Shown: positions 1-64,000 of the stretch, one piece after another
Layout: every line of letters begins with the position of its first letter
Position numbering within the stretch: position 1 is the stretch's first letter
From: a virus
IMG/VR virus record: IMGVR_UViG_3300022555_002641
Location: 1 to 64,000 of that record
DNA: 64,000 bases
Reading direction: 5' to 3' (one strand)
Program-made: the position numbers and the translations under genes
Notes under the pieces: generated by a model
Told to the model about the DNA's origin: nothing
Database searches by the model: none
What the model saw: only the letters and a program-made list of their open reading frames with translations

Positions 1-1150
1 AGGTTCCAGAACTGCCTGATGTGCCATCAGTTCCTGAATTACCAGACGACCCTGAACTACCGTCAGTTCCTGAACTGCCTGATGAGCCTGAAGAACCTGA
101 TGTGCCATCAGTTCCTGAACTGCCTGATGAGCCTGAACTACCATCAACACCTGAACTACCTGATGAACCTGAGATTCCTGAACTACCTGAGGTTCCATCT
201 GTTCCTGAACTACCTGATGAGCCTGAAGAACCTGATGTTCCATCTGTTCCTGAACTGCCTGAAGAACCTGAGCTTCCTGAACCATCAGTTCCTGAACTGC
301 CTGATGAGCCTGAACTACCATCAGTTCCTGAGCTACCTGATGAACCTGAAGAACCTGAAACCCCTGAACTACCTGATGTACCATCAGTTCCTGAACTGCC
401 TGAGGAGCCTGAAGAACCCGAAATCCCTGAACTACCTGATGTGCCATCAGTTCCTGAACTACCTGAAGAACCTGAACTACCATCGGTTCCTGAGCTACCT
501 GAGGAACCTGAAGAACCTGAACTACCTGATGTGCCATCAGTTCCTGAACTGCCTGAGGACCCAGAACTGCCTGAAATTCCAGAACTACCTGATGTGCCAT
601 CAGTTCCTGAGCTACCTGATGATCCTGATGAACCTGAAATTCCAGAACTACCTGATGTGCCATCAGTTCCGTCAACACCTGATGTGCCTGAGGAACCTGA
701 ACTACCTGAAATTCCAGAACTACCTGATGTTCCTGAACTACCTGATGTTCCATCAGTTCCTGAACTACCTGATGAACCTGATGAACCTGAAATTCCTGAT
801 GATCCTGAAGTTCCTGAACTACCTGAACTACCTGAACTACCTGAACTACCATCGGTGCCAGAACTACCTGATGAACCTGAACTACCGTCAGCCCCTGAAG
901 CCCCCGAAGAACCTGAAGAACCTGATGAACCTGTAAATACACCATCAACACCTGATGTGCCTGATGAACCTGAACTACCGTCAGCTCCTATTCCAGATGT
1001 ACCTGAACTACCTGATGTTCCATCAGTCCCTGAAATACCTGATGAACCTGAACTACCTGACGTTCCATCAGTTCCTGAAATACCTGATGAACCTGAACTG
1101 CCATCTATTCCAGATGTGCCTGATGATCCTGATGTACCATCAGTTCCACC
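1..1150. repeat. Low-complexity 9-nt-period repeat encoding (G-S/T-S/D)n
   Basis: Units such as cctgatgtgccatcagttcctgaactgcctgatgaacctgaactacc recur throughout. Confidence 0.95.
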
Positions 1151-1402
1151 ACTTCCACCAACAAATTCTTTCCAATCTGAGTCAATAGTAAAATCCCCTG
1201 CTGGGTTATTAATTAATACCCAATATCGATCATCTTCAGTACGAACCATCATACCCAAAGACCTTCTGAAATATGTTATAGAATTTCTTTCAGTTTTACC
1301 AGAGCATACTCTATATCCACCTTTAAAATAAATATCTTCGAGAATAGCATAAGTATCACCAGTCCAACTCGGTTCAAATTTACCTGTAATTCTTACGCCC
1401 AT
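1..1402 (-). CDS. Partial virion fibre-like protein with long Gly-X-Y (GSS/GTS/GTD) stalk; runs off the window start
   Basis: ATG at 1402 overlaps the TAA of the upstream gene. Translation MGVRITGKFEPSWTGDTYAILEDIYFKGGYRV...DWKEFVGGSGGTDGTSG... stays open to position 1. Absent from the ORF track because it has no stop in the window. Confidence 0.8.
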   Translation of the reverse strand, partial: MGVRITGKFEPSWTGDTYAILEDIYFKGGYRVCSGKTERNSITYFRRSLGMMVRTEDDRYWVLINNPAGDFTIDSDWKEFVGGSGGTDGTSGSSGTSGIDGSSGSSGISGTDGTSGSSGSSGISGTDGTSGSSGTSGIGADGSSGSSGTSGVDGVFTGSSGSSGSSGASGADGSSGSSGSSGTDGSSGSSGSSGSSGTSGSSGISGSSGSSGSSGTDGTSGSSGTSGSSGISGSSGSSGTSGVDGTDGTSGSSGISGSSGSSGSSGTDGTSGSSGISGSSGSSGSSGTDGTSGSSGSSGSSGSSGTDGSSGSSGSSGTDGTSGSSGISGSSGSSGSSGTDGTSGSSGVSGSSGSSGSSGTDGSSGSSGSSGTDGSGSSGSSGSSGTDGTSGSSGSSGSSGTDGTSGSSGISGSSGSSGVDGSSGSSGSSGTDGTSGSSGSSGSSGTDGSSGSSGNSGTDGTSGSSGT

Positions 1403-2322
1403 TAAGTTACAATTATATTTATTGCACCGCCTAAGGTGTAGGTTGTTCTATAAACTCTATAATTTGTTATTTGTGAAAACTGATTGATTACACTTACTAA
1501 ATCATATGAAAATCCATTTTCTGAATTAGGATATCCATTATACATATCAACTTGAAATCCTGTTAATGAATCAACAAAATTTGTAGGTCCACCATACACA
1601 TCGGCAAAACATAAATATTTATAATCATATTGACCAAAAGAATACGTCCTTGGATAATCTGAATATAAATTACTACTTGTTAAGCCTGTAATTTCAACAC
1701 CAGTTAAACCTGTAATTGGTGATGCCCCCCAATAAAACATCCAATCCCATCTAATAGAAAATGAATCAGTAAATGTTTGATTTTTTGTATTTTTAGCTGA
1801 AATATTCCATGTTCTAATTCCTATCCCATCACCAGATGTTCGAGTTACAGTCGGAGAGAACGTAACTGGATAAGTACCAGAATTAGCTAAATTTATTAAT
1901 GTCGTAATATTATATCCATAAATTGAAATTGTGTTAGCTGAAACACTCGCTGGATTTGAAATTGCCCACAATGCTGTATCTCCAGTGAAACTATGCCCAA
2001 TTTCAATGGTTCCTGTATGAGTAGCAAATGTGTATAATGTAAATGCTGGATATTGATATGGATACAGTAACAAATCCCACATTTCTTGCATATTTTTTCC
2101 TGGTATTGGAAAAGTTGTGCCAACTTCTACACCACCAATTGTTTCAGGAACAGGATTCGGATTTATGTATAAACTAAATGTTATTCCACTACTTATGATC
2201 ATAATAAGATCATGAATACTTATCTTTTTCGCATTAGAAGAATAAGTATCCTTATCTATAGGAAACCATATATTATTTAAGTCGTGTTCAGTAACTAAAT
2301 CACGAATTCTTATTATTTGCAT
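1402..2322 (-). CDS. Putative virion structural protein
   Basis: 306-aa Thr/Gly/Ser-rich ORF, AATATATAG motif upstream, coupled to the fibre gene. Confidence 0.65.
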   Translation of the reverse strand: MQIIRIRDLVTEHDLNNIWFPIDKDTYSSNAKKISIHDLIMIISSGITFSLYINPNPVPETIGGVEVGTTFPIPGKNMQEMWDLLLYPYQYPAFTLYTFATHTGTIEIGHSFTGDTALWAISNPASVSANTISIYGYNITTLINLANSGTYPVTFSPTVTRTSGDGIGIRTWNISAKNTKNQTFTDSFSIRWDWMFYWGASPITGLTGVEITGLTSSNLYSDYPRTYSFGQYDYKYLCFADVYGGPTNFVDSLTGFQVDMYNGYPNSENGFSYDLVSVINQFSQITNYRVYRTTYTLGGAINIIVT

Positions 2323-2415
2323 CCTCTTTCAACAATGTTTTATCTATATATTATTTTAAAAGAGAGGAAAACTGATTAAACGGAAAATCTGATGTATTTT
2401 TTTATATATACTGAT

Positions 2416-2745
2416 ATGATAACAAAATTTAAAATTTTTGAAGATTTTGAAGACACTAAGGATCAAGATTGGAAACTTTCGTTGGATATTTCATCTATTT
2501 GGCAACAATACACCACAGGTACAATTTCGTTATCAAGTTTCAACACAAAATATATTGAATTTCTAAATCAATATAAAGAATTGATCACCGAAAAAACAAG
2601 TGCTTGGGATAAATTACAAAAAATTATAACCAAGTTAGATGAGAAAAAAGATAAAATAAACGAAAGTCGTAATTTATGGGATGATATTTATGACTGGGGA
2701 GATACTAATCTTGTTGAAATTTTGGCAATAAAAAAAGACTTTTAA
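2416..2745 (+). CDS. Hypothetical protein with capsid-targeting-like N-terminus (MITKFKIFE)
   Basis: Start reassigned to ATG 2416, just after TTTATATATAC. Confidence 0.7.
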   Translation: MITKFKIFEDFEDTKDQDWKLSLDISSIWQQYTTGTISLSSFNTKYIEFLNQYKELITEKTSAWDKLQKIITKLDEKKDKINESRNLWDDIYDWGDTNLVEILAIKKDF

Positions 2746-2747
2746 CT

Positions 2748-3110
2748 ATGAAAAATATACACGATTTTGGTAATTTTAAACTTTACGAATTAAATCAATA
2801 TGGAATTGGAACAATTGTTATAATTTATTATGACATCGATGGAAATACTGAACCTTGTAAAGTTAAAATAAAGCAAATTCATAGAAATAATAAATATAGC
2901 GCAGAATTTATGCCACCTTTAGAAAATCATCCACCTATTTCTATAAGCGGTGACCAAATAGTTGATGTTGCTGAAGAAATTAATGAACCAATGAAACCAG
3001 CGTGGACTGGTGAACAACCGATGAGTACGGATTATAATCCAGCATCAAATCCAAATCAGATGACAAACACTAATAAAATTACAAATGATATAAGTGTGCC
3101 AAACTCTTAA
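2748..3110 (+). CDS. Hypothetical protein, possible Tudor/SH3-like domain
   Basis: 120-aa ORF with GTIVIIYY..EPCKVKIKQI..KYSAEF beta pattern; N-terminus MKNIHDFGNFKLYE. Confidence 0.6.
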   Translation: MKNIHDFGNFKLYELNQYGIGTIVIIYYDIDGNTEPCKVKIKQIHRNNKYSAEFMPPLENHPPISISGDQIVDVAEEINEPMKPAWTGEQPMSTDYNPASNPNQMTNTNKITNDISVPNS

Positions 3111-3214
3111 GAAATTATAAAAATTCTTCTGGTTGTATCTGATAATTTTATATCAAAAAAACTGACAACATAAGGATTTCTTAAAACAATATCAAACATT
3201 TTTAATTTTCATTT

Positions 3215-5173
3215 TTATGTAGCCGTTCCATTTCTACTTCTACCAACATGGGTATCATCTTGTCTTGCCGCAGCATATAATGTATCAGTATTATCTATCC
3301 ATTGTCCTGTGAATGTACCCCCTGCAACAGTTGTCAGATTCAATATAATTTCATCAGAGGTTGTACTAACAACACGATAAACATCAATCGGAATTCCAGA
3401 CCCATCACTTGAATATCCAGTGCATGTTCCAGATACTGTAAACATTATTGCACTATATGAATAATAATATCCATAATATGCAAAATTGGTTGGACCTGAA
3501 TCCAATCTATATTGTCTGGCTGAGATTAAATTCAGTCTATCTGGATCAGGGTCTCCGTTCCATCGTGTGAAATTGGAACGAGCTGCCCCATATAACGTCT
3601 GAAGTGCATTTCTTGCACCTTCACGACCCTGCCCATTATATAACAATTCCCATCCAAAATTTTCACCTTCCCCTGTATTTTGTTGTGCCATTAAAGAATA
3701 TGCACAATCTGTTGCAGCAGCCATGGCTGGAGTACATGCTACATATGTTAAAAATCCACCCTGATAATAATTAGTTTCTGGTATTGGGCAAGCTACCGCA
3801 GTAGCCCCTTGAACACGAGTTACTGTCATTCCACTACTAACTAATTGAAAGCATGTTTTCATATGAGCACCATCACCATTTATATGTTTTCCTGAAATAT
3901 AATTTAAATATAATATTCCAGATAAATTCCACCCAACTTGCGGAGTATTACTACCGAAATTTATTTGATAAAGATTTTTTCCTCGTGTTAAATTTATACC
4001 AGCAGACCCATTTTGCCCACTCGCATCAATTCGATGAAATAAACTGTATTGCCCCGCTTGAACAGAACCAACTATCATTGAATAAGTAGTTAATACTGTT
4101 TGACCTGTTGTGGAACCTGTAACGGCAATTTGTAGCCCAACCCCACCAGAATCAATCAAATATAAGGCTACCGCACTTTCCTTTAATTTTATAGGGGCTG
4201 GTTCTTCTATATACATATTTTTAGACCATGCCCCCATATATGTAACGCCAGTCCCCCCTATCCACCCTGAAGTATCCACCCCTCCTACCATTAGACTATT
4301 ATATATTGCTGTACTACCTGAATGATCATATTCATACGTACAAACAATCAATCCACCAGTAGTGGTAAATCTACTTGTTACAGGGGAAGATATCATCTGA
4401 ATAGATGTTGCTCCTGTTAAAATAAATGATGTCAAATTTTGAAACGCTCTCCCCCATCTCGAAGAATTTAAAGTTGCAGCATTTCTCCAGAACGTAAACT
4501 GAATATTATTTATTAAAGTTGCACCAGAAAAGTTACCAGTTGAATTACATGCATCATTAAATTGTAAATCTAAATATATTTGTCTAATTGTTATACCAGT
4601 TTCTGGTAAGTATGGTGTTAGCCCAAAGTTTCCAAAATTTGTTAAAGCTGGTATCGCAGCAGCACCACCAACAGTTTGATATGATGTAGTTAATATTGAT
4701 CTTGTTGATTCAATTGGTATCCTTATTGTTTTAATACGAGTATTAGAAATTGAATCTTCATATTGATAAGTAATTAAAATTTTAGCACCTATATTGGCAG
4801 TCGCAATAGTTCCTCCAGACCACCCAACATTCCATGCCATAGCGTTACCTGACCAATTTGATGTGAAATATGTCGTCATATCTCTTGCTAATTGCCAAGA
4901 CTCATGTTGAGCAGCATTAGCATTAGGGTTTGGTAAAACTATCCAGTTCATAGCGGCTGAACCAAGTTTGAACCCAATTGTAGGAGTAGTTAAAGATGCG
5001 GTAGTCGTATTATCACCAGCAACAAACAATTCTAATAGAACAGACTTAAAAACTAAAGTTGATTCTGGAATATAAATATTAGTATTACCAGTTAAGTATT
5101 TTATTGTAGCAGCAGCCAATGTAGTTATATCAGTCTGTGTTGAATATTCAATCATTTTTAATCTTGATGCCAT
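3215..5173 (-). CDS. Putative fibre-tip / receptor-binding structural protein
   Basis: 652-aa beta-rich Thr/Gly/Ala ORF directly downstream of the 2290-aa fibre. Confidence 0.6.
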   Translation of the reverse strand: MASRLKMIEYSTQTDITTLAAATIKYLTGNTNIYIPESTLVFKSVLLELFVAGDNTTTASLTTPTIGFKLGSAAMNWIVLPNPNANAAQHESWQLARDMTTYFTSNWSGNAMAWNVGWSGGTIATANIGAKILITYQYEDSISNTRIKTIRIPIESTRSILTTSYQTVGGAAAIPALTNFGNFGLTPYLPETGITIRQIYLDLQFNDACNSTGNFSGATLINNIQFTFWRNAATLNSSRWGRAFQNLTSFILTGATSIQMISSPVTSRFTTTGGLIVCTYEYDHSGSTAIYNSLMVGGVDTSGWIGGTGVTYMGAWSKNMYIEEPAPIKLKESAVALYLIDSGGVGLQIAVTGSTTGQTVLTTYSMIVGSVQAGQYSLFHRIDASGQNGSAGINLTRGKNLYQINFGSNTPQVGWNLSGILYLNYISGKHINGDGAHMKTCFQLVSSGMTVTRVQGATAVACPIPETNYYQGGFLTYVACTPAMAAATDCAYSLMAQQNTGEGENFGWELLYNGQGREGARNALQTLYGAARSNFTRWNGDPDPDRLNLISARQYRLDSGPTNFAYYGYYYSYSAIMFTVSGTCTGYSSDGSGIPIDVYRVVSTTSDEIILNLTTVAGGTFTGQWIDNTDTLYAAARQDDTHVGRSRNGTAT

Positions 5174-5215
5174 AAATTAAATTCTTTATTTTATATATTT
5201 ATAAAATGTAGTTCC

Positions 5216-8200
5216 TTATCTTTTTCTATACTTTATACTAATATGCAATTGAGTAACAGTACCACTCTGAGCTGTTGTTGTCATCATAACAAATCTACCA
5301 CCAGTAATTGCAGCACTTGAGAATGATGTAAAATTCTGCCCAGTTGTTGTACTGGTTATTGCTTGAGCTGATGAAAATATTGCAGTCCCAACAGCAGATA
5401 CATCAGCAGTATGGGTTGGATTAATTGTAACTGATGGTGTTGCTGAACCCATAATAACTGCCTCTATCGATATTATAGTTATACCAGTAAAAGCATAAAA
5501 CATTACAATATTTTCTGATGCACCAGGTGATTCTATTGTTATAGCTTTACTTTCTACAATAGCATCATCAATAGCTCTTAATGTGTAAGACAATGTACTT
5601 CCAGTATTTGCATAATTGACACCAGAGTATGTTACGATAGTATTGTCTAAAGGCCCAGCAATATTACCATCTGTTCCTGATGTACCAGCCGAACCTGATG
5701 ATCCAGAAGTTCCATCAGACCCTGAACTGCCTGATGAACCTGAACTACCGTCAGTACCTGAAATTCCTGAACTGCCTGATGTACCATCCGTTCCTGAATT
5801 ACCTGATGAACCTGAACTACCAGAAATTCCAGAACTACCTGATGTACCATCAGTACCTGAGCTACCTGATGAACCTGAGCTACCATCCGTACCTGAACTG
5901 CCTGATGAACCTGAACTTCCATCCGTACCTGAACTACCTGATGATCCTGAAGAACCTGATGTACCAGAAGTTCCTGAACTACCCGATGTGCCATCAGTTC
6001 CTGATGACCCTGAACTACCTGATGATCCTGAGGAACCAGAACTACCTGATGTACCAGATGAACCTGATGTTCCAGAGGTTCCTGAGCTTCCTGATGTTCC
6101 AGAAGTTCCTGAACTACCTGAACTTCCATCCGTACCAGATGATCCAGAAGAACCTGAACTGCCATCAGTGCCTGAACTACCTGATGAACCTGAACTACCA
6201 TCAATCCCTGATGACCCCGAAGAACCTGAGGTACCTGAACTGCCTGATGTGCCATCAGTTCCAGAACTGCCTGAAGAACCTGAAGAACCTGAGGTACCTG
6301 AACTGCCTGATGTGCCATCAGTGCCTGAACTGCCTGATGATCCTGAGCTACCTGATGTACCAGAAGTGCCTGAACTGCCTGATGTGCCTGAACTACCTGA
6401 TGTGCCATCAGTTCCTGAACTGCCTGATGACCCGTCAACTCCAATACCGCCACCGCCACCGCCACCGCCACCGCCAAAGCCGCCAAGACGATATCCTCTC
6501 CAATCTATCCAATTCAAGCCATTATTAGTTATTACAATTCTACCTCTAACAGAATTTGTAAACCCACTTGAAGTTTGATATATTAATGTGCCGATTGGAG
6601 TATATTCTTGTACTATTAATCCTTCTAATTTTAAATTAGCCATTTCAGTTTGAGCACCATTTGTAGCTAATTCAAGTGTTGCATATTCATTTTGCCCCAT
6701 TATAATATGAACATACTCCAACATATCATTTGTAGCAACTACATGATATAAAATAAATGTATTATCTGCTGGTTCTTTTAATAACCATGTAGTACCAGAA
6801 TTCTTATTATAAACAATTAGTCCTGTACCACCAGTTAAAACTGGTAATTTGTTATTTCCAATTTCCCAATGAATTGTATTTCCTGTTAAATAAAATATTT
6901 TTGTTGTAAACCCAGTTAAATGATCATCTATAATATGAATTATATCTTCATCCATTATAGTACCACTATGAACCATATAGGCAGCATGCTTATCTAAACT
7001 CCCATCACCTATTGTTATATTATTAATGGCGAGACCTGAAATATAATCTGTGCCAAATGCATAATGAAGAAGATAATGAGTGGCTGAATCCATAATCATT
7101 CCATGCCTTTCATCTCCTAAGTAAATTAATCGTTGAAAAACAGATTCCCAATAGGTTGCAGCTACAAAAACTTTATCAAAAATATAAGACTTATCAAATG
7201 TATCACCAGATAATAATTTTCCATAATTATCAAAATAAATATAAGACTTTTGAGTAATATCTGGTATAGTTATAGTTGCTCCAGTTAAATCATATCTTAC
7301 ACCTTTCGAATAAATTTCAAATGTTGCTCCAGTAGGAAGAATTGTAAGAACTCTTGACGTACTATTAAAAGTTATTACAGAATCCTGATTAGTCCATCTA
7401 AATCCAGTTGGTTCGCCTGTTTCACCACCAATTAATCCCATAATAATTCCAGAATTTCCAACCGTAGCTCCAGTAGTTGAAAAAATAGTACCACCAGTAA
7501 TTGCTAAAAATCCATCTGCATATGTGGTAGTATTAAGTTTTATAGTACCACCAGTCTTAATATCAAACAACAACTGATTATTATTCCACACGTCAAATTT
7601 TGATCCATCAGATGGAATTGTTGAACCTATTGTAACCTGATCTGTTTCAATCATTCTACCTTTGGAATCAATATAAAATTGAGGGCTTCTATCTAAATGA
7701 GCCGAATATACAGAAAAACGATATTGACCATGTGGTACAACTGTTATTATTTTTGGAGCTTTAATAACTGTGGTTGATGAAATTATTCTAATCCAATATA
7801 AATCATAATTTTCTTCAGTTGAAGCACCACTTAATTGATGATTAGCCCAATCTAATATTAAATTTTGTTCCCACCTAATTCTCCCATTTTGAGTTAAATT
7901 ATTTGTTTCATCATAATAATCACTATTTAATACTGTCAAATTTGTCCAGCCAGAATTGGAATCCCAATATTGTGTAATAATTGTAGCACCACTTGTTGGC
8001 TCAGATAAATTAAAATAAATATCATTAAACTTACTATCAAACCCAACATATATTGCAATAGTACTTCCTGTTAAAAACGAAATATTTGTATTATCAAATG
8101 TTGTAGAAGCATAATACGTAAAATCGATATAATTAGTTGTGTTATAATTTAAAGACCCTAATACTTCTGTAAACATAGGTGGAGAAACAGATACTGTTGA

Positions 8201-11200
8201 TTGTGGTAGCTGAGGATATGCATCAAATATCCAACCATCATTTAGACTGTGCCCAGTTATATTTTCAAATTTCGCTGTTATACCATTATCAAATTCAACT
8301 GGAATAGTAGAACATACTATTTCAATAGACCATGATGAATATGTTGCTCCATAATCAAGTGATTTTCTCCAATGAAAAGTATCTGATACACCTACAAATG
8401 AAATAAATATTTGATATGTTGTTTGATATGTTCTTGTATATAACCCGCCAATATTTAAATCATCTAATCCATTAAATGCTGGATTTAAGTATCCAGTATG
8501 ATATTGAAGAATATTTGACTGCTTGTTAAATCCAAATCTACCACCTTCCGAAACAACATATAAATCTCTTTTTGACTCATAATTATATGAATATTTAAAT
8601 TCTCCATGCTCATTTCGATATAAATAATCACTCCACTTTCTTATACCATCATCAGCCCAAACTATACCCCTATCACCATTACTAATACCATCTATCAATA
8701 AATTATTTTGCATGTCATCATTACTGTCAGGAACAGAGTCTAACCCATAAATGTGAATCAAATCCTGTGGGTCTTCATGATTAATGGCTACGTAGCCTTT
8801 TACACTACCAGAACTTTGAGATAATCTTTTATAATCACCCATTAAAACACGACCAATAGCGTCAACATAAAATGATGGAACTGGGTCTAAATTACCAGCA
8901 CGAACTCCAAATCTACGTTGACCATGTGGCGCAATTAAATAAACTGTCGGGGCTTTTATTATAGGAGTAGTTGAAGTTATTCTAATCCAATTCAAAGATG
9001 ATTTTCCTGTAATTGCTACCACAGATGCCCAATCTTTCATAGATGAGGTGTCCCATGATATTAATCCAGATTTTGTAAGGTTATATGTCTGATCTACATA
9101 ATTTTGAAAATACCCTAAAGTTGTCCAACCTGTTAATGTCGAATAATCTATCTTTAGTGTTACACCTGATGCAGAAGTTTCAATAGCAACGTATGCACTA
9201 TTAAATGCTCTATAAGAACCTATATAAGCCTCAGACGTTATACCTGTTAATAAAACATACGATTCTGGAAAAATTGAAGCAGAATTATATGTTTTATCTT
9301 GAAAATTTGGTATTGGTTCTGTATTATCGAATAATACTTGGACTTCGGTAAATAAATCAGGTGCCACCGAAAGTGATGCACCTGGTAATTGTGGAAATGC
9401 CCAAAATCTCCAAACATCATATAAATTATGACCTGATACATTTTTGAAATAAATTTGAATTCCATTTTCAATATCCGCAAAAAAATTAAAGCAATCCATA
9501 TCTATTGAATATGCACTCCAAGTAACACCATAATCAAATGATACTCTCCACTTATATTTATTCGGTACAGTAACTACATTTGTTATTGTGACTTCATAAT
9601 ATCGGATAATATTTTTATTGTAAACCCCTCCAACAACTAAATCATTTTGGGACCCTTGAGTTGGGTATAAATAATTTGCATGTGAATTCATTTTATTGGA
9701 ATTCCAATTTATACCAAATCTACCACCCTCAGATTCAACTAATATATCGGAATGAGTTGCAAATGAATATAAATATTTATATCCTCCATTTTCATTACGA
9801 TATAAGTATTCTTCAAATTTATTTACACCATTATCAGCATACATGATACCTTTATCACCGTCTGAAACACCATCAATCTTTAAATGATTATTCATTGTAT
9901 CATAGGAGTCTGCTATATTATCTAATCCAAATATATGAGCCATATCATCTGGCTCTACAGTATTAATGCCTAAATATCCTTTTTTAGAATATTGAGTATT
10001 CGATATGATATGATTATAATCACCAATTATTAATCTACCACTACCATCTACATAAAATGCTGGAGATGCATCCATATAAGCTGAATACACAGCTAATCGA
10101 TAGAGACCATTTAAAGATATTGAATCTATAACTGGAGCAATTGTTGGCTGCGTTGTGGTTGTAATTCTAATCCAATATAAATCATACCCACTACCCTCAC
10201 CAGGAAATTGATACGATATCCAATTTAATGTATGCCTATCCCATTCAACTTTACCATCTTTAGTTAAATTATTGGTAAAATCAACCAAAGCCCCAACGGT
10301 ATATCCAGTAGAGATTTCTGTCCACCCTGACGAAGAATAATATTCAAGTTTTAGAGTTATCCCACTGGCATTAATTCCAGTATTAAAATATGCAGAGTTA
10401 TATGGTAAATGCCATCCAATATAAATAGCAGATGTAATAGAGCTCAGGCATGTTTCAAATCCAGAAAATGTTGTAGATAAACTATTTGTAATATCATTTG
10501 TTTCTGGAATTACATCATTAAAATTATTTGTTATTAAAATTTCAGTATACCCTACAGGTGCTATTGTAAATGTACCTTGCGGTAATTGTGGAAATGCTGT
10601 AAATTGCCATCTATCAAATACTGTATGCCCAGTTAAATTTTCAAATGATATTGTAATTTCAAATTCTATTGAAGTATCACCAGTAGTCACTGGAATATTT
10701 ATAGACCAAGAATTCCATGTTAATCCAAAATCAGAAGACTTTCTCCAATGAAATTGATCTGGTGATAATTGAGATATAGATACTTCATAAAGTGTCTGGT
10801 ATAATCTATCATACCATCCACCAACATTCATATCATTTAATGCGCCATCAACTCCACCAAAATATTGAGAATGATAATTCATAACATTAAACTGCTTATT
10901 TATTCCAACACGACCAGACCTTGAATAAACAGTTGATATATTATTGGCTTCAGGGTTATAAACATATAAATAATCACTTTTTTCATCACGATATGTTTGT
11001 AACGCCCATTTTTGAATATTTTCTTCATTAAAAACTAAACTTTTATCTGATGATGATGATCCATCAATAGATATTGCAGAATCTGGACTGATATCCGTTT
11101 GACTAACATAATTACTTACATTCGATCCATAAATATGAATTCTTGTTGATGGGTCACCATCGTTGCCTATTTTTAAATATTTCTTATTATTAAATGTGAA

Positions 11201-12088
11201 TCCACTATCAGTATTATATCCGTATGTTGACCCAGTTTCTCTAAATAAAATTTCATATTGATTACCAACTAATGGAAATCCTGTTGTTATTCCACTGTTA
11301 ATCCAATATCCATCATGATATATTAAAATATCACCTTCTGTAACACCAGTTAATCCAGAAACAGAACCGAATATTGCAATTTCATAATATCCATCTTCTG
11401 GAGTATTATATTGTATTTTTCCAGTTAATGGCTTAAAGGTAAAACTACCAGCTTCTATTAATTTTTCTGAAATTTCCCAAGTATTTCCAGTAGAATTCCA
11501 TGCTATTATTTGATCTGTTTTAGTTGGAGTTCCAGATAATTTTATTGTTGAAAAATAATAATTAGTCCAAGACCCAGCACTAAATAATAATAAGTCGCCA
11601 TTTTGAGGTAATACTATATTAACATCAGTTAAACCACTTAAAGATGTTACCCCACCAACGCCTGACGTTCCTGATGTTCCTGAACTGCCAGATGATCCAG
11701 ATGATCCAGATGATCCAGATGATCCTGAGCTACCTGATGTACCGTCAGTTCCTGATATTCCATCTGTTCCTGATGTTCCATCTATCCCTGATGTTCCTGA
11801 TGTTCCTGATGTTCCATCTATCCCTGATGTTCCTGATGTTCCTGAGGTTCCATCAGAACCTCCCCCACCAGTAATATCGCCTTCCATTAATACTCTTCGA
11901 ATGCTCGTTTTGCATCGTATCCATAATTTTTCATCAACCGTATTAAGAAAGAATTCTCCTTCATAAATATCACTAATCATCCATGCTGGCAAAATAGTAT
12001 GATCATTGGAAGGTGCTGTTGTAGCACTTAATGCTGGTACATCTGTTCTCTTAATTAAAAATCTTGAATATCTTGGAATTTTGGTCAT
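5216..12088 (-). CDS. Large tail-fibre-like protein (N-terminal attachment module, three internal repeats, Gly-X-Y stalks)
   Basis: 2290 aa. N-terminal RFLIKRT..EGEFFLNTVDEKLWIR; three copies of GR.G.N..D..[IV]GG.Y..PQLP..NLT..G...W..WIRI..FY[VI]D..GR; two GSS/GTS tracts. Confidence 0.75.
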   Translation of the reverse strand: MTKIPRYSRFLIKRTDVPALSATTAPSNDHTILPAWMISDIYEGEFFLNTVDEKLWIRCKTSIRRVLMEGDITGGGGSDGTSGTSGTSGIDGTSGTSGTSGIDGTSGTDGISGTDGTSGSSGSSGSSGSSGSSGSSGTSGTSGVGGVTSLSGLTDVNIVLPQNGDLLLFSAGSWTNYYFSTIKLSGTPTKTDQIIAWNSTGNTWEISEKLIEAGSFTFKPLTGKIQYNTPEDGYYEIAIFGSVSGLTGVTEGDILIYHDGYWINSGITTGFPLVGNQYEILFRETGSTYGYNTDSGFTFNNKKYLKIGNDGDPSTRIHIYGSNVSNYVSQTDISPDSAISIDGSSSSDKSLVFNEENIQKWALQTYRDEKSDYLYVYNPEANNISTVYSRSGRVGINKQFNVMNYHSQYFGGVDGALNDMNVGGWYDRLYQTLYEVSISQLSPDQFHWRKSSDFGLTWNSWSINIPVTTGDTSIEFEITISFENLTGHTVFDRWQFTAFPQLPQGTFTIAPVGYTEILITNNFNDVIPETNDITNSLSTTFSGFETCLSSITSAIYIGWHLPYNSAYFNTGINASGITLKLEYYSSSGWTEISTGYTVGALVDFTNNLTKDGKVEWDRHTLNWISYQFPGEGSGYDLYWIRITTTTQPTIAPVIDSISLNGLYRLAVYSAYMDASPAFYVDGSGRLIIGDYNHIISNTQYSKKGYLGINTVEPDDMAHIFGLDNIADSYDTMNNHLKIDGVSDGDKGIMYADNGVNKFEEYLYRNENGGYKYLYSFATHSDILVESEGGRFGINWNSNKMNSHANYLYPTQGSQNDLVVGGVYNKNIIRYYEVTITNVVTVPNKYKWRVSFDYGVTWSAYSIDMDCFNFFADIENGIQIYFKNVSGHNLYDVWRFWAFPQLPGASLSVAPDLFTEVQVLFDNTEPIPNFQDKTYNSASIFPESYVLLTGITSEAYIGSYRAFNSAYVAIETSASGVTLKIDYSTLTGWTTLGYFQNYVDQTYNLTKSGLISWDTSSMKDWASVVAITGKSSLNWIRITSTTPIIKAPTVYLIAPHGQRRFGVRAGNLDPVPSFYVDAIGRVLMGDYKRLSQSSGSVKGYVAINHEDPQDLIHIYGLDSVPDSNDDMQNNLLIDGISNGDRGIVWADDGIRKWSDYLYRNEHGEFKYSYNYESKRDLYVVSEGGRFGFNKQSNILQYHTGYLNPAFNGLDDLNIGGLYTRTYQTTYQIFISFVGVSDTFHWRKSLDYGATYSSWSIEIVCSTIPVEFDNGITAKFENITGHSLNDGWIFDAYPQLPQSTVSVSPPMFTEVLGSLNYNTTNYIDFTYYASTTFDNTNISFLTGSTIAIYVGFDSKFNDIYFNLSEPTSGATIITQYWDSNSGWTNLTVLNSDYYDETNNLTQNGRIRWEQNLILDWANHQLSGASTEENYDLYWIRIISSTTVIKAPKIITVVPHGQYRFSVYSAHLDRSPQFYIDSKGRMIETDQVTIGSTIPSDGSKFDVWNNNQLLFDIKTGGTIKLNTTTYADGFLAITGGTIFSTTGATVGNSGIIMGLIGGETGEPTGFRWTNQDSVITFNSTSRVLTILPTGATFEIYSKGVRYDLTGATITIPDITQKSYIYFDNYGKLLSGDTFDKSYIFDKVFVAATYWESVFQRLIYLGDERHGMIMDSATHYLLHYAFGTDYISGLAINNITIGDGSLDKHAAYMVHSGTIMDEDIIHIIDDHLTGFTTKIFYLTGNTIHWEIGNNKLPVLTGGTGLIVYNKNSGTTWLLKEPADNTFILYHVVATNDMLEYVHIIMGQNEYATLELATNGAQTEMANLKLEGLIVQEYTPIGTLIYQTSSGFTNSVRGRIVITNNGLNWIDWRGYRLGGFGGGGGGGGGGIGVDGSSGSSGTDGTSGSSGTSGSSGTSGTSGSSGSSGSSGTDGTSGSSGTSGSSGSSGSSGTDGTSGSSGTSGSSGSSGIDGSSGSSGSSGTDGSSGSSGSSGTDGSSGSSGTSGTSGSSGTSGTSGSSGTSGSSGSSGSSGSSGSSGTDGTSGSSGTSGTSGSSGSSGSSGTDGSSGSSGSSGTDGSSGSSGSSGTDGTSGSSGISGSSGSSGNSGTDGTSGSSGISGTDGSSGSSGSSGSDGTSGSSGSAGTSGTDGNIAGPLDNTIVTYSGVNYANTGSTLSYTLRAIDDAIVESKAITIESPGASENIVMFYAFTGITIISIEAVIMGSATPSVTINPTHTADVSAVGTAIFSSAQAITSTTTGQNFTSFSSAAITGGRFVMMTTTAQSGTVTQLHISIKYRKR
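5670..6440. repeat. Gly-X-Y coding repeat
   Basis: Same unit family as 1-1150 and 62030-63270. Confidence 0.95.
11663..11860. repeat. Short Gly-X-Y coding repeat
   Basis: cctgatgtt / ccagatgat tandem units. Confidence 0.9.
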
Positions 12089-12110
12089 TTAATAACTAAA
12101 AATATTTTAT

Positions 12111-12120
12111 CTATATATTA
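12111..12120 (-). promoter_or_regulatory. Putative phage late promoter TAATATATAG
   Basis: Representative of a motif found about 5-35 nt upstream of most structural genes. Confidence 0.6.
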
Positions 12121-12154
12121 AAAATATTTTTAGAAGAAAAATAGGACAGTATTA

Positions 12155-12769
12155 CTATATCACTGGGGTAAACAAGTTCAGTACTTCCCAATGATTAGGT
12201 GAAGCATCAATAATTACTATAGTTTGTAAATATTCCAACAAATAGTATATTACATTATCATCAAGAAATCCAACACCAGTATCTATTGAAATTATTCCTG
12301 AACCACTAATATTTTTAATATAAAGTATTTTACCACTTCCAGTAGCAATGGGAAGTTTAATAGTATATGTAGCACCACTACACCTAATGTATTGATCTGC
12401 TGTTGTTCCTGTATATTCTGATGATATATTAGTTATAATTAAATCTGAGGACCCAGAAGTGCCAGAAGTGCCTGAACTTCCATCAGTTCCAGATGTCCCT
12501 GATGTTCCTGATGTTCCTGATGTTCCAGTTCCACCACCAGTAACATCCCCATCCATGAGAATTCTTCTTATTTTTGTACTACATCTAATCCATAATTTTT
12601 CATCAACAGAATTAAGGAATAATTCACCTTCATAAATATCTGTATCTAACCATTGCGGTAATAATGTATGATCATTAAATCCACCCAAATCTGGTGCAGT
12701 TGTTGCACTTAACGTTGGAATATCTGTTCTCTTAAGAAGTATTCTGGAAAATTTTTCAATTTTTGGCAT
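12155..12769 (-). CDS. Short fibre-like protein, paralogous N-terminus to the 2290-aa fibre
   Basis: Shares SR.L.KRTD.P.LSATTAP..NDHT.LP.W..DIYEGE.FLN.VDEKLWIRC; short GTS tract; small C-terminal beta domain. Confidence 0.7.
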   Translation of the reverse strand: MPKIEKFSRILLKRTDIPTLSATTAPDLGGFNDHTLLPQWLDTDIYEGELFLNSVDEKLWIRCSTKIRRILMDGDVTGGGTGTSGTSGTSGTSGTDGSSGTSGTSGSSDLIITNISSEYTGTTADQYIRCSGATYTIKLPIATGSGKILYIKNISGSGIISIDTGVGFLDDNVIYYLLEYLQTIVIIDASPNHWEVLNLFTPVI

Positions 12770-12812
12770 TTAAAATGATTGAGAGTTATTTTTATCTATA
12801 TATTAAATTACA

Positions 12813-14906
12813 TTAACCATTTCCATCTATGATCGAATATACAAAAGGTGAACCGTCTGGTACGCCTATCACAGTATTGAGCCCAAGATCAAAGTACTCC
12901 CAATAATATGATAACGATGTATTGTAGCCACCATCCAATATATTCCAATTTAAGAAATATGAATTAAGTAATTTATCTATAGTCTTTAAATTAACTGGGA
13001 ATCTTGTCTTTCTATCACCACCAACAAATATCAATTCAATCGGCTTATAATAAAGTTGCGAATCACCATCTGTATCGTAAAGTTTAAATGTATATTCATT
13101 AGCATCATTTTCATAAATAATGCCAGTGATATTTGTACTACTTGATGATGTACCTGTTAAAATTAAAGTTTCAATCTTATCCGTTAGAACTTTTGCATAT
13201 GCACCACATATGCTACTCTTAATGTTTTGTGAGAATGGTTTGTACCAATCATATTCAATATTCATATACAATTCATAGAGTAAATCTGAAATATTTGTCA
13301 ATCCATCAATATTTTGAATCGATGTGACTGGATTTGTACCCAACCACTTGACAGGTTTTTCAATTGTTATCTCAGTATCAGTAACATTCCATATCAACGT
13401 CTTTTCTAACGAATCACCATTAACCTGAACAAATGTATATTTTCTAAATGATGATGTTAATCCAGTTGAAGCAAACGTTAATACAACCCTATGATTATCT
13501 GTATATACGGAATATATAGGAACCAACGATATGCTGTTATACATACTAAATGATGGTAAAAATAATGGAGGATTTATTTCTGCTAAACGATCATATAATT
13601 TATATTTTAAAAATTGATTTGCCGTTGTAAACGCAACGGTTATTAACCCATCAGCCACACCAAATGTTAATCCATGATAATCAAAATATTTATCAAATTT
13701 AGCTTCACGTGTATAAAACTCAAGATTATGAATAGCTCCACTTGTTGTAGCTGATAATGAATAAAAATAATTATAAGGTGTATTGTTTTGTAAATTTGTA
13801 ATAGCTTCATTCCAATTTGTTGCAATTGAATAATTTATCACTTCGAATGTCGTTGCAGATACATCTATTAACAGATTGTTTGGTAATAATTCTTCTAATC
13901 TGAACGTTGTTGATCCAGTATCTTTAATGAATACGTTATAATTTAAAAAGTTATCAGTTAATCCAGTAAACATTCTTATATTCAAATAATCGCCAGTCTT
14001 GGCATCAAATGGAGATATATACGGAAAAACAGTATATCCACCTACATTGGATATACTGGTTGTTAGTCCTGTGTAAGAATTAGAATTTGTAATACCAGTT
14101 CGAATTGAATAATCATTATGATGATAATTTATTTTGAAATAATAATTAGATACTGGGGTAGAATTATTGATGGATGTTGTAGAATTATTATACAATGCAT
14201 AATTCTCAGTTATCTGTTTTCTTGCTAAATCGTAGTCTGTAAATATAACTCTCGTTGTTATTCCTGAATTGATACTTGTATTATACAAATTATATTTAAG
14301 CAAATGCTTAACAATAAACGACCGACCTTCAATAAATACCTTTACCTCATTTGTAATTGGGAATTGTGACCCATTGTTTACCAAGTAAAATTGGCGATCA
14401 AATCCAGTTCCAAGTTTAACACCTACTGTAAATTTATATGATTTATCTCTTGTTGGTATTAAATTGGCATTAATCAAATAAAATTGAGAAGATACCCTAT
14501 ACACATCGTTCTCATATTTATTTGTTTGCCCATATAATAAAACCAAATGCCCAACTCTAAGCTTAACATTATCAAGCTTGTACCACTGCTGTCTAAGATC
14601 AATATTATCTATAGTAGCAACATCAACAAATTTGAAATTCATCATAGTATTTCGAATAACATCGTACTCATTATACATGTTAACAATACTATATCCGTCT
14701 CCAGTTAAGATGTCTTTCTTATAGATATCCTGTAAATTGTTAATGTATGAGAACGTAACACCAGTCAAATACTTATTAAACTTGAAATAAACATCACTAA
14801 CATTAATAAAACGGGTATCATTAAATTGTTCTAATCGATCCTGTTGATACCATACATTATTTGCTTTAACCCAATCAAATTTTCTTGACCAAATATCCCT
14901 TTGCAT
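12813..14906 (-). CDS. Putative virion/baseplate-associated protein
   Basis: Contains VDVATIDNIDL..DNVKL..GHLVLLYGQTNKYENDVY, resembling the ATT.NI.L..DGV.L..GDRVLVK.QT...ENGIY motif of phage tail proteins. Confidence 0.55.
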   Translation of the reverse strand: MQRDIWSRKFDWVKANNVWYQQDRLEQFNDTRFINVSDVYFKFNKYLTGVTFSYINNLQDIYKKDILTGDGYSIVNMYNEYDVIRNTMMNFKFVDVATIDNIDLRQQWYKLDNVKLRVGHLVLLYGQTNKYENDVYRVSSQFYLINANLIPTRDKSYKFTVGVKLGTGFDRQFYLVNNGSQFPITNEVKVFIEGRSFIVKHLLKYNLYNTSINSGITTRVIFTDYDLARKQITENYALYNNSTTSINNSTPVSNYYFKINYHHNDYSIRTGITNSNSYTGLTTSISNVGGYTVFPYISPFDAKTGDYLNIRMFTGLTDNFLNYNVFIKDTGSTTFRLEELLPNNLLIDVSATTFEVINYSIATNWNEAITNLQNNTPYNYFYSLSATTSGAIHNLEFYTREAKFDKYFDYHGLTFGVADGLITVAFTTANQFLKYKLYDRLAEINPPLFLPSFSMYNSISLVPIYSVYTDNHRVVLTFASTGLTSSFRKYTFVQVNGDSLEKTLIWNVTDTEITIEKPVKWLGTNPVTSIQNIDGLTNISDLLYELYMNIEYDWYKPFSQNIKSSICGAYAKVLTDKIETLILTGTSSSSTNITGIIYENDANEYTFKLYDTDGDSQLYYKPIELIFVGGDRKTRFPVNLKTIDKLLNSYFLNWNILDGGYNTSLSYYWEYFDLGLNTVIGVPDGSPFVYSIIDGNG

Positions 14907-14961
14907 TAAAACTTGTTGCTTTTTTTAGTATATATAAAAAAATAAATAACAACATTTTAAC

Positions 14962-15285
14962 GTGGAAATTTTTGATAACATAAACCAAGATGGTGAAAAT
15001 GAGGATAAGACCATCGAGTATTATATAAACGAGGTTAAAATTAATGATTGGATGATATTACCATTCAAAAATTCGATTGTAAATTTTAAAGATAGAATTG
15101 AATATAAAAAAAATGGTCTATATCACCGATTAAACGGACCAGCCATTGAATTTCATAAGGAATCTGAAAAGAATAAGTATTACTATAAAGGTGTTCTTTA
15201 CGATGATATTAAATTATGGAAGAAAGATACTCTGAAAGAATTGAGGATGCTAAAAGTAAAAAAATTAAATAAGCAGTCAGATTAA
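14962..15285 (+). CDS. Hypothetical protein with HRxNGPA motif and C-terminal RxxKVxxL tag
   Basis: NGLYHRLNGPAIEF motif common in phage and giant-virus proteins; GTG start. Confidence 0.65.
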   Translation: MEIFDNINQDGENEDKTIEYYINEVKINDWMILPFKNSIVNFKDRIEYKKNGLYHRLNGPAIEFHKESEKNKYYYKGVLYDDIKLWKKDTLKELRMLKVKKLNKQSD

Positions 15286-15450
15286 CTACTTCTCTATATC
15301 ATTTCTGCAAGATGGACAATACCATTTTTTTCTATAAAGAACCCAATTAAAATCATCAGGCTTCTCATCTTTTTCAAAAGTATCTTCGACTTTTTTACAT
15401 TTACTACAAGATATAGTATATGTGTCATCTTCATTTATTTCAGTTTTCAT
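15286..15450 (-). CDS. Small zinc-ribbon protein (54 aa), not in ORF track
   Basis: MKTEINEDDTYTISCSKCKKVEDTFEKDEKPDDFNWVLYRKKWYCPSCRNDIEK*; CxxC...CxxC; ATGA overlap with the upstream gene. Confidence 0.7.
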   Translation of the reverse strand: MKTEINEDDTYTISCSKCKKVEDTFEKDEKPDDFNWVLYRKKWYCPSCRNDIEK

Positions 15451-15713
15451 TTTCTATAAATTATACAGAACGGTTGGTTATCTGATAATTCCAAAATGTT
15501 TTGATATTTTTTACGAACTAATTCTGGGCTTTCTTTGGAATCAGATAGTGGAATTATTTTTTTAAGGAGCTTATAATTTATCTCATTAGGATCACCTTTA
15601 TAAAGAACTCTATCTATTTTGTTTTCCATTATAAAATCTATGATTTCTTCATTAAGCTGAATCTTCTTATCGTAAGTTTTAAATACTATATTTTCCTTTA
15701 GGATTAATTCCAT
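15447..15713 (-). CDS. Hypothetical protein
   Basis: 88-aa ORF with upstream promoter-like motif. Confidence 0.6.
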   Translation of the reverse strand: MELILKENIVFKTYDKKIQLNEEIIDFIMENKIDRVLYKGDPNEINYKLLKKIIPLSDSKESPELVRKKYQNILELSDNQPFCIIYRK

Positions 15714-15817
15714 GACATATATGTCTTTTTTTACATATATTAATTTATTCCTAAAAAGTTTAATTTGAATAGTAAGGATAAATTTTTAATATATAATTAA
15801 AAATGCATAAAAAATAG

Positions 15818-18800
15818 ATGAATTCTTTAATTTTTTTCAATAAAGATGGATATCCGCACAACTTTCAATATAACACCACCGAAGATCGCTGGGACGGTAA
15901 ATTAATGTTTGATGAAAACGGATCAGACACGTTTAAAACACAAAGTTTTTATATTTTTGAAGATGTACCACCAATAGATTTTGTTACAACAGCAGATATG
16001 CTAAAACTTACTTATTTCAATTATAGTGGCATAACATTCACCAAAAGCGTTCCTTATGAAAATGAGATTATTACAAACATAAAAAAAGTGAACGATTCCA
16101 ATAAATTTTATTCAAAATGGATATATGGTACTGATTTTGATAAGAAATTTTCAAAAGGTACTATCATTACATTTAGCGGAGTAACTGGTACAGGAACTAC
16201 ATTAACAGACTTTACTGATGATTTATATTTTACAGTTCTGGATAATAAGAAGAATGGTTTGCTAATTAATACAAAAACTGATAACAGCCTATTCAATTTT
16301 CAATTTTATAGTGGCATCATTAAAAAATCATTAAACGTTATTTCAGTAAATGATTATAACCAAAATTTAAGTTCATATGAATTCTTTCAAAATTTATACA
16401 AAGATAAGAAATTTTCAGTATTAAATTCGACATACAACGATACGCTTATAAACGTTACCAGAACAGGACAAACTTATTCATATATTAACGAAATAAAACT
16501 AACTGGTAAAACAAATCAAACATTCAAACTAAGAGTCGATTTTCTAACCGAAAGACCAAAACTTTATCAAGGTGATATCGTTGTATTAAATGATCTTCAC
16601 ACAAGTATAAATTATATGTGGTTTAGTAAATTGAATTCAAATTTTGAAGTTGGTAAAGAAATAATTCTTGAAGATATAAATGGAAACAAACTCATGTCTG
16701 GATACACATTTACAATTGATGAAATCGTTGATCGTGAAGAATTAGGTGAAAAGGTTTTAAAATTCAATGTTAACTATGCTACACCATACCACAAACAAGG
16801 AAAAGCAACTCTTAAAGATTACACTATAGAATATGATGGTTATATAAAATCGTTTGTGATTACAGATATTTTAGTTTTATCCGCAGTTACTTTTTCTGGT
16901 GCAACAATAGGTCCTTCAGTACTGCATGATAATAGAGAGTTTAGTGTAATAAGCACATCATATAACACAACTAACGGTAAAACAACGTTAAGAGTTCGTG
17001 GATACGTATTACCTGAAAGTGGAAATACATATAAAATTTTCAAAAAATATCAAGAAAAGCAACTTCATAGTATAAAGATTACACCAAGTGGTGGGATTGC
17101 CAATGGGCATTCCTACAGATTTAACAATGCAATTTGCTACACTACAACAACATACCTTGACTTTTCGCAAACAATATTGCAAGAAACTGGGATAACATAC
17201 TTTCATACAATTGATTCATTTATAAAAAAACATAGAAATACACTTAATAAATATGGGATCGAAGCATATTATACAGAAAAAAATAATAATAGCTATTTAA
17301 CAATAGAAGGTGATCATGGCTATACACATCCATATTTCTATGCATCTGGACTTACAAATAATGCAGCATTAATAAGCGATTTTTCAACTTCAACTCATGG
17401 AAGTACAACAAGATATGATATAATTGTTGATAACACACTATTCAGTGAACGATATTTTAAAAACGATATAAATCATCTCAGTAGAAATGCAACTGCTGAA
17501 ATTTTAATGAATCTGCAATATAATACATCAAGGTATGGATTTAGATTAACACTTAATAGTAATCAATATTACACGGAATTTACTGGAAACACTCAAACAA
17601 CTATTAATTCTTTCATAAATAATTATGGATCAATTTTCAATAGTAATGGGTTTTATATAAGTAGCGGATATAATTTTTCGCATAGCGGGTACACATTAGA
17701 TATTGCTGGTATTAATCCAGATGTTAATATTTGGAGTTTGGAAGTTTTGGTAAATATTTTATCTACATATTCAATTATAAAACATAATGAAAATAAAGGA
17801 ATAATTTTATCTGGCAATGAAATAAAAACTATCAATGATCATTATTTTGATGTTGGACTGGCTACAGGAATGATTATAAAAATAACAGGTAGCACTTATA
17901 ATGAAAACAATAAAGAATACAATATTGTCGGATTAACTGATAAAATCATACAGCTTTCATATCAAGGTGGTTTTATGAATGAATTAAATGCTAATTTAAT
18001 CTGTTCTACCAGAGAATTTATAAGAAAACCAAAGCTTTCTTACAATAAGGATATTTACTTTAAAGTTTCATGGGAGCAGCCGCATGATCCTTCAATGTTT
18101 CTGTATGATATTACTGGAAAACAATTGGAATTATATGATGGAGTTGAAGTTTTACGATATACTGGTCCTACACCATTAATCGATACTATTTCAAATAATG
18201 TTGTATTTCTAAATTCAGCACCAAATGATAATATAGAAAGAGTTAATAATCCAAAATTTCAGCAAACAGTTTTTACCGAACTTTATTATAAACTTGATCA
18301 ATTAGATTCTTCAACAAGTTATAACTGGATTCCAGAGCCATTAGAAATCTTTATGGGTTATAACGATAAATTGGAAGGTGTAAATTCTAACACCCTTAAA
18401 ATTGAAAAAATTGAAAGATTCGAAAATACGAAAATTCAATTCAATTTTTCTGGCTACACCTCACCAGGTTTTTATAGCAACAATAATTTTATTTTGACTG
18501 GAAATACATTAAGATACTTATCAACGTATTTTAATTTCTTATCATACGGATTTGAAATTGGACAGCCATTAACTCTTAATTTTATTGATCAAGTTTCAAC
18601 TGGGCAAACTATATTTGAAAATCATGGAATTTTTAAAATTGTAGATATATCAAGAGATAGATTGACTTTTGATCGAACTGGTGAAACGTTTAATACCACA
18701 GGATCAACTTATTTCTTTAATCTAATTGTTGAGCCTAAAGAAATTCTTTCATGTCCAATTTATGGTGAGACTGAAATTGAAGATTTAAGATATAAAATTA

Positions 18801-20119
18801 ACCTTAATAATCTTGGAGTTCAATTGAATGATGATACATCTATCATCTTTAAAGAAACTGATATTGAAGATAATGCAGTAGATTATAAAATCTTAAATTA
18901 TAAACGAAAAGAAATGCTATCTACATTGCATGAAATTTATGATTATATAGGATCATATAAAGGGCTGATTAATTCTATTCACTTCTTTGGCTATAATGAT
19001 CTTGAACTTTATGAATACTACAAAAATATTGATAAAGCCTCACCGCTTTATAACAAACTTCATAAGGTAAGGATTCCAGATATTTTTGATAATACAATAG
19101 AAGGTTGGAATGAGATTGACTTTATTGCTGGGAAATATCAAAATCAAAATACTTGGAAGAAAACAAATTTGTTCAATCTTACTTACCGCATAACAGATGA
19201 AGAAGGCGCAAATATTCTGATGTATTCATTGGAAGAGGTTCAATATAAACTTACCAAATTAAAAACCTGGTTGAGAAACAATATAATTCCAATTTCGTCA
19301 AACCTTTTGGATATTACAGGTGTTGCTGATACAACCCATGATTTATGGCAAGAATGGGACGAATCAAATCAAACCAAAAAATCTGTGGTAACAAGAAATT
19401 CAACAACTGTTAATTTTAACTACACGGCAACTTTGAATTTTAGTACAAACTATCTTATAACTGTTTATTTTTATGTATTATCTGGTGAAACTGGTACAAC
19501 AATGGATTTTTCAGATATTCCAGAGTCATTCACAGCCAAAATAAAAACATATTTCCTATCAGGATCAACGATGATACCAGTTCAATATCATAAATTAAGA
19601 AAAAGTGATCTTACATCATTTAGTTTTAATCTTGATAAAGAAGTCGATCCATATATATACATTGAAACAACTACATATGATAATGGCGGGTCTGGCGTAG
19701 GATTCTGTAATAACAAACTTTTCTTCTTTGATGAACCAAGAAATCATTGGCTTGTTAATCACAATTTTGATATGACACAGTTTAAGTATTGGTTAACTGA
19801 AAAGGATGAAACAATTACCAGTGTAATAACTTCCGATCTTGATACACCTATTGAAACAAATATTGAACTGATCAATCAGGAATTCTTTATTTATGATTCA
19901 GATAGCAACCTTGATATGATTAAGCCATCAGGACCTTCTAAAGTACAAGAAGTAGTCTGTATTGTTATCGATGCACAATTAACCCTTGATAAGGTATATA
20001 GAGTGTATGCACAATTTGATAGTGATATATTTTCATCTGGAAGTTGTACTATCGTAATGAATGATTCTGGAATTATGCAAGGTTATGATTCAAATTTCTT
20101 TATACCAATCTTTAGATGA
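15818..20119 (+). CDS. Large virion structural protein (possibly baseplate)
   Basis: 1433 aa, TTAATATATA upstream, [ST]GxT-rich; YIGSYKGLINSIHFFGY segment reminiscent of baseplate wedge proteins (function is inference). Confidence 0.55.
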   Translation: MNSLIFFNKDGYPHNFQYNTTEDRWDGKLMFDENGSDTFKTQSFYIFEDVPPIDFVTTADMLKLTYFNYSGITFTKSVPYENEIITNIKKVNDSNKFYSKWIYGTDFDKKFSKGTIITFSGVTGTGTTLTDFTDDLYFTVLDNKKNGLLINTKTDNSLFNFQFYSGIIKKSLNVISVNDYNQNLSSYEFFQNLYKDKKFSVLNSTYNDTLINVTRTGQTYSYINEIKLTGKTNQTFKLRVDFLTERPKLYQGDIVVLNDLHTSINYMWFSKLNSNFEVGKEIILEDINGNKLMSGYTFTIDEIVDREELGEKVLKFNVNYATPYHKQGKATLKDYTIEYDGYIKSFVITDILVLSAVTFSGATIGPSVLHDNREFSVISTSYNTTNGKTTLRVRGYVLPESGNTYKIFKKYQEKQLHSIKITPSGGIANGHSYRFNNAICYTTTTYLDFSQTILQETGITYFHTIDSFIKKHRNTLNKYGIEAYYTEKNNNSYLTIEGDHGYTHPYFYASGLTNNAALISDFSTSTHGSTTRYDIIVDNTLFSERYFKNDINHLSRNATAEILMNLQYNTSRYGFRLTLNSNQYYTEFTGNTQTTINSFINNYGSIFNSNGFYISSGYNFSHSGYTLDIAGINPDVNIWSLEVLVNILSTYSIIKHNENKGIILSGNEIKTINDHYFDVGLATGMIIKITGSTYNENNKEYNIVGLTDKIIQLSYQGGFMNELNANLICSTREFIRKPKLSYNKDIYFKVSWEQPHDPSMFLYDITGKQLELYDGVEVLRYTGPTPLIDTISNNVVFLNSAPNDNIERVNNPKFQQTVFTELYYKLDQLDSSTSYNWIPEPLEIFMGYNDKLEGVNSNTLKIEKIERFENTKIQFNFSGYTSPGFYSNNNFILTGNTLRYLSTYFNFLSYGFEIGQPLTLNFIDQVSTGQTIFENHGIFKIVDISRDRLTFDRTGETFNTTGSTYFFNLIVEPKEILSCPIYGETEIEDLRYKINLNNLGVQLNDDTSIIFKETDIEDNAVDYKILNYKRKEMLSTLHEIYDYIGSYKGLINSIHFFGYNDLELYEYYKNIDKASPLYNKLHKVRIPDIFDNTIEGWNEIDFIAGKYQNQNTWKKTNLFNLTYRITDEEGANILMYSLEEVQYKLTKLKTWLRNNIIPISSNLLDITGVADTTHDLWQEWDESNQTKKSVVTRNSTTVNFNYTATLNFSTNYLITVYFYVLSGETGTTMDFSDIPESFTAKIKTYFLSGSTMIPVQYHKLRKSDLTSFSFNLDKEVDPYIYIETTTYDNGGSGVGFCNNKLFFFDEPRNHWLVNHNFDMTQFKYWLTEKDETITSVITSDLDTPIETNIELINQEFFIYDSDSNLDMIKPSGPSKVQEVVCIVIDAQLTLDKVYRVYAQFDSDIFSSGSCTIVMNDSGIMQGYDSNFFIPIFR

Positions 20120-20171
20120 ACAACTACGTTATGTCGCATATTTATAAAAACATATTTAAATATATAATGAT

Positions 20172-20594
20172 ATGGGGAGAACAGCTATATTTAATCAGAA
20201 AATGAATTTTACGAGAATCATTAGAGTGCCTAAATCTAAGAAAGAATTAAGTACTTTAGAAGTTGATGAAAGTATGATCGATATTAAAAATAAGTTGAAG
20301 AAAAAAGTTATCTGTATTCAAGAAACTGATACCTTAACTTTAGATAAAATTTATAAGATTAATGCAGAATTTGAAAATGCAGAATTTGAATCAGGAAAAT
20401 GTATAATTGTTATTAACGATCAGAATGATACTAAAGGATATGATTCCTCAATTTTTATGTATATCTATGATGGTAATGGTCTGGATTCTCAAATTAAAGA
20501 ACCTATACCAGTAATTTTACCATCAGTTAAAGTTAAAAGTCCTGTTGAATTTAGGGGTAATACATTAAGAACAGGATTTTCACCACAAAAATAA
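20172..20594 (+). CDS. Hypothetical protein carrying a domain paralogous to the C-terminus of the preceding gene
   Basis: VICIQETDTLTLDKIYKINAEF..ESGKCIIVINDQNDTKGYDSSIF aligns with VVCIVIDAQLTLDKVYRVYAQF..SSGSCTIVMNDSGIMQGYDSNFF. Confidence 0.7.
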   Translation: MGRTAIFNQKMNFTRIIRVPKSKKELSTLEVDESMIDIKNKLKKKVICIQETDTLTLDKIYKINAEFENAEFESGKCIIVINDQNDTKGYDSSIFMYIYDGNGLDSQIKEPIPVILPSVKVKSPVEFRGNTLRTGFSPQK

Positions 20595-20603
20595 ATATCA
20601 TAT

Positions 20604-20870
20604 ATGGGTAAAACTGATATACCAAATCAAAATATTACAGTAACACCACCTGAGATTCAAGAACCAAATTTAGGTATCTATAATTTCATTGATGAATCTG
20701 GAAACTTAACCCAGATAAAGAAAAAGCTTAAAAAAAGAGCACCTGTTCCTATTGAAGCTAATCTTGAAGCATTAATATCAGAACCTACGGTTATTGGTGT
20801 TCATGAAACTATTCCTATGGGTTGTGGTGATTTGAATAGTGGGACAGAAATGGCTTATGCTATATACTAA
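20604..20870 (+). CDS. Hypothetical protein
   Basis: 88-aa ORF in the same operon. Confidence 0.5.
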   Translation: MGKTDIPNQNITVTPPEIQEPNLGIYNFIDESGNLTQIKKKLKKRAPVPIEANLEALISEPTVIGVHETIPMGCGDLNSGTEMAYAIY

Positions 20871-21472
20871 AGATCAAACCTATCTAAATGTGCCTTTTTC
20901 CATTCTTCTGGAAAAAATTCTTTAAAATCTTCATCTTTTGGATAATTAAGAATTGCTGCCTCACGCTTTGAATTTAATTCAATACTTTCCATATCATCCG
21001 AATCATAAGAAAATTCACTCCATGTTCCCCTATCTTTTATTGGAGAGACAACATATCCTTCAAACATCATCATATTTTCACCACTCATAACTTCTCCCCC
21101 AGTATATTTAGCAATAACAACATTTACATTAAATGCATTACTAAATTCCATAACATCACCTATAAGCCATTTTGTTTTATATGTAGTATTAATAGCTTCA
21201 ACATATAAATCATTCATGAATTTTTCTATGTTTTTACAAATAGGTTTTTTACCGTAAACATCTTCACGTTCATTCATACAACGAAACCCAACATTTTCAT
21301 AAAAATATAATTTTATGATTTTATTATCTACCTTCAATCCATGAGTCATTAAAAGTATTCGAAGCTGGTCCTCATTTAAATTGTTGGTTAATGATTCAAG
21401 TGTATTTGCCATAAAAGGATCATAATTCTTTCCTTTCAATTTAATTAAACTATCCCGTAAAGAAAATTTCAT
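20867..21472 (-). CDS. Hypothetical protein
   Basis: 201-aa ORF, ATGA-coupled. Confidence 0.65.
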   Translation of the reverse strand: MKFSLRDSLIKLKGKNYDPFMANTLESLTNNLNEDQLRILLMTHGLKVDNKIIKLYFYENVGFRCMNEREDVYGKKPICKNIEKFMNDLYVEAINTTYKTKWLIGDVMEFSNAFNVNVVIAKYTGGEVMSGENMMMFEGYVVSPIKDRGTWSEFSYDSDDMESIELNSKREAAILNYPKDEDFKEFFPEEWKKAHLDRFDL

Positions 21473-21879
21473 GTTAACTTTTTTTTTAAATCTTCAGCTT
21501 GTTTACTTGCATCACCGATACAATCGAATGCTACATCACTGAACTCACCACGTTTTAAAATATCAGCTATCTTTGTCGTTTTTGTTTTATCTTTTCCAAT
21601 TGTGTATAATAAAATATCCTGAATATAAAGATAAATATTCTCCCTTGGATATTTATCACCATGAATAAATTCATCCAAATCAATGGTTTCCATCTCCATG
21701 GTTCCATCCTTTAAAATAACGTTAACAACCATCAACTGATCATAAGTTAGTTCCTCATAAATATTCCTATGATCTGATATGTTAATTCCATCATGCATTA
21801 TACCATCTGGATCAACTAAAAATAAAAAAAATTTATCTTCAACAGCTTTTATTCTTGCAACTACACCATCATATTTCAT
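21469..21879 (-). CDS. Hypothetical protein
   Basis: 136-aa ORF, ATGA-coupled. Confidence 0.65.
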   Translation of the reverse strand: MKYDGVVARIKAVEDKFFLFLVDPDGIMHDGINISDHRNIYEELTYDQLMVVNVILKDGTMEMETIDLDEFIHGDKYPRENIYLYIQDILLYTIGKDKTKTTKIADILKRGEFSDVAFDCIGDASKQAEDLKKKLT

Positions 21880-22085
21880 TTTTCATCTATTTTATTTAAT
21901 CTTCGAAGTTTTAAGTATCTATTAACTTTTTTATTCCGTTTCAATTCTTCCCAATTTAAATCCATTCCATTTATATTAACATAAGTTGGGGAAGTATTAA
22001 TTATAAATTCAACTAATGCTATACGACCAATTAAAGTTATTCTTTTAGGTGGAGTGCCATTGTTTGCATAAATTACATTAAACAT
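21876..22085 (-). CDS. Small hypothetical protein with C-terminal RxxKLxxL tag
   Basis: Ends NRYLKLRRLNKIDEK. Confidence 0.6.
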   Translation of the reverse strand: MFNVIYANNGTPPKRITLIGRIALVEFIINTSPTYVNINGMDLNWEELKRNKKVNRYLKLRRLNKIDEK

Positions 22086-22137
22086 AATACAGAACCCTTG
22101 ATTTTAATTATATATATTAAAAATATAGGTTTGTTTT

Positions 22138-22845
22138 ATGTTTATAGGAATAGATGTATCTAAATTATCAACTGCCATGTGCATTGGTGATAAACTTTTC
22201 AGTTACAGTACAGAAAAACCAAACAATAAATGGGTTAAAGACACCAAAGACTTCATCAATTTTCGTTATTTGGAATATAAGTATAAAAGTATCGAAGATT
22301 ATAGTAAACGTGAAATTTCTAAATTCTTAGAATTTGAAGATGTTACTGATCTTATCATTAATGATATAATGAACAATATTAAAATATTAGACACAACACA
22401 TATAGCCATAGAAGGTTACTCATATTCGTCCGATACAGGTCATATAATCGATCTGGTTGAATTCGCATCACTACTAAAGCATAAGATACTTAAACAAATA
22501 CAAGGTTACTCAAGAGTCACTATAATATCACCATTGGCTTTAAAATCTAAATCATGTGAATTAGTTTATCCACCAAAAATAGAACTCATCGGAAAAAGAG
22601 TTATCAAAGAAAAAATCACTATAGTTGGTCCAACAGGAAAACTTGGAAAGGATTTTGATAAATGGGATATGTTTCACTGCTTTCTGGATAGCAATATCTC
22701 ATCACAACTAAAAGATTATCTGGTATTTAACAAAGAAATTATTACTGTATTAAAGAAGCTTCCAAAGCCTTTTGATGACTTAATAGATAGCATTTTTCTA
22801 AAAAATGTATGTAACTCATTGATATTCAATGAAAAAGCCGAATAG
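22138..22845 (+). CDS. RuvC-like Holliday junction resolvase
   Basis: N-terminal FIGIDVS, central IAIEGYSY, C-terminal DDLIDS acidic motifs. Confidence 0.75.
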   Translation: MFIGIDVSKLSTAMCIGDKLFSYSTEKPNNKWVKDTKDFINFRYLEYKYKSIEDYSKREISKFLEFEDVTDLIINDIMNNIKILDTTHIAIEGYSYSSDTGHIIDLVEFASLLKHKILKQIQGYSRVTIISPLALKSKSCELVYPPKIELIGKRVIKEKITIVGPTGKLGKDFDKWDMFHCFLDSNISSQLKDYLVFNKEIITVLKKLPKPFDDLIDSIFLKNVCNSLIFNEKAE

Positions 22846-22872
22846 TTTATTATTATATATATATGTATTTAT

Positions 22873-22914
22873 ATCTTGCATGTTTTTTAAGTGGTTAATC
22901 TTGCATGTTTTTTA
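22873..22914. repeat. 17-bp perfect direct repeat ATCTTGCATGTTTTTTA x2
   Basis: Copies at 22873-22889 and 22898-22914, intergenic. Confidence 0.9.
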
Positions 22915-22962
22915 GAATAGAAATTTAGAAATTAATATATAGAAAAAATCAGATATAATTGA

Positions 22963-23910
22963 ATGGGAGAACATCAAGAAAATTTGTTTCAGTATAATAC
23001 TTCACGAAGCTCAGGAGGATTTGAGGATGGTAAAGAATATAAGTTTAACAATAAAGAAATAATGGTTTATGGTCCTAAAGTGGATTGGGTTAAAAAAATA
23101 AATGAAGCAAAAGATGTAGTTGATCCTGATATTATACCAAATCTTCCAATAAATAAGCCAGTGAAGTTCGATATACAAAAGATGATAACTGCTATTGAGT
23201 ATGGGCTGGTTATTTTGATTAACTATAGGGGGGATGAAGATAAATGGCGTGGAGGTAGGGAAAGAACCATTCAACCCATGGTACTTGGTAGGAATGCAAA
23301 CACAAAAAATATGTTAGTTCGTGGTTGGCATTTAGAAGGGTGGTCTGTATCACAGAAAGCTGAAACTAAAAAAATCTGGAGATTATTTAAAACAGATAAT
23401 ATCATGTCTATGATGTTTACTGGAAATTTTTTCAGGTTACCACCGAAGGGTTATAAGATGAACGATAGATTAATGACCGAAACTATTTTAGCAAGAGCAG
23501 ACTTCAATGTAATCAGGAAGAATCAAAATAAGCTTTTACAAGCTGGTAAAATTCAAAGTGAAGAAGAAACAACCCTTGGTAGCCAGTCATCAACATATAC
23601 CCCAACAATTGAAATTTCGAATACTAATTCAAATTTAGACTTGAAAAACCCATATGAAAATACGATCTTGAAGAAAAAAGATGATGCTATCACAAAAGTA
23701 TCTCTTATGCGTAGTGTGTTTGGTAGGGATTACATTGCGATTTTAGGTGCTATAGGAACGATAGGAAGGACCGTCAAAATTTTTGATGGTAAGGTTATGA
23801 TCGGTAATTACAAGACGATTAAAGCCTTCCTTGGTACCGATTTTAAGGATAATAAGATCGTAGATGGACAAACAGACTTCAAGCTTTACGTATTCAATAG
23901 AAAAATGTAA
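22963..23910 (+). CDS. WYL-domain protein
   Basis: ILINYRG..RERTIQPMVLG..LVRGW..WRLFKTDNI matches the WYL pattern (Y..R.I.P..L..W..R.F..DRI). Confidence 0.7.
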   Translation: MGEHQENLFQYNTSRSSGGFEDGKEYKFNNKEIMVYGPKVDWVKKINEAKDVVDPDIIPNLPINKPVKFDIQKMITAIEYGLVILINYRGDEDKWRGGRERTIQPMVLGRNANTKNMLVRGWHLEGWSVSQKAETKKIWRLFKTDNIMSMMFTGNFFRLPPKGYKMNDRLMTETILARADFNVIRKNQNKLLQAGKIQSEEETTLGSQSSTYTPTIEISNTNSNLDLKNPYENTILKKKDDAITKVSLMRSVFGRDYIAILGAIGTIGRTVKIFDGKVMIGNYKTIKAFLGTDFKDNKIVDGQTDFKLYVFNRKM

Positions 23911-23911
23911 T

Positions 23912-24175
23912 ATGGGTAATTTTCAGAATGATTATAGGAGATTAACACGAATACTTGCTATTGTTGAGGATTACAATAGAATTCGTAATATGGGCGCAGA
24001 AGAAGACCTTAAGGAGATTAGAACTCGCCTCGAAAGTTTAGAAAAAATCACCGACAATGAAAAATTGACAGCAGATTTTATCTGGTGTACAAAAATGTTG
24101 GACAGTTACTTCGGACTAATTGAAAAAGGATTTAAAGAATGGTGGGAAGAACAAAGGCAAAAAGAATTTACTTGA
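23912..24175 (+). CDS. Hypothetical protein
   Basis: ATG 23912 immediately after the WYL gene stop. Confidence 0.55.
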   Translation: MGNFQNDYRRLTRILAIVEDYNRIRNMGAEEDLKEIRTRLESLEKITDNEKLTADFIWCTKMLDSYFGLIEKGFKEWWEEQRQKEFT

Positions 24176-24770
24176 TTCCCCTATCTTTTTTTATCATAGA
24201 ATAATATTCATTAAGTTTTTTGAAATTTCTTTCAGCCGCAGCCTTTTCACGAATAGAACCATTATTCCATTTATCTGGATGATATTTATTAGCCAATTCT
24301 CTGTAACGTTTTTTGATTGTATCCTCAGTATCGGAAGGAGTTAATTTTAAAACCCGATAAGCATCTGCCATTGGTATTACAAATCTTCTGGGTGGCGGTG
24401 GTGCCTTATGTGTTTGTGCATAAATAGTAGATGGATCAATGCCGTGTTTTTTTAAAAGATCGTTTAGAACATCTTCGAACAAGCTATTCACATCGAAATT
24501 TGGATCATTTTTCATTTTATTATATTTTTTATAGAAATCATTACTGGATTTTTTATAATCTTCCAGCTCCAATCTTTTTATTTCGTTTGAACTTTTAATG
24601 ACCTTATAAAAAAATCTGAGTTCAAAAAACAAAAAGAAGCTGAACCAGACCCAAATATGAGGAATAGATAAACTTAAAACGTAAAACATAGTAGGTGTGG
24701 TAATAAATAGTCCTAAAACATTTCTACTCTTAACCTTCCGTTGTTTTTTTATTTCTTCGACTATATTCAT
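24168..24770 (-). CDS. Membrane-anchored DnaJ (J-domain) protein
   Basis: Two N-terminal hydrophobic segments; C-terminal AYRVL..IKKRYRELANKYHPDK..FKKLNEYY. Confidence 0.85.
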   Translation of the reverse strand: MNIVEEIKKQRKVKSRNVLGLFITTPTMFYVLSLSIPHIWVWFSFFLFFELRFFYKVIKSSNEIKRLELEDYKKSSNDFYKKYNKMKNDPNFDVNSLFEDVLNDLLKKHGIDPSTIYAQTHKAPPPPRRFVIPMADAYRVLKLTPSDTEDTIKKRYRELANKYHPDKWNNGSIREKAAAERNFKKLNEYYSMIKKDRGIK

Positions 24771-24787
24771 AAAAATATTATTTTGCA

Positions 24788-24795
24788 CAAAGATA
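24788..24795 (-). promoter_or_regulatory. Bacteroidota sigma70-type -7 box TATCTTTG
   Basis: Matches TAnnTTTG upstream of the J-domain gene. Confidence 0.55.
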
Positions 24796-24849
24796 AAAAA
24801 AACTTTTGAGAAAAAAGATTATAAAATACATAAAAATCAATAGATTTAA

Positions 24850-27800
24850 ATGATTCGAATTGCACATTTAGCAGATATACATATACGTAATGCGGAACGA
24901 CATGATGAATATAAGATAATATTTAAAAATATAATACTTAAACTCAGAGAGTTAAAACCTGATTACATTATTATTGCTGGTGACTTATTTGAAAATTATA
25001 TTGAAATTTCCAATGAAGCTAAGATTATATCAGGTGAATTACTTAATGCATTAGCTAATATTTGTACTGTGATTTTAATAAAAGGTAATCACGACATTAG
25101 AAAAAAGAATATCAATAGGATAGATAGTATACAGGCTGTTGTCAGATTGATCAAAAACCCCAACGTTATTTATTATTCAAAGACTGGACATTATCCAGAT
25201 GCTAAGACCAGCAATTTAAATTGGGTTGTTTATGATCATGTTGATAAAATAACTAATCCATGGGATGGTGTTGATAAAGACCCGAATAAAATTTACATTG
25301 GTCTTTATCACGATCCAGTTTTGAATTCAACCAATGATGACGGTAAAGTATTTAATGAAAAGCACCGAAGAAGTATTGAATATTTTGACTTGAACGATTA
25401 CTTATTTTTGGGGGATATTCATAAAAGACAGTTTTGTAGGGCAAATCGAACCGCTGCATATTCAGGATCAGTCATACAGCAGGACCATGGTGAGAAAGTT
25501 GAACACCATGGATTTTTACTGTGGGATATTGAGGATTCAACTAAATTTCAAGTTAAAGCGTATGATTTTAAAAATGAACATACTTTCATAAATTTTCATT
25601 TGGATGGTAAAATTGATTATGACAATTTAAATCTAACCGCTACAAACGTTGGTTCCAACCCAGAGATCGCAATTCATTGGAAGGATTATAGTTCCAATAT
25701 GAATACTGTTAATGAACAGAAAATTCGTGATTATATTCGGAATAAATATAATACTACCAAAATAAAATTTGATAAAATATTTATTTATACTGATATCATA
25801 TCATCAAAAATGATTTCAGAAACTCTGGATATGTCTGATTCTAAAATTATAAGAAGTATTTTTCAAGAATATCTTGAAGAACAGAAATATTCATCAGATG
25901 ACATTGAAGAAATATTAAAGATTGATGATATTATCACAAATAGAATGAATATTGTTTCCTACAAAACTAATATCGAATGGGAAATTGAAAAGTTTTGGTT
26001 CAGTAATTTCAGGTCATATGGTGACGATAATGAAATACCTTGGAAGGATGTAGATGGTATTATTCAGATTCATGGTGAAAATCAGCAGGGAAAAAGCACT
26101 ATACTTGATGCTATAACTTATATTTTATACGGGACAATTCTTACCGCACAAAAAGAAAAATTTGGTGATAAAAGATATATTAATAATAAACGAATTCTGG
26201 ATTCGTGTTTGGCTGGTGCCGTTATAAATGCAAATGGCGAAAAATTTGTCATTCAAAGAAAAACAACTATCGAAAGAAATAAGCTTGGAGTTATTACCGC
26301 AAGTCCAACGGTACTTGATTTTTATAACGATGAGGTAATATCTGATGATAATATACTGAATGAAGAACAACGTAATCAAACTCAGACCAAATTAAATTCA
26401 ATTCTTGGCGATTTTAAAGACTTTGTTAGATTATCATTTACAAATGCTGACAATTTAAATGAACTCCTTTCAACTGATAGGAGTGTATTTATTGATAGTA
26501 TTATAAGAGATGCTGGATATGATGTATTTGAAAAAAAGCTAAAAGAGTTGAGTGAATATAAGAAAGAAATTAAGGAAGAAAAGCTTACTGTTAATTTGCA
26601 AGATATTCAGGATAATATTAGGTCTCTTCACGATGAAGTCGATGCTAATGATATTTTATTGCAAGAAAAAAATGATTATGTACTTGAATATGAAAAAATA
26701 CTTAGCAAAAAGAATAAAAATCGTGATCAGTTAAATAAAAGACTTCATAGGATTGATGAATCATTAATTAATTTCAACGCATCAGATTACACCGAAACTA
26801 TCAAAAATTACGAAACAAAAATTAATGATTCAAAGATTCAAATAGCAATTTTTGATAAAGAAATTTCATCATTACCAAGCAAGTTTGAGCTTAATAAATT
26901 GAATATTTTAAAAACTCAACTCAAAGAAGCTAATGATAATATCATGTCTAAGAAGGAAGAAATTCTCAAGGTTAGAAATTCGGCTATTGAGCTGGATTCT
27001 AAAAAAGATAAATTTATTGATAAAATCAATGAACTGAAGGACCGTGAAATTCAAAAAAATAAAGATGCAATAACTGAAAAAGAAATTAGTATTTCAAGAA
27101 TAAAGAATGAAAAAGAAAAGATACTCAACACCAAACTGAACGATATTCTTGAGCAACTTAGAAGTGCTGATATAAATAAGAATGATATTTCTAACCAAAT
27201 GAAGCTATTACAGAAGGATGGTGCAGTATTAAAAAATGAAAATGAAGATATTGATAAAAAAATATTAGAATTAAAAAATACCGATTCCTGTCCGTTATGT
27301 AAACGACCATATGATAAAAATTCTCCTCATCAGGATCACAATGAGCAAATAAAATTATTATTAAGCAAGCAAGAGGAAAATAAACTTAAACTTAATTCTT
27401 TAATTTCTGATTATAATAAATTGAAGATTAAATTACAGGAGCTGGAAGTTAATGGTAATAGATTAAGTTCAATGAAGGATGATTTTAAAAATGAAGTTTA
27501 TAGCGATGATTTATTGGTTCAAATAAACAATTTGGGTGATACTAAATTACTTCAATCTGAAATAATAAAATTAAAAAGCGCAATAGATAATGTTAAAAAC
27601 GAAATATACTCAGATACACTTCAAACTGAAATTAATAGGGGGCTTGACGCTATAAAAACCGTTGAAAAAAATAAAGAAAATACAATTCAGGTAATAAAGA
27701 ATATTGAAAATGAAATAAAGAATTTAAATATTGAAAGCATTGAAGATGACATTTCAATAGAAGAGAAAATTAAAGAAAACTATGATCTTAGAAAGCATAA

Positions 27801-28581
27801 GTCTTCGTTGAAAGAAAATTTATTACTGAATATTGATAAGTTCGATCTAATGATTAAGGAGTCTCAGGGAATGCTTGATAAATATAAAGAAATTCAAGCA
27901 CAAATTGAAGAAAATATCAAAACTGAAATTGATATTGCGCTTATTGATTCTGAAATTTTACTTGAGATAGAAAAATCTAAAAATATAGGAACTGAAATAA
28001 TAGACATTGAAAAAGCAAATATATTAAAACAGAAGGATATTGATTTGTTATCGATAAAATTGGAGAAGTATCTTAAGCAAAAAAGAAAGAATGAACTTTT
28101 CAAAGAATACCAGAATTGTATATCAAGAGATGGTATTCCTACATTTCTATTAAGAAAATCTATACATATTATAAATAGGGAGTTGAATTCTTTATTGTCT
28201 AATGTAGATTTCACATTACATTTCGATGAGAACTTATTGTTAAAATTAAGTCCAGATATCAGGTTGGATATAAGCCAGAATGCAATTGAATCAAGTGGAA
28301 AAGAAAGAACCTTTTGTGCATTAGCTTTAAAAATGGCTCTGCGGCAGATTAATGTAAAATCGAAGCCCAATTTTATAGTTCTTGATGAAATAACTGGAAA
28401 ATTGATTGAAGGTAATGTTCACAATTCGATTCAGGAATTTACGGATTTCTTAGACGTAATGAAAACAAAATTAAAAAAGATTATAATAATAGAACATATT
28501 AACCCTATAAATTTCGATGGGATTATTGAAGTTAATAAGGATGAGCAAACTTTAGTATCAAGTTTGGTTTGTAATTTTTGA
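24850..28581 (+). CDS. SbcD(Mre11)-SbcC(Rad50) fusion nuclease/ATPase (gp47-gp46-like)
   Basis: ADIH, AGDLF, GNHD, LGDIH phosphoesterase motifs; Walker A GENQQGKS; coiled coil with CPLC zinc hook; SSGKE signature; IVLDE Walker B; IEH. Confidence 0.9.
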   Translation: MIRIAHLADIHIRNAERHDEYKIIFKNIILKLRELKPDYIIIAGDLFENYIEISNEAKIISGELLNALANICTVILIKGNHDIRKKNINRIDSIQAVVRLIKNPNVIYYSKTGHYPDAKTSNLNWVVYDHVDKITNPWDGVDKDPNKIYIGLYHDPVLNSTNDDGKVFNEKHRRSIEYFDLNDYLFLGDIHKRQFCRANRTAAYSGSVIQQDHGEKVEHHGFLLWDIEDSTKFQVKAYDFKNEHTFINFHLDGKIDYDNLNLTATNVGSNPEIAIHWKDYSSNMNTVNEQKIRDYIRNKYNTTKIKFDKIFIYTDIISSKMISETLDMSDSKIIRSIFQEYLEEQKYSSDDIEEILKIDDIITNRMNIVSYKTNIEWEIEKFWFSNFRSYGDDNEIPWKDVDGIIQIHGENQQGKSTILDAITYILYGTILTAQKEKFGDKRYINNKRILDSCLAGAVINANGEKFVIQRKTTIERNKLGVITASPTVLDFYNDEVISDDNILNEEQRNQTQTKLNSILGDFKDFVRLSFTNADNLNELLSTDRSVFIDSIIRDAGYDVFEKKLKELSEYKKEIKEEKLTVNLQDIQDNIRSLHDEVDANDILLQEKNDYVLEYEKILSKKNKNRDQLNKRLHRIDESLINFNASDYTETIKNYETKINDSKIQIAIFDKEISSLPSKFELNKLNILKTQLKEANDNIMSKKEEILKVRNSAIELDSKKDKFIDKINELKDREIQKNKDAITEKEISISRIKNEKEKILNTKLNDILEQLRSADINKNDISNQMKLLQKDGAVLKNENEDIDKKILELKNTDSCPLCKRPYDKNSPHQDHNEQIKLLLSKQEENKLKLNSLISDYNKLKIKLQELEVNGNRLSSMKDDFKNEVYSDDLLVQINNLGDTKLLQSEIIKLKSAIDNVKNEIYSDTLQTEINRGLDAIKTVEKNKENTIQVIKNIENEIKNLNIESIEDDISIEEKIKENYDLRKHKSSLKENLLLNIDKFDLMIKESQGMLDKYKEIQAQIEENIKTEIDIALIDSEILLEIEKSKNIGTEIIDIEKANILKQKDIDLLSIKLEKYLKQKRKNELFKEYQNCISRDGIPTFLLRKSIHIINRELNSLLSNVDFTLHFDENLLLKLSPDIRLDISQNAIESSGKERTFCALALKMALRQINVKSKPNFIVLDEITGKLIEGNVHNSIQEFTDFLDVMKTKLKKIIIIEHINPINFDGIIEVNKDEQTLVSSLVCNF

Positions 28582-28606
28582 TACTACCAAAAAAAATCGT
28601 ACATTT

Positions 28607-28831
28607 GTGGGAGCAATTAAAGTAATACGAAGTGATGAGGGTAAGCCATACATCTGTTTAGAAGATTTAATAGGTGAGTTAGAGACAGTTAAGAAGAATA
28701 TTGAGGAAGAAGGGGATGATGAAATTGATCGTACAGATTTTTTAAATGTCGTATTACGAACACTCCACTCCATGGAAGAGGAGTACTATACGAAAGTTTT
28801 AATAAAAAAGAAACCTGACGATGAAAAATAA
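28607..28831 (+). CDS. Hypothetical protein
   Basis: 74-aa ORF, GTG start. Confidence 0.55.
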   Translation: MGAIKVIRSDEGKPYICLEDLIGELETVKKNIEEEGDDEIDRTDFLNVVLRTLHSMEEEYYTKVLIKKKPDDEK

Positions 28832-28860
28832 AAATATTAGGATTATATGAAGTAATATAT

Positions 28861-28868
28861 TATCTTTG
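28861..28868 (+). promoter_or_regulatory. Bacteroidota -7 box TATCTTTG
   Basis: 30 nt upstream of the M16 peptidase ATG. Confidence 0.6.
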
Positions 28869-28898
28869 CCACAATCCATAAAAACTAAAACTCAAACT

Positions 28899-30146
28899 AT
28901 GATAATAAATTTAGAAAAGAACTTAGATATAAACGGATTTCATGCTGAAATGAAACAACGAGGTGTTCATTTTTTCAAGGAACCAGAGCCCACAAATGTT
29001 GCAAATGAAATTGCATTATCAGGATTTTACATCATGTTTGATGGTTCGACCGTAAATGAAAAACCAAACTGGTTTGGTATATCGCATCTCATGGAACATT
29101 TGGTTTGCAAGAGTATTGATCATTTAATGGACACTTTCCAAACATTTGATATCCAATGGAACGCATACACATCAAATACGGAAGTTGTGTTTTACATGAC
29201 AGGGTTGGACCGTTATGTTAATGAATATAAAGAAGCTTTTCTCAAGTTCATTTTAAGTTACAACCTAACCGATGAGCAGCTTCAGAATGAAAAGAAGATT
29301 GTTTTGGAAGAATATAAAGATGCTTTTAATTCCCAAAACGAAGCACATTATCTGAATTTGATCAGAAAGAAATTTGGTTATTACACCGCAATTGGATTAC
29401 GAAGTGATATTGAAAATTTCACATTTGATGATTGTCAGGAATATCTTGATCGATTTTTCAGAAATCCAACAAAGATCATTAACGTTTCAAAATTCAATCC
29501 ATTTCAAAATAACGATATTAAATTTTTACCGCCAGTTAAGACAGTGCCATTCACACTTGCAGATGATGTTGACATTTTTAAAATAACATCAGACGATAAA
29601 ACTTCTGTACCAGAATTTCATCTACCAATTGAAACAATAAACAATTTTAAGAATAAATCTTCTATCATCAATATGTCACCAATCATTACTGAAAAATTTG
29701 CAGAAGTAAGTTTTTTATGTGCAATGCTTGGCAGCGGTCTGAATTCACCTTTATATAAAGAGGTGAGGGAAAAACTTGGACTTGTATATTACATTCAATG
29801 CTTCAATGATCGGATGAATAATATATCATCAGTTATTTTGATTTCAACTGAAACGTCCAATAAAAATGTTAAAACTGTTCAAAAACAAATTAGGTATGTT
29901 CTGGATAATAAGGAAAAGTTTTTAACTCAGGAAAGATTTCAGGTTATCAAAGACAACTTCAAAGCAAGGTTTGAAAAAGCCGAAATTTTAAACTATACCA
30001 ATATTAAGAAGTATCTTGATAGTGATGAATGGCTGGTTGAAAAAATTATTGACACTATTACTCTTCAGGATGTTTACGACTTGGTTGATAAACATTTGCA
30101 ATGGAAGATTATTTACAAATCAATTGATAAAACAGAATTTAAATGA
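28899..30146 (+). CDS. M16 (insulinase/pitrilysin) family zinc peptidase
   Basis: GISHLMEHL (HxxEH), WNAYTS, EKKIVLEE, LYKEVREKLGLVY. Confidence 0.9.
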   Translation: MIINLEKNLDINGFHAEMKQRGVHFFKEPEPTNVANEIALSGFYIMFDGSTVNEKPNWFGISHLMEHLVCKSIDHLMDTFQTFDIQWNAYTSNTEVVFYMTGLDRYVNEYKEAFLKFILSYNLTDEQLQNEKKIVLEEYKDAFNSQNEAHYLNLIRKKFGYYTAIGLRSDIENFTFDDCQEYLDRFFRNPTKIINVSKFNPFQNNDIKFLPPVKTVPFTLADDVDIFKITSDDKTSVPEFHLPIETINNFKNKSSIINMSPIITEKFAEVSFLCAMLGSGLNSPLYKEVREKLGLVYYIQCFNDRMNNISSVILISTETSNKNVKTVQKQIRYVLDNKEKFLTQERFQVIKDNFKARFEKAEILNYTNIKKYLDSDEWLVEKIIDTITLQDVYDLVDKHLQWKIIYKSIDKTEFK

Positions 30147-30210
30147 ACTACTACTACACTAAAGATGTAGTAGTTTCTACGCCACAAGCACAATGTCTTT
30201 GACGGGCTCT
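30143..30210 (-). mobile_element. Orphan IS200/IS605 right-end / omega-RNA 3' scaffold copy
   Basis: Reverse complement of 30143-30196 matches 54448-54500 except for a compensatory pair change. Confidence 0.8.
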
Positions 30211-30303
30211 ATAAAAAAGGCGTATAAATTTTTTTATTGTAGAAATAATGTTTAATTTTGTAATTAATAAATATAGTATCACACAATATTAAAAATATCC
30301 CAT

Positions 30304-30498
30304 ATGACACCCGAAACTAAAAACGATATTAAATGTAAATGTATTTTTTTTATCATCTGGATGATAATTGGAGCATTATTGTACAATTTTTTTATTATCG
30401 GTTTAGCACTTTGGCCCTTTGGATTATCTTTATTAATGATCCCACCAGATGAAGAAATTAACTCATCAGATGAATTGAAGGAACCAATAAAAAAATAA
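30304..30498 (+). CDS. Small membrane protein
   Basis: Long hydrophobic stretch; TAATTTTG box at 30253-30260. Confidence 0.55.
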   Translation: MTPETKNDIKCKCIFFIIWMIIGALLYNFFIIGLALWPFGLSLLMIPPDEEINSSDELKEPIKK

Positions 30499-30506
30499 AA
30501 AATATT

Positions 30507-31178
30507 ATGGTAATAGAAACCGAAGAAATCGTAAAAGTAACAGTAATTTTCGAAAAAACTGCAAGTCATAATGTTGATCCAGAAAAAGGATTTACTCCGC
30601 TTTGCCCAGATGAACTTCCAGTTAAAGAAGGGCATCTTATTGTGCCTGAGCTTTTGGGTCAGAACAAACTTGCCAAGCGCAGAACTGTATCCAAAGATAT
30701 TCATCCATTAAATGCTGAGTGGAAAGCAACACCTGAGCAGCCACAATTCTCGTCTGTCGTTGGCGAAAACTTGGACATCAGATGGAAAATGCATTGCCCA
30801 TCAGGACAAAAAGGTTCTGAATTGCTTGACGGTTTAAAAATGCTTGACTACGATTATTTTGTAGTTAAAGGGTTTGAACCTGATATGCACCCATACTCTT
30901 CTTGTTATCAGGACTTAGCCAAGAGAATTTCAACTGGGCTAATTGAATGGTATAAAGTCAATGAAATTACAACAGTTATCGTTGGGGGTTTAGCCCTGGA
31001 TTATTGTGTCGGTGAGACAGTTATCGATCTTGTAAACGCTGGGTTTCAGGTTATTCTTAACCTTGGAGCTTGCCGTGGAATCGGCACCCCTGAAGAAGTT
31101 GAAGCGTATGTCAATATGCTTATTGAAACGTATCATGTCATTGTCGTTAATTCATTCACTGAAATTGAATCGATATGA
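30507..31178 (+). CDS. pncA: Nicotinamidase (isochorismatase family)
   Basis: VDP..GF, KDIHP, W.MHC..G..GS, VVKG, GGLALDYCV. Confidence 0.85.
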   Translation: MVIETEEIVKVTVIFEKTASHNVDPEKGFTPLCPDELPVKEGHLIVPELLGQNKLAKRRTVSKDIHPLNAEWKATPEQPQFSSVVGENLDIRWKMHCPSGQKGSELLDGLKMLDYDYFVVKGFEPDMHPYSSCYQDLAKRISTGLIEWYKVNEITTVIVGGLALDYCVGETVIDLVNAGFQVILNLGACRGIGTPEEVEAYVNMLIETYHVIVVNSFTEIESI

Positions 31179-31459
31179 TAAAAACCTATGTTGGGTTTCA
31201 AAAACTTAAAAAATACTGCGAGTATTTAATCGAACAATACTCCATAATTAATACATCCTATCAAGATAGTGGGATGTATTGGCGATTGAAACAGTTTTCA
31301 ACAGAAGGTCGGGTAAAAGATTTAATATTTAAGAATACGAAAACATCAATTAAAATTTATTTTTTAAATGCTATGAAAAATGATATCTTAGCATTTGCTA
31401 AGTCACGAGATATACAATTAGCTCTGTTAAACTTCGAAGAATATGAAGAAAAAAAATAA
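31175..31459 (+). CDS. Hypothetical protein
   Basis: 94-aa ORF overlapping both neighbours. Confidence 0.55.
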   Translation: MIKTYVGFQKLKKYCEYLIEQYSIINTSYQDSGMYWRLKQFSTEGRVKDLIFKNTKTSIKIYFLNAMKNDILAFAKSRDIQLALLNFEEYEEKK

Positions 31460-32708
31460 AGGAGAATTTGATGCTTGGATTTCAAAACCAATCATCACAG
31501 ATTTTGATGATAATGATTGTTATAAATTTTTCATGCAATATGCCGTTTTCAAATTGTATCCAGAAGCAATGGCTGAGTATACGCTTATTTTAAGAGATGC
31601 TGTAAAGTTTCCTGATGGATTCGCAGATGAACTTGTTCGTCAAATTTCATATTTCGAAAACTTACGATTTACTCCAGCGATAGAAGTCAATTTTAAAAGA
31701 AGACTTCCATATTTTGATAATACCTATTATCAATGGTTACGTGGATATCAATATGATTCATCTGAAGTTACAGTTAAACAAGTTGGAACTGATCTTCATG
31801 TAACAGTAAGGGGTTACTGGGTAAGAACCATTTTATGGGAAGTTCCTTTAATGGCTACCATATCTGAATTGTATTTCAAATTTAATCAGGTACCAGATTT
31901 CATTGAAATTAATATTCCCCGCTGGGAAGAAAAATATCGTATCTTTGCTACAAAGAAAATTCGTGTATCAGAATTCGGTACCAGAAGAAGGAAATCAAAA
32001 GCCGTTCAGGAAGAAGCAATCAGGACATTTATCAGGATCGCACCTGAAGTTCTTGTAGGTACAAGCAATGTAATGTTTTCTCGTTTATTTAATATTCCAG
32101 CACACGGCACACAGGCGCACGAGTGGTATATGTTTCATGCTGTGAAGTATGGTGTTCAAATGGCTAATCGTATGGGGCTTGGACGCTGGGTTGATGTTTA
32201 TCATGGAGCCTTGGGTACTGCGCTATCAGATACATTTACTACCGATGTGTTTTTACGAGATTTTGATTTATTCTTTGCAAAGCTATTTGATGGACCACGC
32301 CAAGATTCTGGAAATCCTGTTACATTTGCAGAAAAAATGATCAAACATTATCGTGATATGAACATCACAATTCCTATTACTTTTTCTCATGGTAAAACTG
32401 CATTTATACCAAAAACTATTGTTTTTTCCGACTCAATTGATAGCCATGAAAAAATAGATAACATTGAAGAAGCTGTATTTGAAAAAATATTATCTGCTTA
32501 TGGTATTGGGGTTTGGATTTCTTTTGATATTGTCGATTTGGCAGGGGTTAAAATTAAGCACATAAACATGGTAATTAAAATGACCTCAGCCAAACCAGAT
32601 GATAAAATGCCTTGGGGTGACTGTGTCAAATTGTCAGACTCCGCTGGAAAACATACAGGCAATCAAAAAACAGTTGAATTATATAAAACCCAACTTGGTA
32701 TTGAATAA
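31443..32708 (+). CDS. pncB: Nicotinate phosphoribosyltransferase
   Basis: DNDCYKF.MQ, EFGTRRR, GTSNV, GTQAHEW, LSDTF, RQDSG, FSDS, KLSD..GK. Confidence 0.9.
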   Translation: MKKKNKGEFDAWISKPIITDFDDNDCYKFFMQYAVFKLYPEAMAEYTLILRDAVKFPDGFADELVRQISYFENLRFTPAIEVNFKRRLPYFDNTYYQWLRGYQYDSSEVTVKQVGTDLHVTVRGYWVRTILWEVPLMATISELYFKFNQVPDFIEINIPRWEEKYRIFATKKIRVSEFGTRRRKSKAVQEEAIRTFIRIAPEVLVGTSNVMFSRLFNIPAHGTQAHEWYMFHAVKYGVQMANRMGLGRWVDVYHGALGTALSDTFTTDVFLRDFDLFFAKLFDGPRQDSGNPVTFAEKMIKHYRDMNITIPITFSHGKTAFIPKTIVFSDSIDSHEKIDNIEEAVFEKILSAYGIGVWISFDIVDLAGVKIKHINMVIKMTSAKPDDKMPWGDCVKLSDSAGKHTGNQKTVELYKTQLGIE

Positions 32709-32950
32709 TGTGGCTCGATTTTGAAAGATTTAAAACTGCTGGAATAAAAAATATTTCTCTTAGCTATCTTAATTCAAAAGAAAATAACATTACTATTGAT
32801 TTTTTGGATGATACTCCTCAATTTTCAATTAATCTTCCAGCTAAAGACGATTACTGGGATTTTACAGAAAAATACATATTCGAAAGAATGAAAAAACTTA
32901 AAGCTGAAGAACGAAAAAATAAATTAAACCAAATATATAATTTACACTAA
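32708..32950 (+). CDS. Small hypothetical protein with C-terminal RxxKLxxI tag
   Basis: Ends EERKNKLNQIYNLH. Confidence 0.6.
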   Translation: MWLDFERFKTAGIKNISLSYLNSKENNITIDFLDDTPQFSINLPAKDDYWDFTEKYIFERMKKLKAEERKNKLNQIYNLH

Positions 32951-32957
32951 AATAATT

Positions 32958-33251
32958 ATGTCAAACACAGATGAAGAAATAAAAACATTAGCTGACATTC
33001 TTGCCGAAAATGGCATTGAATCTGAAGAAACATGGCGGCTCATTTTATGGAATGATAGTGTTAATTCATTTGAACATGTTATTGTATGTTTAGTTATTGT
33101 ATTAAAGTTTACCCCGCAGCAAGCTGAGCAATCCGCTTGGACTGTACATCTTCAAGGTAAAGACGTTATTAAAAGTGGTTCAAAAGAATCTCTTGAACCA
33201 TATAAAAAACTTCTCGAAGAGATGGAGCTTACGCTTACCATTGAACAGTAA
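32958..33251 (+). CDS. clpS: ClpS N-degron adaptor
   Basis: LILWNDSVNSFEHVI..L..QQAEQ.A..VHLQGK..GS. Confidence 0.85.
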   Translation: MSNTDEEIKTLADILAENGIESEETWRLILWNDSVNSFEHVIVCLVIVLKFTPQQAEQSAWTVHLQGKDVIKSGSKESLEPYKKLLEEMELTLTIEQ

Positions 33252-33277
33252 TTGTTCAAAAAAAATAATTAAATATT

Positions 33278-33520
33278 ATGATAGCATTTATTGCTAAATA
33301 TATGTTGTATATTTATACTACGTATATCCAAGAAGATTTTGACATTTATAAAAAATGGGCATTACCTTTTATATATGCTGTATGGTTTATTCGTGGCATA
33401 TATATTTGGATTGGTTCCATAATATTTTTTCCGCTTTTTTACTTGGGTATGATTTTTGATAACAGTAATATGAAAAAAATGATCGAAGAGTACGCATCAT
33501 ATTTTTCAGAAATGTTGTAA
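33278..33520 (+). CDS. Small membrane protein
   Basis: Hydrophobic 80-aa ORF. Confidence 0.55.
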   Translation: MIAFIAKYMLYIYTTYIQEDFDIYKKWALPFIYAVWFIRGIYIWIGSIIFFPLFYLGMIFDNSNMKKMIEEYASYFSEML

Positions 33521-33537
33521 AAAAGATTATTTTTTTG

Positions 33538-33545
33538 TACATTTG
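33538..33545 (+). promoter_or_regulatory. Bacteroidota -7 box TACATTTG
   Basis: Upstream of clpC. Confidence 0.55.
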
Positions 33546-33594
33546 CTAATATAATAAAGAATATATAAAAACTCAAACAAAAACTAACTAAAAA

Positions 33595-36147
33595 ATGAAA
33601 CATTCAAAAGATTTCGAAAAAGTTATTGCTGATAGCAAAAATATCGCTATCAATTACAAATCATCGACAATTAAGCCAGAGCATCTTTTTTTGGCTATGA
33701 TTGAAAATACTGGAAGCAAGGCTCACAATATTCTTTATGATACGCAAGTTAATATTGATGCAGTTAAGGATACTGTTATCAATGTATTGAAAGCATCGCA
33801 AGAATCAACATTCACATCTAAATCCAAAATTTCATTGGATGATAAAAGCAGTAAAATTCTCATAGATAGTGAAAAAATTGCTAAAGAGCTGAAAGATGAA
33901 GAAGTTGACACCCAGCATATCTTATATGCATTATTAGATAAGGAACCTAACCCGCCATTTTCAAATCTTATTCATGAATTATTCAGTAAAGTTCCACCAA
34001 TTTATATGGTGATCAAAGCCAAAATAAAAGGTGAATTTGATGATAGCTCAGCAGCTTATGGTGAAGATGATCATGATCCAGACAGTGAATTCGAAGAAAA
34101 ACCAGATAGAAGCAATTCTAAGAAAACCACAAAAATGATTGACTTGTATGGTACAGATTTAACCAAACTTGCCAAGGAAGGTAAATTAGACCCAGTCATT
34201 GGTCGCAAGCCTGAAATAAAAAGAATTTCTCAGGTTCTTGCTCGTAGGAAAAAGAATAACGCATGTCTGGTTGGCGAACCTGGGGTTGGCAAAAGTGCCA
34301 TTGTAGAAGGATTAGCCCAGCTTATTCTTGATGGAGCGGTTGCCGAAACATTGAAAAATAAGCGGATTGTAACCCTTGATATGGGTGCGCTTGTTGCTGG
34401 AACAAAATATCGTGGAGAATTCGAACAGCGTCTCAGGGGGATCATTAAAGAAATGGAAGAAAATAAAAATATCATTCTTTTCATCGATGAAATCCACACT
34501 ATTATTGGTGCTGGTAGTGCTCAGGGGTCACTTGATGCATCCAATATGTTGAAACCAGCGTTATCACGTGGAAGTTTCCATTGTATTGGTGCAACAACGC
34601 TTGATGAGTATCGTAAGTATATTGAGAAAGACGGAGCGTTGGAAAGACGTTTTCAGAAAATTCTTGTAGAACCTACAACCAAATCTGAAACTGTGGATAT
34701 TTTGAATAATATCAAAAACAGATATGAAGATCATCACCTTGTTACTTATACAGATGAAGCTATTTTAGCTTGTGTGGATTTAACAGATAAATATATGTCT
34801 GATAAAATGATGCCAGATAAAGCTATTGACGCATTAGATGAGTCTGGTGCAAAAGTTCATGTTAACAGGACTGTTAGAACACCAAAGAAAATTGAAGTTA
34901 TTGAGAAGAAAGCTAAAGAGGCTGAAACACAGAAACTGCTCTGTGTGAAAACTCAAAGATTCGAGGATGCTGCTGGTTATCGTGATCAGGAGCGTAATCT
35001 TCTTGATGAACTTGAAAAAGAAAAAGAAGTTTGGAAAAAAGAGCAAAATAACAACCGTGATCTTGTCACGAAAGATGATGTTGCTGAAGTTGTTGCGCTT
35101 ATGACAAAAATCCCAGTTGATAACGTATCTTCTGATGAAAATACAAAGCTCAAAAATATGGCTGTCAAAGTCAAGAGTGTTGTTATTGGACAGGATGATG
35201 CAGTTGACAAAGTTGTTCGTGCAGTTAAACGTGCCAGAATGGGTATTAAAGACCCGAAAAAACCAGTTGGTAACTTCATGTTTTTGGGACCGACTGGTGT
35301 TGGAAAAACATACTTAGCCAAAATCATGGCGAAAGAATTGTTCGGTTCAGAAGATGCGCTTGTTCGTATTGATATGACAGAATACATGGAAAAACACGAA
35401 GTTTCTCGTTTGATTGGATCACCTCCAGGATACGTTGGTCACGAAGATGGTGGACAATTAACAGAAGCCATCAGGCGCAGACCGTATTCGATTATCCTTT
35501 TCGATGAAATTGAAAAAGCACACCCAGATGTATTCAACATTTTACTTCAAATGCTTGATGATGGTGTTCTTACGGATAACATCGGTCGCAGGGTAGATTT
35601 CCGCAATACTATCATAATCATGACATCGAATGTCGGTTCAAGAAAAGTTAAGGAATTTGGAATGGGAATTGGATTTTCAGTTGCCGATCCAGACAATATC
35701 ATTAACAAACAGGCTATCGTTCAGAAAGAATTGAAAAAAATGTTTAGCCCAGAATTCTTGAATCGTGTTGATGAAGTTATTATGTTCAATTCCTTAGGTA
35801 AAGAAGAGGTTATCAAGATTGTTGATGTTGAACTTAAGACCACAATTCAACGTCTGAAGGATATTGGATATGACATAAGTGTTCCGCAATCCATGAAAGA
35901 CTTCTTGTTCGAAAAAGGCTGGGATAAGGAAATGGGCGCAAGACCACTTAAAAGAGCCATTCAAAAGTGGGTTGAAGATACTTTGGTTGATGCTATCATC
36001 AATGAGGAAATCAAATCTGGTGATCGCATATCAATGCGGTACGATAAGAATAAATCTACAGTTGTTCTTGTTAAATTAAACAAGGATGACGGTGAATTGG
36101 ATATGGAAGCTACGGTTGATTTAATTCCAGCGGCACCAGCAAATTAA
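33595..36147 (+). CDS. clpC: ClpC-type ATP-dependent Clp protease ATP-binding subunit
   Basis: Clp N-domains; GEPGVGKS and GPTGVGKT Walker A motifs; UVR-like middle domain; IGF ClpP-docking loop; GARPL. Confidence 0.92.
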
Positions 36148-36158
36148 TTTACCGATAG

Positions 36159-36197
36159 AAAAAATGGGGGAAATTTATTTCCCCCATTTTTTTTTTT
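36159..36197. terminator. Bidirectional intrinsic terminator
   Basis: AAAAAATGGGGGAAAT-TT-ATTTCCCCCATTTTTTTTTTT between convergent genes. Confidence 0.85.
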
Positions 36198-36867
36198 AAT
36201 CATTATCAATTGAATAATTATTTTGTGGTCTTTCTGTTGGTAGAATATCATTTGAATGATCCCAAGTTTCAGTGTCAAAGATATTTTCGGGTTTTTGTGG
36301 GAAATCTGGTGAACCATCTTGATCGCTAAGTTTCCAATTAACATCAATAAAATTAAATTTAATTGTTAACGAAAACGTGCTTTCTGACACATCCTGTGAC
36401 TGATACATTAAACGTACTTCGGATAATGATTTAAGTAAAACTGACCTTAAGATAACCGTATATAAAATATCACCATCCTTATCAAGTAAGTCGAGGTTCA
36501 ACCAAGGAATATAATGCTTTCTGGTATTATTAAAGTACTCAGCAAGTATTTGCTGTAACATAAAATAGTTAGTGTGTGAATCCACACTCCTAAGCGTTAT
36601 ATCCAATGAACTATTATAGGTATCATGAATATTTTGCGATGACTTCCATTCAATCTTTTTTCCGAACCTCAAAGTTTGTTCTGATCCTTCATAAGTAACA
36701 GAAGGAAATACTATTTCTTTGATTGTTGAATTAATATAATCAATTGGATTTTCATATGGTATCCAATTTTTTTCCATATATCTTTTTAGCTTATTATTTA
36801 CTTCATCAGAAACAAAATCAGTTGGAAAATTAAATCTAAATTGATTATTTTGCGAACTTAATCTCAT
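36196..36867 (-). CDS. Putative tail tube / tail completion-like protein
   Basis: Pattern IKEIVFPSVT..LDITL..LDLLDKDG....TV.L..SLSEV.L.Y..TFSLT.KF resembles the T4 gp19/gp3 tube fold (inference). Confidence 0.5.
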   Translation of the reverse strand: MRLSSQNNQFRFNFPTDFVSDEVNNKLKRYMEKNWIPYENPIDYINSTIKEIVFPSVTYEGSEQTLRFGKKIEWKSSQNIHDTYNSSLDITLRSVDSHTNYFMLQQILAEYFNNTRKHYIPWLNLDLLDKDGDILYTVILRSVLLKSLSEVRLMYQSQDVSESTFSLTIKFNFIDVNWKLSDQDGSPDFPQKPENIFDTETWDHSNDILPTERPQNNYSIDND

Positions 36868-36882
36868 GCTATTGGATTATTT

Positions 36883-37215
36883 TTATGCACCAATCCCACC
36901 ATTATTTAATTTTGTTGGATCAACAGGTGGATTTACTTTAGTATTTCCTGATTGATTTGGCGATACAGTAATATTATTCAATTGTTGTGGTGTTTGCTGC
37001 CCAGTATATCTCTTCAATGGTAAAGTATTCATGATTTGAATATATGGGCTTTTTAAAAGTTCATTATAAAAACTATCCGAAATATCACTTGCAATGATTA
37101 CATCATCTTTACTATAAACAACAATTCCTTGATGCTGATTAATCAAAGCTTCTACTTCATGACGATACGTTAATATTATTTCTTGTTTTATTGGTGGTTG
37201 AGCTGTGTTTGCCAT
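36883..37215 (-). CDS. Hypothetical protein
   Basis: 110-aa ORF in the late operon. Confidence 0.6.
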   Translation of the reverse strand: MANTAQPPIKQEIILTYRHEVEALINQHQGIVVYSKDDVIIASDISDSFYNELLKSPYIQIMNTLPLKRYTGQQTPQQLNNITVSPNQSGNTKVNPPVDPTKLNNGGIGA

Positions 37216-37230
37216 ATTGAATATTTTTTT

Positions 37231-39045
37231 TTATGCTGATGATGTATTTGATGTAGTATTTGATACTATCGTTGAATTTTTATATTTAACATAGATTATA
37301 ACAGTTTTACCAGTCGATGGATTCCAAGTTTGCGGATTTATATTTTCTGTTACTGGTGTTGTGTTTGGTTCTTTTAAACTTTGATCTGGAATATTTACAT
37401 TATCATCCAAAAATTTAATATCTTCAAAAAATGAATATGTGCCAGAGTACAGCAAAGTTTTAATATTATTTGATGATAATGTTAAATAAAAATTTGTATA
37501 ACCTTTATCATATATTTTTTTCAAAACACTTAGATCATTCTCATTTATTTTGTAGTTAATAATACCATGCTCATAATCATTCGTTGATTCTTGATAGATA
37601 GATTTTTCTATAGATTCACTATCAGATTTAAAAATTAATAGCAAGTCTGAATTTTGCAGAATTGCAGACAGATTATAAATTTCTAATTGATTACTTGTAG
37701 ATAATGTACCAATCCTGAATTGAAGTATATTATCAAATGGCGTAATCACAACATTCAATAATCCCATGCCCCTGTACCCATTTACAGATTTTGGACTATT
37801 CACAACAACTTTACCAACTTCAATTAATTGTGGATATTTAACTTTAACAATTTCAGTTCGAATATTATTTGTTGCATCATTTTTTAAAATAATTTGCTCT
37901 GGTTTGGCATTATAAATTTTCAGCTTGTTAATATTTGAAATATTTAAGCTTACCAACTTTTTACCATACTTTTGAATATGGGTGGTTATACCATAAGTTG
38001 CATATCTGGAAATCGTACTCATATCTATAAGATCAATTACCCTCATTTCGACCTTTATAGCCGCTGTGGTGTTCGCAAATGTAATAATGGGTCGATAGTA
38101 TATCTTCTTGGTGAAGTCATCTGTAGGGCCCCCCGTTACAACGATAGTCTGTTTATTAGTCTGGATATTTTCTTCATATAGATAAATATCATATTCTATT
38201 CTAATTCGTCTACCTTTTGTCTCAACTTCATTAACAAATGTTTGTAAGTTTTCGTTACTTTCCCCGTAGGTTCCATATATTTCAAAAAAATCACCATCCG
38301 TAGCTTCAACAATTTGAACTGCAAGTGTATCATATTCTGGAGCCTTAGCAAAAGACGTTTTATTAGACTCTGTATTATAATAGTAAGTGGTACCAAGAAC
38401 AGTTTCCTTGTTCATTATAAATTGGAAATCAACAAAGATCGGTGATGTTTGACTTAAACCTTCATTTAAAGTCAAATTAGCATTTAAACTATTTGGTATA
38501 GTAACGTTGGTAACATTACTCATAATTCTTTGGTTTGAAATAAAGTTGATGGATGGTATTTGGAATTCAAAATATTTGCCCCATTCTTGTTCATCATAAA
38601 TAAATGGAATTGCAAGATTTAGTAAACTTGTAGGATTTGAATCATCGTAAAAAATATTTGATAAATCATATATTGTATTGTTTCCATACCCATATGTAAA
38701 CACTTTCAAATAGAATCCAATATAATTATTAAATTGGAAATCATAGCTCGTTGGTAAGTATATTCTAACCTTATCATAAGGAATCGGAGGAGTGCTATAA
38801 TCTTGTTCTTGCAGAAAATTAAATTTCTTTGGATTAACTACGGCATATTTTTTAAGAACTGGATCAATCTGAAATAAATTATCAGCCATTACATTTAATC
38901 CTGTAGTTGAAAGAAAACTTCGTTTTTTGTTTTCACCAAGGTTTGTTATGACCTGATAATTTTCAGTTATATTGTTCTCATTATCAAAAGTCCATTGCAG
39001 TAAAACACTTGGATGAACTTTTATATATTTTGATATTTGAGCCAT
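37231..39045 (-). CDS. Putative structural protein
   Basis: 604-aa ORF after a TTAATATATA motif. Confidence 0.6.
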   Translation of the reverse strand: MAQISKYIKVHPSVLLQWTFDNENNITENYQVITNLGENKKRSFLSTTGLNVMADNLFQIDPVLKKYAVVNPKKFNFLQEQDYSTPPIPYDKVRIYLPTSYDFQFNNYIGFYLKVFTYGYGNNTIYDLSNIFYDDSNPTSLLNLAIPFIYDEQEWGKYFEFQIPSINFISNQRIMSNVTNVTIPNSLNANLTLNEGLSQTSPIFVDFQFIMNKETVLGTTYYYNTESNKTSFAKAPEYDTLAVQIVEATDGDFFEIYGTYGESNENLQTFVNEVETKGRRIRIEYDIYLYEENIQTNKQTIVVTGGPTDDFTKKIYYRPIITFANTTAAIKVEMRVIDLIDMSTISRYATYGITTHIQKYGKKLVSLNISNINKLKIYNAKPEQIILKNDATNNIRTEIVKVKYPQLIEVGKVVVNSPKSVNGYRGMGLLNVVITPFDNILQFRIGTLSTSNQLEIYNLSAILQNSDLLLIFKSDSESIEKSIYQESTNDYEHGIINYKINENDLSVLKKIYDKGYTNFYLTLSSNNIKTLLYSGTYSFFEDIKFLDDNVNIPDQSLKEPNTTPVTENINPQTWNPSTGKTVIIYVKYKNSTIVSNTTSNTSSA

Positions 39046-39129
39046 GTAAACGTCTTTTTCTTTATATATATTAAAAGTTAAACTTTAAAAGAAAAAAAAG
39101 ATAAAATACTAAAAAAGAATCCAATAATT

Positions 39130-39813
39130 ATGGCTTCATCCACCGCAACTGGAGATTTCGATTTGTTCGGAATTTATAATACAACCACGATACCAACAAC
39201 CACCACAGTCCCAATTCCAACGTCATCAATACCAGCAGTAACTATAGTTTCACCAAATTATTTAATGCTTACTGGTAGCACAGGATTATATTCTATAGGA
39301 ACTGCAATTAATAATGTAGCCATAAATGGTATTTTTAGCCCGTCAACCACATATAGTACAAATTATATTTTTGGAACTGATCCATACGAGAATGAACTTA
39401 AAAATCTGACCTATGGAATAATGGTGGATGAACGATATTATGCTGAATTGGCAGATAATATTAAGGCAATAAAGAATAATAAAATGATATTCTGTTGTAA
39501 TATTATAAATAATAGAATAGTGCCATACGAATTAATAATGAGACTAATTGCGGATAAAGAAAAATTTGCAATGAAAATTTCAGTGACTAATCCAGTTGAT
39601 GGGTATCCTTTGTTTAATATCAATTATACTAATTTCAGATTTACTAAAATAGTAAATAATCTAAAATTTTCTAATAAATGTGATTTTACAGAATTGATTG
39701 TTAAATTCAAATATGATAAAGTAACTTGCGAAAATAGAAGATTAACTTTAAAACAAAAAAGAACAGATAAATTAAATAAAATATTCAAAGATGAATCCAC
39801 AGATTTCAGTTAA
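39130..39813 (+). CDS. Hypothetical protein, Thr-rich N-terminus, C-terminal RxxKLxxI tag
   Basis: Ends KQKRTDKLNKIFKDESTDFS. Confidence 0.65.
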   Translation: MASSTATGDFDLFGIYNTTTIPTTTTVPIPTSSIPAVTIVSPNYLMLTGSTGLYSIGTAINNVAINGIFSPSTTYSTNYIFGTDPYENELKNLTYGIMVDERYYAELADNIKAIKNNKMIFCCNIINNRIVPYELIMRLIADKEKFAMKISVTNPVDGYPLFNINYTNFRFTKIVNNLKFSNKCDFTELIVKFKYDKVTCENRRLTLKQKRTDKLNKIFKDESTDFS

Positions 39814-40054
39814 ATCAAGATATAGTCTGGCGAATATAAATCCGTCTTTCTATAGTACATTACCATTGAATAGTGGCACATCCATTGGCACTAAAGGAGG
39901 CGGAATTGGTCAAGGATATGTTTTCGTCCCTTATATTTTAGTTAATTCAAGTTCTGTTATTGTTGACGGTAAAAATTCCGAAATGCTAAGAAGAATTCGA
40001 ATAACGGCACTTAGAAAAGAAAGAAAAGAAAAAATAAACAAATTAAAATGGTAA
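39791..40054 (+). CDS. Small hypothetical protein with GYVFVPYI and C-terminal tag
   Basis: Ends RKERKEKINKLKW. Confidence 0.6.
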   Translation: MNPQISVKSRYSLANINPSFYSTLPLNSGTSIGTKGGGIGQGYVFVPYILVNSSSVIVDGKNSEMLRRIRITALRKERKEKINKLKW

Positions 40055-40106
40055 TAAATGGGATGGGTAAATGTGGCTCGTAATTATTTATAGAAATAAA
40101 AAACTT

Positions 40107-40865
40107 ATGATAACTACATTTATTTATGCGCTAAAAGACCCAACAGATAACAAAGTAAGATATATTGGTAAAGCTAATGATCCACACAAAAGATATGGTG
40201 ACCATCTCAATAGTGGTCGAGATAAAAATACTCATAAAAGAAATTGGATAAATAAGCTTAAAAAAGAAAATTTACGACCAATATTAGAAATATTGATAGA
40301 AGTTCCAATTGAAGATTGGAAAAAATATGAAAAAGAGTATATTCGAAAATATATTAAAGATGGATGTGATTTGGTGAATTATACAGAAGGTGGAGAAGGT
40401 TTAAGTTTTGGTAATCTCACATCATTTAAATCTGGACACGGTTCCAAAAAGATTGTAATGCTAAGTAGAAATGGAAATTATATAAAAACTTTTAATTCAA
40501 TATCTGAAGCTTCTACTAAAATCAATAAAAGTGGGTCTTTAATAAATAAAGTATTAGCAAAAAGAAAGAAAACCTGTAATAATTGTATTTTTATATATGA
40601 AAAAGATTACTTAAAAATGACAGATATTGATATTAAAAATATTGTAGAACTGGCAAAGCCTAAACCACCATCTTCAAATATCGGATCGTATAAAGAACGT
40701 GAAATATTTCAATATGATTTAAATAAAAATTTTATTCGAAAATGGAAATCTTTATCTGAAGCGTCAAAAAATCTAAATATTTATACAGAAGGTATATGCC
40801 TATGCGCAAAAATGAAATATAAGAGTGCTGGTGGATTCTTCTGGTCTTACAAAAAAATAGAATAA
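40107..40865 (+). CDS. Free-standing GIY-YIG homing endonuclease with NUMOD1-like DNA-binding repeats
   Basis: FIYALKDP..VRYIGKA..R...H; EKEYI; LVN; two F.SI.EA / WKSLSEA..AGGFFWSY modules. Confidence 0.85.
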   Translation: MITTFIYALKDPTDNKVRYIGKANDPHKRYGDHLNSGRDKNTHKRNWINKLKKENLRPILEILIEVPIEDWKKYEKEYIRKYIKDGCDLVNYTEGGEGLSFGNLTSFKSGHGSKKIVMLSRNGNYIKTFNSISEASTKINKSGSLINKVLAKRKKTCNNCIFIYEKDYLKMTDIDIKNIVELAKPKPPSSNIGSYKEREIFQYDLNKNFIRKWKSLSEASKNLNIYTEGICLCAKMKYKSAGGFFWSYKKIE

Positions 40866-40867
40866 AA

Positions 40868-41377
40868 ATGGTAATAGTACTATTAAACGGAATTGCAAAA
40901 TCTGGAAAGGACGAGTTTATTAAGCAATTCGAACTTATATCACCCTTTAAGGTTCATAATATATCTACTATAGATCAAGTAAAAAATATAGCCAAAACTT
41001 TTTTTGGTTGGGATGGTAGCAAAGATGAGAAATCACGAAAGTTTCTTGCAGAGTTAAAACAGCTTTGGATTGATTATAATAACGGTCCGTTTGAATGTGT
41101 GGTTAAAAAAATTGAAGAAATTGAGAATATTTCAAAGGATGAAAATATTATATTTATACATTGCCGAGAAAAATTGGAAATAAATAAATTTAAAGATTAT
41201 TATAAAGGATATGTTTTTGTTACCTTATTAGTAGAACGGGATGTTCCCACCCCAGAGAACGTTGCAGACTTACAAGTGTTCGATTATAAATATGATTATA
41301 CAATTGAAAATAATGGTAATATATCACAATTAAAGAAGAAAGCAAAAGAATTTTATAAGTATATCATGAGTAAATGA
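40868..41377 (+). CDS. P-loop nucleotide monophosphate kinase-like protein
   Basis: LLNGIAKSGKD; GWDG.KDEKSRKFL; YDYTIENNG. Confidence 0.7.
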   Translation: MVIVLLNGIAKSGKDEFIKQFELISPFKVHNISTIDQVKNIAKTFFGWDGSKDEKSRKFLAELKQLWIDYNNGPFECVVKKIEEIENISKDENIIFIHCREKLEINKFKDYYKGYVFVTLLVERDVPTPENVADLQVFDYKYDYTIENNGNISQLKKKAKEFYKYIMSK

Positions 41378-41449
41378 AATTTAATTAAACTTTTTTCAAC
41401 TTTATTATTATAACCTATCAGATCATCGTTTAACCTAACTTATTATTTT

Positions 41450-42616
41450 ATGAAAGAAGAATTGATTGAAGGCGTTAATATCGGTAAGTTACCCGATATT
41501 TTCCCATTTTTAACAAACAACAAAATTCCACGACTCAAAACAGATGGAGACCTTAATGAGGACTACATGCACATGTATCGGGAAATGGAAAAAACATTCC
41601 TGACCATGAGGGAAATCAGGGACGGTGAAATTGTCACAGGTGTTATCGCATCTAAAACAGATAAGGAAATTCTTGTCGATTTTGGATATAAAGATTATAT
41701 CTATGTTGACACCCCCAAAAAAGAAAAAATATCTGCCGATATTAATGTCGGAGATAAGATTGAAGTTCTTATTACCCATGTTATTGATAACCCATTTATT
41801 ATTAAGGGATCAATAACAGAACTTATCCGCCACAATGTCCATAACAAAATGAAGCAGTATTTTGAGCAAGGTTTAGCTCTTACAGCTTTTGTCAAAGAAA
41901 TGATTCCAGCGGGGTACATGATTGACATCCATATGGACAATATCACAATCGATGCATTTATGCCTAATACACTTGCTGACGTTAATAAACTAAGTGATCC
42001 AAGCTCAGTACTTGGTCAAACTTTTGAGGTTATGCTTGAAACATTACAGCAAGAAAAAGGTGTGTATGTAGTATCAAGAAGAAAATACTTACAGACTCTT
42101 ATTCCAAAAGAAATTAAGAAGCTTAAGTATAACACTGTTTACAAAGGTGACGTTACTGGTACAACTCCGTATGGTGTATTTGTTCAGTTCAACGGATGTC
42201 TAACTGGTATGATCTACAAAACAAATATTAATCCAGCCAATTTGGATAAGTGGGATCAGATTACTCCAGGTTTACCTATCGAATTCTACATCAAAGAAAT
42301 CGTGAAAAATGGAAAAATTATCTTAACTCAGATTCTTAAAGAATCACTTTGGGATACTATTAAGGTTGGTAAAACATTAACTGGAAAAGTAAAAGATGTT
42401 AAGCCGTTTGGAGCCTTGATTGATTTGGATTCTGAAACAGTTGGGTTAATTCAAACTGTGTATCTCAAGAATAACAAAACTTTAGTTGCTGGGGACGAAG
42501 TTAGAGTCACTGTAATATCATTGATAAGAGATGATAGAAAGATTTATCTTAATTTTGACAAAAAGGATAGACCTGTTGAGAAGGCTATTCAAAAAGAAGC
42601 TCAGAAAGATGAGTAA
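41450..42616 (+). CDS. rpsA: Ribosomal protein bS1-like multi-S1-domain protein
   Basis: About four S1 domains: GEIVTGVI..ILVDFGYK; AFMP..VVSRRK; GDVTGTTPYGVFVQF; GKVKDVKPFGALIDL..GDEVRV. Confidence 0.8.
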   Translation: MKEELIEGVNIGKLPDIFPFLTNNKIPRLKTDGDLNEDYMHMYREMEKTFLTMREIRDGEIVTGVIASKTDKEILVDFGYKDYIYVDTPKKEKISADINVGDKIEVLITHVIDNPFIIKGSITELIRHNVHNKMKQYFEQGLALTAFVKEMIPAGYMIDIHMDNITIDAFMPNTLADVNKLSDPSSVLGQTFEVMLETLQQEKGVYVVSRRKYLQTLIPKEIKKLKYNTVYKGDVTGTTPYGVFVQFNGCLTGMIYKTNINPANLDKWDQITPGLPIEFYIKEIVKNGKIILTQILKESLWDTIKVGKTLTGKVKDVKPFGALIDLDSETVGLIQTVYLKNNKTLVAGDEVRVTVISLIRDDRKIYLNFDKKDRPVEKAIQKEAQKDE

Positions 42617-42642
42617 AAAAAAAGGGGCGAAAGCCCCTTTTT
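42615..42642. terminator. Bidirectional terminator with GAAA tetraloop
   Basis: A9-GGGGC-GAAA-GCCCC-T5 between the convergent S1 and nusG genes. Confidence 0.9.
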
Positions 42643-43148
42643 TATTTTTCAATCTGCATGTAATTTAATTCTACTGGAACGTCTCGACCAAAAATTTTCA
42701 CATTGATCTTAACCTTTTGCGTTTTTTCATCTACATGGGTTATATCACCCCTGAACGATGTAAACGGACCATCAGTAATTCCTACTTGCTGCCCAACTAT
42801 AAATGATTCTTTACTATCTTTTTGGGATTCTCTTCCAAGAATGCGCTCAACTTCTGCATCAGATAGTGGCTGCGGTATTCTACCACCCAAAAATCCAAGT
42901 ACCCCAGCAATATTTTTTACAACTGGAACAACTTCTTTAACTGATTCACATTCAATAAGAACGTAACCAGGAAAATAATTCTTTTCGATGGAAACTTTTT
43001 TACCTTTTCGAAGTTGAATTACTTTCTGGGTTGGAATTAAAATTTTTGTAACATTATCATCCAACTTGCTACGTTTTATTTCATATTCAATCATCTCTTT
43101 CATTTTTTTTTCTTTGCCCGTAGCGGCACGAATTACATACCATTTCAT
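42642..43148 (-). CDS. nusG: Transcription termination/antitermination factor NusG
   Basis: KWYV....GKEKK, FPGYVLI, V.GFLG, KOW motif V.I.DGPF..F.G.I, V.IFGR..PVEL; AAAGGAG upstream; TATATTTG box at 43179-43186. Confidence 0.93.
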   Translation of the reverse strand: MKWYVIRAATGKEKKMKEMIEYEIKRSKLDDNVTKILIPTQKVIQLRKGKKVSIEKNYFPGYVLIECESVKEVVPVVKNIAGVLGFLGGRIPQPLSDAEVERILGRESQKDSKESFIVGQQVGITDGPFTSFRGDITHVDEKTQKVKINVKIFGRDVPVELNYMQIEK

Positions 43149-43257
43149 ATATTGATCTCCTTTCAATGTTATATATTACAAATATACGAATAAGATTAAT
43201 TTTTTTATGTGAAAAACTTTTATTATTTTTGTAAAATTATTAACTAAAACCTCAAAT

Positions 43258-44208
43258 ATGAATATTCAAAGTGCATCAATCGTAATTCCCACACATAACA
43301 GTTGTGTTAACAAATGCCCGTTCTGTGTGAGCCGAACCCACTGTAATCTTTATCAAAACGATATTTCAAAGACTAACGAATTTGAAGCATTCAAAAAATT
43401 TGGTGAATTGATATATAGCAAAAAGCAAAATTCAATTGAATTTCGGGATTACTTCAATCGGTTGCAATTTACCCGTAATAATGGATGTAACGTGGCAATT
43501 TTAACTGGCACTGGTGAGCCTCCGCAAAATATTAAATTCATCGAATTCTTCATGAATATTAATGAAACACTCAAACTACCGTTTGAAAATATTGAAATAC
43601 AAACAACTGGAGTGATGTTGGATGAAGGAATTATTCAGCACTTACGCCAGATTGGATTGACAACAATGGCGTTTTCAATATCCAATATTTTCAATAATGA
43701 TCGGAACCTTGAGCTCATCGATTGTAATGAAAACCTGAGATTTGATCTGGAAAAACAGATTGAACTTGTCAAAAAATATAAATTCAATTTGCGCCTTTCA
43801 TTAAATCTGGTGAATGATTATGACCGTTGCTCTGTTCCAGAAGTATTGCATCGTTGCAAAGAACTTGGTGCACATCAGGTAACATTTAGAAAGTTATACA
43901 AATCAGACACCAATACTGAAATTGATCAGTGGATTGAAGAAAATTCATCAAAGGAATTTTACCCAAAGCTTGTAGATTATATTATGGGTAAGCATGATAT
44001 TGATCCAATTGTGCGCTCAGGCGGTCACGGTCGGCTGATTGGGATTCTTCCTTTCGGTGCCAAAATATGGGACATTGATGAAATGTCTGTTGTTCTTGAC
44101 GATGATTGTATGAACGAAGAAGTGAAGGACACTTATAAGTATCTTATTCTGAGGGAAGATTGCCGCTTGTATTCAAAATGGGAAACTAAAGCCAGCTTGA
44201 TTTTTTAG
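43258..44208 (+). CDS. Radical SAM protein
   Basis: CVNKCPFC (CxxxCxxC), LTGTGEP, IEIQTTG. Confidence 0.85.
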   Translation: MNIQSASIVIPTHNSCVNKCPFCVSRTHCNLYQNDISKTNEFEAFKKFGELIYSKKQNSIEFRDYFNRLQFTRNNGCNVAILTGTGEPPQNIKFIEFFMNINETLKLPFENIEIQTTGVMLDEGIIQHLRQIGLTTMAFSISNIFNNDRNLELIDCNENLRFDLEKQIELVKKYKFNLRLSLNLVNDYDRCSVPEVLHRCKELGAHQVTFRKLYKSDTNTEIDQWIEENSSKEFYPKLVDYIMGKHDIDPIVRSGGHGRLIGILPFGAKIWDIDEMSVVLDDDCMNEEVKDTYKYLILREDCRLYSKWETKASLIF

Positions 44209-44445
44209 TTAATATTTATATTTCTCACGCCAAATATCTATAACTCTACTATACATATTATCCCTATCTGATATCGGGATATTGTTTGATATAAAAAACT
44301 CATCCATAAAATCTAATATGTCATGAATAGATGTGCATCTTTTTGCAATTTCATCTAAATCATTTTCATATTCATCTACCAAATCAACTGTTTCAACATC
44401 TGAATTTGGTTCAAATTCTTCAAAAAGTTTAAGTCTTGATCTCAT
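44209..44445 (-). CDS. Small acidic protein with KLFEEF N-terminal leader
   Basis: MRSRLKLFEEFE. Confidence 0.6.
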   Translation of the reverse strand: MRSRLKLFEEFEPNSDVETVDLVDEYENDLDEIAKRCTSIHDILDFMDEFFISNNIPISDRDNMYSRVIDIWREKYKY

Positions 44446-44460
44446 ATTAATAATTTATTT

Positions 44461-44946
44461 TTAATTACCAAAGTTCCTAATTATTACCTTATTCCTTGGT
44501 TCTATTGGTTCTGGTAATGGCTGTGGTACAAAATCTGGTTCTGGGACTGTAGTATCAACATCCATTGGATTCATATCAGTTTCTACCTGAACTTCATCTG
44601 CATCTTTTTCTTGCTGCTCAATATCGTCTTCTCTTTCCTGATCGATATGCTCAACCCTATCATTTAAATACTCACGAACATAATCGTGGGCAGTTTTTAA
44701 TGTTTTCTTTTTTCTGTGCTTAACTTTTATTAGGCTTCCATCCAGCTTATGCTTGGTGATATCTACAAAGAATAAATGTCCTATCTGGTGAATTTCAGCC
44801 GTATAAAATGGTAATGCATTCCCAGTTTTATAGTATATTTTTTTATTAGATACCTTTGGGGAATATTTAGCCTTACCACTTTTAAAAAGAGTGTGGTCTA
44901 TTTCATTATCATTCCATGTTTCAAATACTCTAACGTGACGCATCAT
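44461..44946 (-). CDS. Hypothetical protein with RVFE N-terminal leader
   Basis: Start reassigned to MMRHVRVFETW after TATATATA. Confidence 0.65.
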   Translation of the reverse strand: MMRHVRVFETWNDNEIDHTLFKSGKAKYSPKVSNKKIYYKTGNALPFYTAEIHQIGHLFFVDITKHKLDGSLIKVKHRKKKTLKTAHDYVREYLNDRVEHIDQEREDDIEQQEKDADEVQVETDMNPMDVDTTVPEPDFVPQPLPEPIEPRNKVIIRNFGN

Positions 44947-44975
44947 ATTATATATATAAATAAAAAAAATTAAAA

Positions 44976-45098
44976 ATGGGAAAGTCAAGAAAGGTTAAGA
45001 AAAAATTGAGAAAAAATCGTGGCAACATCGTAAAGCAGATAAAACTTGTCAAGCATAATCAAGAACTTTTGAAAGAAATAACTGAGAAATGTTCCTAA
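44976..45098 (+). CDS. Small basic protein (40 aa), not in ORF track
   Basis: MGKSRKVKKKLRKNRGNIVKQIKLVKHNQELLKEITEKCS*. Confidence 0.45.
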   Translation: MGKSRKVKKKLRKNRGNIVKQIKLVKHNQELLKEITEKCS

Positions 45099-45352
45099 AA
45101 ATTAGAATTGAACAGGATAAATACGATCAATTTCAAAGTAAATGTGAACAGAAGGACAAAACAATGAGTGAGGTCCTTCGAAATTTTATGAAACTTTACA
45201 ATGATTATGATAATACAATAGTATTCAATTTAGATGATAAGATGCTAAATGATGTTGCTATTTTTTGTAAAGATAAAAAAATAAAATTCAACGATCTTAT
45301 CAAGCTATTAATTGAACGAACAATTAATAATAAAGATAATTTCAATGCATAA
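45089..45352 (+). CDS. Tandem ribbon-helix-helix (CopG/Arc-like) DNA-binding protein
   Basis: LKIRI..KYDQF..KC..KTMSEVLRNFM followed by a second similar unit. Confidence 0.65.
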   Translation: MFLKIRIEQDKYDQFQSKCEQKDKTMSEVLRNFMKLYNDYDNTIVFNLDDKMLNDVAIFCKDKKIKFNDLIKLLIERTINNKDNFNA

Positions 45353-46019
45353 AAAAGAAAAATGTTATCAAAAATCCTATCGTGGTAAATACGTTGATTT
45401 TTACCCAAAGGTTTCAAATTTCGCATTACAATACGATTTAGCTGGATATTTCGATCCCCGCCCACAAATTCATATTTGCTTGGGCTGGGGTAATCTATTT
45501 ATAAATTTACCATTCAAATCTAAATATAATGAATGCGAACCGCCACGATATGGAGTTTATTATCATGAACGATGCTTCTGGTTCCCACATGGACGAAAAA
45601 TATATTGCTTACATTTACCTTTCGAATATGATTGGGTTAGAACAAGCTATCTTCGTTCAGATAATACTTGGGAAAATGAAACAAAAAGTAATAGCAAAAA
45701 TTTTTGGAAGGATGAAGAATGGAAGGATATTCTCTGGAAAGAAGTGTATCCTTACACGTATACATTGAAAAATGGTACATCTCAAAACAGACAGGCAACA
45801 GTTAAAGTTGTTGAGCGTGAATGGAGATGGCGATCTTTTAAATGGACTAAAATTACAGCAATGAAAAGACGTGTGATAGACATTGAGTTCGATGATGAAG
45901 TTGGAGAAAGATCAGGATCATATAAAGGTGGTTGTATGGGATGTAGTTATGATTTACTACCAAACGAAACGCCTTTAGATGCCTTAAGGAGAATGGAATC
46001 CGAAAGAGTTTTTAAATAA
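45345..46019 (+). CDS. Hypothetical phage protein (Trp-rich)
   Basis: Open ORF ending EVGERSGSYKGGCMG. Confidence 0.65.
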   Translation: MHKKEKCYQKSYRGKYVDFYPKVSNFALQYDLAGYFDPRPQIHICLGWGNLFINLPFKSKYNECEPPRYGVYYHERCFWFPHGRKIYCLHLPFEYDWVRTSYLRSDNTWENETKSNSKNFWKDEEWKDILWKEVYPYTYTLKNGTSQNRQATVKVVEREWRWRSFKWTKITAMKRRVIDIEFDDEVGERSGSYKGGCMGCSYDLLPNETPLDALRRMESERVFK

Positions 46020-46078
46020 CCTCAATCTTTTGAATTTTTATTTTAGTTGAAGTTTGTAATAAAAAATTATTATCAAAG

Positions 46079-46100
46079 AAAAAGCCCCTTTCGGGGCTTT
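46079..46100. terminator. Intrinsic terminator
   Basis: AAAGCCCC-TTTC-GGGGCTTT between convergent genes. Confidence 0.8.
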
Positions 46101-46102
46101 AT

Positions 46103-46315
46103 TTAGTACCAATCATCTTCTAAGATTAGTGGATCATATTTTAGTCCAAGTTCATTAATTTTTGACCAGATTTCGTCACTTGTTCGAGTTTCAAATAATT
46201 CGTTAACAGTTTCAAATTCACCGTCAATCTGTTTGAGGAATAATACAGCCTTTGTATCAGCGTCCCAAACCAGTTTCCATGGCAATTCAGCATTAGCCTT
46301 CTTGATTTTTTCCAT
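46103..46315 (-). CDS. Hypothetical protein
   Basis: 70-aa ORF ending at the terminator. Confidence 0.55.
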   Translation of the reverse strand: MEKIKKANAELPWKLVWDADTKAVLFLKQIDGEFETVNELFETRTSDEIWSKINELGLKYDPLILEDDWY

Positions 46316-46434
46316 AAAATTTTAATGTTATTTTTTGTAAAATTGGGGTTGATTTTATCAACCTTTATAGGAAATATAGATATAAAACAATACATCAAGT
46401 GTATATATTTTTATAAAAAAATCATTTATTTCTA

Positions 46435-47043
46435 ATGGCAAAATTATATTTTAAGTATGGTGCAATGGCTTCTGGTAAATCTGTGGATTTGCTCAAAACG
46501 AATTTTAATTATACTGAGTATGGGGAAAAAGTTATCTGCTTGACATCAGCAAAAGATAATCGATACGGACAAGGAAAAATTGCATCAAGAATTGGAATTC
46601 AAACACAAGCATTATCTGTGTATGAAAATATGAATGTATATGATTTAATATATAATTTTTGGAAAGCAGCTATGGATGATGGAACTAAAATATCGTGTGT
46701 ATTGGTTGATGAAGCCCAATTTTTCACAAAATCCCAAATTTTTCAATTATCAGATATTGTTGACAGCTTAAATATTCCAGTAATGTGCTATGGAATAAGA
46801 TCAGATTCTAATTTGGAATTATTTGAAGGATCAAAGCAACTACTTGTATTGGCAGACACTATTGAAGAAATAAAAACGATATGTGCAAATTGCCGATCAC
46901 ATAAGGCTATAATTAATGCTCGTTTTAATAACAATAAAATTATTGAAAGCGGCCCACAAATTCAGATTGGCGGGAATGAAACCTATCGATCATTATGTAG
47001 AAAATGCTATAAAAAAGAAATAGAAAAAAATGCAAAGTTGTGA
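46435..47043 (+). CDS. tdk: Thymidine kinase
   Basis: YGAMASGKS, LVDEAQF, CANC..IGGNETY..LCRKC. Confidence 0.95.
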   Translation: MAKLYFKYGAMASGKSVDLLKTNFNYTEYGEKVICLTSAKDNRYGQGKIASRIGIQTQALSVYENMNVYDLIYNFWKAAMDDGTKISCVLVDEAQFFTKSQIFQLSDIVDSLNIPVMCYGIRSDSNLELFEGSKQLLVLADTIEEIKTICANCRSHKAIINARFNNNKIIESGPQIQIGGNETYRSLCRKCYKKEIEKNAKL

Positions 47044-48538
47044 TGTGAGTTCTTGTAATATAATCAGGACAATGCTTAATTCAAGCATGATGCCGAGTTT
47101 CTTATTAGAAAAAGATGGTACCATAATAACATTGAACGATAAAGCACTACCATATGTTAGGGCAAAAAGTCAAATGGATGTCATAGGAAAAAAATTAGAA
47201 ACTCTTATTGATGATGTTCTATATGAAGAATTAAGAAAAGTAATGCTTGAAGCTATATTCAGGGGTAAGTTCGTGACTTTCAATTATTATTGTAAAGAAT
47301 CCAAAAAAACATATGAAATTTTATGCACCCCAATTCATGATGAAAATCTTGGGTTTTCAGACAATATAGACTTTATATTCTTACACATATTTGATATTGA
47401 TATGATGAAAGTTATTAATCCCCCACAGGAAGATTCCAACGATATTCTCAAATCAACTTTCCTTTCAAACATTTCACATGAACTTAAGACTCCAATGAAT
47501 ACTATAATTGGATTTTCGGATTTGTTATTACTTCCACAATATAAAGATAATATTAGCCGTGATAGGTTCATAAAAGCTATAAATACTAATGCTAAGCACT
47601 TAGAAGAATTGCTAAATAATATTTTAGATTATGCAAAAATAGAAGCTGGGCAGTTAGATTTTTTATATGAGAATTTTGAAATTGGTGATATTTTTTGTGA
47701 TTTGAAATTACTTTTTGAAGATATTAATCTTCAAAAAAATCAAAAAAGTGTTAAATTAATTTTCAAAGACCAGAATACGAAAATAGTGTCAGATCAATTT
47801 AGAATTAAACAAGTCTTACATAATTTATTAAGTAATGCGATTAAATTTACAGATAATGGCACAATTGAAGTCGGATGTACTCCTGACTTTGAAAATGCAA
47901 CGATTAAATTCTATGTTAAAGATACTGGTATTGGAATTCCAGACAATCGAATTGATTTAATTTTTGATCGATTTGTCCAAATTGATTCTTCCCCAACCAA
48001 AAAGAATAAAGGTACAGGACTTGGGCTATCCATAGCAAAAAATATTGTAGAATTATTAGGTGGTACAATTTGGGTTGATTCTGTATTTGGTAAAGGTAGC
48101 ACTTTTTATTTTAGAATCCCATTAGAAGAAATTCAAGATGATATAACATTAAAAACTAAACATGTAGACGAATCAATAACATACGATAATAAAGTTATTC
48201 TGCTTGTGGATGGTATTCCAGATAACTACTCTTTATTAAGTATTATGTTAAAATCTAAAGGAATTAGATGCATATATGTAGATGATGGAGAAGAAGCCAT
48301 TAACATTTATAGAAAAGAAAAAAAAATTATTGATGCTGTTTTTTTAGATATTAATTTGGCAACAATAAACGGATTTGAAGTAGCAGAAAAGATTAAACAA
48401 ATTAATAAAAAAGCTACTATAATATCAATATCTGAAATTGATGTTAAAGATTCAAGATTTATAGATTATTATATGTCAAAGCCTTATACAAGGGGTAAGT
48501 TGTTAGATATCCTTAAACAAATATTTACTAATGGATGA
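47030..48538 (+). CDS. Hybrid sensor histidine kinase (PAS-HisKA-HATPase-REC)
   Basis: SHELKTPMN, NLLSNAIKFT, DTGIG, GTGLGL, GKGSTF; receiver LLVD..VFLDI..KP. Confidence 0.9.
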   Translation: MQSCDVSSCNIIRTMLNSSMMPSFLLEKDGTIITLNDKALPYVRAKSQMDVIGKKLETLIDDVLYEELRKVMLEAIFRGKFVTFNYYCKESKKTYEILCTPIHDENLGFSDNIDFIFLHIFDIDMMKVINPPQEDSNDILKSTFLSNISHELKTPMNTIIGFSDLLLLPQYKDNISRDRFIKAINTNAKHLEELLNNILDYAKIEAGQLDFLYENFEIGDIFCDLKLLFEDINLQKNQKSVKLIFKDQNTKIVSDQFRIKQVLHNLLSNAIKFTDNGTIEVGCTPDFENATIKFYVKDTGIGIPDNRIDLIFDRFVQIDSSPTKKNKGTGLGLSIAKNIVELLGGTIWVDSVFGKGSTFYFRIPLEEIQDDITLKTKHVDESITYDNKVILLVDGIPDNYSLLSIMLKSKGIRCIYVDDGEEAINIYRKEKKIIDAVFLDINLATINGFEVAEKIKQINKKATIISISEIDVKDSRFIDYYMSKPYTRGKLLDILKQIFTNG

Positions 48539-48950
48539 ATTAAGAAGTGTTGATTTCAAAACCCTTGCTGATATTATTTTTAGGAATAAAAATAAGTATC
48601 AATATGTTAGTGATGAGGAAAAAGAAGCAAGTTTTTTTAAACTAAATAGAAAATTTGCAATTAAATATTTAAAGCAAGCTCAGTTTTTCAACAACAAAAA
48701 TGTGGATAGATCGGCTGCTATGGATATATGGTTCAGTAAGTTTTACAATAATATAATAGATGTTCCAGCTTGGTACTGGGCAACTAAACAACAAAGTAAG
48801 GATAAAGCAAAATCAAAATTCAGCGGGCCTGATTTAAAACTGTTCAAAGAATATCATGAAATTACAAATAAGGATATTGACTTTATGATCAAGCATTTTG
48901 AAGAAGTCGTTGATTTGGAGATTAAAAGAATAAAAAAAATAAAGAAATAA
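48531..48950 (+). CDS. Possible T4 gp62-like clamp-loader small subunit
   Basis: F.LNR.F...A..FN..D......W...K..DL...KEY pattern resembles gp62 (recognition by eye). Confidence 0.4.
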
Positions 48951-49879
48951 TGAACTTAGATAGTAAGATTTATGTCGCTGGGCATCGTGGGTTAGTTGGT
49001 AGTGCAATAGTTAGAAAATTAAATAGTGATGGCTTCACGAATGTTGTCACGGCTACCCACAGTGAGTTAGATTTAAGAGACGATGCAAGTGTAGCTCATT
49101 TTTTTGATTGGGTTACACCAGATTATGTATTTCTTGCTGCCGCTAAAGTTGGCGGTATTGTTGCTAACAGTACATACCCAGCAGAATTTATCTATAATAA
49201 TTTAATGATACAAAGTAATATCATACATCAATCATATAAACATAATGTTAAAAAATTATTATTTTTGGGATCAAGTTGTATTTATCCAAAACTTTGCCCA
49301 CAGCCAATCAAAGAAGAATATTTGATGAGTGGATATCTTGAGCCAACAAACGATGCGTATGCTATTGCTAAAATTGCTGGAATCAAAATGTGTCAAAGTT
49401 ATAATAAACAATATGGTACAAATTTTATATCGTTGATGCCAACAAATTTATATGGTCCTAATGATAACTACGATTTAAATAGTTCTCATGTTTTACCAGC
49501 AATGTTGTCAAAATTTCATTTTGCTAAAACTAATGAATTAAGTGAAGTGAATCTCTGGGGGACAGGAACACCCAGACGTGAATTCTTGCATGTTGATGAT
49601 TTGGCTGACGCTTGTTTATTTTTAATGGATAAATATGATGATAGTGAAATTATCAATGTTGGTACTGGTGAAGATATTTCAATTGCTGAACTGGCTGCAA
49701 TGATCAGAGAAATTGTGGGATTTAAAGGTAGTGTTATATTTGATGCCTTAAAACCAGATGGTACACCAAAAAAATTATTAGATGTCAGCAAATTATCCAA
49801 ATTAGGCTGGAAATATTCAATTAAATTAAAATACGGTATAACTCAAGTTTATAATGAGCACTTTAATGAAAAGAATTGA
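48950..49879 (+). CDS. fcl: GDP-L-fucose synthase
   Basis: [55 protein letters not shown]. Confidence 0.95.
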
Positions 49880-50159
49880 TCAAAATACTTATAGTTTAAT
49901 GGCGATAGATGTTATTGGAAAGGAATGTAGACATTACTTTCATATATTTCCAGATGCCGTACTAATTTCTAAAAAACTATTACCTAAAAGGTTTCGTATT
50001 CGTCCGACATATTTCGGATATGCTAAATGGGAGATGAACTGCAAGGATGATATTCTTATTGGAAAAAATGAGAATATAATACCTTACAATTATGATTATA
50101 TTGTTCAGAAATTAGAACAGGAAGAAAGAAAGTGTAAATTAAATAAAATATGGAAATGA
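49866..50159 (+). CDS. Hypothetical protein with C-terminal RxxKLxxI tag
   Basis: Ends [12 protein letters not shown]. Confidence 0.6.
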
Positions 50160-50207
50160 AGTATTTCAAAGCTGTTTGTATATGAAGTATTTCAAAGCTG
50201 TTTGTAT
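50156..50207 (+). repeat. 26-bp perfect tandem duplication of a gene start
   Basis: ATGAAGTATTTCAAAGCTGTTTGTAT x2. Confidence 0.9.
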
Positions 50208-50409
50208 CTGTCAAGATGAATATAGAAAATTCGTTAAAAATCAAGTATATGAATGTTGGTATGAATCATCTATATTCGGTTCATATGATATAGCTGTTGC
50301 GAGGCAAGGCGATTTTCCATATGGATTAAAAGAAGAAAATTTTAAAAAATATTTTATCAAATTAACAGAATTCAGAAAGCTAAAACTTCAAAAAATAAAT
50401 AGTATTTAA
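50182..50409 (+). CDS. Small beta-domain protein with C-terminal RxxKLxxI tag
   Basis: [10 protein letters not shown]..; ends EFRKLKLQKINSI. Confidence 0.6.
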   Translation: MKYFKAVCICQDEYRKFVKNQVYECWYESSIFGSYDIAVARQGDFPYGLKEENFKKYFIKLTEFRKLKLQKINSI

Positions 50410-51332
50410 GAAAATTTCTTACCTGTGAACCTGAACGGAACATTATATGTATTATAAGGTTTTGAAAAATATCCAGATGTTACAGCCCAACTACTTAAAA
50501 TAATCTTAACCCGCCTATTTTTAGTTCCATCATTTACAACCTCAATTTTATTGATGGCTTTGGCTTTTAGCATATGAAGTTGAGGAGCACTTTCGATCCT
50601 CTTTGTTCTCATATTCATTGCTTTGTGTGATCTATCAAAGAAGATTATGTAATCATATGGCAATCTTTCAAAAATGGAATTATAATTTGACATTTCAATT
50701 AATGTTGGTTCAATAGTTATTGATTGATTTTTTACTCTATACTTGACGTTTTCAGAAATGGTCTTTATTTTTATACCATCTCGTTCACCAGTTGCACGAT
50801 CCAATCTCCAAAGATCAATCCCAGATTCGTGAGACTCTACAACATCATAATTCTTTTTCCATAAATGCTTTAGAATATTTCTTGTTACACTTTCACTATC
50901 CTTTGAAATTTTAATTGTTTTCGCTACAATATCAGTCAAGTCCCTAATATTTTTATCATTAAATATTTTATCAATTACATTATCCAACTGCTGAAGTTTT
51001 ACTAAATCATCATCTGAAGTAGATAACAAATCTAATTTAAACATGAAATTTATTTTGGCAAGAACCCCATTATTTATTGGTAGTTTGTTAAAAATTCCGA
51101 TATGATCATTGTTGTAGTCCTCAATCGATTGTATAAAATATTTCACATATTCATCGTTACCATTATATTTTAATAAATACATATAGAAATATAATTTCAT
51201 CAATGATGAATAACAAAGTTTTGTGATTGAATTCTTTTTCAACCCCTGCCCACGAAATAATTTAATGTCTGGATCAAGGATAAAATAATTATTATCCTTT
51301 GTTTGAATGAATGATTTTTGAAGAAGTTCCAT
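50406..51332 (-). CDS. Hypothetical protein, possible PD-(D/E)xK-like nuclease fold
   Basis: E..GIDL...GIKIKT..DYIIF. Confidence 0.45.
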   Translation of the reverse strand: MELLQKSFIQTKDNNYFILDPDIKLFRGQGLKKNSITKLCYSSLMKLYFYMYLLKYNGNDEYVKYFIQSIEDYNNDHIGIFNKLPINNGVLAKINFMFKLDLLSTSDDDLVKLQQLDNVIDKIFNDKNIRDLTDIVAKTIKISKDSESVTRNILKHLWKKNYDVVESHESGIDLWRLDRATGERDGIKIKTISENVKYRVKNQSITIEPTLIEMSNYNSIFERLPYDYIIFFDRSHKAMNMRTKRIESAPQLHMLKAKAINKIEVVNDGTKNRRVKIILSSWAVTSGYFSKPYNTYNVPFRFTGKKFS

Positions 51333-51681
51333 AATTATGTTGGCAGAATTGTTCAAAGTTTTTTAGTTTATCATCTTCTGCTTGTTTATTATATCTTTCT
51401 TCTTCCTCTTGGTTTAAAATATCTAACTCTTCTTCATTTCTTTTTCTAAGATATTCCATTAAATATTCACGCATATCTATAGAAAATAATCTGCCATAAT
51501 ATGCCATTGTAAAAACTGGTTTCCTTGTTCCACGGTTTATTGCGATATGCTTATGATACGGAATTGTTAAAAGCCCATAACCAGTCCATTCTTCAATTAC
51601 AACACTACCTTCTTCGTTATGATGAAACTTTACGTCTTCAATTTTTATTTTCGAAAAGTTTTGTATCTTTGCAAGCTTCAT
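51292..51681 (-). CDS. Hypothetical protein
   Basis: 129 aa; N-terminus MKLAKIQNFSKIKIE; divergent from the CCA gene across TATATA. Confidence 0.6.
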   Translation of the reverse strand: MKLAKIQNFSKIKIEDVKFHHNEEGSVVIEEWTGYGLLTIPYHKHIAINRGTRKPVFTMAYYGRLFSIDMREYLMEYLRKRNEEELDILNQEEEERYNKQAEDDKLKNFEQFCQHNYGTSSKIIHSNKG

Positions 51682-51727
51682 AAACGTGTACTGTTTTTTA
51701 ATATATATTTAAAATCAAAAATCAATT

Positions 51728-53020
51728 ATGATAGCTACCAAATATACAGATTTTTTACTTGAAAACCGTATCAAAATGAAGATAGACCTTCCAGAGGATA
51801 TTTATCTCATTAAGAACGAGTTTAGTAAACATAATAAAAAACTTTATGTTGTTGGTGGGTTTGTTCGTGATTGGATAGAAGCCGTTAGTAAATTCAATAA
51901 AGAAAATGGAACTGAATTCAAACGTCCTATTTCACACGATATTGATTTGGTTACAGATGCATTACCAGAAGAATCAAAAAAAATACTTAAAGGTAAATTT
52001 CGTGTTTCTGAGGAACAAGGCAAAAATTTTGGGGTTTTAAGAATTTACACTGAAAGCGAACCATTAGGATATGAGCTGGCAACTTTTCGATTAGATATAT
52101 CAAAAGGTCGTGACACAAAAGGAAATGATAAAAAAGTTGATTTTGGTTCCCATGTCACTATTGAAGATGATGTTAAACGAAGGGACCTAACACAAAATGC
52201 GTTATTCTATGATATTGATAAGGAAGAAATTGTTGATTTAGTTGATGGGGTTTATCACATTAAGCAAAATATTATATCAGCAGTTGGCGATCCAGTTCAA
52301 AGATTTAACGAAGATAGGCTTCGTATACTTAGGTCAATTCGATTTGCATCCAGAACGCTTGCTAATATAGATAAGAAGACCTCAGACGCTATTATGAATG
52401 ATAGAAGGCTCAGGAACATATCTGATATTGATGATGTCTCACAAGAGCGTATTTTTGAAGAATTTAAAAAGACAGTTGATTGGTGCAGAGATCACGGAAA
52501 GACCGACTCTTTAATGTTTTATCTCAAGTTACTCAAGAAATACCATTTATTTGAAGAGATGTTTCCTGATGTTAAAATAAACATTGAGGGTATTGATACA
52601 TTTGACCTTGCTATAATTTTCGCTTTATTGTTCAGGAATAATATCCCAGACAGATCACTTGAAAGTAAATTAGCCGAATTTAAGATTTCAAATTCAACTA
52701 AAGAGCCTAAGAAGCTTCTGGATAAAACTATCTTTTTGATTCAATTGAGAAATAATATTGAGAATATTGAAAAAATTCCAGAACTAAATAAAAAACGAAA
52801 GCAGATTGGAATTGATTATATAACAATCAAAAAGTTTTTTGATATTGAATATAAATCATCAAATCAAAGAAAGTTTGTCAATTGCTTTTTGGAATATGAT
52901 CCAAAAATTAGTGGAAAAGATTTAATTGCTTATGGAATTAAAGGTGTCGAAATAGGTAATGAAATCCGTAGAAGAGAAATTGAAGATTTTCAAAACTTAC
53001 TGGATAAATATAAAAAATAG
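51728..53020 (+). CDS. cca: tRNA nucleotidyltransferase (class II CCA-adding / poly(A) polymerase family)
   Basis: LYVVGGFVRD, DIDLVT, ELATFR, DVKRRDLTQNALFYD, RFNEDRLRILR..RF, SQERI. Confidence 0.9.
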   Translation: MIATKYTDFLLENRIKMKIDLPEDIYLIKNEFSKHNKKLYVVGGFVRDWIEAVSKFNKENGTEFKRPISHDIDLVTDALPEESKKILKGKFRVSEEQGKNFGVLRIYTESEPLGYELATFRLDISKGRDTKGNDKKVDFGSHVTIEDDVKRRDLTQNALFYDIDKEEIVDLVDGVYHIKQNIISAVGDPVQRFNEDRLRILRSIRFASRTLANIDKKTSDAIMNDRRLRNISDIDDVSQERIFEEFKKTVDWCRDHGKTDSLMFYLKLLKKYHLFEEMFPDVKINIEGIDTFDLAIIFALLFRNNIPDRSLESKLAEFKISNSTKEPKKLLDKTIFLIQLRNNIENIEKIPELNKKRKQIGIDYITIKKFFDIEYKSSNQRKFVNCFLEYDPKISGKDLIAYGIKGVEIGNEIRRREIEDFQNLLDKYKK

Positions 53021-53143
53021 GAGGCAGCTTCCTCACACTCGCAACGTGCGATCAGGACTTTAACCTGAGCCTCCCGATTGACAATTTAATCCATTTACAC
53101 TTATTGCCATGGCTCCAGTAAAAGAATATTAAATTGCTTATTG
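53015..53143 (-). ncRNA. Putative structured ncRNA (5' hairpin plus multi-stem tRNA-like domain)
   Basis: GC-rich island with stems GGGAGGC/GCCUCCU, UCAGG-UUAAAGU-CCUGA, UCGCA-CGU-UGCGA, CAAUUUAAU/AUUAAAUUG; TATATATA upstream and U-tract downstream. Confidence 0.45.
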
Positions 53144-53151
53144 TTATATAT

Positions 53152-53184
53152 AAAAAAAGCCCGATGATTGTCGGGCTTTTTTTT
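53152..53184. terminator. Bidirectional terminator
   Basis: A7-GCCCGA-TGATTG-TCGGGC-T8. Confidence 0.85.
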
Positions 53185-53186
53185 AT

Positions 53187-54500
53187 TTAAAGAATTGTCA
53201 AAATTCATCCACGATGTCTTTAGCATCGTGGATGAATTTTGACGAACAGGTTTGAAAATATATTTTTGAAAAAAATGACTTTTTAGATTTAATATATATT
53301 TATGAAAAAGGAAAAGTTTTCATAAGTTATGTTAAAATCGTTTAAATATAGAATCTACCCAACACAGGAACAAAAAGATTTGATGCAAAAAATCTTTGGT
53401 CAGGTTAGATTCGTGTATAATCTTGGATTGGAAACCAAAATAACTGCTTATAATGGTAATAAGAAAAATATAACCAGTATAGACCTTTCAAACCAAATTA
53501 AAGAACTTAAAGATACTGAATGTCCTTGGTTAAAAGAATCACCGTCACAGGCATTACAAATGTCTGTACGAAATCTGGATAACGCTTATACAAACTTTTT
53601 CAGGGGATTTGGTTTTCCAAAATTCAAGAACAAACATTCAAAACAATCATTTCAGTTGCCACAAGGAGTTTGGTTATCAGATGACAATAAACAAATTTAC
53701 TTACCTAAACTTAATTTGGTTGGTATAGATTTACATAGAATATTTAAAGGCGATATAAAAACCGTAACAGTATCAAAGACAATAACAAATAAATATTATG
53801 TTTCAATTCTGGTTGAAAATCATCAAATTAAACCAGAAAAGAAACTAATAAAATTAGAAAGTAGTGTTGGTATAGACCTTGGTATCAAGGATTTTGTGAT
53901 TACATCAGATGGAAAGAAATTCGAGAACAAAGATTTCTTTAAATCTGTGATGCGAGAACTTCGTGTTGAACAAAGGTCACTATCAAGGAAAAAGAAAGGT
54001 AGTAATCATTATTTGAAACAAAAAATGGTTGTTGCCTTACTTCACGAGCATATCAGAAATCAAAGACAGGATTATCTACATAAAATATCTAAGTATCTTG
54101 TTGATAACTATGATACTATTTGTATGGAAAATCTCAATGTGTCTGGGATGGTTAAGAATCATAATTTAGCCAGAGCTATATCAGATATGGGTTGGAATGA
54201 GTTCAAGTCTATGATTGAATATAAGTGTGATTGGTATGGAAAAAATTTAAGTGTGATTGGTAGATTTGATCCATCCAGTAAAACTTGTAATGTTTGTGGA
54301 ACAATCAATAAAGACTTGAAACTATCAGACCGTGAATGGACTTGTAAGAAATGTGATTCAACACACGATAGAGATACCAATGCTGCGTTAAATATAAGAA
54401 ATTTTGGGTTGAGGAACCATCCCAGCGTCACTCAAAGTGAATGGTTACATTGTGCTTGTGGCGTAGAAACTACGACATCTTTAGTGTCGTAGTAGTTCAT
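53187..54500 (+). mobile_element. IS200/IS605-family (IS1341-like, TnpB-only) element
   Basis: Left 20-bp hairpin 53197-53243 and right hairpin 54469-54493 share the loop TCTTTAG; preceded by TTTAT; ends TTCAT; no tnpA in the window. Confidence 0.85.
53329..54492 (+). CDS. tnpB: RNA-guided endonuclease TnpB
   Basis: KYRIYPT HTH; RuvC GIDLG / MENLNV / DRDTNAA all intact; CNVC..CKKC zinc finger. Confidence 0.93.
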   Translation: MLKSFKYRIYPTQEQKDLMQKIFGQVRFVYNLGLETKITAYNGNKKNITSIDLSNQIKELKDTECPWLKESPSQALQMSVRNLDNAYTNFFRGFGFPKFKNKHSKQSFQLPQGVWLSDDNKQIYLPKLNLVGIDLHRIFKGDIKTVTVSKTITNKYYVSILVENHQIKPEKKLIKLESSVGIDLGIKDFVITSDGKKFENKDFFKSVMRELRVEQRSLSRKKKGSNHYLKQKMVVALLHEHIRNQRQDYLHKISKYLVDNYDTICMENLNVSGMVKNHNLARAISDMGWNEFKSMIEYKCDWYGKNLSVIGRFDPSSKTCNVCGTINKDLKLSDREWTCKKCDSTHDRDTNAALNIRNFGLRNHPSVTQSEWLHCACGVETTTSLVS

Positions 54501-54516
54501 TTAGCACAAATTTTGT
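54400..54516 (+). ncRNA. Predicted omega-RNA (3' scaffold plus flanking guide); 5' end not determined
   Basis: TnpB omega-RNAs are known to derive from the tnpB 3' end and right end; hairpins TCACT-CAA-AGTGA and ACTACGACA-TCTTTAG-TGTCGTAGT. Confidence 0.55.
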
Positions 54517-55048
54517 CGGCACTATTTGTCGCCCCAAAACTGTATGGCTTTGAGATAACTTTGAATCCCATTGCGCATAACCAACCCATTACTTCAGTGT
54601 AAACTGAATTAGATTTATTGTTGGTCATTTTTCTACCATTCTTTGTTGACTTTTTTGGGTTTACGTCAACGTGAACTTCAACCAATCTTGTTGGAATAGA
54701 GTCATCGTAATAATTCTTATCGAACTTGTAGAAGTATTCTCCCCTGATTTCATTGTCGATGGAGTCAGCTACGGTATAAATATATTCTACTTCCTTACGA
54801 ATCTTCGTGGCAACATCCTTAATTTTAGGTACCCTGAACCTTGCGAAAACTACGTGAGCACCATGTCTTTTTTGTTCATTATAAAAGACAACTGTTACAG
54901 CATATGTAGTTTTTCTACCATGATTACTTGAGTCGGCACCAACAATTATTTTACATTGTCTGTCAATTGTTCTAATATAATTTAAAACATAAGATTCAAT
55001 ACTTTCGATTGATTCGCCTTTGAAATTCTTCCAGAATAATTTTTCCAT
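54497..55048 (-). CDS. RNase H-like YkuK (DUF458) family protein
   Basis: IIVGADS..T.YA..V..HGAHV; EVHVDVN; KP.SFGA...AD. Confidence 0.75.
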   Translation of the reverse strand: MEKLFWKNFKGESIESIESYVLNYIRTIDRQCKIIVGADSSNHGRKTTYAVTVVFYNEQKRHGAHVVFARFRVPKIKDVATKIRKEVEYIYTVADSIDNEIRGEYFYKFDKNYYDDSIPTRLVEVHVDVNPKKSTKNGRKMTNNKSNSVYTEVMGWLCAMGFKVISKPYSFGATNSADKICAK

Positions 55049-55070
55049 AGTGTTTATTTGTTTTTGTTAT

Positions 55071-55109
55071 AAAAAAAAAGCCATCCTTTGTGTGGGATGG
55101 CTCTTTTTT
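55071..55109 (-). terminator. Terminator in the 5' leader of the YkuK gene (attenuator)
   Basis: AGCCAUCC-CACACAAA-GGAUGGCU followed by U8 on the minus strand, about 22 nt before the ATG. Confidence 0.75.
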
Positions 55110-55132
55110 ACTAAAAAGTTTACATTATACCA

Positions 55133-55216
55133 TCACCGATGTTTATATAGATCACTTGTGAACTGGATTGCCCAGCCACAATTTCCTGATTCATGTGAAT
55201 ATGGTTTCGTTTTCAT
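55133..55216 (-). CDS. Putative 27-aa leader peptide
   Basis: MKTKPYSHESGNCGWAIQFTSDLYKHR* right after TTAATATATAG. Confidence 0.45.
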   Translation of the reverse strand: MKTKPYSHESGNCGWAIQFTSDLYKHR

Positions 55217-55310
55217 GGTACTATATATTAATATTTTTTGTTCAAGTTTTATTTATTTTCTAATTCAAGTTTGCAAAAGTAAACATTTATATATAAATAA
55301 AAAAATTATT

Positions 55311-55589
55311 GTGAAGAAATTTTCATTTTTGATATTATTTTTTCTTTTTGCTGGCTGTGATAGACTTGCGGATTATAACGGTAATAGTCACATTAATGGT
55401 AAAGTTCCGCCAGTCACAATCATTGCAATGGATACAATTTCTAAATCTGTATTATTTCGTGATGGTGATAATAAAGTTTTCACAATAACCGATAATTCAA
55501 CCACCAGAGCAATTTGTAAATCTTTACATGTTGGTGATACTATAAGATTAGATTACCAAGTAACTTCGGTTAGCGGGAATATTAAATAA
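55311..55589 (+). CDS. Lipoprotein
   Basis: GTG start, MKKFSFLILFFLFAG-C lipobox. Confidence 0.7.
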   Translation: MKKFSFLILFFLFAGCDRLADYNGNSHINGKVPPVTIIAMDTISKSVLFRDGDNKVFTITDNSTTRAICKSLHVGDTIRLDYQVTSVSGNIK

Positions 55590-55614
55590 TCATAAAATTT
55601 TATTAACTTTGCAT

Positions 55615-56412
55615 ATGGACTTATATTTCATGGGGGATTCCCACGGTAAATGGAAATCATTTGAAGATATTATCACAAGACAAAATGTTACAGATGCTGT
55701 AATATATCATCTTGGTGATGGTGCATTTGGATTTAATAAACGTATGGAAGATATTTATATTCTTACCAAATTAAATGATTTTTGTGTAAATCATAATATA
55801 ATATTGTATAATATTCATGGTAACCATGATGACCCATATTTTTTCAAAGATGAAAAAGATTTGGTTAATCGATTAAAATCTGACGATGCTCATGTTGGGG
55901 ATTGGACAAAAAATGATATTATATACCAGAAAACATATTCTAATCCTGAAGAGTTCGCCAGCATAATAAAAAATCTTTCTAATATAAAATTTGTGAAAGA
56001 TTACGAAATTACAAATGTTAATGGGTTAAATATTCTTGGAATTGGAGGGGCTATTAGCATTGATCGCATATCCAAACGAAAAAAATTACTCTACTTTCCA
56101 GAAGAAGAAGTTACTTATAATGTTAAAGTTAAAAAACTAAAAAATATTGATATTGTTGCGTCCCATAGTTCTCCAATATTCTGTGAGCCATTTGAAATTT
56201 CAGATATTGTTCACGATTGGGCGTATTATGATCGCACATTATTAGCTGAAATTGACAAAGAACGAAAATTACTTGCCAAAATATATGATGAATTATCAGT
56301 AAATAATAAAATTGCTTACTATTTCTATGGTCATTTCCATCAAAATTATAAAACTGTTAAAAATGATACAACTTTTATTTGTCTGCCGCCTATAATATTG
56401 ATAAAAATTTAA
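55615..56412 (+). CDS. Calcineurin-like metallophosphoesterase
   Basis: GDSHG, HLGD, GNHD, GGAISID, SHS.P, YGHFH. Confidence 0.85.
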   Translation: MDLYFMGDSHGKWKSFEDIITRQNVTDAVIYHLGDGAFGFNKRMEDIYILTKLNDFCVNHNIILYNIHGNHDDPYFFKDEKDLVNRLKSDDAHVGDWTKNDIIYQKTYSNPEEFASIIKNLSNIKFVKDYEITNVNGLNILGIGGAISIDRISKRKKLLYFPEEEVTYNVKVKKLKNIDIVASHSSPIFCEPFEISDIVHDWAYYDRTLLAEIDKERKLLAKIYDELSVNNKIAYYFYGHFHQNYKTVKNDTTFICLPPIILIKI

Positions 56413-56416
56413 GATT

Positions 56417-56815
56417 ATGAATAAAGATGATGTTGAAGAATTGTTTAAAGAATCATTAGCAGAACTTGATGTGTACGCAAATGAAGTACGAAAAGTCAAG
56501 CAAGTTATAAGGATGGTTATTGAAAATATAGATTTAGTAAAAGATGATGTTACAGACGAACAAATTGCAAGCATGTCATCTGATGTTAAATTAAAAGTAA
56601 ATAGAGCTATTGCAATTGTAAAAGATATTTTGGCGGATTCCAAAGAGCTTGAATCTTTTATTAATGAAATAAAATTACTGAAAAGAAAAAGGCTCCGAAG
56701 GATTAGACAGGATGTATCTAAGGCTGAGGAAGCATCAATAAATAAATTGCTAATGCAAACCAAATTAAATAGAATGAAATCTATGTTTTCGAATACCAAC
56801 AAAAAACAAGTTTAA
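56417..56815 (+). CDS. Coiled-coil hypothetical protein
   Basis: 132-aa helical ORF. Confidence 0.6.
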   Translation: MNKDDVEELFKESLAELDVYANEVRKVKQVIRMVIENIDLVKDDVTDEQIASMSSDVKLKVNRAIAIVKDILADSKELESFINEIKLLKRKRLRRIRQDVSKAEEASINKLLMQTKLNRMKSMFSNTNKKQV

Positions 56816-56867
56816 TTTTTTTTTATTCGAATTCTTTTACTATATTTGCCATCTAAAATTTTTGGCA

Positions 56868-57272
56868 ATGAAAATATCAGATATTTTAAAATCAAAGGGA
56901 ATATTCTCAAAAGATATTAAACAGCGATTCCAGCAAAATCAAATAAAGATTAATGGCGTTGTTGTCGATGATATTGATATTTTTGTTCATCAGATTTTTG
57001 ATGGTCCTGATTGGTTTTTCACACATTTCTTTTCAAAATTATCTCTAAAGAAAAGAAAAATGTTTGACATTCTTGTTATCATAAATGGTAATTTTGAAGA
57101 GTTCTTTGATGGCGGATTTACTTTAAACGGTATTGAATTTGATCAATTAATTCCAGAACTTGAAATTTTCAAATCTAATATCTTCCTGAGAGTTTCAAAA
57201 AAAGAATTTTTCATAATAGAATTAAAAATAATTGTTGAAATTAATTCAGAAGATACTACAACGTGGGATTAA
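56868..57272 (+). CDS. S4-like RNA-binding domain protein
   Basis: ISDILKSKGIFSKDIKQRFQQNQIKING..V.D; TATATTTG box at 56841-56848. Confidence 0.5.
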   Translation: MKISDILKSKGIFSKDIKQRFQQNQIKINGVVVDDIDIFVHQIFDGPDWFFTHFFSKLSLKKRKMFDILVIINGNFEEFFDGGFTLNGIEFDQLIPELEIFKSNIFLRVSKKEFFIIELKIIVEINSEDTTTWD

Positions 57273-57606
57273 CAACCTCAACAGTAATATTCTTCCCAGT
57301 TTCGTTTAATATTTGCGCTTCTATTCTGTGCTTTATTAAATTTGCTTCTACTTTCCTAAATCCCCTACCAACCCTTTGCCAATCGACATAAACTTTAATT
57401 GAATCTATTTCATCTTCATTTTGTTCTCGTATCTTTTTGAAAAGAGCTTCATCATTATCATAGTGCAATGGTGGGTTGGCATATCCACCCCCACCACCTC
57501 TTCTTTTAAAAATTATCACATAATTTACAAGAAGCATCCCTTTAGTAATATTTGAGATGTTTAATAAACCTTTAGTGACTAAATTAACAGCTATATGATT
57601 TGGCAT
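57256..57606 (-). CDS. Hypothetical (late operon) protein
   Basis: 116-aa ORF with a GGGGG linker. Confidence 0.6.
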   Translation of the reverse strand: MPNHIAVNLVTKGLLNISNITKGMLLVNYVIIFKRRGGGGGYANPPLHYDNDEALFKKIREQNEDEIDSIKVYVDWQRVGRGFRKVEANLIKHRIEAQILNETGKNITVEVVNPTL

Positions 57607-57610
57607 ATGT

Positions 57611-58219
57611 TTATAATTTTACAACTTTATAATCAATTAAAAGCCCAACATTGTCATATACAGCATTCATATTGTATGTGGCAAATTCATTAATATCGAA
57701 ATCGCAATCATCTTTAGTTTTAAATAGCTTAATAATAACAGATGTCAATCTATTTGATGAATCATATACATGATCACTTAAACGATAATTCTGCTGGGAT
57801 AATCCAAGGATATGTTTTATATCTAAACTAATTTCTTGTATACTTTCAGTTAATCCTGTAAGTACTGAATTAATAGGATCAATATTAGGGATATCGGTAT
57901 TTTTGGAAAGAATTGTTGATCCATTATTTATGAACGGTGTAGTGTAATCATCCGAATATAAATTATCATTAAATGTTACTGTAAGATTTTCTACTTTGAC
58001 AAGCCAATTATTTATAAGAAAATAATAACTTGGAGCATTTTGATTAACTGTTGTTGGATCACCGCCAAATGCCCTGAAAGCTGCCAGCCACTGTGAATTA
58101 TTATCCTGTAATACCCAATTCTTCCATTCCAAATAAAGATCAACTCGAACATCAATATCTGTTACGCCAGTGTTGATTATAATCAATCTATTTTGTCCAT
58201 CAAATTGAACTTTTGACAT
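57611..58219 (-). CDS. Putative virion protein
   Basis: MSKVQFDG..DLYLEWKNW..AFRAFGGDP; in the fibre operon. Confidence 0.65.
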   Translation of the reverse strand: MSKVQFDGQNRLIIINTGVTDIDVRVDLYLEWKNWVLQDNNSQWLAAFRAFGGDPTTVNQNAPSYYFLINNWLVKVENLTVTFNDNLYSDDYTTPFINNGSTILSKNTDIPNIDPINSVLTGLTESIQEISLDIKHILGLSQQNYRLSDHVYDSSNRLTSVIIKLFKTKDDCDFDINEFATYNMNAVYDNVGLLIDYKVVKL

Positions 58220-58235
58220 TGTTTTATTTTTATTT

Positions 58236-58445
58236 TTATATAAACCCAAAATCAGTAATTAGCACATTTGGTATTTCATTTAATGTATTTTCATCAAACA
58301 AAATATCATTTGTTGATCCATTTGTGCCAATTACCTCACTTGTTAATGGATTGTCGAATAATATATCATTTGTAGCACCACTAACTCCTATTATTTCCAT
58401 CTCAAAATAATCAGATTCTGAGAATATTATATCTACTATTGCCAT
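58236..58445 (-). CDS. Small acidic protein with an internal duplication (GATNDILFDN / GSTNDILFDE)
   Basis: 69-aa ORF. Confidence 0.55.
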   Translation of the reverse strand: MAIVDIIFSESDYFEMEIIGVSGATNDILFDNPLTSEVIGTNGSTNDILFDENTLNEIPNVLITDFGFI

Positions 58446-58467
58446 TTTATTTTAATTGATATATTTT

Positions 58468-61400
58468 TTATAATAATGTTAATACCGCTTTTATTCTTAT
58501 ATTATTTGCTGTTGAGGCTGGAGTATATCTTAAATAAGTAGTTTCATTTCCTTTATCATTATTTACCCAGTTAGACCAATTAGTACCATCATTAGTTGAT
58601 ATTTCAAAACTACCAAGAGCTGGATTTGTTAATGTGTTATCATCACACTGCATAACACCTGAAATAGCATCATACAATCTAACTCTTAAATTAGGAATAG
58701 TACCACCAGAAAGATTAAATGGTGTAGCAAATCTCCACGCAAATCGTTTATCCACAATTGATGATTTGCCAACTGATGGCTGATAATGACTATCAGATGT
58801 TATACCATCTTCCCATGTTAAACCAAGTGATGTAATTTCTGGTGAAACACAAGTCCAATTAAGTATATCAAAAACTATCTTAAACTGAATTGAAGTGGCG
58901 GCTGTTACATCATATAATGTAGCTTCATCGTTAATTTTAACCCATACTCCAGAATTGTCAGAAATACCATTTGTTCTATAATAAACATCATATCTTTCTT
59001 TTGCATAACTTCCACTACCACCTCTCTTTTCGGATACATATACTCTATAAAAAGCAGTAGCATTCGTTGTAATTATTTCTTTTGTTATAACATATGCACC
59101 ATGTGCACCAACTTCTATTAATAATAATTGTTGAGCGGCAGCGGCAGCGGCAGTCAACCCTTGCCTTGTAACTATTAAAGTTCTATCAGCATAACCGACC
59201 CTTGCAGTAAGCATAGTTGCAGCTACAATAGGTAAAGGACCTGCTGCAATTGGATTCGTTTCAAAATTTACTGTTCCCCAAAATCTTTCCAATGGTTGAC
59301 CTGGATTATAAATTGCTCTATAATCTCTAAATGATCCATTAGTCACAATTATGAAATAATCATTAATTGGATCATATGCAAGTCCACCCCAGTTATTTAC
59401 AGCTTGCTGAATCGTTGCACCTAATGGTGGTATATCAGTTATATAATCATCTTCACCAATTAATGTAGCGATAACCCTTCCATTTGTATCAGCAATATCT
59501 GACTCATTAGGCCCAATATTTACATATTGGATTGTTGTTGCATTGGCATATGTTATAACGACTTGAATACCTGGTTCTTTTCCAAACCCGCCATTATTAT
59601 AAGTTACACCACTAATACCAGTAAATCCATAAATAATAACTCTTTGGTTAACGGTAAAACTATGTGAAGCAAATGTTATTGTTGCGGTATTATTAAGTCT
59701 TGATCTTCTTGTTGTTGGGGTAGCATTTGTAAATCTACTTATAACAACTCGTCCAACCCTTGCAGCAGCAGTACCACGAGTAAAGAATAATGCAGTTACT
59801 CCTGAGATACCAACAGGATGATTAGAACCTGGAGTCGCTATTGTAATCTGTGATACAGTGGCGGATGGTAAGTTTGTAGCATATTCTGATGTCATAATTG
59901 CTGAACTATATCTTGATGTATCTGGAATGGTTATAATTCCATTTTGTGAGAGTGGAAGGGTACTTAAATCTAATAAATTTAAGGCTGGTGCAGCAACGGT
60001 ATTAGTGGTTTGTATTACATATATTTTAAGATTACCGTTATTTACCCCAGTATTAGTTGGATCAGCAACAGTAATATTAGAAATAGTAGATAATACATTA
60101 TTTGTTGAGCCAACTTTAGCTGGATACATATTAGGTGCGGGACTACATCCAACAGCCTGTCCTATTGTTTGGGGTAAGTTAGTTAAAACACCATTCCAAG
60201 TTATACAATCGTGTGAATACGCAGCGGTAAATGACCCAGCACCCTTAGTACCTACCGCTGTAAATAACGTACCATTAAAACAGATTCCATTACCACCAGA
60301 AATTGCTGGAAACATAGTAACACCAGCACCAGTCCAGTTAATACCATCAGTAGACCAAGCTATTGTATGTGATGCCCCAATACCAACAGCACACCATCTT
60401 GGTGTTATTGTCGTACCTGGTGTAACTATATTACCCACTTGTGCACCCCAACATACAGCATTTCCTTGAGTAAATGGTGGTGATGCACAGGCAGTCCAAG
60501 TTGTACCATTAGAAGAATAAGCCATTGTCATACCACCAATTCCCATAGCAACATATTGAGTACCATTATAGGCTATACCGTAACCCGCTGTAGAAAATGG
60601 TGAGTGTAATGCTCCACCGTCAGCCGCTTGACCATAACCAGTCCAAGTTATACCATCAGGTGATGATGCTAATGTATTTGTACCTTGACCAACTGCCCAG
60701 AAATTTGTACCATCCCAGCAAACCCCGTAAGCTCCAGTAGTGAACACCCCAGTGGCTGTAATACCTTGTGCGGGAATAACCCAGTTTGTTCCATCATTAC
60801 TATAAATAATAGAATTTGTACCAACCCCAACAGCTACCCATCTACCACCAACTCCAGCAATTTCACCATAACAAATACCTCTACATCTCGTACCAAAGTT
60901 ACCAACACCTGACGCAATACCAGTCCAAGCCATACCATCCCAAGACCAAGCCAGTGAGTTTGTCCCTTCACCACCAGCCACCCATAAGCCGCCACCATAA
61001 GCCACAGCCCAACCAGATGTTGCAAAAATAGTTGTTAATGCGGTATAAGTTGCAGCACCAGCCTGTGTTGCTAAAGTAGCACCCGCTTGTGTTGAATATG
61101 AAATAAAGTTAGTACCAGCACCAACAACCACAGTTCTATCAACAACTCCTGATCTAATTAAATAACACATTCTTGGTGCAATTGTATTAATACCAGAGGG
61201 TAAAGTCACACCAGCCCAATCATTTGCCGTAAGTCCATAAACCCAAGCAAGCCCACCCTGTAAAGGTGTTGCTGCTGTAAAAGCTATAATTACTTCTGTA
61301 GAACCCGAATTAACCCAAACATCTCTACACGTATTTACTTCTGATGTTTTAGATAAAGTCATAACAATATAACCCGCCCAAGCCAATGTTTTTTTATTCC

Positions 61401-61653
61401 ATCTGTTTACTCTAACTGACGTACCAGACCCCATAGTAGAAACAGTATAAATATAATTTGAATCGGCATACACAGAGTTTGCTAATAATGCACCATTACC
61501 TTGCTCAAGATATGGTATTGCTCTTGGTAAAGGCACTCTAATTACACCATTAACAACTTCTAAACCACCAAAAATGCTATTTTTAGTCGAATCATATGTA
61601 TTTCCTGTTGTGTATGTTTCAGTAAATTCTATTGTACTCCATTGTTTTGCCAT
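58468..61653 (-). CDS. Putative receptor-binding protein with beta-propeller (Asp-box-like SxDGxxW) repeats
   Basis: About six repeats of W.AVG.GTN..A.S.DG..W. Confidence 0.7.
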   Translation of the reverse strand: MAKQWSTIEFTETYTTGNTYDSTKNSIFGGLEVVNGVIRVPLPRAIPYLEQGNGALLANSVYADSNYIYTVSTMGSGTSVRVNRWNKKTLAWAGYIVMTLSKTSEVNTCRDVWVNSGSTEVIIAFTAATPLQGGLAWVYGLTANDWAGVTLPSGINTIAPRMCYLIRSGVVDRTVVVGAGTNFISYSTQAGATLATQAGAATYTALTTIFATSGWAVAYGGGLWVAGGEGTNSLAWSWDGMAWTGIASGVGNFGTRCRGICYGEIAGVGGRWVAVGVGTNSIIYSNDGTNWVIPAQGITATGVFTTGAYGVCWDGTNFWAVGQGTNTLASSPDGITWTGYGQAADGGALHSPFSTAGYGIAYNGTQYVAMGIGGMTMAYSSNGTTWTACASPPFTQGNAVCWGAQVGNIVTPGTTITPRWCAVGIGASHTIAWSTDGINWTGAGVTMFPAISGGNGICFNGTLFTAVGTKGAGSFTAAYSHDCITWNGVLTNLPQTIGQAVGCSPAPNMYPAKVGSTNNVLSTISNITVADPTNTGVNNGNLKIYVIQTTNTVAAPALNLLDLSTLPLSQNGIITIPDTSRYSSAIMTSEYATNLPSATVSQITIATPGSNHPVGISGVTALFFTRGTAAARVGRVVISRFTNATPTTRRSRLNNTATITFASHSFTVNQRVIIYGFTGISGVTYNNGGFGKEPGIQVVITYANATTIQYVNIGPNESDIADTNGRVIATLIGEDDYITDIPPLGATIQQAVNNWGGLAYDPINDYFIIVTNGSFRDYRAIYNPGQPLERFWGTVNFETNPIAAGPLPIVAATMLTARVGYADRTLIVTRQGLTAAAAAAQQLLLIEVGAHGAYVITKEIITTNATAFYRVYVSEKRGGSGSYAKERYDVYYRTNGISDNSGVWVKINDEATLYDVTAATSIQFKIVFDILNWTCVSPEITSLGLTWEDGITSDSHYQPSVGKSSIVDKRFAWRFATPFNLSGGTIPNLRVRLYDAISGVMQCDDNTLTNPALGSFEISTNDGTNWSNWVNNDKGNETTYLRYTPASTANNIRIKAVLTLL

Positions 61654-61671
61654 AATATTATTATTTATTTT

Positions 61672-63618
61672 TTAAATTTGTATTTTTAATTGAACTGATA
61701 TATCTCCGCCAGCCATCGTATTTCCAACTTGATCTACATCTATTGATAAAATATCCCCTTCTACAAGTGAAGTTGTATCAAAATTTGATTGAGTTCCATA
61801 AGTTTGCCCACTTAAAATTTTTAATCTATTGGATTGTGTAATATTCCATATACTCACACCATTTATATTTATATCAAAAATATCGTCCGTTCCTTGTGGG
61901 CCAGTTCCAGAACTAACATATGCTTTCAATATTGTTCCTATATACGGAACTATTACTCTTGTTTTATTAGTTCCAGTTGTTAGTGCTGTACCTACTGCTA
62001 ATAAAAACGTAATATTAGATATACCTAAACCTGAACTACCTGAAGTTCCTGATGATCCAGAATTACCATCTATCCCAGATGTTCCTGAAGACCCTGATGA
62101 CCCAGAATTACCATCTATCCCAGATGTTCCTGAAGACCCAGATGTTCCTGAAGACCCAGATGTACCATCGATTCCTGATGTTCCTGAAGACCCTGATGAC
62201 CCAGAATTACCATCTATCCCAGATGTTCCTGAAGACCCAGATGTTCCTGAAGACCCAGATGTACCATCGATTCCTGATGTTCCTGAACTTCCAGATGATC
62301 CTGATATACCGTCAATTCCTGAACTTCCCGAACTTCCTGATCCTCCATCAGTCCCAGAACTTCCAGAACTTCCTGAACTTCCTGTTCCTCCATCAGTTCC
62401 AGAACTTCCTGAGCTCCCTGAACTTCCTGACCCATCAGTCCCAGAACTACCTGAACTTCCTGAGCTTCCTGTTCCACCATCAACCCCAGAACTACCTGAT
62501 GTGCCATCAGTTCCTGAACTGCCTGATGAACCTGAACTACCGTCAACACCTGATGAACCTGAACTACCAGAACTTCCTGAACTACCAGAACTTCCTGATG
62601 TGCCATCAGTTCCTGAACTGCCTGATGATCCTGAACTACCTGAAATTCCAGCACTTCCTGATGTGCCATCAGTTCCTGAACTGCCTGATGAACCTGAACT
62701 ACCTGAAATTCCAGAACTACCTGATGTGCCATCAGTTCCTGAACTGCCTGATGATCCTGAACTACCTGAAATTCCAGAACTACCTGATGTGCCATCAGTT
62801 CCTGAACTGCCTGATGAACCTGAACTACCAGAACTTCCTGATCCATCTGTCCCTGAGCTTCCTGAACTACCTGATGACCCATCGGTTCCAGAACTACCTG
62901 ATGATCCTGAAGAACCAGCTCCACCATCAGCACCAGAAGAACCAGAAGAACCAGAACTACCTGAAGACCCAGTTCCGCCATCGGTACCCGAAGAACCAGA
63001 ACTACCTGATGAACCAGTTCTACCATCAGTGCCTGATGACCCAGATGACCCTGAAGAACCATCTGTACCTGATATTCCAGAAGAACCTGATGTACCATCA
63101 CTACCCGATACTCCTGAAGACCCAGATGTACCATCACTCCCTGATATTCCTGATGACCCAGATGTACCATCACTACCTGAGCTTCCATCAACACCAGATG
63201 TTCCTGAAGTTCCAAAATTTGCGCCATCAACCCCTGAAGAACCTGACGTACCAGAAGTTCCAGAAGTGCTTGTCTTTCCACTATAATTCCAATCTTTATC
63301 GGGGGAAAACAGAATTGTTGTTGCCCCACTTGTTATAATACCTGTAGTAATTGTATATTTACCAATACCCAAACCAATAGCAACGGCAGTATAATCAGCA
63401 TCAGTATTTGGAGTTCGACCACCTTGAGTGTTTCCAGTATAATCAAAAGTAAAATAAATTGAAGTCCTTCCAGACACATATCCAGTAATTGGATTCCCAT
63501 CAGAATCTTGAATTAAGATAGCATTATTGGTTCCAAAAGAATTTGTAAAATAAATCCAATATTTAGATTGCTGATCATTAGCAAGATAATTGTTAAATAA
63601 TATATTACCAGTAGACAT
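61672..63618 (-). CDS. Gly-X-Y stalk fibre protein
   Basis: N-terminal domain, about 410-aa GSS/GTD tract, C-terminal beta domain ending GDILSIDVDQVG. Confidence 0.75.
   Translation of the reverse strand: MSTGNILFNNYLANDQQSKYWIYFTNSFGTNNAILIQDSDGNPITGYVSGRTSIYFTFDYTGNTQGGRTPNTDADYTAVAIGLGIGKYTITTGIITSGATTILFSPDKDWNYSGKTSTSGTSGTSGSSGVDGANFGTSGTSGVDGSSGSDGTSGSSGISGSDGTSGSSGVSGSDGTSGSSGISGTDGSSGSSGSSGTDGRTGSSGSSGSSGTDGGTGSSGSSGSSGSSGADGGAGSSGSSGSSGTDGSSGSSGSSGTDGSGSSGSSGSSGSSGTDGTSGSSGISGSSGSSGSSGTDGTSGSSGISGSSGSSGSSGTDGTSGSAGISGSSGSSGSSGTDGTSGSSGSSGSSGSSGSSGVDGSSGSSGSSGTDGTSGSSGVDGGTGSSGSSGSSGTDGSGSSGSSGSSGTDGGTGSSGSSGSSGTDGGSGSSGSSGIDGISGSSGSSGTSGIDGTSGSSGTSGSSGTSGIDGNSGSSGSSGTSGIDGTSGSSGTSGSSGTSGIDGNSGSSGSSGTSGIDGNSGSSGTSGSSGLGISNITFLLAVGTALTTGTNKTRVIVPYIGTILKAYVSSGTGPQGTDDIFDININGVSIWNITQSNRLKILSGQTYGTQSNFDTTSLVEGDILSIDVDQVGNTMAGGDISVQLKIQI
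62030..63270. repeat. Gly-X-Y coding repeat
   Basis: Same unit family as at the window start; internal higher-order duplications. Confidence 0.95.
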
Positions 63619-63736
63619 CAAAAAAGTCGTTTTTTCAATGACTATATATAATTTACTAACAGTCAGAATTTAATTGGTTGGTAAAAAAAATTTTTGATGG
63701 AAAATATTAATATATACTAAAAAATAATATCATCGT

Positions 63737-64000
63737 ATGGAATTCTTCAATAATAAAGAAAACGAAAATCTGAAATTTAAAATAAATAGCGAAGGTATCG
63801 ACACAGAAAAAGTTGAGCCAAGACTTATATTAACAACAAAAGAAAATAAGAATTACTTATTCTTCGGGGAAATTCACAATGGTGTTTGTAAATTTAATAT
63901 TCCAGAATTGGGACTATATGAAAAAGGAGAGCAGGGAAAGATTAGATTTGAAATTATATCCGAAGATTTGTATTTCCCAGTATGGCAAGATACTTTTGAA
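63737..64000 (+). CDS. Partial hypothetical (probably structural) protein
   Basis: MEFFNNKENENLKFKINSEG... open to the window end; TTAATATATAC upstream. Confidence 0.65.
   Translation, partial: MEFFNNKENENLKFKINSEGIDTEKVEPRLILTTKENKNYLFFGEIHNGVCKFNIPELGLYEKGEQGKIRFEIISEDLYFPVWQDTFE

What the first reader, a model, noticed from the sequence alone, without database searches (positions are those of the whole stretch)
1402..20119. [ST]-G-x-T motif saturates virion proteins only: candidate sequon for virion glycosylation or another modification
Seen (hand count, outside the GSS tracts): about 22 of about 34 [ST]G dipeptides in the 1433-aa protein have Thr at +3 (YSGIT, FSGVT, RTGQT, LTGKT, MSGYT, FSGAT, ESGNT, ETGIT, ASGLT, FTGNT, HSGYT...). 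Other counts are 7 of 13 in the 697-aa protein, about 11 in the 652-aa protein and over 25 in the 2290-aa fibre, with more in the right-end fibre operon (NTGVT, VSGAT, ISGVT, LSGQT). I found none in the 1243-aa SbcCD or the 850-aa ClpC. These proteins are otherwise unrelated, so this looks like convergent selection for a linear motif. Inference: it is an acceptor sequon for a phage-encoded O-glycosylation (or similar) system coating the particle. The GDP-fucose synthase at 48950 would fit as a sugar-donor supply. It differs from the known Bacteroidota D-[ST]-[AILMTV] sequon.
Basis: partly seen in the sequence, partly recalled or inferred. Interest (0 to 1): 0.8.

Follow-up and report, generated by a model that had tools for sequence, protein, structure and literature searches.

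The report
Short Thr-Gly motif saturating huge-phage fibre proteins
One lineage of uncultured huge phages has written the four-residue word Ser/Thr-Gly-x-Thr dozens of times into otherwise unrelated tail, fibre and decoration proteins, while sister phages with the same protein folds lack it; this looks like a recognition code for a particle-modifying enzyme (perhaps a sugar transferase), but no modification has been shown.

Summary
In the window, T follows [ST]G at +3 in 22/34, 7/13, 11/24, 31/56 and 4/9 cases in the five left-end proteins. It does so in 3/59 cases in 28 other ORFs, including 0/5 in SbcCD and 0/4 in ClpC. An unbiased scan ranks TG.T and SG.T as the top two patterns, and codon use is mixed, so selection acts on the protein.

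The trait is lineage-specific. T-rich proteins score 50% in this contig and 42% in LR756501. They score 11–13% in two sister huge phages of equal GC, and T4 virion proteins score 10%. Homologues of the 1433-aa protein in motif-poor sister phages carry 0/17, 2/24 and 3/19. Eleven protein families shift together. On a family tree, 101 of 103 motif-rich-clade members are rich.

Sites sit in confident beta-rich folds in mixed local structures. T(+3) is coupled to S/T, not to the Gly turn ([DN]G.T is 7.5%).

Best reading (0.45): a sequon-like mark for a phage-encoded modification, most likely O-glycosylation. The motif-rich relative carries glycosyltransferase genes inside its tail module that the sister phages lack. 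A purely structural turn idiom (0.3) is not excluded. Portal and wedge lack the motif, the major capsid protein shows no lineage shift, and the fucose link is unsupported.

The parts
15818..20119 (+). 1433-aa all-beta multidomain protein, the richest carrier: 22 of 34 [ST]G have T at +3. It is probably a baseplate or tail-periphery protein.
   Evidence: Counts. 120 homologues found, with family-wide enrichment. AF2 of residues 1-1100 gives pLDDT 83.4. Its homologue in Tenacibaculum phage PTm1 lies 1.3 kb from an annotated baseplate wedge gene. No Pfam, PHROG or PDB sequence match.
12813..14906 (-). 697-aa protein with 7 of 13 [ST]G followed by T at +3. Its N-terminal 570 residues are homologous to a 1550-aa protein of LR756501 (25/46) that lies upstream of the head genes.
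   Evidence: There is a weak PHROG 'head decoration' hit (E 4.7e-4).
5216..12088 (-). 2290-aa fibre with two collagen-like G-[ST]-[ST] tracts and three ~380-aa repeat modules. It has 31 of 56 sites outside the tracts. About 12 of the 31 are paralogous copies within the three modules (counted by eye).
   Evidence: Pfam Collagen and PHROG tail-fibre families. Orthologue in LR756501 has 32/68.
3215..5173 (-). 652-aa protein built of tandem jelly-roll domains, with 11 of 24 sites. The family is widespread in large phages, but most of its members are motif-poor.
   Evidence: Counts. AF2 pLDDT 92.5, pTM 0.92. Foldseek hits to single-chain TNF/C1q heads, reelin and PNGase F. Family density runs from 0/13 to 12/25.
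1402..2322 (-). 306-aa protein with 4 of 9 sites (z about 4).
   Evidence: No Pfam or PHROG match.
12155..12769 (-). 204-aa protein with a short collagen-like tract and 2 of 8 sites. On its own this is not significant.
   Evidence: Weak PHROG tail-collar and structural-protein hits.
57611..58249 (-). 212-aa protein of the right-end operon, with 2 of 2 sites.
58468..61653 (-). 1061-aa T-rich protein of the right-end operon, with 5 of 21 sites. It is NOT enriched (z 1.2).
61672..63621 (-). 649-aa collagen-like fibre protein, with 5 of 11 sites outside the tracts (z 4.4 on the 241 unmasked residues).
48950..49879 (+). GDP-L-fucose synthase (Fcl) homologue. The annotation holds, but no specific link to the motif was found.
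   Evidence: NCBIfam NF047922 495.8 bits against cut-off 500. Pfam Epimerase. 65% identical homologue in LR756501.

Best explanation
[ST]-G-x-T is a short linear motif that one lineage of huge phages has acquired and kept on many unrelated, beta-rich outer particle proteins (fibres, jelly-roll heads, baseplate-periphery and decoration-like proteins). The lineage comprises this contig, LR756501 and about 100 metagenomic relatives. I read the motif as a recognition word for a trans-acting factor that arose in that lineage. The most likely factor is a phage-encoded cytoplasmic glycosyltransferase that O-glycosylates one of the two hydroxyl residues on folded or folding proteins, giving a glycan cover on the tail and fibre apparatus. 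Shown: the enrichment; that it acts at protein level; its restriction to one clade and to a subset of proteins; its absence from homologues of the same fold; the coupled S/T...T requirement; and the presence of extra glycosyltransferase genes, two of them in the tail module, in the motif-rich complete genome. Inferred: that these proteins are in the particle, that the sites are exposed, that any modification occurs, that it is a sugar, and which enzyme does it.
For: (1) Concerted, lineage-specific shift. T-rich proteins score 86/172 in this contig and 247/590 in LR756501, against 25/232 and 62/464 in LR756504 and LR756502, at GC 0.26-0.32 throughout. In 21 homologous pairs from 11 families the aligned parts score 85/181 against 21/138. 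Homologues of the 1433-aa protein score 0/17, 2/24 and 3/19. (2) The fold does not need the motif. At aligned positions motif-poor homologues carry HGVD, QGSI, NGSI, LGIT and the like: Gly is often kept, the two hydroxyls are not. Members of the 652-aa family range from 0/13 to 12/25. T-rich neighbours in 78 other phage loci sit near 10%, and T4 particle proteins score 18/173. (3) Coupling is specific. G.T follows T or S in 55% and 45% of cases, but follows N, D, G or V in 8-11%. [DN]G.T is 27/359 in the 33 motif-rich proteins. Non-motif [ST]G sites occupy the same kinds of DSSP context. (4) Maintenance with turnover. Orthologues at 35-55% identity keep equal or similar totals (22 and 22, 7 and 7, 11 and 9) but share only about half the positions. 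x is more variable than the flanks. On a FastTree tree of 125 family members the motif-rich set forms one clade of 103 rows with 101 rich, despite deep divergence. (5) Proteins outside the particle modules stay at baseline, 63/1214 in LR756501. (6) Enzymes. PF00534 matches occur only in LR756501 among five records. Two lie in 738-aa (GT4 plus GT9-like) and 1140-aa proteins, between the gp6-like wedge and a motif-rich collagen-like protein. The pair stays beside motif-rich proteins in 9 of 9 IMG/VR loci with close homologues. Eight of nine GT2-bearing ORFs of LR756501 have no BLASTP match in the motif-poor genomes, including one directly after the major capsid gene.
Against: No modification has been observed. 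The enzyme argument rests on a single phylogenetic contrast. In addition, 456 of 724 LR756501 proteins lack a match in the two motif-poor genomes, so lineage-specific glycosyltransferases are expected by chance. The 9 of 9 loci belong to the same clade. The window's own contig (17% complete) holds only one GT2 and no homologue of the tail-module pair. The GT9-like half of the 738-aa protein has a homologue in motif-poor LR756504. The major capsid protein shows no lineage difference, and portal and wedge have no sites. Sites lie in confidently folded beta structure with hydrophobic residues at -3, -1, +2 and +4, which suits a structural turn or bulge. N is the main substitute at position 0 and S at +3. 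The same word occurs as part of tandem structural repeats in fibres of unrelated high-GC phages. Two of those contigs (95% and 44% complete by CheckV) hold no homologue of the 1140-aa transferase.
Confidence: 0.45

Rival explanations
1. Structural idiom. [ST]-G is a Gly turn or beta-bulge, and the two hydroxyl residues on either side cap or stabilise it. This would resemble a shortened Asp-box, or the S-G-[FY]-T-F kink of antibody VH domains (the latter is recalled, not from a call). On this view the lineage simply uses this turn type heavily in its long-lived extracellular proteins, and nothing is attached.
For: Of 30 sites mapped on two confident models, 7 are all-strand, 8 all-coil and 15 lie at strand or helix boundaries. 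Many sit between two strands. Hydrophobic residues are enriched at -3, -1, +2 and +4. Gly is often conserved at the aligned position in motif-poor homologues. True Asp-boxes (S-x-D-x-G-x-T-W/Y) occur in the three fibre modules. The word is part of 20-aa and ~120-aa structural repeats in unrelated phage fibres. N replaces S/T and S replaces T most often.
Against: It does not explain why eleven unrelated families changed together in one lineage while sister phages of the same GC, with the same folds, did not. It does not explain why T(+3) is absent after the generic turn formers D-G and N-G. It does not explain why non-motif [ST]G turns occupy the same contexts. It does not explain why beta-rich core parts such as portal and wedge, and all non-particle proteins, are spared. 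The local DSSP contexts are heterogeneous.
Confidence: 0.3
2. A recognition word for a trans-acting factor other than a glycosyltransferase. Candidates are a fibre or tail assembly chaperone, a Ser/Thr kinase, an ATP-grasp-type ligase, or another modifying or cross-linking enzyme that arose in the lineage.
For: The same lineage-level and coupling arguments apply as for the best explanation. Among the 27 LR756501 proteins shared with this contig but without a match in motif-poor genomes are an R2K-clade ATP-grasp protein and a radical-SAM/NUDIX pair.
Against: No candidate lies next to the motif-rich genes. The shared-gene list is dominated by metabolic enzymes. No precedent is known to me for a chaperone or kinase word at this density.
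Confidence: 0.15
3. By-product of shared ancestry or composition. The proteins are mosaics of one ancient motif-bearing module, or the pattern follows from T/G/S richness.
For: Carriers are T-, G- and S-rich. About 12 of the fibre's 31 sites are paralogous copies (by eye). One internal repeat of ~45 aa carries the motif in the 1433-aa protein.
Against: Composition-preserving shuffles give z of 7-18. T-rich proteins of other phages sit at 10-13%. HHalign of 21 profile windows found no other repeat. Flanks carry almost no information. The 652-aa scaffold exists widely without the motif.
Confidence: 0.05

Closest known systems
General protein O-glycosylation of Bacteroidota, sequon (D)(S/T)(A/I/L/V/M/T) (abstract of PMC8550257 seen in the listing)
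   Same: Both are short linear words with an S/T acceptor, written many times on many unrelated proteins of one lineage.
   Different: The word is different: D[ST][AILVMT] is not enriched here, with z from -1.3 to 0.6, and position -1 favours L. That system acts on exported proteins outside the cytoplasm (recalled), whereas phage particles assemble in the cytoplasm. The host phylum is not established for this phage.
Virion glycosylation of mycobacteriophages (Freeman et al. 2023). I saw it only as cited and described in a passage of PMC12619734; the paper itself is not held.
   Same: In both, phage-encoded glycosyltransferase genes sit beside structural genes and sugars would be placed on particle proteins. 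In LR756501 a GT2 gene directly follows the major capsid gene, and two GT-B proteins sit in the tail module.
   Different: In the mycobacteriophages the glycans are on the C-termini of the capsid and tail-tube subunits (passage). Here the candidate sites are internal, within folded beta domains of fibre-like proteins. The capsid protein shows no lineage-specific gain, and nothing has been shown chemically.
Bacterial autotransporter heptosyltransferases, TibC/AAH acting on TibA/AIDA-I (PMC4358343; abstract start seen in the listing, five passages read)
   Same: A cytoplasmic GT-B enzyme hyperglycosylates many Ser residues on loops of a beta-rich adhesin. TibC superposes on the GT9 heptosyltransferase WaaC (passage). 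The 738-aa tail-module protein of LR756501 has a GT9-like domain (31.6 bits against cut-off 22).
   Different: No homology to TibC was tested. That GT9-like half also has a homologue in a motif-poor genome. BAHT targets are periodic beta-helix repeats, whereas here the sites are aperiodic in sandwiches and jelly-rolls.
Asp-box (S-x-D-x-G-x-T-W) and the S-G-[FY]-T-F kink of antibody VH domains (both recalled, not from a call)
   Same: Both contain G-x-T followed by a hydrophobic residue at a beta-hairpin or strand switch, and both are purely structural and found in unrelated folds.
   Different: True Asp-boxes appear only in the three fibre modules. Most sites lack the S-x-D part and have S/T directly before G. 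Neither known motif shows a lineage-wide on/off pattern.
Chlorovirus capsid glycosylation with virus-encoded GDP-fucose pathway and atypical sequons (recalled, not from a call)
   Same: A large virus encodes sugar-nucleotide enzymes, including a GDP-fucose synthase homologue, and glycosylates its particle in the cytoplasm at non-canonical sequons.
   Different: That case involves a eukaryotic virus, N-linked sugars and a different word. Here the Fcl homologue does not track the motif.

Membership tests
Bacteroidota general O-glycosylation targets | Acceptor in the word D-[ST]-[AILVMT] | tested here: not met
   D[ST][AILVMT] is at or below shuffled expectation in all seven proteins tested. D is not favoured before the S/T of the motif; L is (2.4x).
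Bacteroidota general O-glycosylation targets | Target proteins are exported across the inner membrane (recalled feature) | not tested
   No signal-peptide prediction was run. Phage particle proteins are normally cytoplasmic.
Phage virion glycosylation (mycobacteriophage type) | Glycosyltransferase genes encoded beside structural genes | tested here: inconclusive
   Met in the relative LR756501. A GT2 gene follows the major capsid gene, and two GT group-1 proteins lie in the tail module. The pair is conserved in 9 of 9 close IMG/VR loci. Not seen in the window's own contig, which is 17% complete and has one GT2 at 112486-113178, far from the motif genes.
Phage virion glycosylation (mycobacteriophage type) | Glycans on C-terminal tails of capsid and tail-tube subunits (passage of PMC12619734) | tested here: not met
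   Motif sites are internal, in regions of mostly high pLDDT. The capsid protein has 3/10 in motif-rich and motif-poor genomes alike.
Phage virion glycosylation (any type) | Sugar covalently attached to particle proteins | not testable with these tools
   This needs mass spectrometry or glycan staining of particles or recombinant proteins.
BAHT-type hyperglycosylation (TibC/AIDA-I) | GT-B heptosyltransferase related to GT9/WaaC acting on the target in the cytoplasm | tested here: inconclusive
   A GT9-like domain is present in the 738-aa tail-module protein of LR756501. It has a homologue in motif-poor LR756504. No comparison with TibC was made.
Asp-box (BNR) hairpin | S-x-D-x-G-x-T-[WFY] | tested here: not met
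   Only the three fibre modules carry full Asp-boxes. T(+3) is enriched only when S/T directly precedes G, not after D, N or other residues.
Tandem-repeat fibre units containing [ST]GxT (as in loci L059, L085) | Motif recurs at a fixed period inside a repeated unit | tested here: not met
   Spacings are broad, with no dominant period. HHalign found one internal repeat only. The period-20 and ~120-aa repeats are seen in other phages.

The most novel reading that the evidence does not exclude
A lineage of huge phages carries its own protein-glycosylation code. Glycosyltransferases encoded in the tail-gene module would read [ST]-G-x-T on folded beta-sandwich and jelly-roll domains and cover fibres, receptor-binding heads and decoration proteins with sugars. 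The word has been written convergently into at least eleven protein families and kept through deep divergence. This would be the first sequon-defined glycan coat of a phage particle, predictable from sequence alone in uncultured viruses.
Probability: 0.4. Interest if true: 0.85.

Novelty: new variant of a known kind. Interest (0 to 1): 0.7.

Why it matters
If the word is a modification site, particle glycosylation (or another coat chemistry) could be read directly from metagenomic sequence for a group of phages that nobody can grow. It would show that a phage can impose its own sequon on many structural proteins at once. It would also give a compact, portable tag-and-enzyme pair to look for.

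If it is instead a structural idiom, it is still an unusual case: a four-residue turn word switched on across a whole set of proteins in one lineage. That would be informative for beta-protein design and for how particle proteins adapt together.

Either way the prediction is sharp and cheap to test on recombinant proteins.

My searches for the motif, for glycosylation in huge phages and for virion glycosylation found no description of it. Those searches cover only the held open-access library, and supplementary files were not consulted.

Tried and rejected
- **DNA-level word:** rejected. Codons at all three fixed positions are mixed.
- **Composition artefact:** rejected by shuffles and by T-rich proteins of other phages.
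- **One repeated domain:** HHalign of 21 overlapping 130-residue profile windows of the 1433-aa family gave a single repeat (about 458-501 against 589-634, probability 92-93%) and nothing else above 58%.
- **Low GC as driver:** rejected. LR756504 (GC 0.26), LR756502 (0.32) and LR745206 (locus GC 0.29) are motif-poor.
- **Known sequons:** D[ST][AILVMT] and N-x-[ST] are not enriched.
- **Fold identification of the 1433-aa protein:** Foldseek gave only low-TM matches to multi-beta-sandwich proteins. PDB sequence searches of four proteins gave collagen only.
- **Pfam searches on genome records:** Pfam sheath and HK97 capsid models found nothing in the two records searched. T4 proteins used with phmmer found portal, capsid, sheath fragment, terminase and wedge in LR756501, and none in this contig.
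- **Fucosyltransferase and OGT families:** no matches. The O-FucT control was also empty, so that result says nothing.
- **Phyletic profile for a modifying enzyme:** 27 LR756501 proteins are shared with this contig and absent from two motif-poor genomes. Those I annotated are mostly metabolic (tRNA-synthetase-like, adenylosuccinate synthetase, NUDIX, deoxyribosyltransferase, ATP-grasp, OmpA, ABC ATPase). There is no clear candidate.
- **Neighbourhoods of the capsid-adjacent GT2:** 80 loci were fetched, and almost none held T-rich proteins within 10 kb, so this was uninformative.
- **Independent contrast:** contigs with weaker enrichment (L098, L085, L056) and five motif-poor contigs all lack a homologue of the 1140-aa transferase. 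The weaker enrichments turned out to be tandem repeats. The correlation between the 652-aa homologue and its neighbours over 54 loci is weak (Spearman 0.29, p 0.04).
- **Solvent exposure of the sites:** could not be computed, because model coordinates are not returned.
- **Earlier notes of this scan:** a word search found nothing on the motif. The notes on this genome concern other features and did not change my reading.

Full report
**What the window is.** The window is the first 64 kb of a 121,682-bp virus contig that CheckV rates 17% complete. GC is about 0.29-0.37. Its nearest named relatives are uncultured huge phages of 460-735 kb, with LR756501 best at 40% identity over 92% of the 1433-aa protein. 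More distant relatives are jumbo phages of Tenacibaculum, Chryseobacterium and Prevotella. The host is not established.

**Check of the observation.** The hand counts are exact. T follows [ST]G at +3 as follows:

| Protein | T at +3 after [ST]G | Statistic |
|---|---|---|
| 1433-aa protein | 22/34 | z about 17 |
| 697-aa protein | 7/13 | z 7.8 |
| 652-aa protein | 11/24 | z 7.1 |
| 306-aa protein | 4/9 | z about 4 |
| Fibre, collagen-like G-x-y runs masked | 31/56 | |
| SbcCD | 0/5 | |
| ClpC | 0/4 | |
| 28 other ORFs of the window, together | 3/59 | |

These come; the 3/59 sum is mine.

- On the whole contig no other protein stands out.
- Over nine putative particle proteins, 89 of 177 [ST]G sites have T at +3. 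S at +3 is depleted.
- A scan of every a-b-x-c pattern ranks TG.T (51 observed, 6.4 expected) and SG.T (38 observed, 4.8 expected) first and second by a wide margin.
- Codons are mixed at all fixed positions, so selection is on the protein.
- The right-end 1061-aa protein is not enriched (5/21, z 1.2).

**The word itself.**
- T at G+2 depends on S or T directly before the Gly: 55% after T and 45% after S, but 8-11% after N, D, G or V.
- In the 33 motif-rich proteins of this contig and LR756501 there are 349 motifs among 727 [ST]G sites, but only 27 [DN]G.T among 359 [DN]G.
- S and T are about equally used at position 0. T is strongly preferred over S at +3 (349 against 55).
- Pro is under-represented at x (4 observed, 12.4 expected).
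- Flanks carry little information beyond more hydrophobic residues at -3, -1, +2 and +4.
- Spacing is aperiodic, with some close doublets 3-12 residues apart.

**Not one repeated module.**
- Pfam finds only collagen repeats, in the fibre. PHROGs adds only collagen-type tail-fibre families and three weak hits.
- Profile-profile comparison of 21 windows of the 1433-aa family finds a single ~45-residue internal repeat.
- Roughly 12 of the fibre's 31 sites are paralogous copies within its three ~380-aa modules. Those modules also hold true Asp-boxes (by eye).

**Structure.**
- AlphaFold models are confident. Residues 1-1100 of the 1433-aa protein give pLDDT 83.4. The 652-aa protein gives pLDDT 92.5 and pTM 0.92.
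The second is a set of tandem jelly-rolls resembling single-chain TNF/C1q heads, reelin repeats and PNGase F.
- Of 30 mapped sites, 7 are entirely strand, 8 entirely coil and 15 straddle a strand or helix boundary. Many link two strands, and three precede helices.
- Non-motif [ST]G sites occupy the same kinds of context.
- I could not compute exposure, because coordinates are not returned.

**Conservation.**
- The 120 listed homologues of the 1433-aa protein average 51% T at +3.
- In an alignment of the 89 full-length ones, a few sites are about 90% conserved (70, 878, 961) and others are lineage-specific. x is more variable (0.31 identity) than the flanks (0.44).
- At the better-conserved columns, N is the main replacement of S/T (52 against 6 for D). 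S is the main replacement of T.
- Orthologue pairs between this contig and LR756501 (35-55% identity) keep equal or similar totals: 22 and 22, 7 and 7, 11 and 9. They share only about half of the positions: 11/22, 3/7 and 6/11, and 14/27 in the fibre, whose distal third is not homologous.
- Chance would give one or two sites per protein, so the unshared sites are real gains or losses.

**A lineage trait, not a property of the folds or of phage fibres.**
- T4 particle proteins score 18/173. This includes 0/18 for gp34.
- The PTm1 homologue scores 1/8.
- The 652-aa family is widespread in large phages of GC 0.31-0.71. Its members range from 0/13 to 12/25, with distant members at chance. In 78 IMG/VR loci the T-rich neighbours mostly sit near 10%. 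Only the nearest relative reaches 53%.
- Three sister huge phages of equally low GC carry homologues of the 1433-aa protein with 0/17, 2/24 and 3/19 sites.
- Genome-wide, T-rich proteins score 50% in this contig and 42% in LR756501, against 11% in LR756504 and 13% in LR756502.
- In LR756501, 26 proteins hold 265/567, while the other 698 ORFs hold 63/1214.
- In 21 homologous pairs from 11 of those 26 proteins, the aligned parts score 85/181 against 21/138 (Fisher p about 1e-9; each LR756501 protein can count twice).
- At aligned positions the motif-poor homologues often keep the Gly but not the two hydroxyls.
- A FastTree tree of 125 family members separates a motif-rich clade (103 rows, 101 rich, support 91) from a motif-poor clade (21 rows, support 99), with the PTm1 homologue outside and poor. 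One origin is possible, followed by long maintenance. The root is at the midpoint and long branches are present.

**Which proteins carry it.**
- Using T4 proteins as probes, LR756501's portal has no [ST]G at all. The gp6-like wedge scores 0/7. The capsid protein scores 3/10, but its orthologues in the motif-poor genomes score 3/10 and 3/8.
- So the word marks a subset of T-, G- and S-rich proteins: fibres, collagen-like proteins, jelly-roll heads, large multidomain proteins, and a decoration-like protein upstream of the head genes. It does not mark all particle proteins.
- That these are particle proteins is inferred from homology and position, not shown.

**Enzymes.**
- The gene at 48950-49879 is a GDP-L-fucose synthase homologue (495.8 bits against cut-off 500). 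Its LR756501 homologue is not among the genes lacking a match in motif-poor genomes.
- GT2 matches number 10 in LR756501, 1 in this contig, and 1, 5 and 3 in the three motif-poor genomes.
- Eight of nine GT2 ORFs of LR756501 lack a BLASTP match in two motif-poor genomes, including one directly downstream of the capsid gene.
- PF00534 matches occur only in LR756501. Two of them lie in a 738-aa protein (GT4-like N-terminus, GT9-like C-terminus) and a 1140-aa protein. These sit between the wedge gene and a motif-rich collagen-like protein with 11/21.
- The pair is kept beside motif-rich proteins in 9 of 9 IMG/VR loci with close homologues.
- Against this: all of these loci are one clade, and 63% of LR756501 proteins lack matches in the sister genomes anyway. 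The GT9-like half has a motif-poor homologue. The window's contig holds no homologue of the pair. Contigs with weaker enrichment lack it, and that weaker enrichment is due to tandem structural repeats containing the word.

**Interpretation.** Three observations are hard to explain by local structure alone:
- the concerted, lineage-restricted gain of a coupled two-hydroxyl word on many unrelated outer proteins;
- the sparing of cytoplasmic and core particle proteins;
- the fact that the folds do without it elsewhere.

Together these are what a newly acquired trans-acting reader would produce. A glycosyltransferase is the most plausible reader, given the gene content and known precedents. Those precedents are phage particle glycosylation (passage in PMC12619734), multi-site cytoplasmic glycosylation of beta-rich adhesins by TibC (PMC4358343; listing and passages), and sequon-based O-glycosylation in Bacteroidota (abstract of PMC8550257).

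I put this at 0.45. A purely structural turn or bulge idiom gets 0.30, another kind of reader 0.15, and ancestry or composition 0.05. The 'convergent selection for a linear motif' is supported. 'Glycosylation' is plausible but unproven. The fucose link and 'all virion proteins' are not supported.

**Novelty.** I found no description of this word or of a sequon on phage particle proteins in the held library. Most subscription journals are not covered, and supplements were not opened. Particle glycosylation and sequon-based O-glycosylation are both known kinds, so I class this as a new variant of a known kind, with a categorically new flavour only if the code is confirmed.

Noticed in passing
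window 3215-5173 (-) with 5216-12088 (-): The 652-aa protein folds as tandem jelly-rolls resembling single-chain TNF/C1q globular heads. It sits directly downstream of the collagen-like fibre. Together they look like a C1q-style 'collagen stalk plus globular head' split over two genes. The pairing with a long fibre gene recurs in many of the 78 related loci.
   Followed up: partly
window 5216-12088 (-), protein residues about 330-1480: The fibre holds three ~380-aa repeat modules, each with a full Asp-box (S-x-D-[FY]-G-x-T-[WY]) and the same four [ST]GxT positions (by eye).
   Followed up: no
window 15818-20119 (+), residues about 458-501 and 589-634: This is the only internal repeat of the 1433-aa protein. 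It is a ~45-residue unit beginning with TG.T at the N-cap of a helix (HHalign probability 92-93%).
   Followed up: no
LR756501 580135-585922 (L040:10135-15922, - strand): Two large glycosyltransferase-domain proteins lie inside the tail module: 738 aa (GT4-like plus GT9 heptosyltransferase-like) and 1140 aa (GT group 1). The pair is conserved with its neighbours in 9 close IMG/VR loci. PF00534 is absent from three sister huge phages.
   Followed up: partly
LR756501 78099-79553 (L014:2099-3553, +): A 484-aa GT2-domain protein is encoded directly after the T4-like major capsid gene (76340-78166). The adjacency is kept in the two nearest IMG/VR relatives. There is no BLASTP match in LR756504 or LR756502.
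   Followed up: partly
L059:7577-9367 (+) and L085:12147-14450 (+): Unrelated high-GC phages have fibre proteins with a 20-residue tandem repeat (...P-[IVL]-T-A-S-G-[ST]-T-T-T-x-G-S-A...) and with ~120-aa modules that carry G-G-T-G-L-T and [ST]-G-Y-T. So the word also occurs as part of ordinary structural repeats.
   Followed up: partly
window 45312-46019 (+), 47030-48538 (+), 53329-54492 (+), 28866-30146 (+), 31443-32708 (+): Pfam finds a CBASS-inhibitor Acb3 homologue (E 4e-42), a hybrid histidine kinase with receiver domain, an IS605 OrfB/TnpB-type gene, an M16 peptidase and a nicotinate phosphoribosyltransferase.
   Followed up: no
contig 68495-69382 (+), outside the window (L201:4495-5382): A 295-aa ORF shows weak similarity to the middle of the T4-type major capsid protein: Pfam Gp23 at E 9e-4, below cut-off, and 26% identity to residues 364-545 of the LR756501 capsid protein. 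It may be a capsid-like fragment or a paralogue.
   Followed up: no
contig 88174-88998 (+), 86101-86781 (+) and window 43258-44208 (+): An R2K-clade ATP-grasp protein, a NUDIX protein and a radical-SAM protein are shared with LR756501 but have no match in two motif-poor sister genomes. In LR756501 the radical-SAM and NUDIX genes are adjacent, next to the terminase. They are possible alternative modifying enzymes, but untested.
   Followed up: no
window 2-1402 (-) and 61672-63621 (-): There are very long collagen-like tracts made almost only of G-S-S, G-T-S and G-T-D triplets. The open-ended 467-aa frame is 38% S and 30% G. Inside these tracts [ST]G is followed by S or D, not T.
   Followed up: no
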